Under the pieces are notes generated by a model that searched no databases, had not been told where the DNA came from, and saw only the letters and a list, made by a program, of their open reading frames with translations. A program made the translations under genes and the position numbers. A stretch of DNA of 64,000 bases. It comes from a virus. The stretch's first letter is position 1. Each line of letters begins with the position of its first letter. Shown piece by piece: positions 1-64,000 of this stretch. Where the stretch lies: positions 8,682-72,681 of the IMG/VR virus record IMGVR_UViG_3300032278_000002; one strand, 5' to 3'.

Positions 1-1515
1 AACGCTTATTCCAGCATAAGCCCCGAGGCACGTGGAATTCGAGTGAGTTTGCTCGGAGGAATACGCCATGGTACTTTTTCCGATAGCCGTGTTGTCTCCG
101 CCCGTAGTGTTGTATCCGGCGTAATCGCCGATGAAAGTACTATGATCAGTGGTTAGGTCGCCATCAGGGGAATTGCCGGCGTTCGCACCGACCGCCACGT
201 TCTGCTGCCCCGTGGTGCAATTCGACAGCGCGTTGTAACCGACCGCCACGTTTCCTTCGCTACCGACGGATGTACCTTGTGTGAAATTCACCAAGGCGTT
301 GCCGCCGACGGCCGTGCACGCCCCTCCATCAGTGCATTCCATCAGCGCGGAGCCGCCAATGGCGGTATTTATTGAGCCTACCGTGCTACTATACCCCGCT
401 TTGTACCCCATATACGTGTTCCACGAACCTGAGGTCACGGCAACGCCGCAAGTCAGTCCTACGGCTACGTTGGCCACGCCCTCGTCCGACCCGTTGCTAT
501 CAAGAACCCGAAGGTTGTCCTCCCCTATGGCAACATTGCCATTTGGTTCGCCCGTACACTCACCCATGGCGGAAACGCCAATGGCAATGTTATTATATGC
601 GGTTGTGGGCGGATCTGCGATTTGTCCCTTCAGCGCGTTCCACCCGAGCATAATGTTATCCCACCCGGTTTCGACGCCTAGTCCCGTGAGTTGCCCGAGG
701 GCGACATTCCGATAACCTGACGTCAAATTTATCAGCGCCCCGCTTCCGAGTGCAATGTTGAACGAACCGTCCGCTAACCCGATGACGCTCAAGACACCGT
801 CTTCGTCAACGGTCATGTCCGGGCCGGGCTTGACTCCGCCAACGACGCTGTCAGTGGCAGCAGGTAAAGTGTAATTATTGGCTCCGTCTTCGACGTTCAA
901 CAGCGTCCTGACTTGGGAGGTGGTGAGCATCTGGGTTTCCGCCGGGCTCGCCGTATTATTTCCCAACAACGAGTGGGACTCAAGGTTTTGCACCTTCGCC
1001 CACGTTACCGCCAAGTCAGCGAGCGCGGCAGTGGTAACTGCCCCGGCAGTAATGTCGGAAGGAGTCAGGGAGCCGGAATAAACATCGAACCTGAGGGGCC
1101 CCGTCCAATTAGCGAGCGCAAAAACTTGAGGAACCAAGTTGGCCTTGGATACCCAAAGGGCCCATCCTGTGAAGGTCTTCGTGACATCCCACCCCGTGGG
1201 CGTCCCAGCCGTCCAGCCCGAAGGCACCGTGTGCGGAGTGGTGGATCCGTCATTGTCCAGCGACGTTATCTGATAAGTGCTGGGGTTGTAATAATAAGTG
1301 GTCGTGGCTGCTCCGGTTCCGGCGACGAACCCCACCGTGGTGGCGTCCGCTATGGTTTCCCACGGCCACTCGGCGTAAATGACGACATCGCCCGTGGAAT
1401 AAGAGGCTAGGGGGTCAAAAAGGGAAAGCGTGGATCCCTCTACATGAATAGAGTCTATTTGGTCAGCGCTGCTGGCCTGATGAATCTCTCCGTTCTTTAG
1501 GAATAAGGGCTTCAT
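1..1515 (-). CDS. Tail fibre/adhesin with YadA-head (Hep/Hag)-like beta-roll repeats; truncated by window edge
   Basis: Not in ORF track; translated manually from ATG at 1515 (ATGA overlap with upstream stop) and open to base 1: MKPLFLKNGEIH...YTLPAATDSVVGGVKPG, then repeats NIALGSGAL, NVALG, NIAIG, NVAVG, NTAIGGSAL, NVAVGYNAL. Confidence 0.8.
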   Translation of the reverse strand, partial: MKPLFLKNGEIHQASSADQIDSIHVEGSTLSLFDPLASYSTGDVVIYAEWPWETIADATTVGFVAGTGAATTTYYYNPSTYQITSLDNDGSTTPHTVPSGWTAGTPTGWDVTKTFTGWALWVSKANLVPQVFALANWTGPLRFDVYSGSLTPSDITAGAVTTAALADLAVTWAKVQNLESHSLLGNNTASPAETQMLTTSQVRTLLNVEDGANNYTLPAATDSVVGGVKPGPDMTVDEDGVLSVIGLADGSFNIALGSGALINLTSGYRNVALGQLTGLGVETGWDNIMLGWNALKGQIADPPTTAYNNIAIGVSAMGECTGEPNGNVAIGEDNLRVLDSNGSDEGVANVAVGLTCGVAVTSGSWNTYMGYKAGYSSTVGSINTAIGGSALMECTDGGACTAVGGNALVNFTQGTSVGSEGNVAVGYNALSNCTTGQQNVAVGANAGNSPDGDLTTDHSTFIGDYAGYNTTGGDNTAIGKSTMAYSSEQTHSNSTCLGAYAGISV

Positions 1516-2057
1516 AGGGTCAAGGATTCAAGAGGCACGTATTTCCACGAGATGCCGTTATGGGCGAATAAAGCAGTCCAGACATAAGCCTGTGTTACGG
1601 ACGATTCAGTGGCTATGACGGAATTTGCCACGGACCCCTCCCGAACATTGAGGGTTGCGGCGGCGGCGGGAAAATCACCCCTGATAGTAACCTGAACCCC
1701 CGTGAGTGGAACTTCCGAGGAGACCGAAGGCAATATCAAGTCCAAAGTGGACGACGCGTCCATGGTGATGTCCACAAAATGAGACACTTGCCCCTGAGGG
1801 ACCTCGACAGCCTGTGATTGGCCGGAGGCTCCGGCGGTGAGTTTGGTGGCTCCGCTAAGGGCGGGAACGTTCTGCAAAAGAGCCCAGTCCACGTAAACTG
1901 CGGTCGTGGAAATACTCAAGTCGTTGATTAACTCCAGCAACGAACACTGGACCGACTTCCCGTCTTGTACGATGAGGATAGTCTCGGTCTTGTCCAGCGG
2001 GCGAAGTTTGGACTGAAGCTCGGACAGTTGAATGTCTGACGTGTACCTGAAACTCAT
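1512..2057 (-). CDS. Putative virion structural protein
   Basis: 181 aa, beta-rich, translationally coupled within the structural operon. Confidence 0.55.
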   Translation of the reverse strand: MSFRYTSDIQLSELQSKLRPLDKTETILIVQDGKSVQCSLLELINDLSISTTAVYVDWALLQNVPALSGATKLTAGASGQSQAVEVPQGQVSHFVDITMDASSTLDLILPSVSSEVPLTGVQVTIRGDFPAAAATLNVREGSVANSVIATESSVTQAYVWTALFAHNGISWKYVPLESLTL

Positions 2058-3079
2058 AGCCGTACCGGTTGATCGGGTTCGAAATTGATTTCAGTGTCCG
2101 AAAGCGCCTTGCCGATGAACTGGGATATCCCCGTGGAAGGGCTAATGGTCGTGACGAGCCCGGGGGTCTCGGAAAGATAATACCGGGTTCCGGCGACGTA
2201 TCCCTCTCCCGGCAGAACGCCCTCCAAGAAAACGGCGGCCGACGCGCCCGAAGCTACGGCGGTTTTCACGTAGCCGTCGGCGGAATACCCGGCGATGGCT
2301 TGTGCTTTCAAGGCCCCCGCGGGCGTGAAAGTAACCAAATCGTTGGCGGAAAGGTTCTCAGCGGCGGTGGCGGTCTCGGCGTTAGTGCTCATCGTGGTCG
2401 AATTGTATTTTATTATTTGAGTGTCGTCCATACATTCCGGCGTGTATTCCGCACGGTCAAGGTGATAGATGGACCTATCCTTAGCGTAATCAAGCATGTA
2501 GCTGCTGTAAAGTTGCAAGTCCTTGTCTATTTCACGGGACACGTGAGCCTTCACGTAGTTAGCAACTAGTTTGGCGCAGCGGTCATCGAATGGAACAAGG
2601 TCCGGTTCCTCGAAATCCGAGACTTCCGAGATGTACCTCAGCATTACCTTTTCACTGGAAGTAACCCCATCGGTCGTGGTGATTGACACCAAGGGCGGGC
2701 GGACCTCGAACGAGCAGCTTCTGAAGGATGCGTTCGGGAAGTCGTCTATCCGCGTGGTGGGAAGTTTTTGCTGGTACTCGTCGTAGGTAATGCGCGCCCG
2801 GGACTCCACCCCAGTGGTTCGTATGACGTGTACGGAAGTTATGTTGGTCGCGGGGGACGCGAATTCCACGGAACTCTCGTCCGTGGTGTGCGTGAAATCG
2901 TCGTATTCGTACGTGTGGGAAAAGTGGGGCTTGAGGGACGGAATGAAAGACTGGAGGTCCAGTACTCCGGCTTTTATGACTTGATCAATGTACTTCTGAG
3001 TAAAGGACCCCTTGCGAACGCCGTCTACGGTCAGTAGGACACGGACCTTGTCTGTAAACTTCTTCCAAGGAATGAACAT
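2054..3079 (-). CDS. Putative head-tail adaptor with C-terminal DUF2190/capsid-fibre-like domain
   Basis: Downstream of capsid genes; C-terminus AAENLSANDLV..GYVKTAV..RYYLSETPG..QFIGKALS resembles phage decoration/fibre domains. Confidence 0.45.
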   Translation of the reverse strand: MFIPWKKFTDKVRVLLTVDGVRKGSFTQKYIDQVIKAGVLDLQSFIPSLKPHFSHTYEYDDFTHTTDESSVEFASPATNITSVHVIRTTGVESRARITYDEYQQKLPTTRIDDFPNASFRSCSFEVRPPLVSITTTDGVTSSEKVMLRYISEVSDFEEPDLVPFDDRCAKLVANYVKAHVSREIDKDLQLYSSYMLDYAKDRSIYHLDRAEYTPECMDDTQIIKYNSTTMSTNAETATAAENLSANDLVTFTPAGALKAQAIAGYSADGYVKTAVASGASAAVFLEGVLPGEGYVAGTRYYLSETPGLVTTISPSTGISQFIGKALSDTEINFEPDQPVRL

Positions 3080-3080
3080 T

Positions 3081-3467
3081 TCATTTCTTCTTCCTAGGCT
3101 GCTTCTTCTTGGGTTTGGGCTTCTCGTCGAGTGGATCGACTATTTCAGCTTCACCTTCCAGCAATACCTCTTCTACTTTCTCAGGCTTTGGATCTTCCGC
3201 AGGAGCCGCATCCGGTGGCGCGGGCGGGCTTACCTCGGATTCTTGCGAGGATGTCCCTTTGTTTTTTTTTAGGTCCTCGTACTCCTCTAAAGTAAGTTCT
3301 CGGAGAACTCGAGGCGTCTTCAAGAATTCCTTCGGGTCTACCTTAGCCTCGTTGAGCGCCAGTACCCCGATCCAAATGCCGGACGTCATTACTATAGGTT
3401 CCGCCAAGTACGACTTGGGACCGAACCTAATTGGATTTACAGCATTCTTGATCTCAAAGTACTTCAC
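3081..3467 (-). CDS. Hypothetical protein (acidic/Pro-rich middle, Lys-rich tail)
   Basis: 128 aa, coupled to neighbours. Confidence 0.6.
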   Translation of the reverse strand: MKYFEIKNAVNPIRFGPKSYLAEPIVMTSGIWIGVLALNEAKVDPKEFLKTPRVLRELTLEEYEDLKKNKGTSSQESEVSPPAPPDAAPAEDPKPEKVEEVLLEGEAEIVDPLDEKPKPKKKQPRKKK

Positions 3468-4030
3468 CGCTCCCTAGCTACAAGTGCGATCGCCTTCAGC
3501 CCGCCCTTTTCGATATCTGAGCCGGTTGTATTAGACAACTCAACCCCGGGGAGCACTGCGCAGCGGTCATAATAGTTGGCAGCTTGTCCGGTGGCTGCGA
3601 AACTGAACGTCTCGATGCTCTCATCTGAGCCGGTGATCTCAACATCGTCGTACCCTTTTGGTCCGTGTGGTGAAGCCTCTCCAGACAGGGGAGTGGACTC
3701 GTTGAGGGTGGCACCCGCGGCCTTGAACAACCTCAGGGTTTGGCCCTTGAAGTCATCCGCGGCGGCGATGATGCCGTCCGCGACTACTGCAGTAGTAGTT
3801 GTGCTGGTGCAATCGTTAACCTCGGTACCGGCCAGCGCCTTTACGTCGCCGAACGAATTAGTACCCATATTAACGACGCCTTCGATATTCCCGCCGTCCG
3901 AAGTGAAGTCGTAGCCTTGATTGACATTCACTACTTCTTTGCCGGTGTTCGCGTCAACCGTGCCTGCGTTAGTGACCACGACCAAATCAATGGCCTGTCC
4001 GTTAGATCCTCTTCCTAGTACTGATTCCAT
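3464..4030 (-). CDS. Putative capsid decoration protein
   Basis: 188 aa, G/A/T/D-rich, directly after the probable MCP. Confidence 0.5.
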   Translation of the reverse strand: MESVLGRGSNGQAIDLVVVTNAGTVDANTGKEVVNVNQGYDFTSDGGNIEGVVNMGTNSFGDVKALAGTEVNDCTSTTTTAVVADGIIAAADDFKGQTLRLFKAAGATLNESTPLSGEASPHGPKGYDDVEITGSDESIETFSFAATGQAANYYDRCAVLPGVELSNTTGSDIEKGGLKAIALVARER

Positions 4031-4055
4031 GGTAATATCCCTATGTTAATTAGAG

Positions 4056-5873
4056 TTAAGCTATTGTTGCACCGGCATCTTCGTGGTAGCCGAGCTTGTC
4101 GGTCACGCCTTCGAAGCCGATGTTGGTGCCGGCGGTAAGCGTACCAAGACTGAAGTTTTGGATCAGCAGGTGACGATCGGGACGATCGAGGAACGTGGTC
4201 CACTTGGTGGAGCGGAGGTTGTGTTCCGTGGAGTTGGACGAGATGCGGCACTTGTAGAGGCGGTCCGTCTCGGGATCCGGGCTCTTGCGGGTGACGCTGC
4301 TCGTTCCGCCGACTCCGACTTGAATGTCGGACCAATCCAGCGCCCAGAGGCAGCGCGCACGGGTCTTGAAGTCCTGATCGTCGGCCGCGCCGGTGAGGTT
4401 TGTTCCACCCACTGCGCCCTGATCGGGGCCTGCGTTGTCGGCGTACTTGTAGGCGAAGATTTGATCGTCGAAGAACTGATCCCGGAAAACGGCCAACTGG
4501 CAGCTGGCGTCGGGAATGTCGTACAGATCGTACTCGAAGCTCACCAAGTTGTTGTAGGTAAGTTTCTGGTTGAGCTTCGCGAAACGGTCGGTGCTCCAGC
4601 CGTAACGAGTCTTGAAGTACTTGGTGAAGAGCTCGAACAGGTAGTTCGCGGTCTCACGGTCCGTCATGACGTCGATGACTTGGATGCTGTCGCCGTCCGC
4701 CTCGCGGTGGCGCTTCAGCTCGTAGAGGTCCTCGAAGAACGTGATGAAGTCGATAACTCCTCCGTCCATGTCCTTCACGCGGCCCTTCTCGTTGAGCATC
4801 GTGTAAATGCCGAGCGCGTTGGCCTTGTACTCCAGCGTGCAGGTGGGATCTTCGGGATCGCTCACCGTGGGCAGGGAGGTGTAGGTTTCCGGAGTTTGAG
4901 CGGAGCTGAGATAATCGTTGAAGAACACGCTGTTCAACCAAGCTCTCTCGGAGAGTTGGGCGGCGCGCTTGTTCTGCTCAGCTATGCTCAGGAAGTTGAA
5001 GGTCTGGTCCCAAGGATTGATCTTGCCGTCCAGAATCTTCTGCAAGGTTTCGCGATATACTTGAGAAGTCACGCGCGACTCGCGGGTAGTCTGGAACCAA
5101 TTGACGAGGAGGCCGAGGTTTTGGTCGGCTGGCTGGTTTTCGCACCATGCCTCGTAATCGGAGATGTTGTTGGCTGCCAATACACCGATGCCGTAGACGG
5201 GAATGAACCCGGGGGCGGATTTGCCCAGCGGGAACAAGGTGACCGTGGCTTGTCGGAGGGTGCTGGTGTCGGAATTGACGGACCGGACGATCTGATAATG
5301 GATGGTGGCTCCTGTTTGAGCGGCGCCGACATTGGAATCCCACGTGTGCACGATGAGCGTGGAGCCTGAAAGGAAGTAGCGTTCCAGTTCGCGAGGTCCG
5401 CCGGCCTTGTCTCCGGAAGCGTTCTCGTGGCTCTTCCACGGGCTGTCGCCGAGGTCGAAGGTAATGTCAATGGCGTCGGTCGGGATGGATACCCCGTCGA
5501 CCACGCTTCCCGCGTCACTGCAAGTTGTGCCGGCGTTGATTCGCCAGTAATTGGCATTGAGGCGCCTGCGTTGCCTGCGCTGTATATAAGGAAGAATTAC
5601 GCTTTGCTCGTCGAATCGCACTTTGTTCAAGGAGCCCTTCAAGTTCTTTATGGAAGACTTGAGGAGAATCGAGAGATTCGACTCCTTGACGCCGAGGATC
5701 TTGGCTTCGGCCGAACTGGCGATTACTTGCGCGAGATTAGTCTCAGTGCCGGCAAGTGCCTTGAAGTTCTCCGGTGTTAGTCCGGTGATACTAGCGTTAG
5801 TGAGCGTGCAGCCCCGCTGAGGGGTGACGGATACGAGTTGCGGTAGATAACCAGTAGGAGGTGTAGTAGCCAT
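4056..5873 (-). CDS. Probable major capsid protein
   Basis: 605 aa; synteny TerL-portal-scaffold-MCP; own AT-rich upstream region; strong codon bias. Confidence 0.65.
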   Translation of the reverse strand: MATTPPTGYLPQLVSVTPQRGCTLTNASITGLTPENFKALAGTETNLAQVIASSAEAKILGVKESNLSILLKSSIKNLKGSLNKVRFDEQSVILPYIQRRQRRRLNANYWRINAGTTCSDAGSVVDGVSIPTDAIDITFDLGDSPWKSHENASGDKAGGPRELERYFLSGSTLIVHTWDSNVGAAQTGATIHYQIVRSVNSDTSTLRQATVTLFPLGKSAPGFIPVYGIGVLAANNISDYEAWCENQPADQNLGLLVNWFQTTRESRVTSQVYRETLQKILDGKINPWDQTFNFLSIAEQNKRAAQLSERAWLNSVFFNDYLSSAQTPETYTSLPTVSDPEDPTCTLEYKANALGIYTMLNEKGRVKDMDGGVIDFITFFEDLYELKRHREADGDSIQVIDVMTDRETANYLFELFTKYFKTRYGWSTDRFAKLNQKLTYNNLVSFEYDLYDIPDASCQLAVFRDQFFDDQIFAYKYADNAGPDQGAVGGTNLTGAADDQDFKTRARCLWALDWSDIQVGVGGTSSVTRKSPDPETDRLYKCRISSNSTEHNLRSTKWTTFLDRPDRHLLIQNFSLGTLTAGTNIGFEGVTDKLGYHEDAGATIA

Positions 5874-6011
5874 AGTATGTTTGGATTAAAAGTTAACTTT
5901 CACATAACCAGAATAGCACACACGTTGAAAAAAAGGAGCTTTTTCGAATTTTTCTTGAAATTAGCTAAAAGTTGAGGAAACTGCTCCTGTTTTTTGATTT
6001 TAAAAAAGCCC
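5874..6011 (-). promoter_or_regulatory. AT-rich promoter/operator region of the MCP gene
   Basis: Extended -10-like TGCTATTCT on minus strand; palindrome AAAGTTAACTTT at 5889-5900. Confidence 0.45.
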
Positions 6012-7397
6012 CTACAGCCCCAAGACCCCTAAGACCGGGTGAGCTGTCGAAGGCTCTTCCGTCATGGAAGTCGTTGCTCCCGTGGACTTTGTGGGACGTG
6101 CTTTAGGTGCTTCAGGCTCTTCAGCAACTGGTTGATGTTGTTTGGCGGCCGGAGGCGGTTTTCCCGTTTTATAAGACTCCAAGCTGCCTCGGACCTGCTC
6201 GAGCTGTCCGTTAACTTGATCTTTTACATAAAATTTCACCATATCCAAGACCTCATTGTCGGAAAAAGTCCAGTATTCCTTCCGCTTTTCGGCAGAAAGC
6301 TTATGGAAATCAGAGCGGGGGACGAATTTCTTCTTGTCCCGGAACCGATCTTTCCCGCCCTGCTTGGCAAAAGCACGACCCTGCGTATCCACGAACTCCG
6401 AAACTTCCGCGTGCGCGGGGTTGTTCTTATCATACGAAACCAGCCCGTTGCTCAGAGCCAAGAAGGTTGACCCGAAATGATGAGCCAGTTGAAGCGCCTC
6501 CTCTATGACGGGAACCTCGAACTGACGAGAAGCCCTCACAGCCTCTAATCCATCCTTTTGCACCGCTTCCTTTATGTCGTCCGGTATAGTGACTTCCGTT
6601 AATTCGTTATAAAATTTGGCAACTCGTTGCTGAACCATGGGAGCTGTCTGGGCCGCCCGGGCTCGGGCTTCGGCTTGAGCTACCCGCTCGTCGGTCTTTG
6701 AAAGTATTTCATGGCGGTCCATCGCGCGCTCGGCCTTACGCTTCTGCAACTCGGAGAACTTGGGACGATTCTTTGATATGAACTCGGCATACTCCATGTT
6801 ATCCATACTTGCCTCGAACATGGAATCGTCCTGAGTCGCCTTCTCCATGAAGGCCGCTTTTTTCCGGTGGAACTCAACCATCCTGTCAGGCAAGTCCTTG
6901 AGTTTCTCGTCGTTGGCTCCCGCCCACAACGTCAGCTCGTATTCATCCTTCTCCTCGTCGGTAAGGTCCATTCCGGCCACCGCGCTGACTGGTTGGTACG
7001 ACTCGGCTTGCGCGGTGGCAGGGGTGAACTCCTTCTCGATATCATCAAAATAGTCCTGAGACTCGGAATCTAGGTCCTCTTTCTTCGGGGCCTCCTCCGC
7101 CGGTTCCGGCTTGGGTTCGGGTTTCGCAGCCTCTGTTTCAGGAGTTTCCTCCTCCGAGTCAGCCAAATCGACCAAAGCATCCTCAAGGGACATGGCGACG
7201 GAACTTACGGGAGTGTCTCCCGGATGAGAGTCCTCCACCACCGGAACTTCCGTGGGCTCCTGTTCCGGGGGGACTTCCCCCAAGTCCTGAGAATACAGGG
7301 AGTCGAGTATTTGGTTACCCTGACCCGCTTCGTAGTCCTCAGCTTCGTGAGCGTTCTCGTTGGTTTCCTCTACTACTTCTTTAGTATCTTCGTCCAT
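6012..7397 (-). CDS. Probable capsid scaffolding protein
   Basis: 461 aa, very acidic disordered N-terminus plus helical core, between portal and MCP. Confidence 0.6.
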   Translation of the reverse strand: MDEDTKEVVEETNENAHEAEDYEAGQGNQILDSLYSQDLGEVPPEQEPTEVPVVEDSHPGDTPVSSVAMSLEDALVDLADSEEETPETEAAKPEPKPEPAEEAPKKEDLDSESQDYFDDIEKEFTPATAQAESYQPVSAVAGMDLTDEEKDEYELTLWAGANDEKLKDLPDRMVEFHRKKAAFMEKATQDDSMFEASMDNMEYAEFISKNRPKFSELQKRKAERAMDRHEILSKTDERVAQAEARARAAQTAPMVQQRVAKFYNELTEVTIPDDIKEAVQKDGLEAVRASRQFEVPVIEEALQLAHHFGSTFLALSNGLVSYDKNNPAHAEVSEFVDTQGRAFAKQGGKDRFRDKKKFVPRSDFHKLSAEKRKEYWTFSDNEVLDMVKFYVKDQVNGQLEQVRGSLESYKTGKPPPAAKQHQPVAEEPEAPKARPTKSTGATTSMTEEPSTAHPVLGVLGL

Positions 7398-9769
7398 TAT
7401 ACCTGCTGTGGTTGTTGTTGTTGCGCCATGGCTAGTTGGGCTTCCTGAGCTTGGGCAGCTTCCTCTTGAGAGTTAGCCACCGTTGCCGGAGGTGCCGCTT
7501 GAGCGACCGTGCCTTGCCCGGCCTCTTGTTGTGGTAAAATACCAAGCTGCTGCAAATCGCTTATCAATTGCTGCATGAACTTCTCCATTTCGTCCAAACG
7601 CTGCATGTTCTGCTGAACTTGTTGCTCGGCCTGATCCGGAAGAGCCTCGTCCTCGCCGTCCTCGATTTCCAAATTCAAGTCGAATCCCGTGCCGGAATTG
7701 CGGAAGATCTCGTTGATCATGGAGAACACGCGGTTCTTGCCGATGGCCTGCACCAGTTCTGGAGAGCCAAGCAGCTGGCCCAACAATTGAGTCAGCGTCT
7801 GAGCTATCATCGGATTGGACTGCCTTTCGGCGCCGTCCCGAGTAGTGAAAATGTAATCATGCTTCAATTTATCGAGATCTCCCAAAACGGTGTATTGAGC
7901 TGGAAGGTCTTCCCCCGTGGCATCTTCGGGAGCATCAAGCTCGAACCCGGCGTCCTCTATGGTTTTTCTGGTGTACCTCTTCAGCACGGGCACCTCGAGA
8001 TCCTCGGTTCCGTGGGACAATAGGGATTCGTACAGCAGCTTCTTCAGGCCGGCTCTTTGTTCGTCGATGCCGTCCGAAATATACGCGTACATGGTGTTGG
8101 TGGTGTTAGCCAACTCCTGAACCTCAGTGGCGGTGGACTCGGACTTGAGAGGCTGCCCCAACTCGGTGGGAGACATTATGAGCAACCTCTCGACTATCTG
8201 CAACAAACTGACGATAGATCGGAACCCCTCGTTCACCTTCTCGGCCATACTGACTTGGATGATCTCGACCACCTTGTTGGTGTCTATCCCCAGATCCGCC
8301 GCCTTTCGGGCCGAATACAGCAGAGCCTTGGGTTCTTCGTAGTAGTTGCGCCCGCGCAAGGACTCCTTGACGTATTCCCGCATGTCCTCGGAAAGAACAT
8401 CCTGATTGATCATCCAGATTTGAGTGAGCCCGGCCTTCATGTTCAACAAGATCTGAGACAGTATGTTGCTCATCTGATCTTGATAAGGCATGAGCTCATG
8501 GGCCATGGAAGTATTCACCAAGCGGGAATCATTCTGGTTTATGCCCCCGTAAACTGCGGGAATGCTCGGAAGGAACTCTCCATATACCACAGTGGCGTCG
8601 CTAGCCACGACCAGCCTCATCCAAATGTCCCCCTGATAATCCCCAAACCCGTCCCGCTTGGGATTAACTCGACGATAGTACTGGGTGAGAAACACCGAAT
8701 CATCCTCTTGATCCTTGGTATAAGTTCCCGTGGAAGTTCCTACGTTGGCCACTCGGTCGTTCAATAACGGGAAAGCGTCGGCATCCGCGGAAGTCTGGGC
8801 CGTCACCGACGGGAAGTTGATGTTAATATGGGAATAGTAATAACTGAACAAAGCCCGGTACAAGTTGAAGGTATCTATCAAGCTGGACGAATACTTTATG
8901 GCCTCTCGGTTCCAATAGGCGTTGTCGTTCTTGATGTCCCGGAACCGAACAACGTCCCAATATCCTATCCAGTCGGGGCCGGTGTCCGTGTTCAATTGGG
9001 CCATGGGCTTGGCTATATCATAAAAAGTCCGCGTGGGATGTGGGCTTACGAACTCTACCCCTTCTCTGAGCACCCGGTTCTTTATATTGACATCCCCATC
9101 GTCAAACGCCGAGGCTCGTTTGTCGTCGTAAAACTCCACTTTTCTATCCCACGCGGAAGACGAAAAAACCAAGCTGTAACCATATAGGAACATGTCCCGG
9201 ATGGCTTGGTTGAAAAAGTGTCGATAACCGTACTGGTCCGACATGATCTCGATTCGCTGCGACAATACGTCGGCACGGAGCTTGTCCGCTTGGGACGTTC
9301 CTCGGGGATCATACCGGAAATAGGGCCATAAATTGGAGAAGCGGGAACTCTGCGCCGCGGCGCGACGAGTGATATAAGACTTCAACAAGTTGACGGAAAC
9401 CTCATATAAGCGGGGGAGGCTTATGTTGGTGATCTCTCCGGTGCTGTCGTACTCGGTGAAATCCTGACCGCACTGAAGATCCTCCAGTTGACTAGAGCAC
9501 GCCTTCATGTCGATCTTGCCTTGCGCGTACAGCATCAAGGGAATCGTCGCTTTGTTAACGGGGTTCGAATCCCAAGCCAAGTCCACGGACTGGTATATCC
9601 GTGCGTTCTTGCAAGACCAATCCAATCCCTCGTGGATGTGGCGCTGGATCTCGTCCTCCCACTTCTCCCTCAAATCGTGATCAGGATCTTCCACATCCTC
9701 GCACGTGAATATTTTTCGAATGCGCTCGGAAGTGCACCCGAAATGTTTCAATACCTTCTTAGTGACCAT
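7397..9769 (-). CDS. Portal protein (podovirus/P22-like)
   Basis: 790 aa after TerL; SESTATEVQ motif; Q-rich coiled C-terminus. Confidence 0.75.
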   Translation of the reverse strand: MVTKKVLKHFGCTSERIRKIFTCEDVEDPDHDLREKWEDEIQRHIHEGLDWSCKNARIYQSVDLAWDSNPVNKATIPLMLYAQGKIDMKACSSQLEDLQCGQDFTEYDSTGEITNISLPRLYEVSVNLLKSYITRRAAAQSSRFSNLWPYFRYDPRGTSQADKLRADVLSQRIEIMSDQYGYRHFFNQAIRDMFLYGYSLVFSSSAWDRKVEFYDDKRASAFDDGDVNIKNRVLREGVEFVSPHPTRTFYDIAKPMAQLNTDTGPDWIGYWDVVRFRDIKNDNAYWNREAIKYSSSLIDTFNLYRALFSYYYSHININFPSVTAQTSADADAFPLLNDRVANVGTSTGTYTKDQEDDSVFLTQYYRRVNPKRDGFGDYQGDIWMRLVVASDATVVYGEFLPSIPAVYGGINQNDSRLVNTSMAHELMPYQDQMSNILSQILLNMKAGLTQIWMINQDVLSEDMREYVKESLRGRNYYEEPKALLYSARKAADLGIDTNKVVEIIQVSMAEKVNEGFRSIVSLLQIVERLLIMSPTELGQPLKSESTATEVQELANTTNTMYAYISDGIDEQRAGLKKLLYESLLSHGTEDLEVPVLKRYTRKTIEDAGFELDAPEDATGEDLPAQYTVLGDLDKLKHDYIFTTRDGAERQSNPMIAQTLTQLLGQLLGSPELVQAIGKNRVFSMINEIFRNSGTGFDLNLEIEDGEDEALPDQAEQQVQQNMQRLDEMEKFMQQLISDLQQLGILPQQEAGQGTVAQAAPPATVANSQEEAAQAQEAQLAMAQQQQPQQV

Positions 9770-10049
9770 TTCTAAACACCATGGGTTCGTCGATGGGATC
9801 CGGTACCGTGTCCGACACCGCGTAGTTTTCTATCAGAGTGAACAAGATACAAACGGGGCCGGGGAACCTACCCTCTTCCCGATACTCCTCGAAATTAGTG
9901 TGATCGCACATAATCATACTAGCTAATTCTCTCCACGTGACATCGATCAATGAACATAAGCGATCCACTCGTCGGGTATCCCACGCCTCACGTACGCCGG
10001 ACTCCTTGTAATGAATATCGATCAACAGCGAGTTGTCAGCTCTTACCAC
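9759..10049 (-). CDS. Hypothetical protein, possible HTH
   Basis: 96 aa, RLCSLIDVTWRELASMI; coupled to neighbours. Confidence 0.5.
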   Translation of the reverse strand: MVRADNSLLIDIHYKESGVREAWDTRRVDRLCSLIDVTWRELASMIMCDHTNFEEYREEGRFPGPVCILFTLIENYAVSDTVPDPIDEPMVFRNGH

Positions 10050-10269
10050 GCATTACCTCCAGAGCGGGGACCTTGGCGGGCTCCTTGTTCAAACTACCTG
10101 AATCAGTAACCTTGCCGTCGACTGACTCGATGTGGGCAGTCAGCGACTCGTCGGTGATCTCGCCGACCTCGACCTTCAGTTTTAAAATCATCTTGTCGCC
10201 CGGCTCCTTGCCAGAGAACAAGTCGCGGACTTCACTGTCCTCGAGGCTCAAGTGTATAGAGTTATCCAT
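10036..10269 (-). CDS. Hypothetical protein
   Basis: 77 aa between TerL and portal, overlapping junctions. Confidence 0.55.
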   Translation of the reverse strand: MDNSIHLSLEDSEVRDLFSGKEPGDKMILKLKVEVGEITDESLTAHIESVDGKVTDSGSLNKEPAKVPALEVMRGKS

Positions 10270-11833
10270 CGGATCCTATTGTGATTAGTTCATCTTCGTA
10301 GTCTGCATGTGAAACAATTTCACCCGCAGTCGTCATTTCATAGCACGCTATCGCGTAAGTCAAGGCGTCAAAGGTGTGTACGTGCTGAGACCGTCGGGGC
10401 TTGAACGGAAGCCGGGGGTCATACTTGTCAACCTTGGGTTTTTCCGACTCCAAGAACATAAGCATTTTTCGCACTTTCGTGCAATGCGCGGATATCAAAA
10501 TAGATTCCTGAAGAAGCTTGGCTTGCAGCATTCGCACGCGGGCCTCGACCGAACCGGGGAACTTGGGGGCCGGGCGAAACATAATCTTGAACGACGGCTC
10601 CTCAAACGACTCGGAAACGCGCTCGGAAATCCTTTCAACGTCCAAATGGTCGTAAGTTCCACTGGCGGCGCGAAATTGATTGAACGCCGAATTGTCGGAA
10701 CAATGGTCCCAAGCGAACACGGTGTCCATCCGCTCGTTCCAGAAATTCATGCGCCGGACGACGTTGGGAACTAGTTGCTCATAAGAGATTTTGCGCTGGT
10801 GGTATACCATCTCGTCGAAAATCACCCATACCATCTTATCTTTCAGAGGTATGTTTTGCATGAACACGATGGCATTGCACACCTGACCGAGGTCATACCC
10901 CACGATGACTGGATAAGCGGGGTTCGGGAGTAGCCGTTTCTGCAAGCCGTCTCCCCGCATGTGAAGTTGCTCGAAAAAGAAATCTTTGAATATAGCGTCG
11001 CCCGACGGTCTATCCACCCATTTGCCCTCCACCAGCCGCTGATAGTCAATGGGGTCATTGGAAACCGCATCCATCACCCGGTCATAATAATCCGAAGGTA
11101 TGTTTTGCATGTTCTCGGATATGGGGACGTGGAACACGTCAAAATCCGGTCTCTCCCCCTCCTTGTTCAACCCCCGTTCGAAAAACAACTCGTAGCACCA
11201 GTGCGAGGGCCCCTCCGGATTGCAAGACGCGCAATATTGCTGAGGAACCTGCGCGCCCTTCTTCCGGCCCACTTGCTGCACCATGGCGTCATAATAGGAA
11301 GGCCCTTCCATGGAAGTTATTTCATCGACGTATATCATGGAAGGCTCGATCCCCTTTACGCGCGGGGCCACCTGCTCCTCGTGGGGGAGGGACATGAGGA
11401 ATATCTTGCTCCATCCTCCGTGCCGATTCTCGATGAAAACATACCGGCACCTCATCTCATCCATCTTTTCCTCGGATGTCTTAAGACCCAAGCCCCGCTC
11501 CCACTGCGGTAAAACGTCATATATCAAGTTGGTCCAAACCCCTCCGTTAGTGGCCATGGACCTGACTTTCACCACAATCATCACCAAGGCGTTGAAGCCT
11601 TCGTAGCAATGGCGGATTATCTTGTGCAGAAACCCAACGGACTTCCCGGAGGCACGCTCCCCATATGCGAACACGTTCTTCTTGTTGGAATCAAATATCT
11701 CCCACTGAGTCGGGTTTAGAGAGGGCGTCCACGAATCTGTCGAGCCCGGCGTCGTCGACCCCTCCTCCTCCTGATGGAGGAGGTCGTTTAGCTCTTCGAC
11801 CACGTCGTCGGTTAACTTTAGTTTTTTTGCCAT
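10262..11833 (-). CDS. terL: Terminase large subunit
   Basis: Q motif (LNPTQ), Walker A GERASGKS, Walker B IYVDE, SCNP coupling motif, nuclease VGYDLG and HTFDALTY. Confidence 0.93.
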   Translation of the reverse strand: MAKKLKLTDDVVEELNDLLHQEEEGSTTPGSTDSWTPSLNPTQWEIFDSNKKNVFAYGERASGKSVGFLHKIIRHCYEGFNALVMIVVKVRSMATNGGVWTNLIYDVLPQWERGLGLKTSEEKMDEMRCRYVFIENRHGGWSKIFLMSLPHEEQVAPRVKGIEPSMIYVDEITSMEGPSYYDAMVQQVGRKKGAQVPQQYCASCNPEGPSHWCYELFFERGLNKEGERPDFDVFHVPISENMQNIPSDYYDRVMDAVSNDPIDYQRLVEGKWVDRPSGDAIFKDFFFEQLHMRGDGLQKRLLPNPAYPVIVGYDLGQVCNAIVFMQNIPLKDKMVWVIFDEMVYHQRKISYEQLVPNVVRRMNFWNERMDTVFAWDHCSDNSAFNQFRAASGTYDHLDVERISERVSESFEEPSFKIMFRPAPKFPGSVEARVRMLQAKLLQESILISAHCTKVRKMLMFLESEKPKVDKYDPRLPFKPRRSQHVHTFDALTYAIACYEMTTAGEIVSHADYEDELITIGSDG

Positions 11834-11943
11834 ACTGAATCAAGTCATGCTCCGGGGGGTCCAGCCCCCGGCGGTGCCAAAAACTAAGGTACTTCTCATT
11901 AAGGTACTTCTTGAAGCGGTTTGACGTAACGGGGGCATACGCG

Positions 11944-12606
11944 TCAGGATGAAGTTCCCTTTCCATCTTCAGGCAAAGGTTTGAATCCGGGCTTGTTCGA
12001 GGTACCGCTCCCGTCCGACAAAAGCTTGGTCATGGCTACGGTCCCGCTCAAGATATTGTTGTAGCCCTTGAACATTTGATCGATGCACGCATTGTACGCT
12101 CGTTGCCATGTCACCTTATCTTTTGAGTTCAAATTTTTATTTTGCAAGTATGTTTTGTCGATGTGTTCGGCCTTCTCGAAAAGCGCTACCGTGGAATACG
12201 TGACCAATCGCTGCGCGATATCCAAAGACCCCACCAAGAATCGACCGGCGGACTTCTCAAATCCCCCCAGCCCCTTCAACTTGTCGACGGTTTCCGGGGC
12301 GATGCCATTCCTCTCCAGCCCATCAGCTATGATATCCAGATTGTTAAGCTGCACGGCGTCTATCAACTCTCCCTGAGGAACATCGTCGCTCCGCTCCCGA
12401 GTCATGAGGGAGGCCACGGTCAGGTTGTGGAGATCGGCATTTGGGGAAAACAAGGCACGCAGCTTCTTGTCGTCCAAGATCCTATCCCGCAAAGTAGTAG
12501 TCGCTATGCCCAGTTCGGCAGCGGCCTTGGGCACGTCACAGCCAAACTTATTCAAGGCGTCCGTTATTGCCTTACGAGTCGGTGACTTTTCTTTTGACGC
12601 GGGCAT
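11944..12606 (-). CDS. Probable terminase small subunit
   Basis: N-terminal HTH (DVPKAAAELGIATTTLRDRI) plus helical body, upstream of TerL. Confidence 0.55.
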   Translation of the reverse strand: MPASKEKSPTRKAITDALNKFGCDVPKAAAELGIATTTLRDRILDDKKLRALFSPNADLHNLTVASLMTRERSDDVPQGELIDAVQLNNLDIIADGLERNGIAPETVDKLKGLGGFEKSAGRFLVGSLDIAQRLVTYSTVALFEKAEHIDKTYLQNKNLNSKDKVTWQRAYNACIDQMFKGYNNILSGTVAMTKLLSDGSGTSNKPGFKPLPEDGKGTSS

Positions 12607-13021
12607 CGCAAATTTCAGAGTACCTCTTGTTCCTATAGCTGGCGATAGTTTTATGGACGGTTACGAGGCTGCTCTTCAAGAACTTAAGGCGTCTGGAATA
12701 TTCAACTATTTCCCCCCGAGCCTTATCGTGAAGCTCAGCTTTCCTAGCATTCACGTCATCCACCAAAGCCTTTCGCTCGTCCCGAAGCGACACATATTGG
12801 TCGTAAACCCTCTGCAACTTGTTGTCAAACTTCTGTAAGTCAGTCAAAAGCTCGGCGTACTCCTTGCCCTTGGACGCAGCAGAGTCCAAATTGGACTGGC
12901 ATTCGGTTTCTTGAGAAGTCAAGCCATCGCGTTCGCGGACCAACTCGACGTAATCAATCTCTTGACCAATCAGATCTTCGAAATCTTTTTTTCTTAAAAC
13001 TCTCAGGTATCTCATTTTCAT
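12572..13021 (-). CDS. Coiled-coil hypothetical protein
   Basis: Start re-assigned to MKMRYL (13021); heptad-rich. Confidence 0.5.
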   Translation of the reverse strand: MKMRYLRVLRKKDFEDLIGQEIDYVELVRERDGLTSQETECQSNLDSAASKGKEYAELLTDLQKFDNKLQRVYDQYVSLRDERKALVDDVNARKAELHDKARGEIVEYSRRLKFLKSSLVTVHKTIASYRNKRYSEICDARVKRKVTDS

Positions 13022-13274
13022 TGTTTTGAAATATAACACGAGCTTGCTCCAGAAGTTCAGCATACTCCTTTTCTCCGACGAACTCCCGGATGAGGATGTC
13101 TTTGATTCTATGGATTTTTTCAGAAGCTTTTCGTGATACCCTTCTGGCGGGATGATGAGATCCTCCGGAGGCAAGGAACTGGAGTCGCTCTTTCTCCGGG
13201 TTATTCTCCCTCCACCTTCTAGCCTTTCGCCGATTGAGTCTCTTTTTGTCATCTTCGATTTCTTCCGGGGTCAT
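12954..13274 (-). CDS. Basic hypothetical protein
   Basis: MTPEEIEDDKKRLNRRKARRWRENNPEK, typical phage basic helix; start uncertain (13274 or 13322). Confidence 0.5.
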   Translation of the reverse strand: MTPEEIEDDKKRLNRRKARRWRENNPEKERLQFLASGGSHHPARRVSRKASEKIHRIKDILIREFVGEKEYAELLEQARVIFQNNENEIPESFKKKRFRRSDWSRD

Positions 13275-13287
13275 CCCCCGGCGTCTC

Positions 13288-13677
13288 TCAACGGTCTCCC
13301 GACGCCTGTCCGTTGCTTGCATTAAAATATTTCTTGATTAGAGGCATGAACACGGACTTCCACTGCGAGCTGTCCTTCAAGTAAGTGAACTTGGGGCCCC
13401 CCTTCTGATTACGGTAAGCAGTCAACCGATTTCGATCGGCGGAATTCTCGGGATCAAAATCGCAAGCGGCGCAAAACGACCTCAATTCTCCCACGGAAAT
13501 CTCGTCCCACGTGCGCGAGTCATAGATAGCGCGTACGCGCGCGAGGGGGATATCCGATACAATGGCTATCTCTTCGTCGGAAATGGCTCTTATTCTTTTA
13601 CCCGTAAGCCGCTTCTTGGCAAAACAGCGAATGAGGTAGGGAGGGTATTCGTCCAAAAGAGCCCAAGTTGTTCGCAT
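13288..13677 (-). CDS. Hypothetical protein, possible HTH
   Basis: 129 aa, ISDEEIAIVSDIPLARVRAI. Confidence 0.55.
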   Translation of the reverse strand: MRTTWALLDEYPPYLIRCFAKKRLTGKRIRAISDEEIAIVSDIPLARVRAIYDSRTWDEISVGELRSFCAACDFDPENSADRNRLTAYRNQKGGPKFTYLKDSSQWKSVFMPLIKKYFNASNGQASGDR

Positions 13678-13696
13678 GGACTATTTTTAAAAAGAA

Positions 13697-14956
13697 CTAT
13701 GAGAAAAAGTCAAGGTCTGAATCCAACAACTTGTTGAGGTTATCGATCTTAGCCTCAACCTTCTTCTTCACATTCTCCTCGATGGTGCCGGCAGCTATCA
13801 CTATGCGCTGCACCGCAGGGCTCTTCGAACCCACTCTGTTGATCCTCCCCAAAGCCTGAACCAAATCCACGGCCGAATAAGAAGGAGAGACCAGCGCCAC
13901 ACGCGGCCGGCCGCGCGTGTCGTGTAGAGATATCCCCACGCCCCCGCACTGAATTTGGCATATGATCACTTTTTCATGATTGGTCTGGAAAAGCTCTATG
14001 TTCAGGGTTCGTTCGTCCGCGGACTGATCCCCGGTAACCAAACAAGGGGTGCCCAAGTTATTAGCCAGCTGGCGAATGCTTTCAGTGAAATTCAGAAAGA
14101 CGGCCACCGAGTTCCCGGTATTGAGGTAATCTCGAGCTAATTCAGTTATGGCAGGCACCTTCATCAACTCCACCGTCTGCCGAGCGCGCAATTGGTCGAC
14201 TATAGGTAATGCCATGTCTTCCTTTCGGATCAAGGATAGTTCATCGAGGGCAGCTTGAATTTGCTTGGTTTTGCCGGTTTCCACCGAAAGGGCCTTGATT
14301 TGATTCTTCGGAAACCCCGGTATGTCAGTAGTGAGCTCGCGGTGCCCATGGTCGGGGAACAGTTTTTCATGAAGACGCTTTAACGCTTTGACGCCTCCTT
14401 TGAACTCAAAGCCGAAAGTCCCGCGGCGGACTCCGTGCTGATGCATCCAGTGAAACCAGTCGGAGCTGCCGTCATGGAAGCCTAAGACCATGCCGACCGC
14501 GTACATATCCATGGGGCTAGTAGCTATCGTCGCCGACATCATGAGGACCCTACAGTCAGTCCGAGTCAAAGCCGTCAACATCTTGGAATTCTGGGTTTTC
14601 CAGTTCTTACACCGGTGAACTTCGTCCCATATGAACAAGCACTTGGGGGGTAGTTTCCACTTGTACTTTCGATTTTTGACAAGCCATCCCCCAAAGTCAA
14701 AGGCGGGACTCTTCACTTTTTCCGGATTTTTTATGAAAAAAGTTTTAACCCCGCATGCTTGAGCGGTTCTCTCCCAATCCGGAATGATGGTCTTGGGACA
14801 CACGACCGCGATAGGCAAATTAAGCTTCTTGGCCACCAAACAGGCCACGACGGTCTTACCGTACCCGGTGCCGGAAGCCTCGAGCGCGACCTTGTTCTTG
14901 GACAGGATCCTGTACAACTCGTCGAACCCCCGCTGCTGAAAAGGATATAATTTCAT
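13697..14956 (-). CDS. SF2 (SNF2-like) helicase
   Basis: LYPFQ, GTGYGKT, WDEVH, SAT, GGVGISL, QALGRINRVG. Confidence 0.9.
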   Translation of the reverse strand: MKLYPFQQRGFDELYRILSKNKVALEASGTGYGKTVVACLVAKKLNLPIAVVCPKTIIPDWERTAQACGVKTFFIKNPEKVKSPAFDFGGWLVKNRKYKWKLPPKCLFIWDEVHRCKNWKTQNSKMLTALTRTDCRVLMMSATIATSPMDMYAVGMVLGFHDGSSDWFHWMHQHGVRRGTFGFEFKGGVKALKRLHEKLFPDHGHRELTTDIPGFPKNQIKALSVETGKTKQIQAALDELSLIRKEDMALPIVDQLRARQTVELMKVPAITELARDYLNTGNSVAVFLNFTESIRQLANNLGTPCLVTGDQSADERTLNIELFQTNHEKVIICQIQCGGVGISLHDTRGRPRVALVSPSYSAVDLVQALGRINRVGSKSPAVQRIVIAAGTIEENVKKKVEAKIDNLNKLLDSDLDFFS

Positions 14957-14981
14957 TTCCTACACATTCCTACACATAAAA

Positions 14982-15039
14982 GGCGAGGGGGCGGGCGCTA
15001 ACCCGCAACTGCGTCTACCCCTAAACGCATCCCCCCGCC
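14982..15039 (-). terminator. Three-way-junction RNA element/terminator
   Basis: Minus strand: GGCGGGGGG/CCCCUCGCC stem enclosing two hairpins, followed by UUUU; G-U pairs fix the strand. Confidence 0.5.
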
Positions 15040-15060
15040 AAAGTGTCGTTTCAACTAACA

Positions 15061-16479
15061 TCAACTAACATCCGGGTTGTATATCTTGTATCCACGGCCG
15101 CCGCTGGTCCTCGGGAGTCGAGTAACATGCTCTGGAGCAGACTTGGTCAGGAGCCCCATCAACTTGCCCATTTTACGACTGTCCTTTATTCCCAAGACGT
15201 CAAACTCCGTGGCTGCCTGCAACTGCAGCTTAGCCATGGCCTCAGAGGCGGATCCCGTCCAATCCGGTTCCTCTTGCCAATTGGTGCTGGCGGCCTTACC
15301 GGCTATCCTAGTTTTAGGGGACCCCCGGAAGAGGTATTTCCTCATAACCACCCAAAGCGCGGTGTGGTCCTCGTTGTCTTCTATCTCAAACTCGGCATCG
15401 GAGTTCATGTAGCTGGCTTGTCCAAAGCGCACACAGGGATTCTTTATCTTAAACTTGTCGAGGAAATAGGCGAAAGCAGGCAACTCGTTGATTAAATTGC
15501 TGTCCAGTTGTTCCTGTTCTTCGTCCGTGTCGTTCTTCAAACGACCCTTGAACTGTATGGGAGTGGACTTCATGACTATGAGTTTGTCGCGGGTCTCCTC
15601 CAAGGAAGGAAGACATCGCATGGAATTGTCCGTGTTATTGACCAAAAACACTATTCGGTTGAATAACCTAGCCGACGTGAAGGACACCGCCTTCTCGTAC
15701 TTGTCATGGTATTGGAACCCTTTCCCGGCGATAGCGTTCTTTATGTTCTCGCTCATCGTCAGCCTCTTGTCCAAGTCCATCGAGCCTCCGCGGTCATCCA
15801 CAAGCCACATCTCGTTTCCTATGAGATCCCCGTTTCTATCAGACTGTCCCGACAGGAACGGAACCGGATTAAAGCAGGTCCTCCCGATCAACGGCCCCAA
15901 TATGGCCGAAGTAAAGAAAGTTTTCCCATCGTTAGGCTCTCCCTTGAGGATAAATGCCTGCCCGGGGCGAAACCGCTGGTTGTCCAACGATTTCCTCAGG
16001 GAGGCCCTGCTACACTTCAGCCAACCGTAGAAATTATCCATTTGGCCGGAGTGTCCTCCGATAAGCTGCTCTATCAGTTCCCTTATGGTATCCCACTTGC
16101 CCGGTGCGGGCTTTATGTAAATGGGCTCGCTGTCCACAAGCACCCTCTGGTCTCCAAACTCATACACCCCCTTGCGCTTCCCGGAAATAGGAAGCTTGCC
16201 GTTGACCACGTTATTGAGCCGTATGGAACGGAGCATGCGACGGCCTAAGCCGGGCTTGCTTTCCGAACCGGGGGCCAAAGAGTAATCGAACAACAGATTC
16301 TGCAAAACATCGGCCTTCGCCATCTTCATGAGCTGCGTAACTCCCCTCGGGTCCTTGAAGAGATGGTACAAAGCTCCGTCCTGATGCACGAAGTACTCCG
16401 CTAGCACCGCGGCTTGCTTGGTCGCAACCTTGGAATTGGCCGCCGCGTTCTTGACCTTCTTGATGTTAGCTTTCTTCAA
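15061..16479 (-). CDS. SF3/D5-like helicase (DUF5906-like), primase partner
   Basis: Walker A GEPNDGKT, Walker B WLVDD, motif C FLVNN; TTG start preceded by GGGGGA. Confidence 0.8.
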   Translation of the reverse strand: MKKANIKKVKNAAANSKVATKQAAVLAEYFVHQDGALYHLFKDPRGVTQLMKMAKADVLQNLLFDYSLAPGSESKPGLGRRMLRSIRLNNVVNGKLPISGKRKGVYEFGDQRVLVDSEPIYIKPAPGKWDTIRELIEQLIGGHSGQMDNFYGWLKCSRASLRKSLDNQRFRPGQAFILKGEPNDGKTFFTSAILGPLIGRTCFNPVPFLSGQSDRNGDLIGNEMWLVDDRGGSMDLDKRLTMSENIKNAIAGKGFQYHDKYEKAVSFTSARLFNRIVFLVNNTDNSMRCLPSLEETRDKLIVMKSTPIQFKGRLKNDTDEEQEQLDSNLINELPAFAYFLDKFKIKNPCVRFGQASYMNSDAEFEIEDNEDHTALWVVMRKYLFRGSPKTRIAGKAASTNWQEEPDWTGSASEAMAKLQLQAATEFDVLGIKDSRKMGKLMGLLTKSAPEHVTRLPRTSGGRGYKIYNPDVS

Positions 16480-17416
16480 CGCCGTCCCCCGGTTCTTCCT
16501 TTACGTACAAGAGTTGCTGCTCCTTCTTTCCCCGAAAGGAATAAGGCAGCCGAGTCAAACGAACCGGGGTGAGGGAGTTGGGGTCCGCGCCACTCATGAC
16601 CAACGGTTCGTAAAGGCTGTTTACCATGCTATCAAATTCCCGAGAAGTTTCCGTTCCCAAATCAACGATGGCGTGCACGCTTTTGCCGCCGGACGTCACA
16701 ATTGATTTTATCGCCAACGGGAGAGTTATCAAGTATTTCAACCAATATTCGGTGATATTGGGGTAATCATGGTCACACTCCAGCACTAAATGGCGGAAAT
16801 CAGTGACACAATCCTTTGACCGCCACGACCCCTTGACGGCCTCTCCCTTCACCGGGTTGTTGAGGAAAAACACACCTTCTTCGCCACCGGGCACCCTGTG
16901 TGAATGTGGGGGCTTCTTGAAATCACGGGGGTAAAACAAATCCTTTTTGTAGCGGGCGCTCCTTAAGATGCAGGCGGTTTCGTCCGTCCGGAAAAGTTTG
17001 GATAGGAACTCCGCCACCGTGTGGCAGGAGTCCGTGTGTTTATCCAAGATTTTATAGGGATCCCCGACTCCATCGACCTGGTCTTCCAGACACTCGAAGT
17101 CAAAATCCACCGCAGGCCGCTTGGGCCGGGCGTTCCTCTCCAGCGGATCTAGGGCGAGGAACTCTTTCGCACGCTCTATAGAGCGGGAGGTTTCTTCGGC
17201 AAGCTTGGCTTCGTCACTTCTCGCTGACAGCGTTCGCACAATGCCTCGGATGTCGGACTCATCCACACCGCTTGCCATAAGCGAGATAACAGTCCGGTAA
17301 TTCCAAGCATTACAGCCTTGGCCGTCCGGCGGACTACCCTCCACCAAACCTTCCTGCAACATAATTTCTGCGAGTGACTCTCCGGGCTTATTTTCATAGG
17401 TTGTTTCATGATTCAT
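16466..17416 (-). CDS. AEP-family primase (RepB-like)
   Basis: LVLECD, TSGGKSVHA, D..PVRLTRLP motifs. Confidence 0.85.
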   Translation of the reverse strand: MNHETTYENKPGESLAEIMLQEGLVEGSPPDGQGCNAWNYRTVISLMASGVDESDIRGIVRTLSARSDEAKLAEETSRSIERAKEFLALDPLERNARPKRPAVDFDFECLEDQVDGVGDPYKILDKHTDSCHTVAEFLSKLFRTDETACILRSARYKKDLFYPRDFKKPPHSHRVPGGEEGVFFLNNPVKGEAVKGSWRSKDCVTDFRHLVLECDHDYPNITEYWLKYLITLPLAIKSIVTSGGKSVHAIVDLGTETSREFDSMVNSLYEPLVMSGADPNSLTPVRLTRLPYSFRGKKEQQLLYVKEEPGDGVEES

Positions 17417-19191
17417 TTTTGGTATCTTGTTGTCAGGATCCCATCACAGTCCAGAGGCAGCCCGTGGATCCAGTCCGGTGTCTCCCTCATTATCTCCTTT
17501 ATTTTATTCAAATCCTCCTCGTCGTCCACTTCGACGACCACCTCGTCGTGAACGTGCATGACCACCGAGAAATGTTTCTCCACTTCCAGTATAGCGTCTC
17601 GGAGGCAATCCCTCGCAGTGGCTTGCACTAAATTCTCAGTGAGCTTGCCTCCGTAAAACTTGTACCGAACGGCATTCATGGTGGTGCAGGCTCGATAGTC
17701 ATAACCGAAGCGCTTCCCGGCTTCCCTAGTTATGGCAAAGTAGTTGAGGACTCTTCCCGAAGGTAATTCTATCGAGTAGTCTCCGTTCAGGGACCGGCGG
17801 AACGCCTTGTCCAAGGACTTCCACAACCTTATTATAAGCGGGTTGTTCTGCCGGTAATCGGAAACAACTTCCGAGGCTTCCTCAATGGATATATCCAACC
17901 CGGCGAGTATCTTGGCCACATCCACGAACTTCGCAGCTCCGCACCCAAACCCCAAACCAAGGCTACGGGCCTTCGCCAAAGCATAGAGCTCGGGATCTTC
18001 TTTCTTCAAGTTATTGCCCTCCCACCCCATGGTGACTTCCGCGTGGGCTTGGTAGGGAGAGGTGGTCTTGCATTTGTCCAAGAACTCGTGGTCTCCGGAC
18101 AACGAGTGGATGACCCGGCATTCGATCTGGCTGTAATCCACGATGGCGAACTTCTTGCCCGGCTGAGGGACTATCAGACTTCGTATGTTAACGGAAGTCC
18201 GCCCCGCCTTGACTGGGTCTCTGTGCAAATTCTGCATGTTAAGCCCGCCGGCTCCACTCCAACGCCCGGTGTGGGCACCGAAATAAAACAACCCGTATTC
18301 CATGCGCCGGATATCTCCGGTTCCCTCGCACCTGATCAAAATAGTTTCCACGGTTTTCAACAACTTGTTGTATTTCCTCCAAAGCTGGACCGCCTTGACG
18401 AACGGCGCGCTCTCGCCGTAAGTGTCGAACCAGAGCTCAAACTTAGGGTCCTTGGCATTCGTCGTCTTGGGTTTGGGTATTCCGGCCGTCTCGCAGGCAA
18501 TGGCTATTTGCTTCGGGGAGGTCACGGGGACGGGTTTCCCCTTGGGAGTCTTGGTTCCAGCCCAAGGGATTGTCTTTTGCACCCGCTTCAAGGCCGCTTT
18601 CAGCGCTTTTTGGTAGGTCTTCGCACGTGCGTAATCTATATAAACTCCGCGTTCGCACATGGACAAGGTGTGGAGGGATATGGACTTTTCCTTGTCCGGC
18701 CACTGGGAGTGAAACTTGTTCCAGAATTTAAAACAAATCTGGGAGTCCAAGAGAGCATACTCTTTCCAGATTTCTTTCTGGTCGTCGTCCAGTGTGCTGT
18801 AGTGCACTCCTTTCATGTTATCTCGGACATCCTTGCTCATCTTGTTGCCAAAAGCATTCTCGGAAGCAGTCGCAAGAGCTCGGCCCGCACACAAGAAGAC
18901 CGAAAGATGGGAGGCGTCGTGCCAAACCTTGGGCATTACGCCGATCTTCTTCAACTCGACAAACCGGCGATGGACAGCGCGATCAAACCCGGTGTTCCAA
19001 GAAACCCACTCGAGGTCGGCTACCTGCTCCCAGTCAAAATCTTCCGGGGGGCCGGAATACTCTATCCCATCAGCTACTACTGATACGAGGGGGGATTCGA
19101 ACCTCGGGTCGAGGACGTATTTCCTCGGGCCAAGGGTCCTGACGGAATAATCCTCCGAATAGAAAGTTTCATAGTCAACGGCGCAATACAC
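17413..19191 (-). CDS. Family A DNA polymerase with 3'-5' exonuclease
   Basis: DYET, WNTGFD, YALLD; HTGRWS, NMQN, DYSQIE, motif B AKARSLGLGFG, ENLVQATARD, HVHDE. Confidence 0.95.
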   Translation of the reverse strand: MYCAVDYETFYSEDYSVRTLGPRKYVLDPRFESPLVSVVADGIEYSGPPEDFDWEQVADLEWVSWNTGFDRAVHRRFVELKKIGVMPKVWHDASHLSVFLCAGRALATASENAFGNKMSKDVRDNMKGVHYSTLDDDQKEIWKEYALLDSQICFKFWNKFHSQWPDKEKSISLHTLSMCERGVYIDYARAKTYQKALKAALKRVQKTIPWAGTKTPKGKPVPVTSPKQIAIACETAGIPKPKTTNAKDPKFELWFDTYGESAPFVKAVQLWRKYNKLLKTVETILIRCEGTGDIRRMEYGLFYFGAHTGRWSGAGGLNMQNLHRDPVKAGRTSVNIRSLIVPQPGKKFAIVDYSQIECRVIHSLSGDHEFLDKCKTTSPYQAHAEVTMGWEGNNLKKEDPELYALAKARSLGLGFGCGAAKFVDVAKILAGLDISIEEASEVVSDYRQNNPLIIRLWKSLDKAFRRSLNGDYSIELPSGRVLNYFAITREAGKRFGYDYRACTTMNAVRYKFYGGKLTENLVQATARDCLRDAILEVEKHFSVVMHVHDEVVVEVDDEEDLNKIKEIMRETPDWIHGLPLDCDGILTTRYQK

Positions 19192-19324
19192 GGTTCTTTC
19201 TGGTAAAAATTAGCTAGAGCGAGGCAAGCCTCGGCATCGACCCCCCGTTCCCGCGCCTGCCAGAACGGGAACGAGGAAGTTGACACCTTTAGGAGGCTCG
19301 CTGATGCGAGCAGTGATGGGAGGA

Positions 19325-20029
19325 TCACAAAATGCAGTGCTCTTCCAAGAACCCCAACATAGCGTCGTCGTGACGGCCCATCGACCGAAGAATCGGGACG
19401 AACCACGACATGGACTTGTTGGAACGGAGCTCGGAGGTGAGGCTCCACTTCCCGCGGTGGACTCCGTCGCGTAGATGTCCGGCCAGCATGGCCGTGGCGA
19501 CGGTGCGACCAACGGTGTTGAAAGCGGAGGACTGAACGATCCAGAGAGCCCTCACGAACCCGACTTCCTTCTTCCCGGTGCCGAAGAAGAGCGTGGCATG
19601 CTCCTTGTCGACGGGAATGAGGACGACCAGCTCGGCTGCCTCCTTGACGCGGCGCTCGGCCTCGAATTCGAGAGAAAACCCCTCTGCCAGAAACTCCTCG
19701 CGGGTATTGAACCTCTTGGGACGGATCTCGGGGTCGAACTCACAGTCCTCCACGAAATACTTGTCCGCGCGAAGCACGGTGATCTCGATGGGTTCCTTGC
19801 CGTCACCGACGCAAAGCTCCTTGTTGAACACAAACCCTCCGGGGTCAAACTCGTTGCCGAGCATTCCAGTTTTCTGAACGAGCGAGAAATAGGGGATCCT
19901 AATGTCCTCTATGTCCCACCCACTTCCGCCGGGGCCATTGTAGGCAGTTATTTCCGCTGCTTTTTCTACCACGATGTCCGTCGTTTCCTCTTCCTTCTTC
20001 GAAGGGCTTTTGAATGATGTCTTAGCCAT
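19325..20029 (-). CDS. Putative single-stranded DNA-binding protein
   Basis: DIRIPYFSLVQKTG N-terminal motif; lies between nuclease and PolA. Confidence 0.55.
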   Translation of the reverse strand: MAKTSFKSPSKKEEETTDIVVEKAAEITAYNGPGGSGWDIEDIRIPYFSLVQKTGMLGNEFDPGGFVFNKELCVGDGKEPIEITVLRADKYFVEDCEFDPEIRPKRFNTREEFLAEGFSLEFEAERRVKEAAELVVLIPVDKEHATLFFGTGKKEVGFVRALWIVQSSAFNTVGRTVATAMLAGHLRDGVHRGKWSLTSELRSNKSMSWFVPILRSMGRHDDAMLGFLEEHCIL

Positions 20030-20066
20030 AGTTTTTTTGTAGTTTAGTATTATTGTTGATAGTAAA

Positions 20067-21173
20067 TTAGTTTTCTCGTTTCAAGGAGCGTACGTCATCC
20101 CCAAAGCCAAGTACCCCGGCTTTCTCCAAAGTAGCCTCCAGCACTTTCCGGGCTTTGCCTTTTTCTCCCCTTTCGGACATGGACCCAATTGATTTCTGAA
20201 GCTTGGGCAAACTCACCGTGGCACACTCCAAGAACTCGTCCAAGTCCAGCAAATCCTTCAAAACGTCGTAAACTTCCTGAGTGCTGGTGAATTTAGGGCG
20301 GCCTCGTCGTATATTCAAGTGATAGTTGGGGATTTCGACCCCATCCTCCACCCGCATGGCCATGGCGGATTCCTTTATCTCCCGAATGAAAGCTTCCAAC
20401 GCCGGGACCGCATCCAGCACGGCTGACAAGTATTCCGCATCGTCCATGTCGCCGGCTGGAGGCAGCAGCCCCGGCCTTACCCCACTATTGAGAAATTTTA
20501 CGAAAGAGGGGCAATGTACCTTTCGAGCGCAGTACAAGCAGTTCTTGGGAGCGGCATGGAGTAGTGCCTCGTCTTGAGTGTCGTCGTACTCCTGCACCCT
20601 TTCGACGATGCCTCTGATTTTGACGAGGATTTCCTCCACGCCGTCCCGTGTGAACTGCGCCGTACTGATTACACCTAACCGAGGTTGCAGAAAATGCATA
20701 ATGGCGGTTTCCACGTGAGGGAACTCAGCGAGCGTCCCGGCGACGTAAGCCATTCCCTGTAAATTTACCTCCGCGTCCGCGACGGGCAACCACCCGAACT
20801 TATAATCTATCACGTGCGCGACTTTCCCGAGATCCGTCAAAACCAAGTCGCAGAACCCGTAGACCTCCCCGTCGCAATGGAGTTTCCGCTCGTTGTGGAA
20901 CGAGGGGTTTTCCATGTCGGCCGCCAAATCATCAACGTAATCCTGACAAACGGAAACCAGCTCCTTCAAGTTAGCGGGAAGCTTGGACCAATTCCCGGAA
21001 TCCAGCGCCTCGTGGCAGTCGATGCCTTCCAGCGTGACTGGGTGCATCTTGGACTGGTCTTCGAACTCCCGGGCCACGTAACCCGGGCATCCGTCGAAAT
21101 AAGCCAACTTACTCGGGCTGACCCGGGCGTGCTTCCTATCGGAGTGGTCTACTACTAGTTTTATTTTTTTCAT
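20067..21173 (-). CDS. DUF2800/Cas4-like PD-(D/E)XK exonuclease
   Basis: HARVSPS..CPG, EG..H, GFCD, IDYKFG, QGMAY, CLYC....C. Confidence 0.85.
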   Translation of the reverse strand: MKKIKLVVDHSDRKHARVSPSKLAYFDGCPGYVAREFEDQSKMHPVTLEGIDCHEALDSGNWSKLPANLKELVSVCQDYVDDLAADMENPSFHNERKLHCDGEVYGFCDLVLTDLGKVAHVIDYKFGWLPVADAEVNLQGMAYVAGTLAEFPHVETAIMHFLQPRLGVISTAQFTRDGVEEILVKIRGIVERVQEYDDTQDEALLHAAPKNCLYCARKVHCPSFVKFLNSGVRPGLLPPAGDMDDAEYLSAVLDAVPALEAFIREIKESAMAMRVEDGVEIPNYHLNIRRGRPKFTSTQEVYDVLKDLLDLDEFLECATVSLPKLQKSIGSMSERGEKGKARKVLEATLEKAGVLGFGDDVRSLKREN

Positions 21174-21362
21174 CTTAAATTACAGCCCGGAATCTAGGGA
21201 GCGTAAGTTCGGGATGTACCTTCCCGCCAATTGCTCTATCTCTCCGTGGTTCAAAAGGGCCCACATGTGTCATCCCGAACATGGCGTTTACGAAACACTA
21301 CTATTTCACTACATGCAAGGAAAAAAGTTGACTTTTGTAAAAAAAAATCAAAGATCCGCATT
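21174..21362. promoter_or_regulatory. Divergent promoter region
   Basis: Strand switch; TTGACT inside palindrome AAAAGTTGACTTTT (21323-21336). Confidence 0.5.
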
Positions 21363-21536
21363 ATGACTAAGGAAAACGTAAAAAAAGTTGTGGGGGTCCG
21401 GTTGACGGAAACCACTAAAAACAAGCTCGATACGCTCTCCGCCAAGTACCAAGTGTCCGTATCCACGTTAGTGAGGATAGCGGTTAACCGACTTGTCCAA
21501 GACGCGGAGAAAGATAAGGAGATTTCCTTGTCATGA
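21363..21536 (+). CDS. Ribbon-helix-helix regulator
   Basis: VVGVRLTETTKNKLDTLSAKYQVSVSTLVRIAV; start re-assigned. Confidence 0.75.
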   Translation: MTKENVKKVVGVRLTETTKNKLDTLSAKYQVSVSTLVRIAVNRLVQDAEKDKEISLS

Positions 21537-21973
21537 TAGCCGTGGACCCGGGTGTGAAGGGCGGCATGGCCTACGACGTCGGGAGTGGCCCGATATTAAC
21601 CTCGTGGGGAGGCGTCGCCAAAATGTACGAAGAGTTGGAGACAGTGCTTACGGTTATGAAGACCCCGCCTAACACGGCACCCGTCGCATATGTGGAGCAC
21701 GTCACGGCCTCTCCCATCATGGGAAGGAAGGCGGCGTTTACTTTCGGGCACAACTTCGGGCAGTGGGAAACGCTTTTCTTCGCGCTCAACGTGCGCGTGG
21801 AGCTAATCAAGCCACAAGTGTGGCAAAGGGGAATACCGGGGCTTGGTGGAAGTACTCGGAAAAGAGCCTTGAAAGCCCATGCGACGAGACTTTACCCGGA
21901 TCTTAAAGTTACGGCGGCGACACAAGACGCCCTCCTGATACTAGACTACGCAAAAAGGACATATGATGGCTAA
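21533..21973 (+). CDS. RuvC-like Holliday junction resolvase
   Basis: IAVDPGVKGG, YVEHV, AFTFGHNFG, PQVWQ, DALLI. Confidence 0.85.
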   Translation: MIAVDPGVKGGMAYDVGSGPILTSWGGVAKMYEELETVLTVMKTPPNTAPVAYVEHVTASPIMGRKAAFTFGHNFGQWETLFFALNVRVELIKPQVWQRGIPGLGGSTRKRALKAHATRLYPDLKVTAATQDALLILDYAKRTYDG

Positions 21974-22319
21974 AATAGATTATGAACATGGTAAGGACGC
22001 GGACGCGGAAGGATTTGATTACGACAAGTTCGCAACCGAGCTCGGTCTGGAAACACACCAAGCTCGGTTGGCGTTGGAGCTAGCTTGCTCGAACCTAAAA
22101 CTGTTCGACAAGAAACAAAAGGACTACGGCAGTGCGAATATCTCCAATAACCCCATGCCAGAGTTCGGGGTGGCTATCCGGGCCAACGACAAAATCCAAC
22201 GAATAATGAATCTTCTGGGGAAAGACACGGCTCAATGTGAGTCTAGAGAGGACTCGTGGATGGATTTGGCGAACTACGGCCTTATCGGATATATGGTGGC
22301 AACGGGACTTTGGAGGTAA
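21963..22319 (+). CDS. DUF1599 / nucleotide-modification-associated domain protein
   Basis: KKQKDYG..N, IRANDKIQR, EDSWMDLANYGLI. Confidence 0.8.
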   Translation: MMAKIDYEHGKDADAEGFDYDKFATELGLETHQARLALELACSNLKLFDKKQKDYGSANISNNPMPEFGVAIRANDKIQRIMNLLGKDTAQCESREDSWMDLANYGLIGYMVATGLWR

Positions 22320-22323
22320 TGGG

Positions 22324-22662
22324 ATGAACGGAGCAGCGGGCAACCCGAGAAACCTACCGGACGGCATCGACTATAGCGCTATGTTGGACGTCAAGGCGTC
22401 TGTCGAGAGGGTAGCTCTCGAAATGGAGCGGATGGACAACCCCAACATAAAACTATTTGATGAATTGGCTCCTGCCTTCATGGGCTTCGCCACACGAGGT
22501 TCGAGCTCCGAACCGATGGCAGCCTATGATTACGACAAATGTAGCACTTTGCTACAAGAACGGCAGAAGTGGACTCAAGAAGAGGCCATCGAGTATCTGG
22601 AGTTCAACTACGTGAACGCTTGGTTCGGGGACGGGACGCCCTTCTTCGTGAAGACTGTTTAG
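22324..22662 (+). CDS. Conserved phage hypothetical protein
   Basis: AYDYDKC..EEAIEYLEFNYVNAWFGDGTP motif; start re-assigned. Confidence 0.65.
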   Translation: MNGAAGNPRNLPDGIDYSAMLDVKASVERVALEMERMDNPNIKLFDELAPAFMGFATRGSSSEPMAAYDYDKCSTLLQERQKWTQEEAIEYLEFNYVNAWFGDGTPFFVKTV

Positions 22663-22753
22663 CCTTCTTGTTCATCTTGGCGGCGTAGGCTTTCCCCTTC
22701 TTGGTGTAGGACGCCTTTTGTTTCCGTCCCCGGCTGTCGGTGTATGATGGCAC
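22604..22753 (-). CDS. Small very basic protein (49 aa)
   Basis: Manual translation, GAGG then GTG: MPSYTDSRGRKQKASYTKKGKAYAAKMNKKAKQSSRRRASRPRTKRSRS. Confidence 0.45.
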   Translation of the reverse strand: MPSYTDSRGRKQKASYTKKGKAYAAKMNKKAKQSSRRRASRPRTKRSRS

Positions 22754-22847
22754 GGTCCTCATCATGTAGTCTATGGGGTGGGTGCGTCAAGTCTTCTTGA
22801 TCGTACTGCCGGGCTACTTCCAAACAAAGTTCCACCTCCGTCTCATC

Positions 22848-23087
22848 AATGACATGAGGCTTTCTCTTCATGTCATTGCGTAAAACGTTCGAAATGAGCG
22901 AGATCCAGCCCAAAATGACATGATGACATGTAATCCGGCCAAAAACCCAATAAATGTTATTACCTTATATATACTCACACTTTTTTACTGTTTTACATGT
23001 CATCATGTCATTGGCGTATATAGTGTGCTGGATACCAAAGAGTTATGAAATGACATGTAAGAATACCCTCATGTCATTCATGTCATT
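22848..23087. repeat. Iteron array, probable replication origin
   Basis: Nine ATGACATG units in three inverted groups; perfect 20-bp IR 22914-22933/22993-23012 around an AT-rich core. Confidence 0.75.
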
Positions 23088-23385
23088 CCTCGTTCCATCC
23101 AATTTTTAGCCCTGAGTCGTCGGACCAGCACGTAGCTTGGGTTTTAGCGGATTTGAAGGGCATATAGCACCCACACCCGAATCCGACGGCATTGGGTCCG
23201 CAAGTCTTGGAGTCCCGGTTATATATAGGACATTGCCGGCATTTCCTCATTCGGCTCCACCACAGTTTGCGGCCCGCGTTCCTCCCTATTGCGAGTAAAA
23301 CCATTTTCCAGAGCGTGAGGGGGTTTCTAAGCCCTCCCACTGCCTTAGCCCATTCCTTCAGTCTGCGGCGGTTTATGATACCCAT
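23083..23385 (-). CDS. Cys-rich, probably Zn-binding protein
   Basis: RMRKCRQCP..C..CGCYMPFK..CW. Confidence 0.6.
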   Translation of the reverse strand: MGIINRRRLKEWAKAVGGLRNPLTLWKMVLLAIGRNAGRKLWWSRMRKCRQCPIYNRDSKTCGPNAVGFGCGCYMPFKSAKTQATCWSDDSGLKIGWNEE

Positions 23386-23488
23386 ACGCTCGATTAAACC
23401 CCAAAAGCACCGGGACACGAGCAAAAAGTTTGAGAATGCTCCGACTAGAGACGCCCTATGTTATACTCGTACGCAGGCAAAAGAGCAA

Positions 23489-23540
23489 ACCCCCCTTGCC
23501 CCCCTTCCCTAGTGGTATGGTTTGGGTAGTACCCTACCAC
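23489..23540. other. Probable genome terminus / packaging site
   Basis: C-tracts at the strand switch, hairpin GTGGTA..TACCAC, abrupt loss of restriction palindromes downstream. Confidence 0.45.
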
Positions 23541-23599
23541 AATCTCCTTGCTTCGGCTTATAGTCTAACCGCAACAGAAACCAAGTGACCAACAAAACA

Positions 23600-24145
23600 A
23601 TGAGTAAGACTCCACTACCTGCTTCCCTTGGCGGAAGCGTCTCGATGCTTGACCTAATAGGGAAAGCCCGAGCTGAAATAGACACGAAACATACGGACAA
23701 TACACAATCCGCTTATGATAACCTCGTGTCCGTTAACGAATCGACTGGCGTAATAACCTTCGGTTCCCACGGGGTAGACATGACCCGTGAAAAGACTGCT
23801 GACGGCAAGTTCGTTGCAATGACCTCTGAGCAATCAGGAGCAAGGCAAGCCAACAGCCAAGCCAAGAAACATATTGGCAACACAATGACCAAGGAGCAGT
23901 CCGATGAGCATGGACTCGCAATCCTTGCCGATATAACCGCTGACCCTAACCTTCGGATTATCGGCATCGCAAAGGACGGCAAGTATGGGTGGAAGATAAT
24001 GGTTCAAGATGTATCGGGAACCAAGTCCATCCTTCAAGTCCAGTCCGAGCATCTCCAAGCTCACGAGGCTACCATCGAGGAGATTGTGAAGGCTGGCGAT
24101 GTCGGAGCCGTGATGAAGTTCCTTGACGACTTGGTGAACCTGTAA
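23600..24145 (+). CDS. First early gene, hypothetical
   Basis: 181 aa, A/C-rich leader, followed by a terminator. Confidence 0.7.
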   Translation: MSKTPLPASLGGSVSMLDLIGKARAEIDTKHTDNTQSAYDNLVSVNESTGVITFGSHGVDMTREKTADGKFVAMTSEQSGARQANSQAKKHIGNTMTKEQSDEHGLAILADITADPNLRIIGIAKDGKYGWKIMVQDVSGTKSILQVQSEHLQAHEATIEEIVKAGDVGAVMKFLDDLVNL

Positions 24146-24157
24146 TCCGACAGGTTT

Positions 24158-24197
24158 CCGCTAGCCCAATTCGGGGCTAGCGGTTCACGCTTTTTTT
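24158..24197 (+). terminator. Rho-independent terminator
   Basis: CCGCTAGCCC/GGGCTAGCGG stem and T7 run. Confidence 0.7.
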
Positions 24198-24204
24198 AGG
24201 GGTA

Positions 24205-24221
24205 TGACCTGTGGACATCAA
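24205..24221 (+). repeat. Early-region motif copy 1 (TGACCTGTGGACATCAA)
   Basis: Recurs at 25102 and 26432 and, inverted, at 41888-41904. Confidence 0.85.
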
Positions 24222-24263
24222 TGCAGGGCATCCATTTTAACCACTAACCACGAGGATATAATT

Positions 24264-24503
24264 ATGTTCTGTCTCTATTGTTTCGGGAAGTTCATCCAAA
24301 CTTTGAATGCACTCCCAACATTCCATGACCTTGGTCCAGACCCAGTCACGGACCACATCGATGCCGACAAGGATGGCATAACCCAATGGATTCCCTTGGG
24401 CAAAACCGATGCCTTGTCTCCGTTGGTTGTCGAATGGGAAGACAACCCACCACATCCAAGCCCAGCCGAACGGGCTGAACTGCTTGAGGAGCTACGCTCA
24501 TGA
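24264..24503 (+). CDS. Early hypothetical protein
   Basis: GAGGA then ATG; 79 aa. Confidence 0.55.
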   Translation: MFCLYCFGKFIQTLNALPTFHDLGPDPVTDHIDADKDGITQWIPLGKTDALSPLVVEWEDNPPHPSPAERAELLEELRS

Positions 24504-24802
24504 AGTTCAAGACCTTGAGCTGTCAAACGATGACCAAGAAAGAACTCAAGACAATGCTCAAGCTTGAGGTTGCCTTGTCTCTTGATGACATCAAGCAACT
24601 CAAACGCATCCTTAGCAAGGGATGCCATCCCGACCATCACAAGACTCTCGGCTTGTCGAAGAAGACTTGCGAGAGGTTGATGAAGGATGTGAACCAACTC
24701 ATCAAGGACTTGGAGGACTGCACTATCCTCCACGACTCCATGGTTCGACAACTCGATGAACGAGGGCTTCATCGAGGGAACACCAAACTCCTCAAGGAAT
24801 AA
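24500..24802 (+). CDS. Early hypothetical protein
   Basis: 100 aa, ATGA coupling. Confidence 0.6.
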   Translation: MKFKTLSCQTMTKKELKTMLKLEVALSLDDIKQLKRILSKGCHPDHHKTLGLSKKTCERLMKDVNQLIKDLEDCTILHDSMVRQLDERGLHRGNTKLLKE

Positions 24803-24847
24803 CACTTTGCTTTTCATCACCATGCGTTACATCACAAAGTCCTCGGC

Positions 24848-25084
24848 AGTGAGGCACAATTGGGAGGATTGCCTTCATGTATTAGCTCTAGGAACAGAGG
24901 AGGGTGGCACCCTCGGGCAAACAGCCGATAGCAAGGAGAAAAACGGGTTGGCTCATGACCAATCCAAGCGAGAGGTACGCTTTAGTGTAATGCTACGGCT
25001 AGATAACCAAGACCTCGAAGTATCCGAGCGGGTTCCATCTCCTCGGTGGTTGCATACCACCGAGGAGAGCCTGTTTACCTCACT
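24848..25084 (+). ncRNA. Putative structured ncRNA (~240 nt), family unknown
   Basis: Closing AGUGAGG/CCUCACU helix; AGCCG(A)UAGCA/UGCUACGGCU helix; 13-bp hairpin 25038-25068; several further hairpins. Confidence 0.6.
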
Positions 25085-25101
25085 TTATTTAAGGGGTGAC
25101 A

Positions 25102-25115
25102 ACTGTGGACATCAA
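25102..25115 (+). repeat. Early-region motif copy 2
   Basis: ACTGTGGACATCAA after T-rich run and GGGG. Confidence 0.8.
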
Positions 25116-25162
25116 CGCACAACACCCCTTTTAACCACACCAACATCGAACAGAAAGACCAA

Positions 25163-25744
25163 ATGAATATATATCTAATGCTACTACGACTCGTTCTCGC
25201 AGTCGTTGACCTTGCCAAGAAGCACAGACTCAAGGCGAGGGAGATTGACCCAGTCCTTCAACTTGTCAGCGATATCTCGGAGGCAACTGTCCATGAGGAA
25301 TGCCACCGCGAGACTCTGAGTGAACGAGCCACTACTCTAGCCAACGAGCTCGCCACCGCTATTGATGACCTCGACCGGAAATACAAAGCTCAAGAGCTCA
25401 CCGAGGAACAGGGGTGGAAAGAGCGGAGGTCACTCCACACGCACATCGGACAAGCACGGGAGCGGGTGAAAGAGATGGGTAACTTGGACGAGCACAAGGA
25501 CATCTACAAGGCGGTGGCTATCTACGAGCAGGTGCTGATAGAACTTTGCGTCATGTTCCCTCGCACCAATGTACCGCTGGAGGTCGACCGCCGGAAAGGC
25601 TCGGGTACTATAAATGCCTTCCCCGAAGGAGTACTGCCCAACGGTGACACCATCCATGTTATAGAAGCTGACGGCACGGGTGCGGACATCTCCGACCTCG
25701 AAGCCTTTCGAACCGCAGCTAACAACAAGGGAGACCAATCATAA
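25163..25744 (+). CDS. Early hypothetical helical protein
   Basis: 193 aa. Confidence 0.65.
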   Translation: MNIYLMLLRLVLAVVDLAKKHRLKAREIDPVLQLVSDISEATVHEECHRETLSERATTLANELATAIDDLDRKYKAQELTEEQGWKERRSLHTHIGQARERVKEMGNLDEHKDIYKAVAIYEQVLIELCVMFPRTNVPLEVDRRKGSGTINAFPEGVLPNGDTIHVIEADGTGADISDLEAFRTAANNKGDQS

Positions 25745-26019
25745 TGGGTAAACCAAATCACTCACCGAAGGGTAAGGGCCGGAACTGGTGGTATCGCATC
25801 CGCAACATCCGAAAGGACCAAAAGGACGCCGCAGACCGCAACACCCACAAGAAATTCGTTGCGGAGGAGGAGAAGAAGAAGGAGAGCCGGGAAGCATCCA
25901 TACCATCCGTCCTCCCCGAACGCCTGCGTAACATCGGCCCAGTTAGCCCGAAGGCTACCACCAACTGGTTTGGCAAAGCATGGTCTGGCGTGAAGGGTGC
26001 TTTAAGGGGGAAGTCATGA
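25744..26019 (+). CDS. Early basic hypothetical protein
   Basis: 91 aa, TAATG coupling. Confidence 0.6.
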   Translation: MGKPNHSPKGKGRNWWYRIRNIRKDQKDAADRNTHKKFVAEEEKKKESREASIPSVLPERLRNIGPVSPKATTNWFGKAWSGVKGALRGKS

Positions 26020-26348
26020 AGGTTACGGTAGGACTCAAGATGGGCGAAGGTGTCGCTGGCTTCCTGTTCAAGTTAGGCGACCTCGTCCTTGAAAACTCTT
26101 ACTCGAACATTTCGGGTGGACCCAATGCCAAGGAGGACATGGAGGAAGCCATCGAGGCTTTCATCCGTGAGATGCGGGAGCTGGGTCATGAAATCATCGT
26201 TGACCCAAGCATCATCGCCAAACTCAAGGAAACTTATCCTTACTTCAAGCTCCCTTCCCTCGAGAACAAGGGACCATACGATGATGCCATGGCAGATGCG
26301 GATATCGAGGAAGCAGGGGAAAACCTCGCAAAGGATTGGGTAGATTAA
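26016..26348 (+). CDS. Early acidic hypothetical protein
   Basis: Start re-assigned to MKVTVG (ATGA overlap). Confidence 0.6.
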   Translation: MKVTVGLKMGEGVAGFLFKLGDLVLENSYSNISGGPNAKEDMEEAIEAFIREMRELGHEIIVDPSIIAKLKETYPYFKLPSLENKGPYDDAMADADIEEAGENLAKDWVD

Positions 26349-26376
26349 TGTTTGACCTTCGCCCCTACCAACACAC

Positions 26377-26420
26377 GACCCAGCTCATCATCGCCATGGT
26401 GAGCTGGGTCACCTTTTTTT
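26377..26420 (+). terminator. Rho-independent terminator
   Basis: GACCCAGCTCATCAT/ATGGTGAGCTGGGTC stem and T7. Confidence 0.75.
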
Positions 26421-26431
26421 GGGGGATTTCG

Positions 26432-26445
26432 CCTGTGGACATCAA
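26432..26445 (+). repeat. Early-region motif copy 3
   Basis: CCTGTGGACATCAA after T7-GGGGG. Confidence 0.85.
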
Positions 26446-26465
26446 TTTAACAACACACCAATAAC

Positions 26466-26792
26466 ATGAAGAAGCTAAAATATATTTGCGTCTACTTGCA
26501 CGGCACGACCCTCCTTGACGACTGCCTTCCCCACGAAGCCCAACTTGTTCCCCCATTCAATCCTCAAGCCGTGTGGGATGCTGGTGTGGAGGAGATGAAC
26601 GAAGCCATGCACCAAGTCGGTAATAACGAACGCAGTCGGCTACTGGCAACGTTGCTCATGCGTTTCCAACAATTTCTTCCGTCCCATGATGCCATGATAG
26701 CATTGAATGGCGTAGCCAAGCTAATGCATGACACGGACACAACGAACGGAACCGTAATTATTATTCGTAAAGACGGGAGTACCCGTCTGTAA
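26466..26792 (+). CDS. Early hypothetical protein
   Basis: 108 aa. Confidence 0.6.
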   Translation: MKKLKYICVYLHGTTLLDDCLPHEAQLVPPFNPQAVWDAGVEEMNEAMHQVGNNERSRLLATLLMRFQQFLPSHDAMIALNGVAKLMHDTDTTNGTVIIIRKDGSTRL

Positions 26793-26817
26793 CAACCAAA
26801 AAGAAAGACCAAGACCA

Positions 26818-27309
26818 ATGACAACACCCAATGATACCGACATCCGCTCTGATATTGAGCAAGAAGTCGATGAAATACAGAAGAAGAACGACAACCAACT
26901 AGTCAATCAACTGCGAGAACTGCGGGAGGGAGACCAATTCATCTCGACCGGTGGTGACGGATGTGCTTTCACCCAGCATCTCAAGTTCTTGATTCTCTTT
27001 GGAGGCACCCTTGCCGAAGAGATGCAGGCCAATCCTCAAGTAATGGGGGACAAGGAAAGCGAGAAGATACTCTTGGGCTTGGAAGTCGCAATCGAGGGAA
27101 TCAATCACATCCTCACATTACCCAGTCAATACGATGTGATTGACAGACTCATCGACCGAGTCGAAGCCTGCGATGCCGAACGCTCCAACCTTCTCAATGC
27201 AGTCGGACAGCAGGAAGCCGGAGGCGAGGCTGTCTACTTGGAAGATTGGAAAAAGGACGGCTCACTTCCCTTCACCTTCCCATCCGGAATCGGGAGAGAC
27301 CAATCATGA
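26818..27309 (+). CDS. Early acidic hypothetical protein
   Basis: 163 aa, D/E-rich. Confidence 0.65.
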   Translation: MTTPNDTDIRSDIEQEVDEIQKKNDNQLVNQLRELREGDQFISTGGDGCAFTQHLKFLILFGGTLAEEMQANPQVMGDKESEKILLGLEVAIEGINHILTLPSQYDVIDRLIDRVEACDAERSNLLNAVGQQEAGGEAVYLEDWKKDGSLPFTFPSGIGRDQS

Positions 27310-28082
27310 CAGTACTGGATACAATACTAGCGACCTTCATCCTTGTGGTGCTTGGGTTCACGCTTCGTGGTTTGGTGGCTTACGCCAGTGAACGCCAAAG
27401 ACTAAGGCTCCCCAAGCCAGTTCATGAGGACAAGGCATTCCGTGACAAGTTGGACTCAATCAAACATGAGGACAATGTCATAAGCTTCTTTGATGACCTC
27501 GGCCCTCCTCCATCCCAACTTGATATCAGCGGTTTCATGCATAACCATCGTTCGGTTGAGGAGTATCAACTCTACGGTATTCGCCGCTGCTGTCGGCTGC
27601 TCCTCGACCCAATACATCCACACAGCGAGGATTGGCCTTGGAGATGCCGAGCACGCTTGGGAGGTGTCTCCGGTTACAGGGGAAATCGCTTCCACTCCCT
27701 GCCCAAGAAGGTTCTGTATCAGCAAGCCCTTGAGTATTTGTCGGAGAATGCATCGCACCACCAGCTCCTTGATTGGAAAAGCTTCTACCGCAACCACCCC
27801 GAAGAAGAAATTGCCATGATAGCGGAATCCCAATCAATGGGCGGTCATAGCATCCCCGAAATGTCCAAGGAAATATGCCAAGCTCTCGGATCAATGCTCA
27901 CCCCCCGCCAACAACTCGACACCTTGTGCAAGGAGATATTCCCCGACATGGAACCGTACGCCGCTCGCTCTCGATTCCGATGGTACAACAGGCGATGGGT
28001 GCAAACCCATGACGAGGCAGGGACGCCTGTGGACATGGCAGACAAGGCAATCGAAAAGGGAGGACACCACGATGTCAGTTGA
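27306..28082 (+). CDS. Membrane-anchored hypothetical protein
   Basis: N-terminal TM ILATFILVVLGFTL; start re-assigned. Confidence 0.6.
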   Translation: MTVLDTILATFILVVLGFTLRGLVAYASERQRLRLPKPVHEDKAFRDKLDSIKHEDNVISFFDDLGPPPSQLDISGFMHNHRSVEEYQLYGIRRCCRLLLDPIHPHSEDWPWRCRARLGGVSGYRGNRFHSLPKKVLYQQALEYLSENASHHQLLDWKSFYRNHPEEEIAMIAESQSMGGHSIPEMSKEICQALGSMLTPRQQLDTLCKEIFPDMEPYAARSRFRWYNRRWVQTHDEAGTPVDMADKAIEKGGHHDVS

Positions 28083-28338
28083 CAACATATTGAAGAGAGC
28101 GGGGTTTCATTCCCCCGACCAAGTGAAGGAACATCTCGCCTCGATACCTAGTTCGGTCGATGGCGTCATTGGCTCCCGAAAATTCATTCATGCTCCCAGT
28201 TCCCGTCTCGTGAATGCCTTGCTGTACCAAGGAATCAATCATGTCACGCCGTTGATGCCCGGTGAGGTAAACACGGGGCGTGCGTGGAGGTGCCCGACCA
28301 ACGAAGTTCGTAATTACGAAGGAGGTTACTGTGAATAA
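28072..28338 (+). CDS. Hypothetical protein
   Basis: GGAGG then ATG (MSVDNIL). Confidence 0.55.
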   Translation: MSVDNILKRAGFHSPDQVKEHLASIPSSVDGVIGSRKFIHAPSSRLVNALLYQGINHVTPLMPGEVNTGRAWRCPTNEVRNYEGGYCE

Positions 28339-31300
28339 GTTTCTTAAGAATCTCGAGAGGGACAACCTCTACCCGTTGGGGCGTGACGCAACCCTGTCCG
28401 ATTGGAAGTCGGGCAGGTTCGTTCGCATGTTCGCTCCAAGTAGTTGGTACTCATCAATGAGGCACCGAATGGATCCCGATGCCGACCACCCAACGGGCCC
28501 GCACCGAGTAGGCGGCCAAGGTATTACGCACTCCAGTAAAGCCTCCCTGCACTTGCCTAGTTGGTTTCATGAATCATACGACCTTAAGTGGAACGCAAAT
28601 GTTTGCGGTAGACCCCTCGCAGTAAGCGAAGGGCAAAACTTCAATACCTCTTGGGGAACGAATGGCAAGAAAGATGTATTCAAGGATGATTTCCATGGTG
28701 TGCTACCCGAAGGCTACTTGTTAATTCCCCACGACTTCTTGATAGGGTCTGAGCCAAGGTGGGAATCTCCCCTGAGCCTGTTCGAATACCCATTCTATGC
28801 ACCGTTCGCCACCCTCACCTCCTTGTTTCATGACTCGGGAGCCAGCATAGTGGACAAGTGGGAGTTGGAAGATGAGTCAAAGGGGTACGAAGTACGCTAT
28901 CAACGGGAGCTTGTATCCAAAATCAATGCCAAGTGGTGGGTCGGCAAAGCCAAGACCTGTCGTCACAAGATTGAATACATACTCAAGTGGTTGCGAGACC
29001 CCACGCTTGACCTCCGCGTGAGGTGGGGAATCACTCCCAGCGATCAATTGAAAACTAGCAAAGAGAGATTCACTTGCACTGACGTGGCGGAATTGTGGAA
29101 TTCCTATGACAATCCGGAAGAACCCTACGCTTTGCGGTATAATCTTAGGAATGACTACGGTCACCAAAGAAAGGATCCAGACCAGACTAGTGGCAAGCAC
29201 CTCGATGGCACCAAGAGCATAATCTACGGACGGAGGTTTGAACTGAACAGCGACCGCGTGCGATTGCGTATCGGGATGATGCCTCGCTTGAAACAGTACA
29301 TTGTCTGCAAGGACACTTATTCACCTGCATTGGCCGCGCCTTGCAAAGAATATAAAACTGATGCAGTCGCCAGTCGCAGGGAGACTGGTTCATGGGACGC
29401 AACGCGCTTCCGTGCTCATCCCAACTACAATGACGCCCAAGACCACCTCTTCACTACTCCCATCAACTTGTTGGGAGTGTTCGGGGAACAGCGCAACTCC
29501 TTGATCAAGGACAACCTTTGCTACAAAGCTCATACGGATTCACACTATCGCAGCCCCAAAAGGTCTTGGTTCTATGTCAATACGCCCGTGCCAGATGCAA
29601 AGAGCGAGCACGGCCGTGTTAGAACAACGCTCGAGCTGGGCTGGACACACATTCGTTCGTTCAACTTGTGTTTCAAGCGGGTTGGGCAGGGACTGTATGA
29701 GTGGAAGGATTTGGGATGGGAACTCCCCGAGGAATCATATGACCCGCCGGGAGCTGAAACCAATACAAAGGCGGACAATCAACTCATGGCCGTTCGGTGG
29801 CTCACCGCACGTATGAACAAGGAGTTGAAGGGACGTTGGTATCTGCGAACAACTGGGCCCGCTTACACAAACCTCCCAATTAAAGGCACGAACAGAAACA
29901 GCACCCATCAACAGATAGCGTGGCTCGGCGAGTGGATCAACATGCTGGAGACGTTGATGGAAACTGACCGCCGAGGCGCCGAGTACTTGGCTCTGATGAT
30001 GAACCAACTAATTGACCCGAAAAGAACAACTGGTTGGGACAGTCCCCGGTATCAATTGAATGCCGAGATGAAATTCATCAAAGGCAGTCACCCCGGTCGC
30101 CTTCGAAAATTGATAAATGACCCCAATATACTGACACCGCCCACGGGCTTGCCCGATTCTGAGAGAGAATCACTACACAAAGCACGCAACGTGTTCTATA
30201 AGTATCTTCCAGCTTTTACCGTCAAAATGTTCAAGAAAGCGAAAAAGGATTACCTCAAGCAGAGGCATCATGAGGATTGTGACCAAGTCTTGACTTGCAA
30301 ATGCCCACCCAACGGAGGCTTGAATATTTCCTACAAGTACTTGAAGCAGTTATATCGCAAGAGATGTAACCTAGCCGTCAAGTGGCACATATCCGACAAC
30401 GACTGTCAAAGTGGAAAAGTATTCAATGCATTGACTGGTTCCCTTGTCGTCCTACTCCCTCGAAACAGGGTATCTCATAAGCAGAGCCGAGACGGACCCA
30501 CGATACTCAATACCATGAACGTTGATTATTCCGGCGGATTCATTGTGTTGTCCAACGGAACCTTGGATTCAATGCACGTGTCCGAAGCTACCGGTCACCA
30601 TCAGCGGGGACAATATCCGGAAGGGGATTCTCCGCCATTCGCAGGGCCCGTGAGGTTCAGATGCACCGTTGATGCGGTAAGGGCTTTCCGCGATCCATAT
30701 GTCAGCGCCTTGTCCTCCAAAGAATTCAAAGGATACCCAGCCACGTACGCATACGACCGCCCCTATTGCGTGGTAAGGAAATCAGAGAGACAATCAACCC
30801 CCGACTGGTTGTTGGTTCGATCCCATGCCAGCGTGACCGAGGTTCGCCCGAAAGAAGAGATAGCTCATGACCTCCGAGTCCATCAAATTACGTACGATAG
30901 GCTCAAGTTGGAACTGGCCAATGGCGTGGATGCCGCCGGCATGCCGCTGAGCAAGCGATCTCGGTTGGATTATGTGAACTGCTACCTCCCTCGGTTGGAG
31001 AATCAACTTAAGTTCCCTCGGGAATTCAACCAACACAGGGTGTCCAAGGGGTTTGACGAACAACTTCAATTAACTAACTCGATAGGTCAGCTTTACCACG
31101 ACCGATCAATTGGACAATTTCCGGTCATGAGTACGGCGTATGCAGTGCTATTTATGCCTGTGGACATGTTCGATGCCTCTCCAATGGAAATATACAACTG
31201 GATGAAAGATTATTGTGACAAGTTGATCACCCGCTCCCTTCGCAGTCGCAGGTATTGCTACGCCAATTGCGTGTGGCAATCACTACATAAGCTACGGTGG

Positions 31301-31522
31301 TGGGCCAAGTCTTTTGGGCTGACTCGGAAATTCAACCGCCAGTTTCCCATGAACAAGTTGGAGAATATATACATGAAACAACTGATTCGGTACCGAGTGA
31401 AAAATTTATGTCCGCTTACTGGGCGGCCAATGAACAGAACAACAAATGTAGATACCTTCCGTGAACGCGAGGGGTATGTACGAAACGTAAAGGAAGAAGA
31501 AATATGGAAATACCAACGCTAA
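28331..31522 (+). CDS. Large hypothetical protein (~1060 aa)
   Basis: Long ORF; GGAGG then GTG at 28331; no motif recognised. Confidence 0.75.
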   Translation: MNKFLKNLERDNLYPLGRDATLSDWKSGRFVRMFAPSSWYSSMRHRMDPDADHPTGPHRVGGQGITHSSKASLHLPSWFHESYDLKWNANVCGRPLAVSEGQNFNTSWGTNGKKDVFKDDFHGVLPEGYLLIPHDFLIGSEPRWESPLSLFEYPFYAPFATLTSLFHDSGASIVDKWELEDESKGYEVRYQRELVSKINAKWWVGKAKTCRHKIEYILKWLRDPTLDLRVRWGITPSDQLKTSKERFTCTDVAELWNSYDNPEEPYALRYNLRNDYGHQRKDPDQTSGKHLDGTKSIIYGRRFELNSDRVRLRIGMMPRLKQYIVCKDTYSPALAAPCKEYKTDAVASRRETGSWDATRFRAHPNYNDAQDHLFTTPINLLGVFGEQRNSLIKDNLCYKAHTDSHYRSPKRSWFYVNTPVPDAKSEHGRVRTTLELGWTHIRSFNLCFKRVGQGLYEWKDLGWELPEESYDPPGAETNTKADNQLMAVRWLTARMNKELKGRWYLRTTGPAYTNLPIKGTNRNSTHQQIAWLGEWINMLETLMETDRRGAEYLALMMNQLIDPKRTTGWDSPRYQLNAEMKFIKGSHPGRLRKLINDPNILTPPTGLPDSERESLHKARNVFYKYLPAFTVKMFKKAKKDYLKQRHHEDCDQVLTCKCPPNGGLNISYKYLKQLYRKRCNLAVKWHISDNDCQSGKVFNALTGSLVVLLPRNRVSHKQSRDGPTILNTMNVDYSGGFIVLSNGTLDSMHVSEATGHHQRGQYPEGDSPPFAGPVRFRCTVDAVRAFRDPYVSALSSKEFKGYPATYAYDRPYCVVRKSERQSTPDWLLVRSHASVTEVRPKEEIAHDLRVHQITYDRLKLELANGVDAAGMPLSKRSRLDYVNCYLPRLENQLKFPREFNQHRVSKGFDEQLQLTNSIGQLYHDRSIGQFPVMSTAYAVLFMPVDMFDASPMEIYNWMKDYCDKLITRSLRSRRYCYANCVWQSLHKLRWWAKSFGLTRKFNRQFPMNKLENIYMKQLIRYRVKNLCPLTGRPMNRTTNVDTFREREGYVRNVKEEEIWKYQR

Positions 31523-32595
31523 CGCCAACCGAGCTAACTCAATGCTTGAAATTGGCTTTCATCAATAATGAGAACACTATTGTCACGGGGGCACCGGGAC
31601 AGGGGAAAACGGCTCTCGTCAAGGACGCCATTCGTGCGGTCGGCTTTGACTCGATATTCGTTCACCTCTGCTGCAGTGACCCGGTGGATGTAAAGGGGAT
31701 GCCACACTTCGACAAGGATCCGGAAACCGGGGACACGGTGCCCAACTTCCTCCCCTTCGGAGACATGCGACGCATGATGTACGCCAAGAGGCCAACGGTG
31801 GTGTTCTTGGACGACTTCGGCACTGCACCGATATCAGTTCAAACCGGATACATGCAAATCGTTCAAGAGAGAAGATTGAATGATTTCCCAATCAGCGAGC
31901 ACATCCGGTTCTGCATTGCCACCAACCGTTCGGACGACAAGGCCGGTGCCAACCAAGGCGTGATCGAAACAATCAAGGGTCGCGCTACCATCTTGCCAAC
32001 ACGCCCGGATGTCGCCGAGTGGTGCAATTATGTCAGCAAGCACGGCGTGGCTGATTACAGCGATGAACCATATGACCCATGCCCGCATGAGTTGTTGGCC
32101 TTCGCCCGCTTCGTCAATTCCAAGGGAACTCCGCTGTTCGAGTTCAAGGCGGAGAAGAACGTGGAACACCAGTGCTGTACTCCAAGGAACTTGTCTAGGA
32201 TGGGCAGGTGGATCAATCGCTACCAAGAAGAAAGCATCGATATGTCTGATATTCCCTTGGCTGTCATCCACGGCACCGTGGGAGATGTGGTCGGTACCAA
32301 ACTGGCCGGGTTCGTCAAGACTATCAGCAAGTTACCTTCGTTCGCCGAGATTATGAAAGATCCTTACGGCACCCGCGTCCCCAACGAACCAAACGAGTGT
32401 TACGCGTTGGTTGGGTTCTTGGCCAACAAGGCTGATCATAAGAACTTCGATGAACTCGTAGACTACGTGCTTCGTTTCTCGCCCGAGTTCCGGATGGTGT
32501 TCCAACAGGACGTGGTCACTAACAACGAGGCGTTGATGCAAGTATCCAAGTACGATGACCTGCTTCAATCCACCAAGGAAGTGGTGCTACCATGA
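31504..32595 (+). CDS. MoxR-like AAA+ ATPase
   Basis: GAPGQGKT, DPVDVKGMP, FLDDF, ATNR, TPR. Confidence 0.9.
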   Translation: MEIPTLTPTELTQCLKLAFINNENTIVTGAPGQGKTALVKDAIRAVGFDSIFVHLCCSDPVDVKGMPHFDKDPETGDTVPNFLPFGDMRRMMYAKRPTVVFLDDFGTAPISVQTGYMQIVQERRLNDFPISEHIRFCIATNRSDDKAGANQGVIETIKGRATILPTRPDVAEWCNYVSKHGVADYSDEPYDPCPHELLAFARFVNSKGTPLFEFKAEKNVEHQCCTPRNLSRMGRWINRYQEESIDMSDIPLAVIHGTVGDVVGTKLAGFVKTISKLPSFAEIMKDPYGTRVPNEPNECYALVGFLANKADHKNFDELVDYVLRFSPEFRMVFQQDVVTNNEALMQVSKYDDLLQSTKEVVLP

Positions 32596-33893
32596 CACGG
32601 ATAAACGTAGCACCAACATCAGCTCCCCTCAGCAAAGAGGACCAGAAAGACCTTATCGACAAGGGCACCCTCCGAATCAGACGCATTCAATGTCGGAAGC
32701 TGGTCATGGAAAAGCCCTTTTGGGCGGCGATCATGTATCAATTGTTGATGTCGGTTCGCATGGGAGAGGGCACTGCTTGGACGGACGGCCGCCGACTGGT
32801 GTTCGATGCTCAATTCATCGACTTGTTGACCGAAGAACAACTACTCGGACTCATCCTACACGAACTAGCTCACGTGGTGTTCATGCACCACCTTCGCCGA
32901 GGACCCCGGGACGGTCAACTCTGGAACATGGCGGCTGATTATTGCATAAATTGGCTGTTGGTTCATGTCGACAGTCAAGTCCTGCCCGATGGGGCTCTTC
33001 TCGAGGATGAGTACAAGGATGACACGGCTGAACAAGCTTACGCCAAGTTGTACAAGAAATATCCGCCGCCGCCGCAGGGGCATGGGAACCCTCCCGGACC
33101 TTGCAATGGTGGGCTGGGAGGTCAGCAACCACCGGGTGTGCCCGGCGTACCTGGCCAAGATTGGGGCGAAGTACGCGATGCGACTGGGGAAGGGGACGTA
33201 AAATTAACCGATTCCCAAAAGAAAGCGGCCGAGCAGCTGATGGCAGTGTCAATTCGACAAGCGATGAACACCGCCAGACGCCAAGGCAAGATGCCGGGTG
33301 GCTTGCGGGAGAAATTCGAGGGGTTACTCAAACCTACCGTTGATTGGAAGAAAATTCTCAACGACTTCTTGTCAGAAAGATTCCCCTTGGATTACAGTTG
33401 GACCACGGTCAATACTCGACGCAGCCTCCCCGACTCCTGCCTCCCGGGCAGGGACGGAATCCAATGGGCACGGGTTGCCGTTGCCATCGACACGTCCGGT
33501 TCCGTGACAGTGGATGAGATCCGGCAAATGTGCTCGGAGATAATGCACTGTCTGGACTGCTATGATTCAAATGGTCAAGGGATGGAAATTGACGTCCTTT
33601 ACTGTGACACTGAGTTACACGGCCATGAAACACTGACGTCCGGCGACATGCCGTACCAAGAAATCAAGGGAGGCGGAGGCGGTACCATGTTCTCTCCAGT
33701 CATGGAGGAGTTCAAGGACCGTCAATACCTCACCGAAGACCCAGCCGCCTTGATCTACATGACGGACGGCTGCTGTGATGATTTCGGGGATGATCCCGAA
33801 ATCCCTGTCCTCTGGATGATGGTCGGGGATTACTATAATAAAACATTCAAACCACCGTTCGGCACTGTTAGCCGGATGGAACTTGCTAACTAG
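32592..33893 (+). CDS. Metallopeptidase-vWA protein (DUF2201-like)
   Basis: TAWTDG, HELAH..H..R, WNMAADYCIN; MIDAS DTSGS, GGGGTMF, MTDG. Confidence 0.9.
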   Translation: MTRINVAPTSAPLSKEDQKDLIDKGTLRIRRIQCRKLVMEKPFWAAIMYQLLMSVRMGEGTAWTDGRRLVFDAQFIDLLTEEQLLGLILHELAHVVFMHHLRRGPRDGQLWNMAADYCINWLLVHVDSQVLPDGALLEDEYKDDTAEQAYAKLYKKYPPPPQGHGNPPGPCNGGLGGQQPPGVPGVPGQDWGEVRDATGEGDVKLTDSQKKAAEQLMAVSIRQAMNTARRQGKMPGGLREKFEGLLKPTVDWKKILNDFLSERFPLDYSWTTVNTRRSLPDSCLPGRDGIQWARVAVAIDTSGSVTVDEIRQMCSEIMHCLDCYDSNGQGMEIDVLYCDTELHGHETLTSGDMPYQEIKGGGGGTMFSPVMEEFKDRQYLTEDPAALIYMTDGCCDDFGDDPEIPVLWMMVGDYYNKTFKPPFGTVSRMELAN

Positions 33894-33903
33894 GAAAGGA
33901 AAA

Positions 33904-34875
33904 ATGACTAAGCTACATATGGCTACTAGCCAAAACGACCCCAGAAATGGGAAAATACTACAAATCGCCAAGCTCAAGGGACTTCGTCCCCACTTCACCA
34001 AGTGGGTCAACGGTATTCTGATTGAGCAGGGCTTCGTTGACTCCGATGGAACGGCTAAGGGCGGATTAGGCCACGCTGTCCGTGGGCCTTTGGTCGGTGA
34101 CGACCGGGTCGAGGAGTTCTACGATAGAGTAATCAATGGATTGGAGGCCGTTGAACCTCTTGCGCCCGGAGATCCCTTGCCCGAGGGACATCCGTTTGCA
34201 ATTCCCCTCGCCGAGTTGATGGCAGGAGAAAAGGAGACGCCTGTGGACCGCACGAGCACAATAGAAAAATACACGGCTGACTCCGAAGAAGTTGAAGCCC
34301 ATTCCAAGAATGATGGCGAGGTTCGAGGCGTTGACAGCAAGGTCGATCCGCTCGATGCCGCTCAACCCTGCCCCGAGCTGGCTTGCCAAGTGGATGAACA
34401 AGTCGGTGACCCAAATCCATTGGCCCACGTAACTGCTGATGAACTCGATGGTTTCCGGGAATTCATGACGGGAGCTAAGGATACTGCCAAGGAAGCGCTC
34501 AAGGAAGTGGTTGTTCTCGGTGAATCCAATATGCTCATGGAGGGGAGACTCTCCGCTTTGGAGCAACAAAACTCCGCTCAACGACTCGACAAGGTCGAAG
34601 ACATACTCGGGAATTGCTCGAATCCGTGTCAAGGTGATCCCGACGAGACTCCAGCTCAGACACTCAATGTGATTGAGGCCCGACTCAGCCAAGCGGAGGT
34701 ATCTCTCCAAGACTTGGGGGACTCTCTCCCCGGGGGAGCTAGCAATCGTGATGGCGCGGACATTGCTGCAATTACCGCAAGCATAACGCACGCCGTGCTT
34801 GATGAAGTAGTCAAGCTGTGTGTTACCCGTAACGATCTTCAAGTTTTACTCAACCTAAATAAGGAAGGCAAATAA
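33904..34875 (+). CDS. Acidic hypothetical protein with coiled coil
   Basis: ~320 aa; AGGA upstream of the ATG. Confidence 0.65.
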   Translation: MTKLHMATSQNDPRNGKILQIAKLKGLRPHFTKWVNGILIEQGFVDSDGTAKGGLGHAVRGPLVGDDRVEEFYDRVINGLEAVEPLAPGDPLPEGHPFAIPLAELMAGEKETPVDRTSTIEKYTADSEEVEAHSKNDGEVRGVDSKVDPLDAAQPCPELACQVDEQVGDPNPLAHVTADELDGFREFMTGAKDTAKEALKEVVVLGESNMLMEGRLSALEQQNSAQRLDKVEDILGNCSNPCQGDPDETPAQTLNVIEARLSQAEVSLQDLGDSLPGGASNRDGADIAAITASITHAVLDEVVKLCVTRNDLQVLLNLNKEGK

Positions 34876-35735
34876 TGACGGATATAAGAAAGAAGGCTCA
34901 ACTAGTGGCGCTGCAAGTCAGCAGCTGGGGTGGGCAGAAAGTCGACAGGAGTGTGTCAATCGCTACCTGTCAATCGCAGAACGCCGATCGCAAGTCGGGA
35001 AGTTTTGTAAAGAAGTTGGTACCTCCCGAGGCTCTTAAGCCTAGGGGGCGTGCCGTCAATGCGCTACGTGAGTTCATCAACCACATAACGCTCCCATGGG
35101 ACAGGGGTCGGCGACTTCTCCCCAACCAATCGTACATGAAGAACCTGCCATCAATCGACAAGCACATACAAACCGTCAATGATTGCACCAACACCTTCTT
35201 GAACGATTACGCTTCTTGGGAGCAGGCGGGGAAAGCTCAGCTCGGCAATATGTACGATCCCGGGGATTACCCATCAATCCCGGACTTGAGGCAACGCTTC
35301 AGTATTGACCTCGAGTTCGAGCCCATACCGAGAAAGGAGCACTTCCTCCTCGATATGCAACAAGCAACGGTCGATGAAATTGCAGCCAAGGCCGAGAAGG
35401 TCGTTTCCAAACGAATGCAAGAAGCTCAACAGTCCGTGTGGACTGGCCTCCTCGAGGTGACGAGCCACTTCGCTGACGTAATGGCCCAACCGGACAAGCG
35501 ATTCAAGTCATCCACTCTCACCAACTTGTTGGACACCTTGGAAGTGGCTCCCTCTCTCAATCTTGAGGATGACCCTGTGCTTAATGACGTGGTAACCGAC
35601 ATTCGCACTTGCCTCAAGGGGCTTGACGCTGATCAACTCCGCAAGAATCCGTTACTTCGCAAGACTGCGGCCAATGCAGGCACGAAAATCGTTGGCGAAA
35701 TAGAACAAATCTTAGAAATGGCAGATGCCGTTTAA
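34875..35735 (+). CDS. DUF3150-like protein
   Basis: LQVSSWGGQKVD, KKLV, TLPWDRG.RLLP, YDPGDYP..LRQRF. Confidence 0.65.
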   Translation: MTDIRKKAQLVALQVSSWGGQKVDRSVSIATCQSQNADRKSGSFVKKLVPPEALKPRGRAVNALREFINHITLPWDRGRRLLPNQSYMKNLPSIDKHIQTVNDCTNTFLNDYASWEQAGKAQLGNMYDPGDYPSIPDLRQRFSIDLEFEPIPRKEHFLLDMQQATVDEIAAKAEKVVSKRMQEAQQSVWTGLLEVTSHFADVMAQPDKRFKSSTLTNLLDTLEVAPSLNLEDDPVLNDVVTDIRTCLKGLDADQLRKNPLLRKTAANAGTKIVGEIEQILEMADAV

Positions 35736-36309
35736 CCTAAAAACCAAAAGAAAGAACAGAATAGTGAAAACAATAGTAGAAAAACCAATAACCGTACGTG
35801 ATCGCGTACGGAATGTAATAGAGAATAACTCAACACTTCCCACGCTGGACGTCATGTCGCAGGAAATGGGAATAAACAAGGCGAACCTATCCAATGAAAT
35901 CTCGGTCATGCGAGGCTTGGGGTGGTCAATTGACATAATTGGCGAGAGGGGCAATCCCCGAGGTTACGTGGTAACTCCTCCTCACACCACATGGACCCCG
36001 GATGAAAAGAGGAGCTCACTAGCTCGGTCAATGGAGCAATCGGGAATATATCGAGCGGAAGATGGAACGTTTCGAGCTGACCAGAAGAAGAAGGCCAAGA
36101 AGAAGCAACACCGGAAAACAAGGCGAGAGCTTGCGGGAAAGCAACTGCAAGAAACAATTGCCCGACGCCGGAACCCGCAGCTCGACATAATACTGCACGT
36201 AACTGACTTGGATGCCAAGCTGACCCGGTACGCCAAATACTTCGTAGTTCTACTGGGGGTGATATCAGTCAGTATCGCCGCCCTCGCAATACACACAATA
36301 ATCAACTGA
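35725..36309 (+). CDS. wHTH protein with C-terminal TM helix
   Basis: PTLDVMSQEMGINKANLSNEISVMRGLGW; hydrophobic C-terminus. Confidence 0.55.
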   Translation: MPFNLKTKRKNRIVKTIVEKPITVRDRVRNVIENNSTLPTLDVMSQEMGINKANLSNEISVMRGLGWSIDIIGERGNPRGYVVTPPHTTWTPDEKRSSLARSMEQSGIYRAEDGTFRADQKKKAKKKQHRKTRRELAGKQLQETIARRRNPQLDIILHVTDLDAKLTRYAKYFVVLLGVISVSIAALAIHTIIN

Positions 36310-36329
36310 TCTGGGAGGATCACATCAAT

Positions 36330-36965
36330 ATGGCTATAAAAACCAACAACGCATTGTCAGCTTTCGGTAAGAAGGCGGCAACTACATCAACGAAAGTCTA
36401 CTCAAAGCTACCGGACCCGGACGGCACTATCTCCAAGATGGTCGACCAACGGGTGGATTGCGCTAGCACCGAGAAGGCCGCTTCCGGCACCAAGAAACAA
36501 ATCGATGGTGTCTTGAAGAACTACGGCCTCGATACTTGGGTGGATAACAACGAGGATAAGGACCTCACCGAGGACACGTTCCAAGCGGACGGCAAGTCCG
36601 GCTCGGTGAAGGTCATATTCACCAGCCGTTATTACGACCTAACCATCGACCGAGAAGATCCGAAGTCAGCCCAACGCCTCAGCGAAATCCAATCACTGTT
36701 GGGCCTATCATACGGACGGTTCGTCACGGAGAAGTTCAAGCTGGACGTGGATGGTTCCGCCATACCGGCCGACCAACAAGAAGACTTCCTCGGCGAGCTC
36801 GCGGAACTTCTCGAGAAGCACGGATCCAACCCGGCGGAAGCTGTCCAAGTGAAGGAGGTGCTGGCCATCAGCAAGAAGTTCCATGGGGAACGACACTCCA
36901 TACTGTCCCAAGAAGAGAACAAGCACTTCCACGACTTGTGGTCCTGTGTAGTGGCGGTAAAGTAA
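36330..36965 (+). CDS. Hypothetical protein
   Basis: 211 aa, GGAGG SD. Confidence 0.7.
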   Translation: MAIKTNNALSAFGKKAATTSTKVYSKLPDPDGTISKMVDQRVDCASTEKAASGTKKQIDGVLKNYGLDTWVDNNEDKDLTEDTFQADGKSGSVKVIFTSRYYDLTIDREDPKSAQRLSEIQSLLGLSYGRFVTEKFKLDVDGSAIPADQQEDFLGELAELLEKHGSNPAEAVQVKEVLAISKKFHGERHSILSQEENKHFHDLWSCVVAVK

Positions 36966-37693
36966 TGCAAGACAACATTCCGGGATTACTACCAACGGAC
37001 CCGGATTCATTACCGTTCTTCCATCAGCGTCCCATGACGGGTGGAAGATTCGAGCAGCAGTTGGGGTTCATCCCCCAGCTGCTTAGCTTGAAGTATAACG
37101 GCTGGATGGCTCTTATCCATCTGACATCCATGAGGATGTTCAACCGACATGGTCAGCCGTTAAGCATCAGTGATGAGTTCGCATCCGTCATCAATACGTT
37201 GAGCAGACACTCGATCCGTATTCCGCACCAGCAATCCGATCCAGCGTGGCTTGTTTGCGAGGCACTCCAACGTCGACATGACATCGGGCGAGGCTCTTTG
37301 TTCGTAATTGACTATTGGGACTGCCTTTCCACTCAGGATCCACATGCTGGGACGCATTGGAAAAACTCAAAGGGACGTTACTCGGCAGGGACCAGCAAAT
37401 CCTCGATGCATGCTCCTCCATTCATAGAGCGGCATGAAAGGCTGAGGACCTTTCTCCCTGTCCATGACTGGAGAGACAAGCCGCGGGAAAACAACGTGTA
37501 TCTCATTGATCAATTCGCGGCCTCGGATGAAAGGGCCACGGATATCTGGGAAGAAATCCCCGAGGTCAATGAACGTTGGGGCTGTGAGTTCTATGAAGGA
37601 TTCGTGGCCACGCAACGCAACAGTCAGCTGAAACCGCAGTACAACTCAAACAACAAATGTAGCCATATTATAAAGTATAGACATGATAACTAA
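36965..37693 (+). CDS. ATP-dependent ligase/capping-enzyme-family nucleotidyltransferase (NTase domain only)
   Basis: Motif I KYNGW, FNRHG, III VCEAL, IIIa FVID, IV EGFV, V IIKYR at the C-terminus; start re-assigned. Confidence 0.65.
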   Translation: MQDNIPGLLPTDPDSLPFFHQRPMTGGRFEQQLGFIPQLLSLKYNGWMALIHLTSMRMFNRHGQPLSISDEFASVINTLSRHSIRIPHQQSDPAWLVCEALQRRHDIGRGSLFVIDYWDCLSTQDPHAGTHWKNSKGRYSAGTSKSSMHAPPFIERHERLRTFLPVHDWRDKPRENNVYLIDQFAASDERATDIWEEIPEVNERWGCEFYEGFVATQRNSQLKPQYNSNNKCSHIIKYRHDN

Positions 37694-40196
37694 TGAAAAT
37701 CCAGTACTAACCTACTCCATTGACGGGTTGATTCAAATCAACTTGATGGATGACCAACGAGTCGAGCTCGGCAAGGAGTGGTGTGAAAAACTCGAGTGCT
37801 TCGATGGCAAGATCGCCGAAGAAGTTATTCGTGAGCAATACTTGAGGGAACATGCTCAAGAAATAATAGATGCCTATAACGATGACTTGTTCAAGATAGC
37901 AGTATCAGTCGAGATCAAGTTGAACGTAGCGTTAAAGGCATACGGGAAAGCCTGCGCTCCATTGATGCCCCCAACTGACTATGAGCTCATCGCCTACGTG
38001 GATGGGTTGCAGAAGGGGTTGGTTTGTGACGACGCCGTATCCGGCATGTCGTTCACCAAGGGATGGACATATCCTGTCCGCACGGAATTCTTCGAGTATT
38101 CGGAGAAGTTCGTAGTCAATCGTCCTTATTACGATGAAAAGACCAAGAGCTATCTGAAAAAGAAGCACCGGATCAGCCGTAAAGGGAAGGATCGAGCCAT
38201 CGTTGTTCGGGACGACTTCGGCGAGGAGAACTACTTCTTGGAAAAGCCGACCCTGTTTCCAACGAGCCGGCTGCCCTCGAATGGGCAATACAGACTGCAC
38301 GACATCGATTGTATGTGGCTGGCTTTCCAACGGCCTAAGATATCCACGGTCAAGGAGACCTTGAGAGAAACGTATGATGATGTGATCAATCGGCTCGAGG
38401 TATATGAAATGATGTGCGGATTCGAATACTATGAAGGTCAGCGAGATTTCATTGCTCGCATGGCGTGCCGGGACTTCGGCATAGTGGGCGCCGCCTGCGG
38501 ATGCGGGAAATCCTTGATGGCTATCACATTGATGAAGGTGAAGGAGGATGCCTTGAAAATCTTACTCATAGCACCGGCATCAACTGTGACCAGCGGAAAT
38601 GGGTACACTCCCGCTCAATGGGCGCAAGAGTTTGCCGACTTCGCTCCCGACATCAACACCTTCGAGTTGTTCTCGTTCGATCACTACGAGTTGTTGAAGA
38701 AACGGTACAAGGGCAAGCTGCCCCCCGGAGTGTACATCACTTACCCCGAAGCCATGTTTACTTCGGGCGCTCGGGAGTACTTACCGCAAACATGGAAAGA
38801 GGAAGGCCGAAAGGATCCTTGGCTGGTCGAACGAAAGTTCCGGAAAATCATGAAGATGCCGCCTGTGGACGAGGACAATCTCATACATGAGGAGCAGTAT
38901 CACAAGGGGCTTGGACAAACTTGCGGAGAAGGGGAGATACTCTGCGTTGCGAAACCTAGTCTGAGTTCGGTGGTGTCCCAAGAACAAGGCGACTTCGACA
39001 TGATCGTATTGGACGAGGCCCACACCGTGGCGGCGAACATAAAGTCACAGAGAGGTCGCGCGTTCCTTCGAATGCAGTCAAAGTACCGGTACTGCCTATC
39101 GGCTACTCCCATTCCCAATAATATTGGCGACTTGTTCGGGATAATGGGATGGGTCACCGTTCCCAAGTGGTACAGGGGGAACAAGCGCTCAGTTAGCTTC
39201 CCTTACTCAATTGAGCAAAAGGGTAACTTCGAATCCGCTTACTTGACCTACGAAGATGACTTGACCGCCACCATGCGAGCATCGGTCAAATATGTCAAAG
39301 GTCGGCAAAGAAGAGTGCGAAGACGGTCCAACATAGTGAGTCAACCCACTAGCCTGCTCAAACTACTGAAGCCTACCATTGGATATGTTGACAAAAGCGA
39401 CTGTCGGAACGACATGCCCAAATGTATCATCAATGAAGTTAGGGTTCCGTTGGGACAAATACAAGCGCGGGCGTACCACATTGCCAAGAGTATGGCGAGA
39501 GGGGCCTTTGCCCGATACAGCCAGCTTAGGCAAGTGTGCGCGGACCCTTCCGCTTATGGATCGCCTCCGGAAAATCCAAAAACCATGACCGTGCTGCAAT
39601 TAGCGCTGCAGTGTCTCGAGAAGCACGAGCAGGTGGTAATCGTGTCGGCACGCCACGGAATGACCAACGCGTTGGAGGAAAAATTCTGGGAGTCTGGAGT
39701 AACGACTTCTCGATTGGACGGGTCTATGTCGTCGAGAATGCAAAGCCAAGAATCACAGGATTTCAAGGATCAACGAACACAGATTATGTTGATGGGAATC
39801 AAATGTGCGATGGGTCATTCCTACCCGCAGTGCCCCAACTTGATATGTACGAGCTTGGAGTGGAGTTACGGCACCAAGGAACAAGCCTTCGGGCGTGTGT
39901 TCAGAGTCAACTCTCCCAAGACAGTCAATATCTGGTGTGTGCTGCATGCGGAATCCATCGAGGATACCATGTTCTCCCGAGTCAGCGACAAACAGGAGTC
40001 AGCATTGCTCTGTCTCCATGGAAAACGAATGACTCGCACACCCAAGTTCTCCACACCGGAGGACATCTTGGCGGAACACCTCATTGATTACGCCGCCGGG
40101 GAAACGATAGATGAACAAGTTTGCATAAGGGAATGGCCGTCCTTACGCACCAAGCTTGCCGATGCGGCCCAAATATTCGACCCAACACTAGCATGA
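37683..40196 (+). CDS. SNF2-family helicase with long N-terminal extension
   Basis: GCGKS, LDEAH, SATPIPN, RLDGS, QAFGRVFRV. Confidence 0.88.
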   Translation: MITNENPVLTYSIDGLIQINLMDDQRVELGKEWCEKLECFDGKIAEEVIREQYLREHAQEIIDAYNDDLFKIAVSVEIKLNVALKAYGKACAPLMPPTDYELIAYVDGLQKGLVCDDAVSGMSFTKGWTYPVRTEFFEYSEKFVVNRPYYDEKTKSYLKKKHRISRKGKDRAIVVRDDFGEENYFLEKPTLFPTSRLPSNGQYRLHDIDCMWLAFQRPKISTVKETLRETYDDVINRLEVYEMMCGFEYYEGQRDFIARMACRDFGIVGAACGCGKSLMAITLMKVKEDALKILLIAPASTVTSGNGYTPAQWAQEFADFAPDINTFELFSFDHYELLKKRYKGKLPPGVYITYPEAMFTSGAREYLPQTWKEEGRKDPWLVERKFRKIMKMPPVDEDNLIHEEQYHKGLGQTCGEGEILCVAKPSLSSVVSQEQGDFDMIVLDEAHTVAANIKSQRGRAFLRMQSKYRYCLSATPIPNNIGDLFGIMGWVTVPKWYRGNKRSVSFPYSIEQKGNFESAYLTYEDDLTATMRASVKYVKGRQRRVRRRSNIVSQPTSLLKLLKPTIGYVDKSDCRNDMPKCIINEVRVPLGQIQARAYHIAKSMARGAFARYSQLRQVCADPSAYGSPPENPKTMTVLQLALQCLEKHEQVVIVSARHGMTNALEEKFWESGVTTSRLDGSMSSRMQSQESQDFKDQRTQIMLMGIKCAMGHSYPQCPNLICTSLEWSYGTKEQAFGRVFRVNSPKTVNIWCVLHAESIEDTMFSRVSDKQESALLCLHGKRMTRTPKFSTPEDILAEHLIDYAAGETIDEQVCIREWPSLRTKLADAAQIFDPTLA

Positions 40197-41212
40197 GTAT
40201 TAACAAAGCAGTTAACGCGTGGTCCGAATGGTTGGGGGAGACTCTCTCCCCCGCCCTTCGGGACACATATGAAAAACGACTGAAAGCTTTCGCCAAGAGG
40301 CGGAAGCTCAAGGACGTCACTTGGAAAACCATCAACCAGTTTCTGAGAGACAAAGGCAAACGCGGGTTGAAGTACAGTACGATCAAGCAATATATCAGCG
40401 CTTTGAAAAGCTTCTGCAAATTTGCTTACGCCGAGGGCTTGCTGGACAAAGACCCGTCTTCACTGATAAAGATACGGCCGCAAACCTTAGCCATACGACA
40501 GCTCGAGGATGAGCCGCGTGTTCCGTTCACCTACGACGAGTATGAGTCAATCTTGGCGTACGTCACGATGTGGGAACATGGGGCAAAGCAGATGAAGACA
40601 CGGCAATGGGCCACCTTCTGGAAGATTGCGGTTCCCTTGTCGTACTGGACGGGAGTTCGTCTGCATGACTGCGCTTGCCTCGAGGTAGGTAATTTCTATT
40701 ACGAGTTGTTTGACTACGAGCTGCCGAAATTTGCAGGCATGCTTTTTTGGACGAAGAAGAGAAACAAGAGGGTCTTTCTACCACTGGATAATCCGCTGAT
40801 AGGTCACCGTCATTTGGTGGACATACCGAACCAATTGAAAAGAAGGTCATGGATCGCCGCCGCCTCCGGTGCAGTATCCCACCAATACGGAAATGCCGAG
40901 AAACTGGACGATCTCAACGGGGAGTTCTATTTCCCCCTGCAATATAGACTTATCGACTCTCCTCAAAGAAACCAATTCTCCCAGCGATTCAAAAGAATCA
41001 CCGACTCGTTGGGCATCCATGGAAAAAGTTTCCATTGCCTAAGGCATTCGTTCGCCACCCGCTTGGAAGAAGCTGGCGTAACTTACGAGGATATCGCTAG
41101 ATTTATTGGACATGGTCAAACGATAACCACCCAAGGGTATTGCCACGGGCAAGAGTTGCCCGATTTAGGTATCCCGAACCAAGCTAGAAAATTCTTCAAC
41201 CCGAAATACTGA
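40193..41212 (+). CDS. Tyrosine recombinase/integrase
   Basis: TGVR, K, FHCLRHSFATRL, IGH, TTQGY; start re-assigned (ATGA overlap). Confidence 0.92.
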   Translation: MSINKAVNAWSEWLGETLSPALRDTYEKRLKAFAKRRKLKDVTWKTINQFLRDKGKRGLKYSTIKQYISALKSFCKFAYAEGLLDKDPSSLIKIRPQTLAIRQLEDEPRVPFTYDEYESILAYVTMWEHGAKQMKTRQWATFWKIAVPLSYWTGVRLHDCACLEVGNFYYELFDYELPKFAGMLFWTKKRNKRVFLPLDNPLIGHRHLVDIPNQLKRRSWIAAASGAVSHQYGNAEKLDDLNGEFYFPLQYRLIDSPQRNQFSQRFKRITDSLGIHGKSFHCLRHSFATRLEEAGVTYEDIARFIGHGQTITTQGYCHGQELPDLGIPNQARKFFNPKY

Positions 41213-41481
41213 TGACTAAAGTAAACTACAAAGTAGGCACCCGCTACCCGTATCGCTGTTCTAACTGCGGACACTCGGGACGTGCGCGCCGTCGATATCA
41301 CTGTTCCAACTGCGGACGCACGGGGCATAACAAAAGGAACTGCCCGGAACCGGAAAACAAATACAGCTGGGTTTTGACAAAGGAGTACGAGAAATATCGC
41401 GTATTCATAAGAAGTTTGCCAACATGGATGACAAGCCGATTTCCGATATGGCATCCGAAGAACCCGAGGAATGTAACATGA
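41212..41481 (+). CDS. CCHC zinc-knuckle protein
   Basis: CSNCGRTGHNKRNC = CX2CX4HX4C, plus a degenerate upstream copy. Confidence 0.65.
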   Translation: MTKVNYKVGTRYPYRCSNCGHSGRARRRYHCSNCGRTGHNKRNCPEPENKYSWVLTKEYEKYRVFIRSLPTWMTSRFPIWHPKNPRNVT

Positions 41482-41690
41482 ACATAGACATCTACTTACA
41501 CGACCCAAAAGCCCACGACTCGTACTACGCTTTGCCGAAATGCATAGATTGCGATGAGGAATTGGACGAAGATCCGCAAGAACTACCGGATCCCGTTCGA
41601 TGTCCGGATTGTCATGCTAATTCGGATAACGTTCTTGATGATACCGAAGAAATAATAGATGCCTTGACGGCTCAAGGTCGGTATCCTTGA
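41478..41690 (+). CDS. Acidic Zn-ribbon protein
   Basis: CIDC...CPDC; start re-assigned. Confidence 0.55.
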   Translation: MNIDIYLHDPKAHDSYYALPKCIDCDEELDEDPQELPDPVRCPDCHANSDNVLDDTEEIIDALTAQGRYP

Positions 41691-41709
41691 GGTTGCGTTG
41701 TGGTTACGC

Positions 41710-41744
41710 GCCCGTCCCTCTTCGGAGGGGCGGGCTTTTTTTTT
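41710..41744 (+). terminator. Early-region terminator
   Basis: 11-bp GC stem, cUUCGg loop, T9. Confidence 0.9.
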
Positions 41745-41772
41745 GCTTTGATTCCAAAGGAAGCTCCATTGT

Positions 41773-41801
41773 TTGACGAATCATGCCTTCGATGGTAGAA
41801 T
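41773..41801 (+). promoter_or_regulatory. Sigma70-type promoter
   Basis: TTGACG-17 bp-TAGAAT with extended TG. Confidence 0.75.
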
Positions 41802-41808
41802 ACTCTTT

Positions 41809-41878
41809 GTCTAGTTTGCCTTCGCTCTCGCGGCTGTCGCTACGCCAGACTTGCCGGCCGGGAGCGGAGGTTTTTTTT
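41809..41878 (+). ncRNA. Putative ~70-nt sRNA
   Basis: Between the promoter and T8; 12-bp stem with plus-strand G-U pairs and inner stems; no ORF. Confidence 0.65.
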
Positions 41879-41887
41879 GGATTTTTT

Positions 41888-41904
41888 TTGGTGTCCACAG
41901 GTCA
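41888..41904 (-). repeat. Inverted copy of the early-region motif (TGACCTGTGGACACCAA)
   Basis: 16/17 identical to 24205-24221. Confidence 0.8.
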
Positions 41905-42651
41905 ACACAACAGGAATGCGACGGCCCACAAATCCTCTACCTCGTTTAGGTTGTGCCGTAAGTAATCGGGCTCCGCATCCCGTGGCTGGTGTGATGCCGC
42001 ACGGCCTCTGCTCATCTTATGGACATATTCTTCTCTAGTTTTGCAAAAATAATGGTTTATCTGCGCCACGTCGTCTGGCCCGTCGGGATTGAAGGGACCA
42101 CGACCGACATGTAAATTCGTATCAACCCATTTGAGATTAGAATAATGAGGGTTTCTATACACGGGATTCTTACTTAGCTTGACCATTGTTTTTACGTGCT
42201 TATTAACCCCGATACCCCTTTTCGTGAACCTATCTATAACACTATAATTCCCTTTTGAGACTTCTTTATGCCCGTTGTTTCCGAAGATATGCCAATTCAC
42301 CGCAATGCTATCGTACTCCCCATAGCATTGAATGAAATTTTTAATGGAATCGTGTTTCTTTAGGACGAGAAACTCATCGACGTCTATGAAACATGCCCAA
42401 TCATAATTCCCTTTATTCGATTCGATGAAAAGGTTATAAGCCTTCATCTGCGGTCGCTCCAATATGGGCTTATGGGCAGCGGTCTTCCCGTCATGTTCAA
42501 CCAAATGGACGTTTTCCCCGATTACCCCCTCAGCTCTCCATTCGTTTTGATAAATCCATATATCGTCAAACCCCAGAGCGGTATGATAATCAACCCATTC
42601 TTGGATATAATGGTCTTCGTTTTTGGCTATACATACCAAAGCTAATTTCAT
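41902..42651 (-). CDS. Glycosyltransferase (GT92/GT2-like, GT-A fold)
   Basis: CIAKNEDHYIQEWVDYH..LGFD, FIDVDEFL, INHYFCK. Confidence 0.85.
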   Translation of the reverse strand: MKLALVCIAKNEDHYIQEWVDYHTALGFDDIWIYQNEWRAEGVIGENVHLVEHDGKTAAHKPILERPQMKAYNLFIESNKGNYDWACFIDVDEFLVLKKHDSIKNFIQCYGEYDSIAVNWHIFGNNGHKEVSKGNYSVIDRFTKRGIGVNKHVKTMVKLSKNPVYRNPHYSNLKWVDTNLHVGRGPFNPDGPDDVAQINHYFCKTREEYVHKMSRGRAASHQPRDAEPDYLRHNLNEVEDLWAVAFLLC

Positions 42652-43331
42652 AGTTCCTCCATGTCCGGATAAAGGTCTAATATATGTGGGTCATTAACTA
42701 GTTGTTGTTTTTGGATTTCACTTAAATCAATTTTTGAAATATCATTATTTGATACAAAGGGTTGGTTAATTTGCCAAGTTCTCAATTCCTCGTGGTCTTT
42801 ATCCTTGGGTTTTTTAACTGGTAGTTTAACACCGGAGTGAGAAACATTCGTATATTTGGTATTATCAAATATAGTATCATCATAGTTTAGACCAATATCG
42901 TCTAGTATTATTTTTAATGCTTGATGCTCATTTTTAAAGAGGTCTTCATATTTAATAGTATATATATCTTTTTCCGGATTATCTCTATAATTGATAAACC
43001 GTTTTACGATACTAATATATTTTGCAATTGTGGGCCGGACCCGCTGGTGCCGAGGGATGGCATTCGCAAATCGTTTATTTATTGATGAAAAAACAAATAG
43101 TGGATTACGAATAATAAATATTTTTATATAATCTTCGTAGTCTTCACCAAAAAATTTAAGGTCCGCTCGTGGATATTTACACATTAAATACGGCTTATCC
43201 GTACTCTTGCTATACAAGATTGCCTTGGTTCTTTCATCGTCAATTTCTTCAACGTCTTCTATATGCCCTATTATTGATTTCAAAATAGTGGTTCCACAAT
43301 GGGGAAATCCGGTGATTATGATTTTTTGCAT
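42648..43331 (-). CDS. Sulfotransferase
   Basis: PAPS motifs ITGFPHCGTTIL, IRNP...SS, IKYEDL; visibly AT-rich. Confidence 0.8.
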   Translation of the reverse strand: MQKIIITGFPHCGTTILKSIIGHIEDVEEIDDERTKAILYSKSTDKPYLMCKYPRADLKFFGEDYEDYIKIFIIRNPLFVFSSINKRFANAIPRHQRVRPTIAKYISIVKRFINYRDNPEKDIYTIKYEDLFKNEHQALKIILDDIGLNYDDTIFDNTKYTNVSHSGVKLPVKKPKDKDHEELRTWQINQPFVSNNDISKIDLSEIQKQQLVNDPHILDLYPDMEEL

Positions 43332-44041
43332 AATCTCCTTAGTCGGTCTGTCTCTGGGATTAGTTTACTAAAGAGTCGGCGAGTGGCTGGCCCCAGCCAA
43401 GGTTTGTGCAATCCGAACGGGATGTCCTCGTCAACATATCCATGGTCCCAAGAAAAACGCTTACTATCCCGACCAAGGTCCGGGTGGTGCATGAATGCTC
43501 TACTATAAAACCTATCTTCGGGCTCTATCCCGCCACTTTTGAGTTTTAGATTGAGTTTCAGAGTAGGTTTCGGAACGTCGAGCATCGCCTTTTTCCGCCT
43601 AAGAGACAAGCCCCCGTTCATAAAGGGGGGTTCCCCGGCGCGAGCGAGATTTCCATTCTTAGTTCCCGCCGCCGGAACCCCTCCGATATAATCATAATGC
43701 TCGAAATCCGATATTTTATACTTTGAATCCTTACATAGCATCGTATCCGTCTGGAACATAAGAATCAAATCCCCGTGGCATTTCTCCCAAAAGTCATTAC
43801 TAAGGAGGAGAATACTATAATCGTGCATGGTGCGCGTGTAGGGCACATCGGGTATTTTGTCCCAATGAATCTTCCTGCCATGACGAATAGGGAGGTCGCG
43901 CACCAACTGTCGACGGACGTAGTCATCCGTATGGAAAATCTGGAACTCCCACTCCTTCGGGAGTATTGACATGAAGTTGTCCACAACGAACCCAAGGGCG
44001 GGATGCACCCGCGTTTCAACGATTGTTGCGACTTTTCTCAT
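43316..44041 (-). CDS. DUF5672 putative glycosyltransferase
   Basis: IVETR.HP, FQTD, YDYIGG, NGGLSLR, EDRFY, PFGLHKPW. Confidence 0.8.
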   Translation of the reverse strand: MRKVATIVETRVHPALGFVVDNFMSILPKEWEFQIFHTDDYVRRQLVRDLPIRHGRKIHWDKIPDVPYTRTMHDYSILLLSNDFWEKCHGDLILMFQTDTMLCKDSKYKISDFEHYDYIGGVPAAGTKNGNLARAGEPPFMNGGLSLRRKKAMLDVPKPTLKLNLKLKSGGIEPEDRFYSRAFMHHPDLGRDSKRFSWDHGYVDEDIPFGLHKPWLGPATRRLFSKLIPETDRLRRLCKKS

Positions 44042-44874
44042 AACGAGTTGAGGAATTGTATGTATTTTTTTGGAGATTGCCCAGCGAAGTTATTGATGCA
44101 TAGGAAGGGTGTGTTTCTTTTCCTTTTGTATTCGTTTTCCATCAAGTCGTGATACCCGAGATACTCTGTCATGCGGTACCCCCTCCCATCGTTTATGATT
44201 TGAGTAAAGTGGTCGCTTGCAAGCGAATGGATTGCGTCAGTTCCCCCCAACCAATTCTTCCCCCTAACCACATCCGAACACGCTGTATGGATGAGCTGCG
44301 GATAATTCCTCCTCATCTCGCGGCACGCGGATTGACTTAGAATGTGGGGCATATGGGAGTTAAAGAACTCCCAACCCGGATTGGCCCCAAGTAGGAGGGA
44401 CTGCATTTGACCCCAACTACCCTTACCAATTTTCTTTTTATGGGGGAACCCGTAACAAGCGAGCTTCCCCTCGGCTTGGAAGACGTCGGGTTCGATGTCC
44501 TTGGTTAGGAAAATATCATCATCCCAAGATATGAACGTCTCCGAGAGGTTGGGGATAAGGTCTTGGTAAAGTTGCAGGGGGTCACTATTAAACGTTGGAT
44601 AATACTCTTCCGGTAGGTAGTCCCGAACATCCACGATTTCACAAGGCAACCCGGGGATGTCTTGGTCATCCGTGACCACTATCTTCCTTCCCTTGTGCCA
44701 AGGCATGTATTTGTAGCAACTTGCTACGGAGCTTTGCAATTCGTTGGCTACCGTGGAGTATCGGTCCACGTTCGGCTTACGCCCAGTGGCTTCGGTGAAC
44801 CTCTTAGCCCACTTGGGGTCACTCATGTCCACGGTAACCCACACGCAGTCTGCGGATATGATGTCCTCAATCAT
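44038..44874 (-). CDS. Stealth-family hexose-1-phosphate transferase
   Basis: CR1 DCVWVTVDMSDPKW; CR2 ELQSSVAS..YMPW, PTFNS, IPNLSETFISWDDDIF; CR3 HMPH; CR4 FLCINN. Confidence 0.85.
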   Translation of the reverse strand: MIEDIISADCVWVTVDMSDPKWAKRFTEATGRKPNVDRYSTVANELQSSVASCYKYMPWHKGRKIVVTDDQDIPGLPCEIVDVRDYLPEEYYPTFNSDPLQLYQDLIPNLSETFISWDDDIFLTKDIEPDVFQAEGKLACYGFPHKKKIGKGSWGQMQSLLLGANPGWEFFNSHMPHILSQSACREMRRNYPQLIHTACSDVVRGKNWLGGTDAIHSLASDHFTQIINDGRGYRMTEYLGYHDLMENEYKRKRNTPFLCINNFAGQSPKKYIQFLNSL

Positions 44875-45676
44875 TTACATTTCGAACCCCCTCTACGAAT
44901 TTAAATATATCCAAATGGTAATGCGCCAAGTAGTACAGGACACGGTTCATCATTTCCCGGTACACTTTTTCCAACCCCGGGTCTGCGTTCACGAACATGT
45001 GGTTAGTTAAGTGAGCGTGAAATGAAATCACCTTCATGGGCTCTGGTGCCATTATACTGCCGTCTTTTAGTTTGAATCGCCAAAAACCTAGGTTGTGGGA
45101 AGGGGAGAATCTCCCTATGTCAAACTCCTCGTGGAAATGAATCATGCCTTGTTGTTCGTAAAAATTGGATCGGTCGCGGTAGATTTCCCGCCAAAAGTCA
45201 GGTAAGCCTAAATCCGCGCAAAATAAGTAACCCGCGTTGTAGTAGCCATATACTTTCCGGTTTTTCTCAGGCTCGTTCCCGTGGTAATGGGGGGACAGCA
45301 TGACGGGGTGGGTCAACTTCGTGTCCAAGGGGGCCACTGACACGATGTCGGCATCTAAAAACAGGGTGTTGCCATACGTCAAAATAGCCCGCTCCAATGC
45401 GTCCATTTTCTTGGCGATGCAATCCACTCGGTGGTACTTGTTCCTTTCCTTCACGCCTTCATATTCCTCGGCTGCCGCCAACAAATCCGGAGGATCGGCA
45501 TCCACGTCGAAAACGATGTCGGGGAAATTGAATGGAGCTATGAAATCCTCGGTAACACCGTCGCAAAGGAGGTAGATCGGCTGATCATGAAATTTGCGAA
45601 GAGAGAACAGTAGAATGGCCGCTTCTTCTTTCATTTCCTCCGTGGCCACTAAGGAAAAGGACTCCAGCGTATACAT
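44867..45676 (-). CDS. Glycosyltransferase (GT8/nucleotide-diphospho-sugar transferase-like)
   Basis: LFLDADIV, YNAGYLF, FYEQ, FHAH. Confidence 0.75.
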   Translation of the reverse strand: MYTLESFSLVATEEMKEEAAILLFSLRKFHDQPIYLLCDGVTEDFIAPFNFPDIVFDVDADPPDLLAAAEEYEGVKERNKYHRVDCIAKKMDALERAILTYGNTLFLDADIVSVAPLDTKLTHPVMLSPHYHGNEPEKNRKVYGYYNAGYLFCADLGLPDFWREIYRDRSNFYEQQGMIHFHEEFDIGRFSPSHNLGFWRFKLKDGSIMAPEPMKVISFHAHLTNHMFVNADPGLEKVYREMMNRVLYYLAHYHLDIFKFVEGVRNVND

Positions 45677-45706
45677 GGGATTACTATCCTCGAGCAGTTG
45701 CCACGG

Positions 45707-46132
45707 TCAACGAAAAAAGTCCCAATCCTCCCGGAACTGTTCGTAGTATCCTTTGGAGCCGCCTTCGGTGGTCGGATACAACCAAACCGAGCATGACTTG
45801 ATCTTGAGGCAAGGGACTAGATACCACGTATCCACAGGTTCGATGTATGCGGCCAACACGTCTACTTTTGAACAATCCAAAGGCACCTTGGCTTTGCTAC
45901 CCCTTGCACGACCAGCGGTTATGCGGTATCGAGGGTTACTGCGTTGTTCGGCTTTTGCGTTGGCGGTACCCTTGACCTGCACTCTGAAAGCAGTGCCGGC
46001 CGCATTGCTTACCATTATGTCATGGGGTAGGAAATCTCCTATCGTGAGGTGAGGTTCAAACCCCTCCCTCAAAGCACGTACTATGAATATTTGTTCATAT
46101 ATCGTCCCCGCTCTCTTGGTCTCCGATGTCAT
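45707..46132 (-). CDS. PD-(D/E)XK endonuclease (PDDEXK_5-like)
   Basis: G..YE..F, PHDIMV, RVQVKGT, VDVLAAY..WYLVP. Confidence 0.75.
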   Translation of the reverse strand: MTSETKRAGTIYEQIFIVRALREGFEPHLTIGDFLPHDIMVSNAAGTAFRVQVKGTANAKAEQRSNPRYRITAGRARGSKAKVPLDCSKVDVLAAYIEPVDTWYLVPCLKIKSCSVWLYPTTEGGSKGYYEQFREDWDFFR

Positions 46133-46313
46133 CAAATATATTTGGGTCAGCTTCAAAAGTTATATCGCCATCTTCTTCTCCTTCGCAGCGAAAAGCGTTC
46201 AGAGCCTCCACTGCAGCTAATATCAACTCGTCGTCCTCCAGATCGGACTCTTGTTTCCATCGCCCTATCAAATTCCTGAACTCGTGCTTGAATTGCTTAG
46301 TGGCGAATTTCAT
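46095..46313 (-). CDS. Small acidic hypothetical protein
   Basis: 72 aa, coupled to neighbours. Confidence 0.55.
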   Translation of the reverse strand: MKFATKQFKHEFRNLIGRWKQESDLEDDELILAAVEALNAFRCEGEEDGDITFEADPNIFDDIGDQESGDDI

Positions 46314-46564
46314 TTTCCCGCTCCCAACTTTCCAAGCCTGTCATAGAGTTTGATACAGTCCTCTCGCCTGTCTTCCATTAATTTATGGGCCACCGCCCAT
46401 CGTTCGCAATCCCGTACGTCGTTCTTGGCCAAAAGCATCTCCAAAGTCCCTATCCTTTTACTCATGTCCTCGGTTTTACGAGCTTCCTTTTTAAGGAAGA
46501 AACCGAGAACGCTGATAGCAACCCCCACTCCCAAGAACACGTATGAGGAAAACCCATCCATCAT
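46310..46564 (-). CDS. TM plus coiled-coil protein (lysis-associated?)
   Basis: MMDGFSSYVFLGVGVAISVLGFFLKK...; start re-assigned. Confidence 0.55.
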   Translation of the reverse strand: MMDGFSSYVFLGVGVAISVLGFFLKKEARKTEDMSKRIGTLEMLLAKNDVRDCERWAVAHKLMEDRREDCIKLYDRLGKLGAGK

Positions 46565-46728
46565 TTGTTTTTCCACATTCGGATTAACGACCAAGACATG
46601 AACGTAATTGTAAGTATGCCAGACGCAAAAGCAAGGTACGGGTTGATTTGAGTGAGCCACCAAGTAGCACCGGACCCCGTGGCCCCCAAAGCTCCTATGC
46701 CAGCGATTCCACTAATCGTGTCGTTCAT
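46561..46728 (-). CDS. Putative holin (two hydrophobic segments, 55 aa)
   Basis: Manual translation: MNDTISGIAGIGAFGATGSGATWWLTQINPYLAFASGILTITFMSWSLIRMWKNK; ATGA overlaps on both sides. Confidence 0.5.
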   Translation of the reverse strand: MNDTISGIAGIGALGATGSGATWWLTQINPYLAFASGILTITFMSWSLIRMWKNK

Positions 46729-46844
46729 TGCTTAAGTCCCTCTATGATCAAGAACAGCACGGCTGCCGTCCCCATTACAACTAAAGCTTTCCCACGTCTG
46801 GAAAGGCCATTGAACCAATTAACCACTACTTTTATCTTTTCCAT
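46725..46844 (-). CDS. Small membrane protein (39 aa)
   Basis: Manual translation: MEKIKVVVNWFNGLSRRGKALVVMGTAAVLFLIIEGLKQ; GGAGG upstream. Confidence 0.5.
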   Translation of the reverse strand: MEKIKVVVNWFNGLSRRGKALVVMGTAAVLFLIIEGLKQ

Positions 46845-47271
46845 TTAAGTCCTCCACATGTTTTTTAACTTGTTTCTTTACGTGCCACCGGGCCCAAACT
46901 ATTGGTAGCACGAACCACCCTGCGCAGGCTATGCCCAGTAGCCACAATATTCGGTAGATGCCGTCAATTACTTTGTCGAAAGTGCCTTTCTGTTCCCCCG
47001 CCCGTAGTTCAATCATCTTCTTCACGTCGCCTTCGGATATCGCTTTGATGACTTCCTTGGTCTCTTCCTTCGCCTCCCGCACGTCCCCTTCTCCTTTTGC
47101 GATCTGACCGATCGCCGCACCAGCTCCCGACCCCACGGCAGCCCCGGCGATTCCCAGAGGACTCCCCGCTGCGCCTCCTACCACGGCGCCCATGGTGGGA
47201 TAAAATGTTCGCAATGAACATCCGCTCAGTCCGAGGAGGGCGACGATTCCGATGGTTTTGAGAGAGCGCAT
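46819..47271 (-). CDS. Lipoprotein with glycine zipper and C-terminal TM (possible u-spanin)
   Basis: Lipobox LSGC; GxxxG repeats; TM ILWLLGIACAGWFVLPIVW. Confidence 0.6.
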   Translation of the reverse strand: MRSLKTIGIVALLGLSGCSLRTFYPTMGAVVGGAAGSPLGIAGAAVGSGAGAAIGQIAKGEGDVREAKEETKEVIKAISEGDVKKMIELRAGEQKGTFDKVIDGIYRILWLLGIACAGWFVLPIVWARWHVKKQVKKHVEDLNGKDKSSG

Positions 47272-47387
47272 TGTTTTAGTATATTTGCGATAAGGAGATG
47301 TACCTCTGCATAGGGGCGAGTGGTCAAGATACTTAGGATAACATTAACCTCTTCTTCGGTAAGGCTCAACTGGTATTTTTCTAACAT
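47226..47387 (-). CDS. Small tail-fibre-associated protein
   Basis: LSLTEEEVNVILSILTTRPYAEVHLLIANILKQ, a pattern commonly seen after fibre genes; start re-assigned. Confidence 0.5.
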   Translation of the reverse strand: MLEKYQLSLTEEEVNVILSILTTRPYAEVHLLIANILKQCALSKPSESSPSSD

Positions 47388-50300
47388 TCCGATATATGTA
47401 TTCTGTCTAGGTAATAAGCATAAGGAGAGGGTGAGCTGGGGGCATCCGAATACGATCTCACGTATATGGTGTAGGTTCCCGAAACAGGCACAGTGATAAG
47501 GGGCCACTCGTCGTCCGCCATGGTGACCGGAGTGCCGTCAATGGTCCCTACGTTCGAAGACCAACTCGCCCCCGAGGCCAAGGTAAAGGCCGAATCATCC
47601 GAAAGGGTTCCGGAAATGTCCGTGTTGGCATACACCGTAGCATCTCCCACGAACTGTATTTCGTAAGTCTTTGTCTGATCCAAGTAAACGTCTTGTTGAG
47701 CTATGATGGGATCGTAATCCGGAGGTATGGTGCCGGAGTTCCCCCACCCACCTGTTGCAAACTTACCATCAGCCATGTCAAGGTGGTCCAAGGAAACGGT
47801 GTTATCTACGGTCCATCCCGCGAACGCTCCACTGGTTTCCATGAATTCCCCGTTCGTCAACACGTTGCTGGTAAAGTCCATGACATGGAACGAGTTGGCT
47901 GAGTTTCCAATGCCGGGCTGAATAGGTTCCCCCGACAGCGGTGTTCTACCATTCCGCCGAGCGGCTATGGTGAACGAATGGTCCGTCACGTCCTTGATGG
48001 GGTACACACCCGTAACTATTTCTGCTACGTTTTGCACCAAGATCCAAGCCCCTTCCCTATATTGAGGGAAATTGGACAAGTTCTCTATGGTAACGATGAT
48101 TGCATCGCACTCCGAGAACGCCAAGTAATCCAAATACACGCACGTGTGGTGTTGAGCGGTGAACTCCAGACAACCTAGAGTCGCCACGCTGGCGCCCCCT
48201 GTCCCGGTAACGGTGAAAGCATCCTCGGGGACTGCCGTAGTCCCATCACATTCAATTGGAGGAGGCGTCCCGGGGTCCGGTGGGTCGGGGGGATCCACGG
48301 GGGGATCTATTAACTCCTCTTCCGCACAGTCCACGCCGGGAGTACAATCGCCGTCGTTTAGCTCATAGCAGCAGGAGCCGTCCCACACCCAGCCGGGCGG
48401 GCATGGCTGGTCTACGCAGACAGGGTCTTCGTCCTCATCTTCGCCGACAGGTGTTGGGATCGGCGGCTCGGGAGGACTCCCCACCGGGTCTCCCATGACA
48501 GTACAGGAAGCCGGGCATTCCCACAAATCGTTATCAGGCTGTCCCCCGGCAGTTATCAAGGAATTTTGATAAATTTCACCAATTCCTACGATTCGACTCA
48601 ATTCTTCAATGGCAACTACGCCGGCTTCCAAACTACCTGCGTCACAATTCAAGGTGAATATCCCGTGAGTGGCGCTTTCGCAGTCCCCATGATCCCACAA
48701 ACCGCTGTCGCAATCCACTCGGGTGGGATGTTCATCCGTTTCGGCACCCGTTGGGGAAGCCATCGGCGGATCCCAATCGTCCAACCAACTCGCGCCGAAG
48801 GACCAAGGGTGGAATACTTCGGTATCTTGAAAATCCCATATATCCAAGGAGACCCACTCATCCCCATTCACCAAGAAGTTGGTGGGTCCATAGGTACGGT
48901 CGGCGTCGGAAGAGGCCCCTTTTTCAAAACCAAAGGACTGGATGGTACCTGATTTTTGGGACATCACCCACCCGTTGGCAGTTAGCGTTTCCGCCGCGTA
49001 ATACACGGTTTGACCCGCTGCGGAGGCGCCGTTGTACGTTACATCCCAGACACCGTCGGATTTGATCCATTTCCAACCATCCATTCCCGGTACGTCCGAA
49101 CCGGATTCCGTACTCTCCTCGCAAGCGTCCTCGGTGCAGGATCCCTTAAAAACAGCGTTCGACCCTCGCTCCGCTCCGGGGTGCGCAGTGGTGAAGTCGT
49201 TCCAGAAGGTCTTGAACTCGGCGAAGGTTATGGTCCCGGATTCATACTCCGCCCATTTTACAGCGGCCCAGCTTGGAAGGTACGGCAGGGTCGCTCCGTA
49301 CAGGGGAACGTCGGTAGTGCTCCCGTTATTCAGCATCATTTCCATTAACCCAACCCAATCCGAGTACGGATTCAGCGATCCGGCGGCGAAATGGGTGTCG
49401 AAAGGGCCCACTAATTCAACCGAGTATGAGAGTCCGTCGCTATCCGTGGGTATGAATACTTGCCCTTCCCCATTGGAACACCATGGCTCGAGATCGCCGT
49501 TGGCATCGCGCATCGAGCACCCGAGGCCGGCGTAACTAAAACGTCGATGTCCCCAAGAAGCCACGCATTCGTTGTCGTTTTCAGGGTCCACCGCCCCGTC
49601 AACATCTTCCTTCAACCGGACCGACCAATAACAACCTTCAATTGCCACCATGTTGTCGGCACCCTCTAAAATGAGCTCTTTTTTAGAGGATTCCGCGATA
49701 GTTGTGGCGCACACTCGGTAATCCACCAAAGTCCATTCCCCGGGGAGACCGGGAAGTCTTACGCAAGTACCGGGGTCGTACCGGCAACCGTCGTATTCCA
49801 AGGGGTGAAGGCATCTCCTTATGGTATTGCAGGGGAGCCCGAGCGACGCGGCTTGCGCCGTGGTTTGCACGCAAAGATCCACCAACTCGTCGATGGTATC
49901 CCACGTCTGCCCGTTCGCAGTGGGTTCGGGGATGATTACGCCCGCGGGTATCGCAGTTTCCACTACCCAGTAAGTAATGCGGCCGCAATCGTCGGGGTGC
50001 GAGACCTCGTCGGGATCTCCTGTAACGAAATACACGACTTGCCCCTCCGGCAGCCCCCCTGAGGGAACGGTATATCCATCGTTTAAAGGGACGGGCCAAA
50101 CGTTTTCGCCGGGATATGGAATTATGGGCACATACGTAAGATCGTCGTCATCCGGATCGGGGTTGTCGCAGTCACAAACGTCGGTTTGAAGTACAAACTT
50201 CACATGCCCCGCACCCATCGGCCGGTGGCTGGCTCCGCCCCCACCCACACTTCCGCCAAACTGGGCGGGCGCGCGATAACAGCTTCCGCGGCGTCCTTCG

Positions 50301-51145
50301 GGCCAAGCATTTTCGATTCCCACTCGACCTGCGACCACGTTACCGTGGATATTATCCAAGACCGCGTCTTGGATGCCTCCCTCTCCGTGGTAAGGATCTC
50401 CGTTATATCTATCCGAATAGAGGAACCAGAAATCGTCGTAACTGGAGTGCCACATCCCATATGCGCAGTCTCCCGACGGCATGTCGTCGGTGTCCACATA
50501 TTGGGAGTTCCACCCTATGCACTGAGATACATTACCACAGCGGGTAGCGTTAACTTGTTGATCGGAGGCTTCGCTTACCGCGGTTGCCCAAAAAGTCCCG
50601 TATTCGTTGTTGATGATCCGCACTTCGCAGTCGTCACCACACTCCCCTAACTTCAACACGTTGCTGTAATAAGTTCTCCAGTAATCAGACCCCGTTGATT
50701 TCCGATAAGGCGCCCCACTGTCTTCGTCGATGCCCCAGCCGGCCGGCGGCTTTCTAGGAAAGGTCAGCATTTCGGTGTCTTCTACCCACGGGCCCCACTC
50801 GTCGTCTACTTTACATCTCCTCTTTATTTTAAGGGGAAGGCAAAAATCCCGGGCTTCCGCATATGTGTGAAATTCATTGACGCCGTCTCCGTCATTGTCG
50901 TGGATATACTCACTCATCGAGATAGAGGAACCTGTGTCCGAAGAGGAGTCCTCGGAGCATCCGGCCCCTCCGGTGCAAGGAACATAGTCGCTCGTATCCT
51001 GCGCCAAGATAGTCGCGGAATCCGGTCCCTCCCCGTCGCAACTCCCCGAGGGGTCGGTCATGAGGGGTTCCATCACAATCATGCCGAAATACCGGCGATG
51101 AATGACTATCTTCCCCCGGATCTCACATATATTTGTATTTTTCAT
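47381..51145 (-). CDS. Cys-rich acidic virion/tail protein with CBM-like C-terminal domain
   Basis: 1254 aa; many Cys; Pro linkers; NVLTNGEF..GWTV. Confidence 0.65.
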   Translation of the reverse strand: MKNTNICEIRGKIVIHRRYFGMIVMEPLMTDPSGSCDGEGPDSATILAQDTSDYVPCTGGAGCSEDSSSDTGSSISMSEYIHDNDGDGVNEFHTYAEARDFCLPLKIKRRCKVDDEWGPWVEDTEMLTFPRKPPAGWGIDEDSGAPYRKSTGSDYWRTYYSNVLKLGECGDDCEVRIINNEYGTFWATAVSEASDQQVNATRCGNVSQCIGWNSQYVDTDDMPSGDCAYGMWHSSYDDFWFLYSDRYNGDPYHGEGGIQDAVLDNIHGNVVAGRVGIENAWPEGRRGSCYRAPAQFGGSVGGGGASHRPMGAGHVKFVLQTDVCDCDNPDPDDDDLTYVPIIPYPGENVWPVPLNDGYTVPSGGLPEGQVVYFVTGDPDEVSHPDDCGRITYWVVETAIPAGVIIPEPTANGQTWDTIDELVDLCVQTTAQAASLGLPCNTIRRCLHPLEYDGCRYDPGTCVRLPGLPGEWTLVDYRVCATTIAESSKKELILEGADNMVAIEGCYWSVRLKEDVDGAVDPENDNECVASWGHRRFSYAGLGCSMRDANGDLEPWCSNGEGQVFIPTDSDGLSYSVELVGPFDTHFAAGSLNPYSDWVGLMEMMLNNGSTTDVPLYGATLPYLPSWAAVKWAEYESGTITFAEFKTFWNDFTTAHPGAERGSNAVFKGSCTEDACEESTESGSDVPGMDGWKWIKSDGVWDVTYNGASAAGQTVYYAAETLTANGWVMSQKSGTIQSFGFEKGASSDADRTYGPTNFLVNGDEWVSLDIWDFQDTEVFHPWSFGASWLDDWDPPMASPTGAETDEHPTRVDCDSGLWDHGDCESATHGIFTLNCDAGSLEAGVVAIEELSRIVGIGEIYQNSLITAGGQPDNDLWECPASCTVMGDPVGSPPEPPIPTPVGEDEDEDPVCVDQPCPPGWVWDGSCCYELNDGDCTPGVDCAEEELIDPPVDPPDPPDPGTPPPIECDGTTAVPEDAFTVTGTGGASVATLGCLEFTAQHHTCVYLDYLAFSECDAIIVTIENLSNFPQYREGAWILVQNVAEIVTGVYPIKDVTDHSFTIAARRNGRTPLSGEPIQPGIGNSANSFHVMDFTSNVLTNGEFMETSGAFAGWTVDNTVSLDHLDMADGKFATGGWGNSGTIPPDYDPIIAQQDVYLDQTKTYEIQFVGDATVYANTDISGTLSDDSAFTLASGASWSSNVGTIDGTPVTMADDEWPLITVPVSGTYTIYVRSYSDAPSSPSPYAYYLDRIHISEC

Positions 51146-51489
51146 TAGTCCACCTTCACGGTACCGGTAAGTTCTATCTCGGCTTCTGGGTTCTTAAGTT
51201 GTTGGCCGGGAGCTATATACCCATTGTTGGAGACAAATCCTCCCTCTGACGCTAGGTTCGTTTCGGCAACGGTGTCCAATCCAGCGGAAGCGAGTAGCTG
51301 CAATAATTCTTTCCTCAAGTGGTTCTGGAAAAACGAATTCTTTGTAAAAGCTGTCACGAAATCCGCGTCGGTCCCTATGTAGTCTATCAAGCTGGAGAGG
51401 GTTACTCGCTGAGATTCCCCCTCTGCGTTAACGACGATTAGTGTGTCCCCGCTTTTGGCGAGGTCGAGTGGTAGCTCTGATAATTTCAT
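51145..51489 (-). CDS. Hypothetical structural protein
   Basis: 114 aa; MKLSELP..DTLIVV..RVTLSSL resembles fibre N-termini. Confidence 0.5.
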   Translation of the reverse strand: MKLSELPLDLAKSGDTLIVVNAEGESQRVTLSSLIDYIGTDADFVTAFTKNSFFQNHLRKELLQLLASAGLDTVAETNLASEGGFVSNNGYIAPGQQLKNPEAEIELTGTVKVD

Positions 51490-51734
51490 TTTCCTTTAGC
51501 CTTCCCTTTTTTGCCTTTTCTCCAGCCCCGGTTCTTCTTAACCGATACACATTTCAAATTTGATTTTTTATTATTGCGTGGATTACGATCTTTATGGTCA
51601 ACTTCCTTACCCTTCGGACATTTTTTACTACGGTTCGCTTTTTTGCGAGCATCGTTTCTTCTCCGTTGCGCCGGCTTTGACTGGTAGTCGCGGTACTCCT
51701 TCTTATAATTGCGCTTTCTCTTTTTCTTAGGCAT
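51486..51734 (-). CDS. Small HNH-like protein
   Basis: RNYKKEY..EVDHKDRNPRNNKKSNL..S.KKNR. Confidence 0.7.
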   Translation of the reverse strand: MPKKKRKRNYKKEYRDYQSKPAQRRRNDARKKANRSKKCPKGKEVDHKDRNPRNNKKSNLKCVSVKKNRGWRKGKKGKAKGK

Positions 51735-51735
51735 C

Positions 51736-54700
51736 TTATCTTTCGTAGCTTGTTATTAACTTGTCGTATTTATCAAATAGCCTCATGGCGTCTTGAACGC
51801 TTTCCCGGCCACCACTGGGCATGATGGAGAACAGTCGCCGAAGTTCCTTATCGTTGGGCTTTGACCTAAACACGTTATTCAAAGGGTGTCTGGACCTCCA
51901 TGATCGTCTCACCGCTTTATCTTCCTCATCGTAAAATTCTTTGGATCTCCGCAAAGCCTCAACGTAGAACTCCCTGAAATCCTCTCGATTGTCTTCCATT
52001 GCAGCCCGTAACATCAACGACGTATAATAAGATTGTTCGGTAGGCATACCTTGAATGGGGGCCCTAACTTCCAATCCCAGCTGTTCACCAGCTGCTTGAA
52101 GATATCTTTTTGCGTTTAATTTTCGGGTGACGGCAAATTCCGTGGGGGATATGGGAGGTAAACCTAAGTCCGTGCCAAGCTTGTTGGCTATTTGAAGAAA
52201 CTGTATAGCACCAGACATCCCCGGAGTTCCTCTAGTTACAGTTTGCCAGTCCACTCCTCCTTGCAACCACGTCCTTCTCACGGAGGTAACGAAGTTATCA
52301 AGCATCGAAGCTACGAAAATCCTTTCCATCGCCACCCCGCGCCCAACGCCCATTTTAGGATCCGTCCAATTCAGGGCCATGTGCATCATGGACCCAATCA
52401 AACCAAGTTGTCCTGTCCTATCCACGTCTTCGACTAAAGCTTGGAAATTTTTATATGCACCCAAACGCGTGGAATATTGACGGGCGTACGGGGCTTTCCC
52501 GCGAAGCTTTCGATCAAATTCGTCTAGCATAAAGGCCCACACAAGGGTTACGGGAAGGGAAGCCAAGGCCAAGTTCAACGCAAAGTGGCCCCACATGGCC
52601 TTTTCTTGAGCATCTCGAGAAGTATCCACGACACGTTGAGTTTGAGAAAAAGACCATCCCGTTATAATGCCAGCCAAACGCCCCACCTCATTGCCTTTGG
52701 TCCACCCCGGGCGTGTGTTTATGTTGGAATCCAAAGTCATTTCTCCTTGGGACATCAATACCATTCCCCTTAACATGGTCGCGTCGAGGATACCTTCTCC
52801 CATTTCATTGCGGCGGACCATGTCCCTAGCGACTTCGTCTATTGTTTTTCCTAAATATTCCAAACTTTTTATGGCTATGAACTTCATCCCTCGATCGTTC
52901 TTTCCAAATAATTTTTTAAGTAACTTAGGATTATCTATGACGGAAAACGACGGATTATTCATGACTGCTGGGTTGACTCGAAAGTATTCAGCCAAGGTTC
53001 TCGCACTTTCCACGTAAACTTTCATAAGTCCCACTGCATTACCGAGAGTGGTGGCTTTTGACCATACTTTGAACCCGTTCCAAGGCATCATGAGGTTCCC
53101 TTTGCTGAGTCTTTTCCCCACGGTTCTGAAAAATCTCTGCCAATTAATGCCGAACTTGTTTTTGTTTTGATATGCAAACCGGTAACCGACGTCCGCCATG
53201 GCGTATTCATCCCAATTCAAGTTTTCGAATTGGGTTTGGTAAATAAGGTCTTTCATGTACTGCTCTTCCTTGGACAGCGTGGCAATATCCATGGCAAACA
53301 CTTTCCCCCAGTCGTTGATTACGCTTTTCCCAGAGGTTTTGAAAGATTGGCTCAAAGCTTTTCGGGATTCTTTCGTCCATCCGCCCATGAAAAACGGCAT
53401 TACTGTCTGGCCCTGACTTTGCACAAGCCAAGAGCGAGGCCCGGCTAACACTCCCTGTACTATTAACCCCAAACCTTCTATAAAGCCCGGGATGTCCGCC
53501 ATCTCCCCCTGCCCCGAATTATAAACCTTGTTAAGAACACTCCGTATGCCGTCATTCTTATCCACAAGTTGTCGAGCAAATTTCATATATGCGTAGTGCT
53601 CCGAGCTGTTTTCCCCGAACTCAAGGTCAATTTTCCGCTGCCGGCGCTGGATTTCCGCTTGTAGTTTAGCGAATAGCCGGTTGCCTTCCTGCGCGTCGCG
53701 CCCGAAGGCTTTAGTTATTGCCAGTTTTTTCACTGACATCAAAGTGCCTACCTCGTCTCTCGGCACCAAGTCGTAATATTTTCTGGGAATGTAAGGGTTC
53801 GTGCGGGCGTCAATGATGAAATGTCCGGCCCCGGGGTTGAATATATTGGGGTCTTCCGTCATTTCAGCATTTATCTTCAACTTCCTCATGTCGAGGAACT
53901 GCTTTCGAATTTTCCCGTAAACTGTTTCCCTGCGTTCATTCAATGGGATTTCCTCGAAAGTGGAATCTTGTTCGGAAAGCAAAGCCACTAGATCCAAAAA
54001 CATCATTAACTGGTCCCCGCCAACTTGTGCTTCCGGGGATAGCTTTCCATAATTTTCTCCTATCATGTTGTCCCACAAACCCCTCAAGGAGGATATGCCG
54101 GTGGGGTCCAAGGGCTCTCCGTGTTTGTTCAAAATCTTTTCCATCAAAAATTCTTCCACGGGAATTACCATATTCCCCTTATCGGGGTTGGAATCATCCG
54201 CTGGCACGGTCACGGTTCCATGAAAATTAATTCGCCCGAAGGGTAAAAGGAACTCGAACTCGGTGAACAGGGGTTCAATTAAAAGATCTATGACGTCTTG
54301 AGTAAACTTTTGAGCTAAGTTTGGGTCTGTTAGGAGATACTCCACTCCCTCGAGCAAGGCAGTGGTAAAGGGCTCTGACTCAGTTTCTACTCCATCCACT
54401 TTGGTAAGTTGCTCGTAATCATGGAATATATCCATTCTCTTGAGCCTGAGCGGTGTGGTATTCCACCCTTTCTCCACGGCACGCCCATGAAGCATTTTCT
54501 GTTGCCCCGTAATCGGATCAAAAGTACGACTTCCTTTTCTAGCTACGCCTAGCCCCAGTTCGTCCCGAATTGAATTATACCACTTGCCATTGGCACCGTC
54601 CACGTGCAGGAGGTTCAGTAAAGCCACTTTGAACACTTCTACGTTTGCCCCTTTTCTTTGTACGGGAACTCTCCAGAACTCTTCGGCTACTTCCAACCCG

Positions 54701-57700
54701 GCTTCGTCGGACTCTACGTGCGGAGAACGATTCAATTGTATGGCCAAGGGGCGGTATATGTCGTTATGGAATCCCACGTGGTCGTTACCATACCCGGCCG
54801 CATGGGCTGCGCGACGAAAAGCCTTGCTCATTTTGGACGCCCATACCTTGGCTTCAGTCGAATATTTTAACATTACGTCGGTATACACGCGTAAGCGGCG
54901 AGCAAGTTCCCATCCAAACACAGACCCCGTTCTTTTCAACCGGTCAATGGGGGCTTCGAAGGCTCGCCCAATACCTTCCCAGAAGCCGGCGCTGCGAACT
55001 TCAAATAGATTTTTACGCAGGTTGAGTGCGAACAACTTATCGAACATAGCTTGAACCTGTCGGTACAGGGCCGTGCTCTTCTGATCCATGTTCTCAGATA
55101 GCCAAGCTTTCAAATACGACACGTGTTTGAGGAACCTCGTACGCGCGGCTTCTTCCCGAAGGTCCATGTCGGCAATGGCTAAATGGGCCAGCTTAAATGG
55201 TTCGCGTTTTTTCTGATGCCGATGCTCCATTCGTTTTTCAAGGATTTCTATCTTAGAAGGCAACGGCACCCACTTTTCCTCCCCATCTTCATTGGGGTTG
55301 CTTAATATCAACGGGAGGCCCCCGTCCATGCTCTGAGGCTGTAACACGAAATACTCCGCGTAAGAGCCGTCATCCTCGATGTTGCTGTATTCTTGAATAA
55401 CATGCAGCTCGTCTTCGTAGTGAGACACCGTATCATTTACTTTTTCCACTAAGGTGTCATATAATTCCAAAAACCTCTCATCTCGGTCCACTTGTTTAGA
55501 TAATTTGTCACGTTCATGAGCAGCTTCCGTGTATACTCGGATTAGTTTATCCGCGGTTTTGAGGGTTTTCCTCGTAGCCGTGGCGTTGAGTTGGTTTCGA
55601 ACCGTTATATAATCCTCGTCACCCCTTTCCAACGCCTCTATGCGTTTCCGGAGCGTTTTCTTCATCTCGGCGTCTTTCACCGTACGAACGTCAAACATTG
55701 TCATGATCCGAGCGGAGTGTTTCCCAATAGCTGCCAACGTGGCCAACAAGGGTCTGTTGGCTTTCAAAGCCTCCAACTTGTCTACCGTTTCCGTTCGTTC
55801 CTCCGCGGAAGTAAACCTCTTGTTATCCGACATCTTGGGATCGGACGCATAGTTTTTGACAGCTGCGACTACGTCACTCGGCCTAGCTGTTTCCCAGTCT
55901 ATGGTAAGATTTGCCAAAGCTTGAAAAGTTTCCCAAGCCTCCTTACCACCAGCGACCCGATTAAGTATCTTTTTTAAAAGGCTATCGGTTTCCTCCAAGG
56001 ACGCGAACCCCCCTATCTCCTCCAGTAAATTATCTCGTTCAGCGGCATTACTTGTAATTACGTTTATGGCACTCTCCATCTCAGCCCGTTTGACCAGCTG
56101 CTTTACTCTTTTTGAAATACCTCCCAAAAGAGCTTTGCCGTCATCGCGCCCCGGGCCATGCACTAACTTCAACTCCTCGGTCAAAGCTGATAATTCATCT
56201 TTATAAGTTTCCAACCCACGCAATCGGTCGTTTCTTTCACTTATCTTTTTCCCCAGCAACGTTTGAAATATTTTTTGGAGAGCCACCGTTGTCGCATCGT
56301 TCATGGCTTCAGTCATCTCCCCTAGAAAAGCAGTGTCCTCCAAACCCCCGGTTTTATAAAGGGGGTCAGCCATGTCCACGGCCAGCCTCTTCCGAGGGTC
56401 AGTGCTCTCTTTGTTCATCCCCAACCATTCAAAAATGTCTTCCGAGAGGACGCTCAATTCTTCTGCCCACTCCTCCGCGTGGGCAATGATTTCCCGGTTA
56501 ATCGCCAGCCGGATTAACTTATGATTCATTTCACCGGGCACATCCACCGGGGCTCCCCCGGCAGTCTCCCCGTGATAAGGCATGCTGTGATCCTCTATGT
56601 CGTCTTTACCAAACCAGCCGCCGAAGTATTCCTCCGTTCGACGTCGGTGAAATTCCTTGGACCAGTCGGGAGGGGGTATGTCCGCCCAGTTATCTGCAAC
56701 TAGTTTTGAAATATCCATGGCAATGGTATACGCCTCTTCTCCCAGAGAATTCACCACCATGGAATCCTTGCCTAAAAGTCTCTTGAACCAGTCAATAATA
56801 CTTTGTACGAGTTCGTGCCACATCGACACCCGCTGTTGCCCCCCGGGCCGAGTGAGCATCCAATTTATAAAAGGCGCGTTCGAGAGCATGGCGACAAAGA
56901 ATTCATCGGGAGTGTCTTGCTCGAAGACCCAATCCACCGCTTCTCGGTGCCACTCGGTGGCCAATTGATCCTCTTCCGTCTTGCTCTTCTTTTGTTTTTC
57001 CCAAACTTTCTTGGATCTGGCGAACACATCCTTCAACTCATTGTAGAATCCTGTAGCTTCTTTCGCCCTTGCCTTGGCCGCGCCCGGGTCTAACCCCAAG
57101 GCGGGGGATTGAGCCAGACGCTCCCCGGCCTCGGTTCGCGGCCTTTGCTGACGCCCTTCAACATAGTCCCGACGAGTGTCTCGTTCAGCATCTTCCAACC
57201 TACGAAAAGCATTCAAAAGCTGGTGAGATACTTCGTGAACAGAGGTTTCATATGCCCCGTGTCCGGCATGGACGAGAATGTCTGGCGACCATATTTTCGA
57301 TTGTCCCCTAACCCCTTCCCCGTCCTTATCCATATGATACAGCGACTGGCTTATGTATGCATTTATGCCGTCCAAGAAAGGCAACCCCCTCTCTTCCGCC
57401 ATGTCTTGAAATTTTAAAAGCAAACTTCTAGTGATGTTAACCAAGTCGGAAGCCCGGGTGAGGCCCTCCCGATCAGTTTCTTGCAACAGCCCGCGCAACA
57501 ACTGGGCGGCATTCATTTTTGCAAAATTACCATCCGCGCCCTCCAAATGAGCATATCCCTTTGTTTGAGCCCATGGGGATTTGGAAATTGGCACCAACGA
57601 ACTCTCCCTAAGAGCAGAGGGGCGCACAAACTCCACGGGCAGGTTGTCCGGAGACGGCATAAACACGTTTTCATTTAGATACTCGGCGGTAGACATTCCG

Positions 57701-60700
57701 GGGATATCCGTAGGATGAACCCATCCATGAACGGGGTCGTAGTACGACATGGGAATTATTGCATGGTTCAAGTCCTCGCCCAAATCCTTCATTTCCCGGG
57801 TTATGGGCTCAGTTTTCTTGATTTCCCGTTGCAAGCTGCGGGCGAAATCAATGGAATCAAAAGCGTCCCTGAAGCTTTTGAAGATTATTTCCGGCTCCAC
57901 TTTGCTGAAAATCGTCGCATACGTTATTATTCCCTCCGGGCTATCGTCTCTTGTATTTTCCTTGAAGGTATAGTTCCTGAAAGCTTCCATGGTTTCCACC
58001 GCATCCTCGGGCTCCAGCCCCATTAGGATGTCAAACAGGGTGCTTCCGGTGGCGTCTATTTCCTTCTCGCTGTATTGAAGGTTTTCCAAAGCTAGATCTT
58101 GAATGATCTGTTGCATTTGTTCCGGCGTGGCGTCTCTGGGTATTTCCCGATGTATGGAGTCGGGGGCAAGTAGTTTTGATTTGGCGTTATAAGTCATATG
58201 CCTCTTGCCCTCAGCTTGAAGCCAGCGCCGAATGTCCATGTATACATCAACGTAAAACTTGGTTTCAGGGTCCTCGGAGGCTCGATCGACGGCTAAATCA
58301 AGGGCATCGGAAAAGGGATTCAATACCTCATCAATAGATAGCGTCGGTCTGGCATGGGCCAAAAATTGCTTCTTGCCCCCGAACTCGGGCCTTGAAGTGA
58401 GGGGCTCTGCACCTAATACAACTAGTTGAGTGTGGGCTTGTTGTATATCTATCTCCGCCCGTTCCAATTTCTTGTGCAGGTTTTTCATCTCTTGTTCCTG
58501 CCCGACCTTCACCCCTTTTCCAGCCATGTCATCCAACCTCTTCGTAACGCGGTCGGCGGTCTCATAAGCTTCCTCAAGACGAATGTTCCACGTCTGTACC
58601 TTGGCGTCTTTGGCTGTCTTGCTCAAGACCCCGGTTCCCCCCAATTGTTGAAGCTCCCTGAATTCTCGGGTATCTCGAATGACTTGCCGGTAATTATCCA
58701 AGGGGCGAACTACCCGATTGAAAATCTTTTTAGCAAATTCCTCGTCTCTCCACTCAAAGTCATAATGAGCCACCCTAGCTGTTATTTCAAAGGAGCCCCC
58801 TCCTTCCGAGGGAGGTGTCCTAACTATCTCGGTGGCCGACCTCAAGCTAGACCGGAGGTACAATTTCCCATCCAAATTAATGGCCTCTCCCACGAAATAC
58901 CCCGCGTCATTCACTTCATTCCAATTAATTATGCCCCGCATATCGTCGGATTCCATATACCTCGCATGCGCATAAAATCGTCTTCTGTCGTTTCGTGCAC
59001 GGGAAAGGTTATCACTTATTTCCGCAACCTGCTCTTTAAGCAAAATAGCTAAGTCGGAAGATGCCAGAGGGAGCCCTCTTTCCTGCAACATCTCTAAGTT
59101 TGCCTTTTGTTCTTCGGTAATGACCGTAATCCCCTCCGGATTACGTTGAGTTCCTCTAACCAACGTATCTAGGTCTAGTCTCCGCGCTTCCTTAAGTGCC
59201 TGTTCTTTGCCGGCAACCGGGATGATGGGTATTCGGTGTTCCAGCCGATGTAGTATTTGTTGCTTTTCAGCGAGTTGTTGTTCAAGGGAATCTATCTCGT
59301 TTGAGATCAGATTTTCGTTCTGGCTATCTGAAATCAATTTACCCGTCAAAGGGCCTTTGGAATATTTTTCGGCTGAGTTAAAACTAGCCTTGTTCACGTA
59401 TCTCACAAACTCCCGAACCCTTCCCGTTATGGGATTGGTGACCCGGGTTCGGCCCAGAAAGTCTTCCAAGGATTCGAAATTATAAGGTACTATGCCATAT
59501 TTATCATCCCGTCTTACGGAATGTGGGCCGCCCTGATATACGACACCTTGGTCAGTTACGAGTATGGGAGTTACCAGAGCTCCCTCGAAGCCTTCGTAAG
59601 CGGGCCCCACGGTAGCTCCAATGGGGGTCACTATCCCCTGCATGGGGGCGCCTTTATCAAATACGGGCCCTTCCCAGACCAAGGTACTCAGGTCAAGAGG
59701 CCGGTAATGTTGTTGTGAAACGGGGCCCCCCTCGTCCCAAATCTCATCTTCCAAGGGATACCAAGGAACTTCGTTTCTCTGGGCGTATATTTGTTCCAAA
59801 TCTTGAGTAGCCATTTCTTCCGCGGTCTGCCCCGGTATGGAAGTCCACACCAACATACCACTCCCCTCGGAGACATCCGCGCCCTCTTCGGTCAATTGAG
59901 TTAGGAGGGACTCTCGCCTACTTAAGAAATCACGATACGTAAGGGGCCCCTCCATTTCTTCTTGATTCGGGGCAACGCTGCCGTCGGGCATTTGCATAAC
60001 AGGGGCCAACAGGATGCTCGGAGTGTCTCCTATCATCACTTCTTCCGCTGGCACCGGAACTTCCGCGCCATGGTAAGCGATGGTTTCGGGGATATATCTC
60101 ACTTGATGGAAAAACGAAGGGAAATGGTGCTCTATTATGTCCGCCAACGTCACGTGGGTAGCGGGCTGACGCGCAGCGACTTCCAAAGCTTCGATTTCTT
60201 CGGGCTTGGCACCCTCGGCGATGGCTCGCTCAAGCTCTAATTTCTTTTTGGGATCCCGCACCCAGCCAAATTGTTCCGGCGGCAGGGCTGTCATCTTTTT
60301 CTCTAATTCACCAACTTGTTCATAAAGTACCCATGCCTTTCTGAGGATTGTTTTCTGTTCCTCCAAAGCCCCGGCGCGCGTCTCTCTCAGCTCCTGTATT
60401 TCAAGGAAAACTTCGTCTCTCATCGCCTTTTCTTCGTCAGTCCATGCGAAATCAGGGTGGTCGGCAGGGATAAGGTCCCCTTCGTTAAAGAGTTTTTTCG
60501 GCCTCTTCTTGAACAAGTCGGGATCCTTGGGATCGTATGCCTTCTTTTCATAGACGTTTCTAAGAAAATGCTTCTTCGGGTAAACCCCCATCTCCAACTC
60601 GTCCATGGTGCGCTCTATCATCTCCCCCGCTTCCTTAGCCCGGCCAGCCAACACGTCTGCCAACGTGGCTTCCCTTTCACCCAACGGCATATCCGTTATG

Positions 60701-63700
60701 TAGGTGGGGAGGCTTCCCCACTCTATGACCCTGTCTTTCCATATACGCTCGCCGAACACCGTTTCCCGCACCTTGATTTTTATTTTTTCAGGAACGCCCC
60801 GACCGGTAAGGCGACGGCCCAACCCCCGAGTAGTCATCTCCGCGTTGAGCTCGCTTAATTTTCCATATTTTACTTTCAACTCCTCTTCCAACATCCCGCG
60901 AAGAAGAGTTTCACCTACCTCTTGCTGCTGTATGCCAGCAGAATACACGGCCAAGTCGTCCAGACTCCCCTGCATGAAAAGCCGGTTTACGTCCGTTTGC
61001 CAAGGGCCATCGCCGCCTTCTGCCGGATCTCGAGAGTCATGAGTTATCTGCGCTATCGGAGGCACGTCGGCCTTGGCGCTAGCTTCCGGATCCAACTGCG
61101 CGTAATCTTTCTCTTGGACGACTCCCCCCTGTACATCAAATAGTTGAGGAAACCTCTCGACCATGTTTATGCCGACGCCGCCGAACCTTTTACCCGTCAA
61201 AAGGAACAAGGCGTCGAAAATCTTGGTAACATTCCAGCGTGTGCCTCCCCGCTTCGGGTCGAGAAGTCGATCCAATTGATTGAATACCACGTTTTTGATG
61301 GCATCCAAAGTATTCAAGTTTAGAAAAGTCTCCGGCTCTAGGCCGAAGTTCCGGACGGCTTGGACATATTGTAACTGGTTGTTCTTCGTCAATACGCTTC
61401 GTCTTGACTCAGTCCATGCTCTGGAAAAGAGATCAGCATATGCTTTCCTGACACGTCCTTCGACTTCAAGCAGTTCCGACAAAGCAGTCTTCTTGAAAGA
61501 CTTCTTCAATGCGTCGTATTTAAGGGCGTTTGCTAAATCCGTCCCTGCTTTCTTGGTGGCTAAGTAAAGATTTACTGCCGCATGTCGTATGTAAGTGGAA
61601 TAGGGCTCTTGTGAAAACAACCCCGATTGAAAGCTTTTCCCGGCCAAAGCCTCCCGCACGCCGTGATAATCCGAGAATCCCCCGGGGTCCATTTCTTGAA
61701 GATCCGTGTATATTCTACTAACCAAAAAGTGAGGGAATACATCGAAGTAATCCGGGTTGTCTGGGTCGAAATACAATACGCTGTGAGGATCGTCAGGGTC
61801 ACCCATGTACACCCGCTCGTCTGCCATCGAATCCTCGTAAGCGTCGTTAGCGAGGAATTCCGCCATATCCATTGCGCGATCTGATAAACTTTCTTCGTCT
61901 TCCGCGCCGTCAAATACGGTAGCCATGTTCTTCCCCAATACAGAGGCTTCCGCTTTGTCTCCAATAACTTCCACCATTTGGTTCCAACTCTGCTCGGCGT
62001 CCTTGATCCCGGTGTTGCTGACGTTGCCCGACAACCCAGCGTTGTTTATGAAGCTGGAAAGGTGGTCCTGATGAAATGCGCGGAGAGATATGCGGGCCCG
62101 GTTTATTTGTTTTTCCAGCTCATTGGCGCGGTTGTCTATTGAAACGAAGTCCTCCACGGCATCCGCCTTGACGAACATTCGCTGTTTCATCAACTCGTTC
62201 AGCTCGGCGTTCAAATTCTGTAACTTCTGGTACGCATCCGTGTCTTGCTTTATTTCCTTCCGAACCGTGTCAAGCTCTGTCATGTGAGCTAGCCAATCCT
62301 CGTGGTCTCGGTCTATTCGGCTGAGAAGGGACTCCAGTTCATTAGCCCGCATATGTAATTCGTCTTTGATGTAATGCCGTTGGGCGGGGGGAACTCCCCA
62401 TTTCATTCTGAACTCAAGGTACCGAGTCCTCTCTCCTTGAGCGAACACGTCCATGTGCTCTTTGGTAAGGATTATAATATTGGCTTTCCAGCGCGGATCT
62501 AAAGTAGCCTTCGTTTTAACGGACCCGTCTTCATTGACTATGGTGGTTTCTTTGGAGCGTATGACTCTCCATTTTTTCCTCTTGTGGGTGAACTCGTCGC
62601 TAGTGAGCTTGTCCACGTCGAACCCCGATCTCGTGAACCATTGAACTAGGGCCCCTTTTTCTGCGGGGTCTTGGCCCCTGAAATGTCCAAAACGATCTGA
62701 CCCGTAGGTAATTTCACTGGGCTCGAATGCGCCGTTTTTTACAACGGTGATTCGGACTTTTTCCAAAAAGTCCATAGGCAGCATGTTGAAAAAGTCTCTA
62801 TATTGATCTTCCAGAGAGCCGTCCGATTCCGTAATGAGCCCCAATGCTTCCCGGAAACGCAGGGCGAGGATCTCCCCCTTCAGCGTAGACCCTGAATAAG
62901 TTACGTTTTTCGTGCCCCTTCTAGCTAATTGGTCTTTTTCATCCGGTATGGCGGGTAGGTTCAATATTTTTGATACGTCGTCCTGTGTGAAAAGTCCGAA
63001 AATCAATCCATTTTGAGTGTGAAGAAAATTGTCCACTATGTAGCGGTCGAGTTTGTTAAGTTCGTTGTTCTGGCTCAGTTGGTACGCCTCCGCCAGCAGG
63101 CGATGGAAGGAAGGAGCGAAGTCCGCCTTTGCCCTAATCCCGGGGACACTGAATAAAAACGCCTTGAAATCGTTGAGGTCCCACCACTTACCGGCCCCTT
63201 TGTACTTGCCGAGCCTAGCTGCATATTCTTCTCGGCTTTCTCCTACGTTCATGGAGGGGCCTATAGATTGATTGTCCCGCATGTCCGCCGCTAACATGAC
63301 CACGGCTTGGTGCAGGGCCTTCGCAATGGTGCTCTTTCCGTTCTTCGTAGCAAGGAAGGGGTTGTCCACCGTCTTGTCCCCTATTTGTATTTGAGGGCGA
63401 GTCATCACACGCTCGAATTCCGCCACCCAATCCTCGGGCCCGGAGAGGGTTTTATCCGCAATTTCTTTCGACAACAGGTTGTTGACCTGCTGTCGAGACA
63501 ACACGAGGTCCAAATCAGCCGGGTGGGTAAGCTCCATGACGCCCTGCACGTTCATGGTTTCGAACACCCTCCATAACCGGGAGGCCCCTCGAGAATGCGA
63601 TGGGATGATTCTGGGATCGTACCCCATGTCCATAAGAAGTTGCTTATAGGTAACTCCTTCTTCCAAAGACCCCTCCAGCGTTACGTAATTAGGGCGCCCG

Positions 63701-64000
63701 GAGGACAAGTGAACGTCGAAAGCCTCGGCATCCGAGGGCATCTGGGGGCTCTCGGGCCGAACGGCGCCGGGGCGTCGATATAACAACAAGTCATTCATCA
63801 ACATCGACCGGACTTCCAGTATCTCGCTGTCGATTTGGCCGGCTGTTTCATTAATCTCCTTCTCGGAGCTTAAGTTCTCCATCCCCTGTTCAAGGGCTGC
63901 CTTGATAGTTGGCTTTTCTTCCATGAATCGACCCAATTCAGGGATCCCATGCAACTCCTTCAAGATGGTATCATAAGTTTCAGCCAACTGCTTGAGTCCC
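51736..64000 (-). CDS. Giant internal virion/ejection (polyvalent) protein, N-terminus outside window
   Basis: >4080 aa, frame open to the window end; zincin-like HEVSH with downstream EFF..LSN..F; helical C-terminus with hydrophobic segments. Confidence 0.7.
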   Translation of the reverse strand, partial: GLKQLAETYDTILKELHGIPELGRFMEEKPTIKAALEQGMENLSSEKEINETAGQIDSEILEVRSMLMNDLLLYRRPGAVRPESPQMPSDAEAFDVHLSSGRPNYVTLEGSLEEGVTYKQLLMDMGYDPRIIPSHSRGASRLWRVFETMNVQGVMELTHPADLDLVLSRQQVNNLLSKEIADKTLSGPEDWVAEFERVMTRPQIQIGDKTVDNPFLATKNGKSTIAKALHQAVVMLAADMRDNQSIGPSMNVGESREEYAARLGKYKGAGKWWDLNDFKAFLFSVPGIRAKADFAPSFHRLLAEAYQLSQNNELNKLDRYIVDNFLHTQNGLIFGLFTQDDVSKILNLPAIPDEKDQLARRGTKNVTYSGSTLKGEILALRFREALGLITESDGSLEDQYRDFFNMLPMDFLEKVRITVVKNGAFEPSEITYGSDRFGHFRGQDPAEKGALVQWFTRSGFDVDKLTSDEFTHKRKKWRVIRSKETTIVNEDGSVKTKATLDPRWKANIIILTKEHMDVFAQGERTRYLEFRMKWGVPPAQRHYIKDELHMRANELESLLSRIDRDHEDWLAHMTELDTVRKEIKQDTDAYQKLQNLNAELNELMKQRMFVKADAVEDFVSIDNRANELEKQINRARISLRAFHQDHLSSFINNAGLSGNVSNTGIKDAEQSWNQMVEVIGDKAEASVLGKNMATVFDGAEDEESLSDRAMDMAEFLANDAYEDSMADERVYMGDPDDPHSVLYFDPDNPDYFDVFPHFLVSRIYTDLQEMDPGGFSDYHGVREALAGKSFQSGLFSQEPYSTYIRHAAVNLYLATKKAGTDLANALKYDALKKSFKKTALSELLEVEGRVRKAYADLFSRAWTESRRSVLTKNNQLQYVQAVRNFGLEPETFLNLNTLDAIKNVVFNQLDRLLDPKRGGTRWNVTKIFDALFLLTGKRFGGVGINMVERFPQLFDVQGGVVQEKDYAQLDPEASAKADVPPIAQITHDSRDPAEGGDGPWQTDVNRLFMQGSLDDLAVYSAGIQQQEVGETLLRGMLEEELKVKYGKLSELNAEMTTRGLGRRLTGRGVPEKIKIKVRETVFGERIWKDRVIEWGSLPTYITDMPLGEREATLADVLAGRAKEAGEMIERTMDELEMGVYPKKHFLRNVYEKKAYDPKDPDLFKKRPKKLFNEGDLIPADHPDFAWTDEEKAMRDEVFLEIQELRETRAGALEEQKTILRKAWVLYEQVGELEKKMTALPPEQFGWVRDPKKKLELERAIAEGAKPEEIEALEVAARQPATHVTLADIIEHHFPSFFHQVRYIPETIAYHGAEVPVPAEEVMIGDTPSILLAPVMQMPDGSVAPNQEEMEGPLTYRDFLSRRESLLTQLTEEGADVSEGSGMLVWTSIPGQTAEEMATQDLEQIYAQRNEVPWYPLEDEIWDEGGPVSQQHYRPLDLSTLVWEGPVFDKGAPMQGIVTPIGATVGPAYEGFEGALVTPILVTDQGVVYQGGPHSVRRDDKYGIVPYNFESLEDFLGRTRVTNPITGRVREFVRYVNKASFNSAEKYSKGPLTGKLISDSQNENLISNEIDSLEQQLAEKQQILHRLEHRIPIIPVAGKEQALKEARRLDLDTLVRGTQRNPEGITVITEEQKANLEMLQERGLPLASSDLAILLKEQVAEISDNLSRARNDRRRFYAHARYMESDDMRGIINWNEVNDAGYFVGEAINLDGKLYLRSSLRSATEIVRTPPSEGGGSFEITARVAHYDFEWRDEEFAKKIFNRVVRPLDNYRQVIRDTREFRELQQLGGTGVLSKTAKDAKVQTWNIRLEEAYETADRVTKRLDDMAGKGVKVGQEQEMKNLHKKLERAEIDIQQAHTQLVVLGAEPLTSRPEFGGKKQFLAHARPTLSIDEVLNPFSDALDLAVDRASEDPETKFYVDVYMDIRRWLQAEGKRHMTYNAKSKLLAPDSIHREIPRDATPEQMQQIIQDLALENLQYSEKEIDATGSTLFDILMGLEPEDAVETMEAFRNYTFKENTRDDSPEGIITYATIFSKVEPEIIFKSFRDAFDSIDFARSLQREIKKTEPITREMKDLGEDLNHAIIPMSYYDPVHGWVHPTDIPGMSTAEYLNENVFMPSPDNLPVEFVRPSALRESSLVPISKSPWAQTKGYAHLEGADGNFAKMNAAQLLRGLLQETDREGLTRASDLVNITRSLLLKFQDMAEERGLPFLDGINAYISQSLYHMDKDGEGVRGQSKIWSPDILVHAGHGAYETSVHEVSHQLLNAFRRLEDAERDTRRDYVEGRQQRPRTEAGERLAQSPALGLDPGAAKARAKEATGFYNELKDVFARSKKVWEKQKKSKTEEDQLATEWHREAVDWVFEQDTPDEFFVAMLSNAPFINWMLTRPGGQQRVSMWHELVQSIIDWFKRLLGKDSMVVNSLGEEAYTIAMDISKLVADNWADIPPPDWSKEFHRRRTEEYFGGWFGKDDIEDHSMPYHGETAGGAPVDVPGEMNHKLIRLAINREIIAHAEEWAEELSVLSEDIFEWLGMNKESTDPRKRLAVDMADPLYKTGGLEDTAFLGEMTEAMNDATTVALQKIFQTLLGKKISERNDRLRGLETYKDELSALTEELKLVHGPGRDDGKALLGGISKRVKQLVKRAEMESAINVITSNAAERDNLLEEIGGFASLEETDSLLKKILNRVAGGKEAWETFQALANLTIDWETARPSDVVAAVKNYASDPKMSDNKRFTSAEERTETVDKLEALKANRPLLATLAAIGKHSARIMTMFDVRTVKDAEMKKTLRKRIEALERGDEDYITVRNQLNATATRKTLKTADKLIRVYTEAAHERDKLSKQVDRDERFLELYDTLVEKVNDTVSHYEDELHVIQEYSNIEDDGSYAEYFVLQPQSMDGGLPLILSNPNEDGEEKWVPLPSKIEILEKRMEHRHQKKREPFKLAHLAIADMDLREEAARTRFLKHVSYLKAWLSENMDQKSTALYRQVQAMFDKLFALNLRKNLFEVRSAGFWEGIGRAFEAPIDRLKRTGSVFGWELARRLRVYTDVMLKYSTEAKVWASKMSKAFRRAAHAAGYGNDHVGFHNDIYRPLAIQLNRSPHVESDEAGLEVAEEFWRVPVQRKGANVEVFKVALLNLLHVDGANGKWYNSIRDELGLGVARKGSRTFDPITGQQKMLHGRAVEKGWNTTPLRLKRMDIFHDYEQLTKVDGVETESEPFTTALLEGVEYLLTDPNLAQKFTQDVIDLLIEPLFTEFEFLLPFGRINFHGTVTVPADDSNPDKGNMVIPVEEFLMEKILNKHGEPLDPTGISSLRGLWDNMIGENYGKLSPEAQVGGDQLMMFLDLVALLSEQDSTFEEIPLNERRETVYGKIRKQFLDMRKLKINAEMTEDPNIFNPGAGHFIIDARTNPYIPRKYYDLVPRDEVGTLMSVKKLAITKAFGRDAQEGNRLFAKLQAEIQRRQRKIDLEFGENSSEHYAYMKFARQLVDKNDGIRSVLNKVYNSGQGEMADIPGFIEGLGLIVQGVLAGPRSWLVQSQGQTVMPFFMGGWTKESRKALSQSFKTSGKSVINDWGKVFAMDIATLSKEEQYMKDLIYQTQFENLNWDEYAMADVGYRFAYQNKNKFGINWQRFFRTVGKRLSKGNLMMPWNGFKVWSKATTLGNAVGLMKVYVESARTLAEYFRVNPAVMNNPSFSVIDNPKLLKKLFGKNDRGMKFIAIKSLEYLGKTIDEVARDMVRRNEMGEGILDATMLRGMVLMSQGEMTLDSNINTRPGWTKGNEVGRLAGIITGWSFSQTQRVVDTSRDAQEKAMWGHFALNLALASLPVTLVWAFMLDEFDRKLRGKAPYARQYSTRLGAYKNFQALVEDVDRTGQLGLIGSMMHMALNWTDPKMGVGRGVAMERIFVASMLDNFVTSVRRTWLQGGVDWQTVTRGTPGMSGAIQFLQIANKLGTDLGLPPISPTEFAVTRKLNAKRYLQAAGEQLGLEVRAPIQGMPTEQSYYTSLMLRAAMEDNREDFREFYVEALRRSKEFYDEEDKAVRRSWRSRHPLNNVFRSKPNDKELRRLFSIMPSGGRESVQDAMRLFDKYDKLITSYER

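Follow-up and report, generated by a model that had tools for sequence, protein, structure and literature searches.

Localized single-strand interruptions have been described in the DNA of Pseudomonas phage tf, LUZ24-like phages, T5 and phiKMV-like phages (PMC3517423). In tf and the LUZ24-like phages, the nicks follow the consensus TACT/RTGMC (Glukhov et al. 2012, PMC3517423). There are 14 such sites in tf, all in the top strand, with 11 of them in the early half and three in the late half (PMC3517423; HE611333), and none of the three further single-substitution variants in this genome is nicked (PMC3517423). According to the tf record (HE611333), eight of the 14 sites are inside genes, while at tf_04, tf_15 and tf_41 the motif itself provides the annotated ATG or GTG start, and at tf_09 and tf_14 it overlaps the stop codon. 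Among LUZ24, PaP3 and MR299-2, the nick positions show a mix of similarity and turnover (Table 1 of PMC3517423). T5/BF23 and phiKMV-like phages carry site-specific nicks on one strand that are denser toward one genome end, with a 7-base consensus word in T5 and a bipartite 19-base one in phiKMV (PMC3517423). As far as the available text of this paper goes, all the known nick systems are strictly one-stranded, the T5 nicking genes have been mapped to the late region, and the nickase of tf is not named (PMC3517423). Nicks of this kind can show up in sequencing data as a surplus of read ends (PMC4482731).

Here we have analysed a 64-kb window, i.e., the whole stretch of DNA under study, from the 72,681-bp contig of an uncultured marine phage. 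Along its early operon a short word, CCTGTGGAC, is repeated, and the known pattern closest to this is that of the site-specific nick sites in a few cultured phages.

A nine-base word repeated along the early operon

In the window, CCTGTGGAC occurs exactly seven times against an expectation of 0.57 (sd 0.69, largest 3), and none of 100 dinucleotide shuffles of the window reached seven or more copies. The whole contig holds the identical seven copies and none elsewhere: six on the + strand (24208, 26432, 28026, 31157, 34240 and 38862) and one on the - strand (41893). An eighth copy, ACTGTGGAC at 25102 (+), differs by one mismatch at base 1. These results bear out the sequence-only reading, which had listed the same copies, expected fewer than one by chance and seen no exact copy outside the region.

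Site 1, 24208..24221, +: CCTGTGGAC followed by ATCAA, in the first intergenic gap of the + block; the ATG at 24264 is 56 nt on
Site 2, 25102..25115, +: ACTGTGGAC followed by ATCAA, 61 nt ahead of the ATG at 25163
Site 3, 26432..26445, +: core followed by ATCAA, 34 nt ahead of the ATG at 26466
Site 4, 28026..28034, +: in-frame Pro-Val-Asp at the 3' end of gene 27306-28082; the ATG at 28072 is 46 nt on
Site 5, 31157..31165, +: in-frame Pro-Val-Asp within the gene of a 1063-aa orphan protein; a relative has CCAGTGGAA there
Site 6, 34240..34248, +: in-frame Pro-Val-Asp within gene 33883-34875
Site 7, 38862..38870, +: in-frame Pro-Val-Asp within the SNF2 helicase gene
Site 8, 41888..41901, -: core followed by ACCAA, adjoining the TGA stop (41902-41904) of the last late-block gene

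All eight copies fall within 24208-41901 (17.7 kb of the 72.7-kb contig), seven of them on the + strand and one on the - strand, and the 51-kb - block is free of any + strand copy. The reversed word, taken as a control, has no match in either the window or the whole contig. One-mismatch variants are not in excess (16 matches at no more than one mismatch vs 13.9 expected); that is, the nine one-mismatch copies genome-wide are inside the chance range, and the word is kept exact. Overall, the word is real, confined to one 17.7-kb operon and almost wholly on one strand.

From 5' to 3', the copies are separated by 894, 1330, 1594, 3131, 3083, 4622 and 3031 bp. The spacing does widen along the region as had been described earlier, but not monotonically (3131 to 3083, 4622 to 3031 bp). 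The copy at 25102, which had been called intergenic, is actually inside a 114-codon ORF (24822-25166), though this stretch is probably non-coding since it is homologous to two clearly intergenic cassettes. Every copy is on the mRNA-sense strand of its local operon, site 8 being in the 3' tail of the late operon, and seven of the eight are co-oriented with genes. For four copies the next start codon is 34-61 nt downstream, for three it is 347-1259 nt away, and one faces no gene. Where the motif is free of coding constraint it takes the full form CCTGTGGACAYCAA, the non-coding copies having 14 nt in common, and sites 1 and 8 match at 16 of 17 positions as an inverted pair (24205-24221 and 41888-41904). 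At the in-gene sites nothing is conserved beyond the 9-mer, and across 12 sites the information content outside the 9-mer is close to zero.

All four in-gene copies are in frame and read CCT-GTG-GAC (Pro-Val-Asp), as the sequence-only reading had noticed; it had also proposed to check the synonymous conservation of these codons. We have found that four of the six Pro-Val-Asp tripeptides in the + block are spelled CCTGTGGAC, while none of the five in the - block is, and codon usage predicts this spelling with a frequency of 0.028 for each. In 3000 synonymous shuffles the mean was 0.13 copies, and four copies were never reached. Since these exact codons are used in four of six cases and no shuffle attains that number, the eight copies along the early operon are kept by selection on the DNA word, not on the peptide. 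The shared reading frame of the in-gene copies is explained by coding cost, as Trp or Cys would be required in either of the other frames.

A relative with about 78% identity in its ATPase and SNF2 proteins has four copies in 9.4 kb, three + and one -. One of its + copies falls in the ATPase gene, another in the homologue of gene 33883-34875 and the third in SNF2, and its - copy is antisense. At site 7, the relative has the identical 9-mer at the homologous SNF2 codons, inside a variable peptide stretch; at site 6, its copy is shifted by about 48 nt, farther upstream of a block conserved in both phages; and site 5 is absent. Conversely, the copy new to the relative corresponds to a Pro-Val-Asp spelled CCGGTGGAT in the present phage. 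A scan of relatives, which had been suggested earlier, hence gives two copies at or near sites of the present phage, and for the three comparable sites (one identical, one shifted, one absent) the motif has partial positional conservation. The Pro-Val-Asp of the SNF2 site is found in none of four more distant SNF2 homologues (57-67% identity), so this site is young.

Intergenic cassettes and transcript-level explanations

Inside the + block, all three intergenic gaps of at least 100 nt carry the motif in a conserved cassette, and the fourth gap (25 nt) is without it.

Cassette 1, 24182..24244, +: TCAC, T-run, GGGG, 6-7 nt, motif with ATCAA, TTTAAC
Cassette 2, 25076..25138, +: blocks as in cassette 1
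Cassette 3, 26406..26455, +: blocks as in cassette 1, with TTTAAC shifted by 14 nt relative to the other cassettes
Hairpin ahead of cassette 1, 24158-24183: 10 bp
Hairpin ahead of cassette 2, about 25037-25069: 13 bp
Hairpin ahead of cassette 3, 26377-26410: 15 bp, with an adjacent T-run; the only canonical terminator among the three

Further upstream there is a host-type regulatory region (22849-23086) with nine operator-like ATGACATG repeats.

The main rival of the nick-site explanation, and one that we consider only somewhat less likely, is that the early operon uses the motif as a class-specific promoter or as another signal for transcription initiation. Its reader would then be the host polymerase after modification by the phage, or else a polymerase or sigma factor of the phage that has escaped recognition, with sites 1-4 starting transcription units and sites 5-7 acting as internal boosters. 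T7-type class-specific promoters are such repeated, co-oriented signals upstream of genes. The cassettes in the gaps argue for this explanation, and so do the 14 nt common to the non-coding copies, the co-orientation of seven copies and the location of sites 1-4, 34-61 nt upstream of start codons. The strong hairpins ahead of sites 1-3 recall the PeSLs, i.e., the promoter/stem-loop cassettes of T4-type phages (PMC2839356, PMC4122927), and the separate host-type region upstream suggests a temporal cascade. There is also room for an unrecognised reader, as many ORFs are orphans, including those of the 1063-aa protein and a giant protein of more than 4087 aa, for both of which the searches gave no matches.

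On the other hand, Pfam finds no RNA polymerase or sigma family among the scanned proteins, and the three covered by PHROGs only (13697-14956, 17413-19191 and 20067-21173) match helicase, DNA polymerase and exonuclease. No -10-like element is in register, TTTAAC shifts by 14 nt at site 3, and a sigma-70 scan flags none of the seven sites covered. Moreover, sites 5-7 and the copies of the relative are hundreds of bases from start codons, yet they are under selection; site 8 faces no gene, and the relative has its antisense copy. The motif is like phage promoters and PeSLs in being repeated, co-oriented and upstream of early genes, often after a stem-loop, but unlike them in its 9-bp GC-balanced core, in the lack of a -10 element and of any cognate polymerase or sigma factor found, and in having half of its copies far from any gene start.

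It is improbable that the motif is another kind of binding or cleavage site, i.e., a site for a phage regulator, a polar DNA roadblock, or an RNA-level signal on the sense transcript, the last of these (as a processing site or the translation start of a mini-ORF) being counted within the same low estimate. The location of all eight copies on the mRNA-sense strand would fit. At sites 1-3, GGGG is 8-9 nt upstream of the motif's GTG, which opens 9-codon ORFs (MDINAGHPF, MDINAQHPF and MDINLTTHQ), and at site 3 the mini-ORF stops 1 nt ahead of the ATG of a gene without its own Shine-Dalgarno. Against this, a Shine-Dalgarno-like sequence is missing at sites 5 and 7, the - copy of the relative is antisense, no Rfam family matches, and a candidate binding protein was not found; in-gene cleavage or roadblocks would also harm the phage's own genes.

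Recombination and DnaA binding as improbable explanations

The R64 shufflon (Rci with sfx sites) and the fim switch are tyrosine-recombinase inversion systems. The sequence-only reading had proposed a shufflon-like system of nested inversion or excision here, with the motifs as crossover sites of the neighbouring tyrosine recombinase, which we now regard as very improbable.

Tyrosine recombinase (phage integrase), 40121..41212, +: near the end of the + block, with RxxxHxLRH...Y motifs

The observation behind this proposal holds: the 16/17 inverted pair brackets the block exactly, and the inverted copy is 676 bp from the end of an intact recombinase gene (about 700 bp had been claimed). As in the R64 shufflon and fim, a tyrosine recombinase gene is nearby and the short repeats in coding sequence keep one frame. 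However, no link between the recombinase and the motif was found, the coding cost accounts for the common frame, and the enzyme, which has SAM-like domains at its N-terminus, has the look of an ordinary phage integrase. The length of the 17-nt pair (I11) is not exceptional, because motif-free inverted pairs of equal quality, such as arise by chance, exist in the same 20 kb (I8, 19 nt, 95%; I13, 17 nt, 94%; I18, 16 nt, 100%; I24, 16 nt, 94%). Only 9 bp are common to all the sites, so there are no conserved recombinase-binding arms. Seven copies stand in direct orientation to each other, within needed genes or between them, so that recombination among the + copies would delete genes. In the assembled Logan contigs of four DNA runs (among 32 of 128 pieces), which can miss rare forms, none of the sites showed a joint from inversion or deletion, and contigs bridge sites 2, 4, 5 and 8 in the reference order. 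Compared with the R64 shufflon, the present repeats are mostly direct instead of alternately inverted, and they extend over 17.7 kb of unrelated genes with no conserved arm and no rearranged form seen.

DnaA boxes are TTWTNCACA-type 9-mers, clustered and orientation-free. The earlier suggestion that the motifs are variants of such boxes recruiting host DnaA is hardly credible: the reverse complement of the sites has GTCCACA in common with the box and is 1-2 mismatches from TTGTCCACA, the box form named in that suggestion (one mismatch at six of the eight), but all eight are 2-3 mismatches from the consensus TTATCCACA, the invariant CC is outside the box while box positions 1-2 vary, and the strand bias, left unexplained, and the kb-scale spread (0.9-4.6 kb apart) are unlike DnaA-box clusters.

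Proposed nick sites and the comparison with nicked phages

We tentatively favour, at somewhat less than even odds, the explanation that the motifs are nickase sites. The word would be recognised by a strand-specific DNA enzyme that the phage itself encodes. This enzyme, most likely a nickase, would leave localized single-strand interruptions in the sense strand of the early operon in packaged DNA. By analogy with the nicked phages, the nick may fall within the word and may be made by a late endonuclease, for which there are two candidates.

Candidate nickase, 51486..51734, -: 82-aa HNH_3 endonuclease in the late block (PF13392, E 7.8e-9)
Candidate nickase, 45707..46156, -: 149-aa PD-(D/E)XK endonuclease in the late block (PF11645, E 2.9e-11)

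Phages often carry genes of the HNH and PD-(D/E)XK types for reasons unconnected with nicking.

Polar binding or nick sites had also been among the earlier proposals, and it is the nick half of this proposal that closely matches the localized nicks of tf and LUZ24-like phages. Several observations weaken the nickase explanation. One copy of the present phage and one of the relative are on the other strand, the - block has no + strand copy, the SNF2 site is young, and sites 1-3 are in a longer conserved cassette, which fits a promoter better. It is a good deal more doubtful that sense-strand nicks would have a job, as entry or start points pacing the expression or entry of the early module, and equally doubtful, as part of the same idea, that the full-length inverted copy at the early/late convergence would be its boundary. 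If true, the long-enigmatic phage nicks would gain a testable function, and this in a lineage to which none of the cultured phages with nicks is related and which has a T-run/GGGG/motif cassette absent from tf.

T5/BF23 and phiKMV-like phages are like the present phage in having a site-specific word denser toward one end (on one strand in these phages, at seven of eight copies in the present one), while the nicks themselves are known only in the former. Their consensus words differ from the present 9-base word, and they have defined terminal repeats, of which the present contig shows none.

The likeness to tf goes further. In both phages a 9-base asymmetric word has about 8-14 copies, with single-mismatch variants rare. 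Early and late blocks converge in both genomes, most copies belong to the early operon and become more widely spaced along it, and many are deep in genes while others are exactly at start or stop codons. The copy positions are similar but not identical both among the LUZ24-like relatives and between the present phage and its relative. Even the tf word TACTGTGAC and the present one have a common core, CTGTG(G)AC, though this may be chance since no protein of the present phage resembles any tf protein. The differences concern the strand (14 of 14 top in tf; seven of eight + in the present phage, three + and one - in the relative), the late block (three of 14 copies in the late half of tf vs no + strand copy in the 51-kb - block) and the cassette, as three of the present copies are in a longer conserved intergenic cassette and the tf sites are without such an extension. 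Unlike tf, the present phage is marine, has 72.7 kb and carries an integrase, and its sites are known from sequence alone.

Counts and codon-level selection of the 9-base word

We have counted the 9-base word CCTGTGGAC in the window and found seven exact copies against 0.57 expected, a number reached by none of 100 shuffles, and the full contig holds no further copy. This agrees with the sequence-only reading, which had expected fewer than one exact copy by chance and had seen none outside the region. An eighth copy, the variant CTGTGGAC, lies at 25102. We number the copies as sites 1–7 (24208, 25102, 26432, 28026, 31157, 34240 and 38862) and site 8 (41893). The whole-genome scan proposed in that earlier reading places all eight within 24208–41901, seven of them on the plus strand. 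One-mismatch variants of the word are at chance level, and shorter cores such as TGTGGAC show counts near expectation once the eight sites are removed. A literature search for the word returned primer matches only.

The gene blocks in which the copies are considered are as follows.

Minus block: window 21173 leftwards, round the contig ends, to 41902; minus strand; late block.
Plus block: 21231 to 41690; plus strand; early operon, convergent with the minus block.

Sites 4–7 lie in genes, all in frame as Pro-Val-Asp (PVD). This shared frame needs no special cause, because the other two frames require Trp or Cys. The in-gene copies are held by synonymous selection on the DNA word. In the plus block, four of the six PVD tripeptides are spelled CCTGTGGAC, where codon usage predicts 0.028 per PVD, and in the minus block none of the five is. 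When synonymous codons were shuffled within the plus block, the mean was 0.13 copies, and the observed four was reached in 0 of 3000 shuffles; a check on the PVD codons had been suggested from sequence alone.

Genome setting and surroundings of the sites

The window covers bases 8682–72681 of a 72,681-bp viral contig, which is complete according to CheckV and lacks a terminal repeat; marine metagenomes from four or more studies contain the phage. The minus block encodes an exonuclease, a family-A DNA polymerase, a primase, helicases, the large terminase, a portal and tail proteins. It crosses the contig ends through an ORF of >4087 codons, and its terminal part is a low-GC glycosyl/sulfotransferase cluster reaching 41902. 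The giant ORF (51736–63999, minus strand, and on into genome 1–429) runs off the contig end with at least 4087 codons and has no sequence match in Pfam, PHROG or PDB. Its N-terminus may be a 143-codon open frame found where the contig starts, with a 1-nt frame offset at the join, and an 82-aa HNH_3 gene directly follows the ORF. The low-GC cluster (41902–45676, minus strand, 41% GC) comprises one unknown gene and genes for a family-2 glycosyltransferase, a sulfotransferase, a DUF5672 protein and a Stealth-CR2 protein; it is possibly a moron that serves to modify DNA or the surface. In the 211-nt convergence gap, tandem plus-strand terminators, each a hairpin plus T-run, lie at 41707–41745 and 41819–41888; a canonical terminator of the late operon on the minus strand is absent.

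The plus block starts with a switch-like region, where nine ATGACATG repeats (four on the plus and five on the minus strand) occupy 22849–23086, in and around a 169-nt gap separating two small minus-strand ORFs. They are accompanied by AT-rich host-type promoter-like hexamers, the window has just two more ATGACATG, and the array looks, from its sequence, like the operator array of a lysis/lysogeny switch. At 21963–22319 (plus strand), a weak match to DUF1599, "nucleotide modification associated domain 1" (E 1.9e-4, under the Pfam cut-off), hints at DNA base modification. From 24146 on the block is densely packed with small orphan genes, a 1063-aa orphan, a MoxR-like ATPase, a VWA/metallopeptidase protein, an SNF2 helicase, a tyrosine integrase and zinc-ribbon proteins. 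Inside a zinc-ribbon gene (41251–41324, plus strand), a 29-nt unit is repeated at 45-nt spacing with 86% identity, which duplicates a CxxC knuckle. Rfam and tRNA scans gave no matches.

The 1063-aa orphan (28331–31522, plus strand) is a basic protein rich in Trp, Arg and His, with no match in Pfam, PHROGs, a search of 5.8 billion proteins, the Atlas or the PDB; a full HMMER search returned only itself and two marginal matches. The only proteins related to it are one of 851 aa and the product of the syntenic gene in the metagenome relative (32% over 300 aa), and its AlphaFold model is unusable (mean pLDDT 30.8).

Only three intergenic gaps of the plus block exceed 100 nt, and all three contain the motif (sites 1–3). 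Their common cassette reads TCAC, a T-run, GGGG, 6–7 variable bases, CCTGTGGACATCAA and then TTTAAC, the last block being displaced by 14 nt at site 3. A strong hairpin precedes each cassette, with an adjacent U-run at the third only. In addition, the motif's GTG opens 9-codon mini-ORFs, with GGGG 8–9 nt upstream of the GTG. The next start codon is 34–61 nt away at sites 1–4 and 347–1259 nt away at sites 5–7. Site 8, on the minus strand, immediately follows the stop codon that ends the last late gene. Because the extension is shared, here as ACCAA, it matches site 1 in inverted orientation at 16 of 17 positions, just as had been noticed for a copy at the early/late convergence. No motif common to the late-block gaps was found.

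The 360 nt at 24803–25162 contain no convincing gene: a 114-codon ORF lacks a Shine-Dalgarno sequence, and there are several mini-ORFs of 3–11 codons, one behind a strong GGAGGA. This stretch, which has no Rfam match, is possibly regulatory or gives rise to a non-coding RNA.

Turnover of the word in a relative

We have further compared the region with one relative, read as DNA. It consists of two contigs from a scan of metagenome contigs, L012 and L013, which are 99.9% identical over a 1008-nt overlap and together give 9.4 kb syntenic with window 29.5–38.9 kb. Protein identities are 78% for the ATPase, 78.5% for SNF2 and 46% for gene 33883–34875. In these 9.4 kb the exact 9-mer occurs three times on the plus and once on the minus strand, against ~0.07 expected. 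The SNF2 copy stands at homologous codons within a different flanking peptide (MP-PVD-EDNLIH vs LR-PVD-IMNLPT), and its 3' side, ATCAT, is near the non-coding extension ATCAA. An extra copy lies in the ATPase gene, where the window phage spells the same PVD CCGGTGGAT. PVD is absent from four more distant SNF2 homologues (57–67% identity). Taken together, the four copies and this absence indicate, at the level of sequence comparison, that the word is kept with turnover within a narrow clade. The conservation among relatives raised by the sequence-only reading thus holds in part: the SNF2 site is kept, while the counterpart of site 6 lies ~48 nt further upstream of a perfectly identical nucleotide block and site 5 is missing, with CCAGTGGAA instead.

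The identical block just 3' of site 6 (34249–34286) spans ~35–42 nt within surroundings of ~70% identity, and is possibly either a patch of recent recombination or an element at the nucleotide level. The assembly graphs of two runs branch or show loose ends at 34245; we have rejected these as breakpoints, because the co-occurring relative has the identical 35–42-nt block there.

Relatives closer than ~30% were not found in IMG/VR, and neither genome_contigs nor GenBank phages contained any. The closer SNF2 homologues that exist, P0012–P0015, are those of 57–67% identity, one of them encoded on an 87-kb contig. Cassette searches of IMG/VR matched 2 and 6 loci, all unrelated in protein content.

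Candidate functions of the word

Nick sites are our tentative first choice, since this reading fits several features together, and a promoter comes second, since it lacks a factor, a -10 element and a reason for the far copies. A promoter would cover the cassette and the motif's position upstream of genes. On the other hand, Pfam scans of the predicted proteins detect neither a polymerase nor a sigma factor (for three proteins the scan used PHROGs alone, and large orphans remain), no -10 element is present, and the copies kept by selection at hundreds of bases from a start codon have no explanation, so we consider it possible but rather doubtful. None of the 20 listed runs that contain the phage is an RNA run. 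Two specific forms were rejected: sigma-70, with TGGACA as the -35 element, for want of a -10 element in register, and sigma-54, judged by eye, for its wrong GG-to-GC spacing. Some other binding or RNA-level role ranks third and seems unlikely.

Inversion or excision at the motifs, raised in the sequence-only reading as a shufflon-like system, is very improbable. An alignment of 12 sites shows conservation confined to the 9-mer (A at position +31 in 11 of 12 is probably chance or composition), seven copies are direct repeats, and equally good inverted pairs occur elsewhere within the same 20 kb. Contigs of four runs show no joint at any site and bridge sites 2, 4, 5 and 8 in reference order, although rare forms are lost from contigs, which makes this test weak. 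Among the listed differences between these runs and the window, none of 20 positions falls within a motif, so population variation has no power here. DnaA boxes, also suggested earlier, are just as improbable: the sites differ from the classical box at 2–3 positions, the invariant CC falls outside it, and the bias to one strand is left unexplained.

Under the nick reading, each copy would be a site of single-strand breakage, the break itself being proposed by analogy with the Pseudomonas phage tf. It covers how exact the word is, its bias to one strand, the copies deep inside genes under synonymous selection, the spacing, the boundary placements and the turnover in the relative; it leaves uncovered the longer cassette at sites 1–3, the opposite-strand copies and the late block without copies. 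The earlier suggestion of polar or nick sites finds its closest documented match in tf, with the opposite-strand copies and the cassette unaccounted for. The late block encodes two small endonucleases, HNH_3 at 51486–51734 and PD-(D/E)XK at 45707–46156.

An exact asymmetric 9-mer with strand and early-operon bias, synonymous-site selection and turnover in a relative could serve as a sequence-only signature in a metagenome hunt for nick systems, and here it points to a candidate system in an orphan marine phage lineage. If the copies are promoters instead, they would represent the regulatory code of a phage clade without a Pfam-detectable polymerase or sigma factor.

Localized nicks are documented in a few cultured phage groups only, with no established purpose; the authors of the tf report guessed that they are common but have gone unsurveyed (PMC3517423). 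In tf, 14 nicks were mapped at TACT/RTGMC, all on the top strand; 11 of them fall in the early half, and their spacing widens. In LUZ24, PaP3 and MR299-2, corresponding words occupy similar positions, and variants with a single substitution are few and carry no nick (PMC3517423). Nick sites are reported to be visible as a read-end excess, as in the LUZ24-like phage Ab22 (PMC4482731). In the annotated tf record (HE611333), three genes take their start codon from the word, which also overlaps two stop codons; eight sites lie inside genes, and none of the sites coincides with an annotated sigma-70 promoter. Both words contain CTGTG(G)AC. The tf phage and the window phage have no detectable protein in common.
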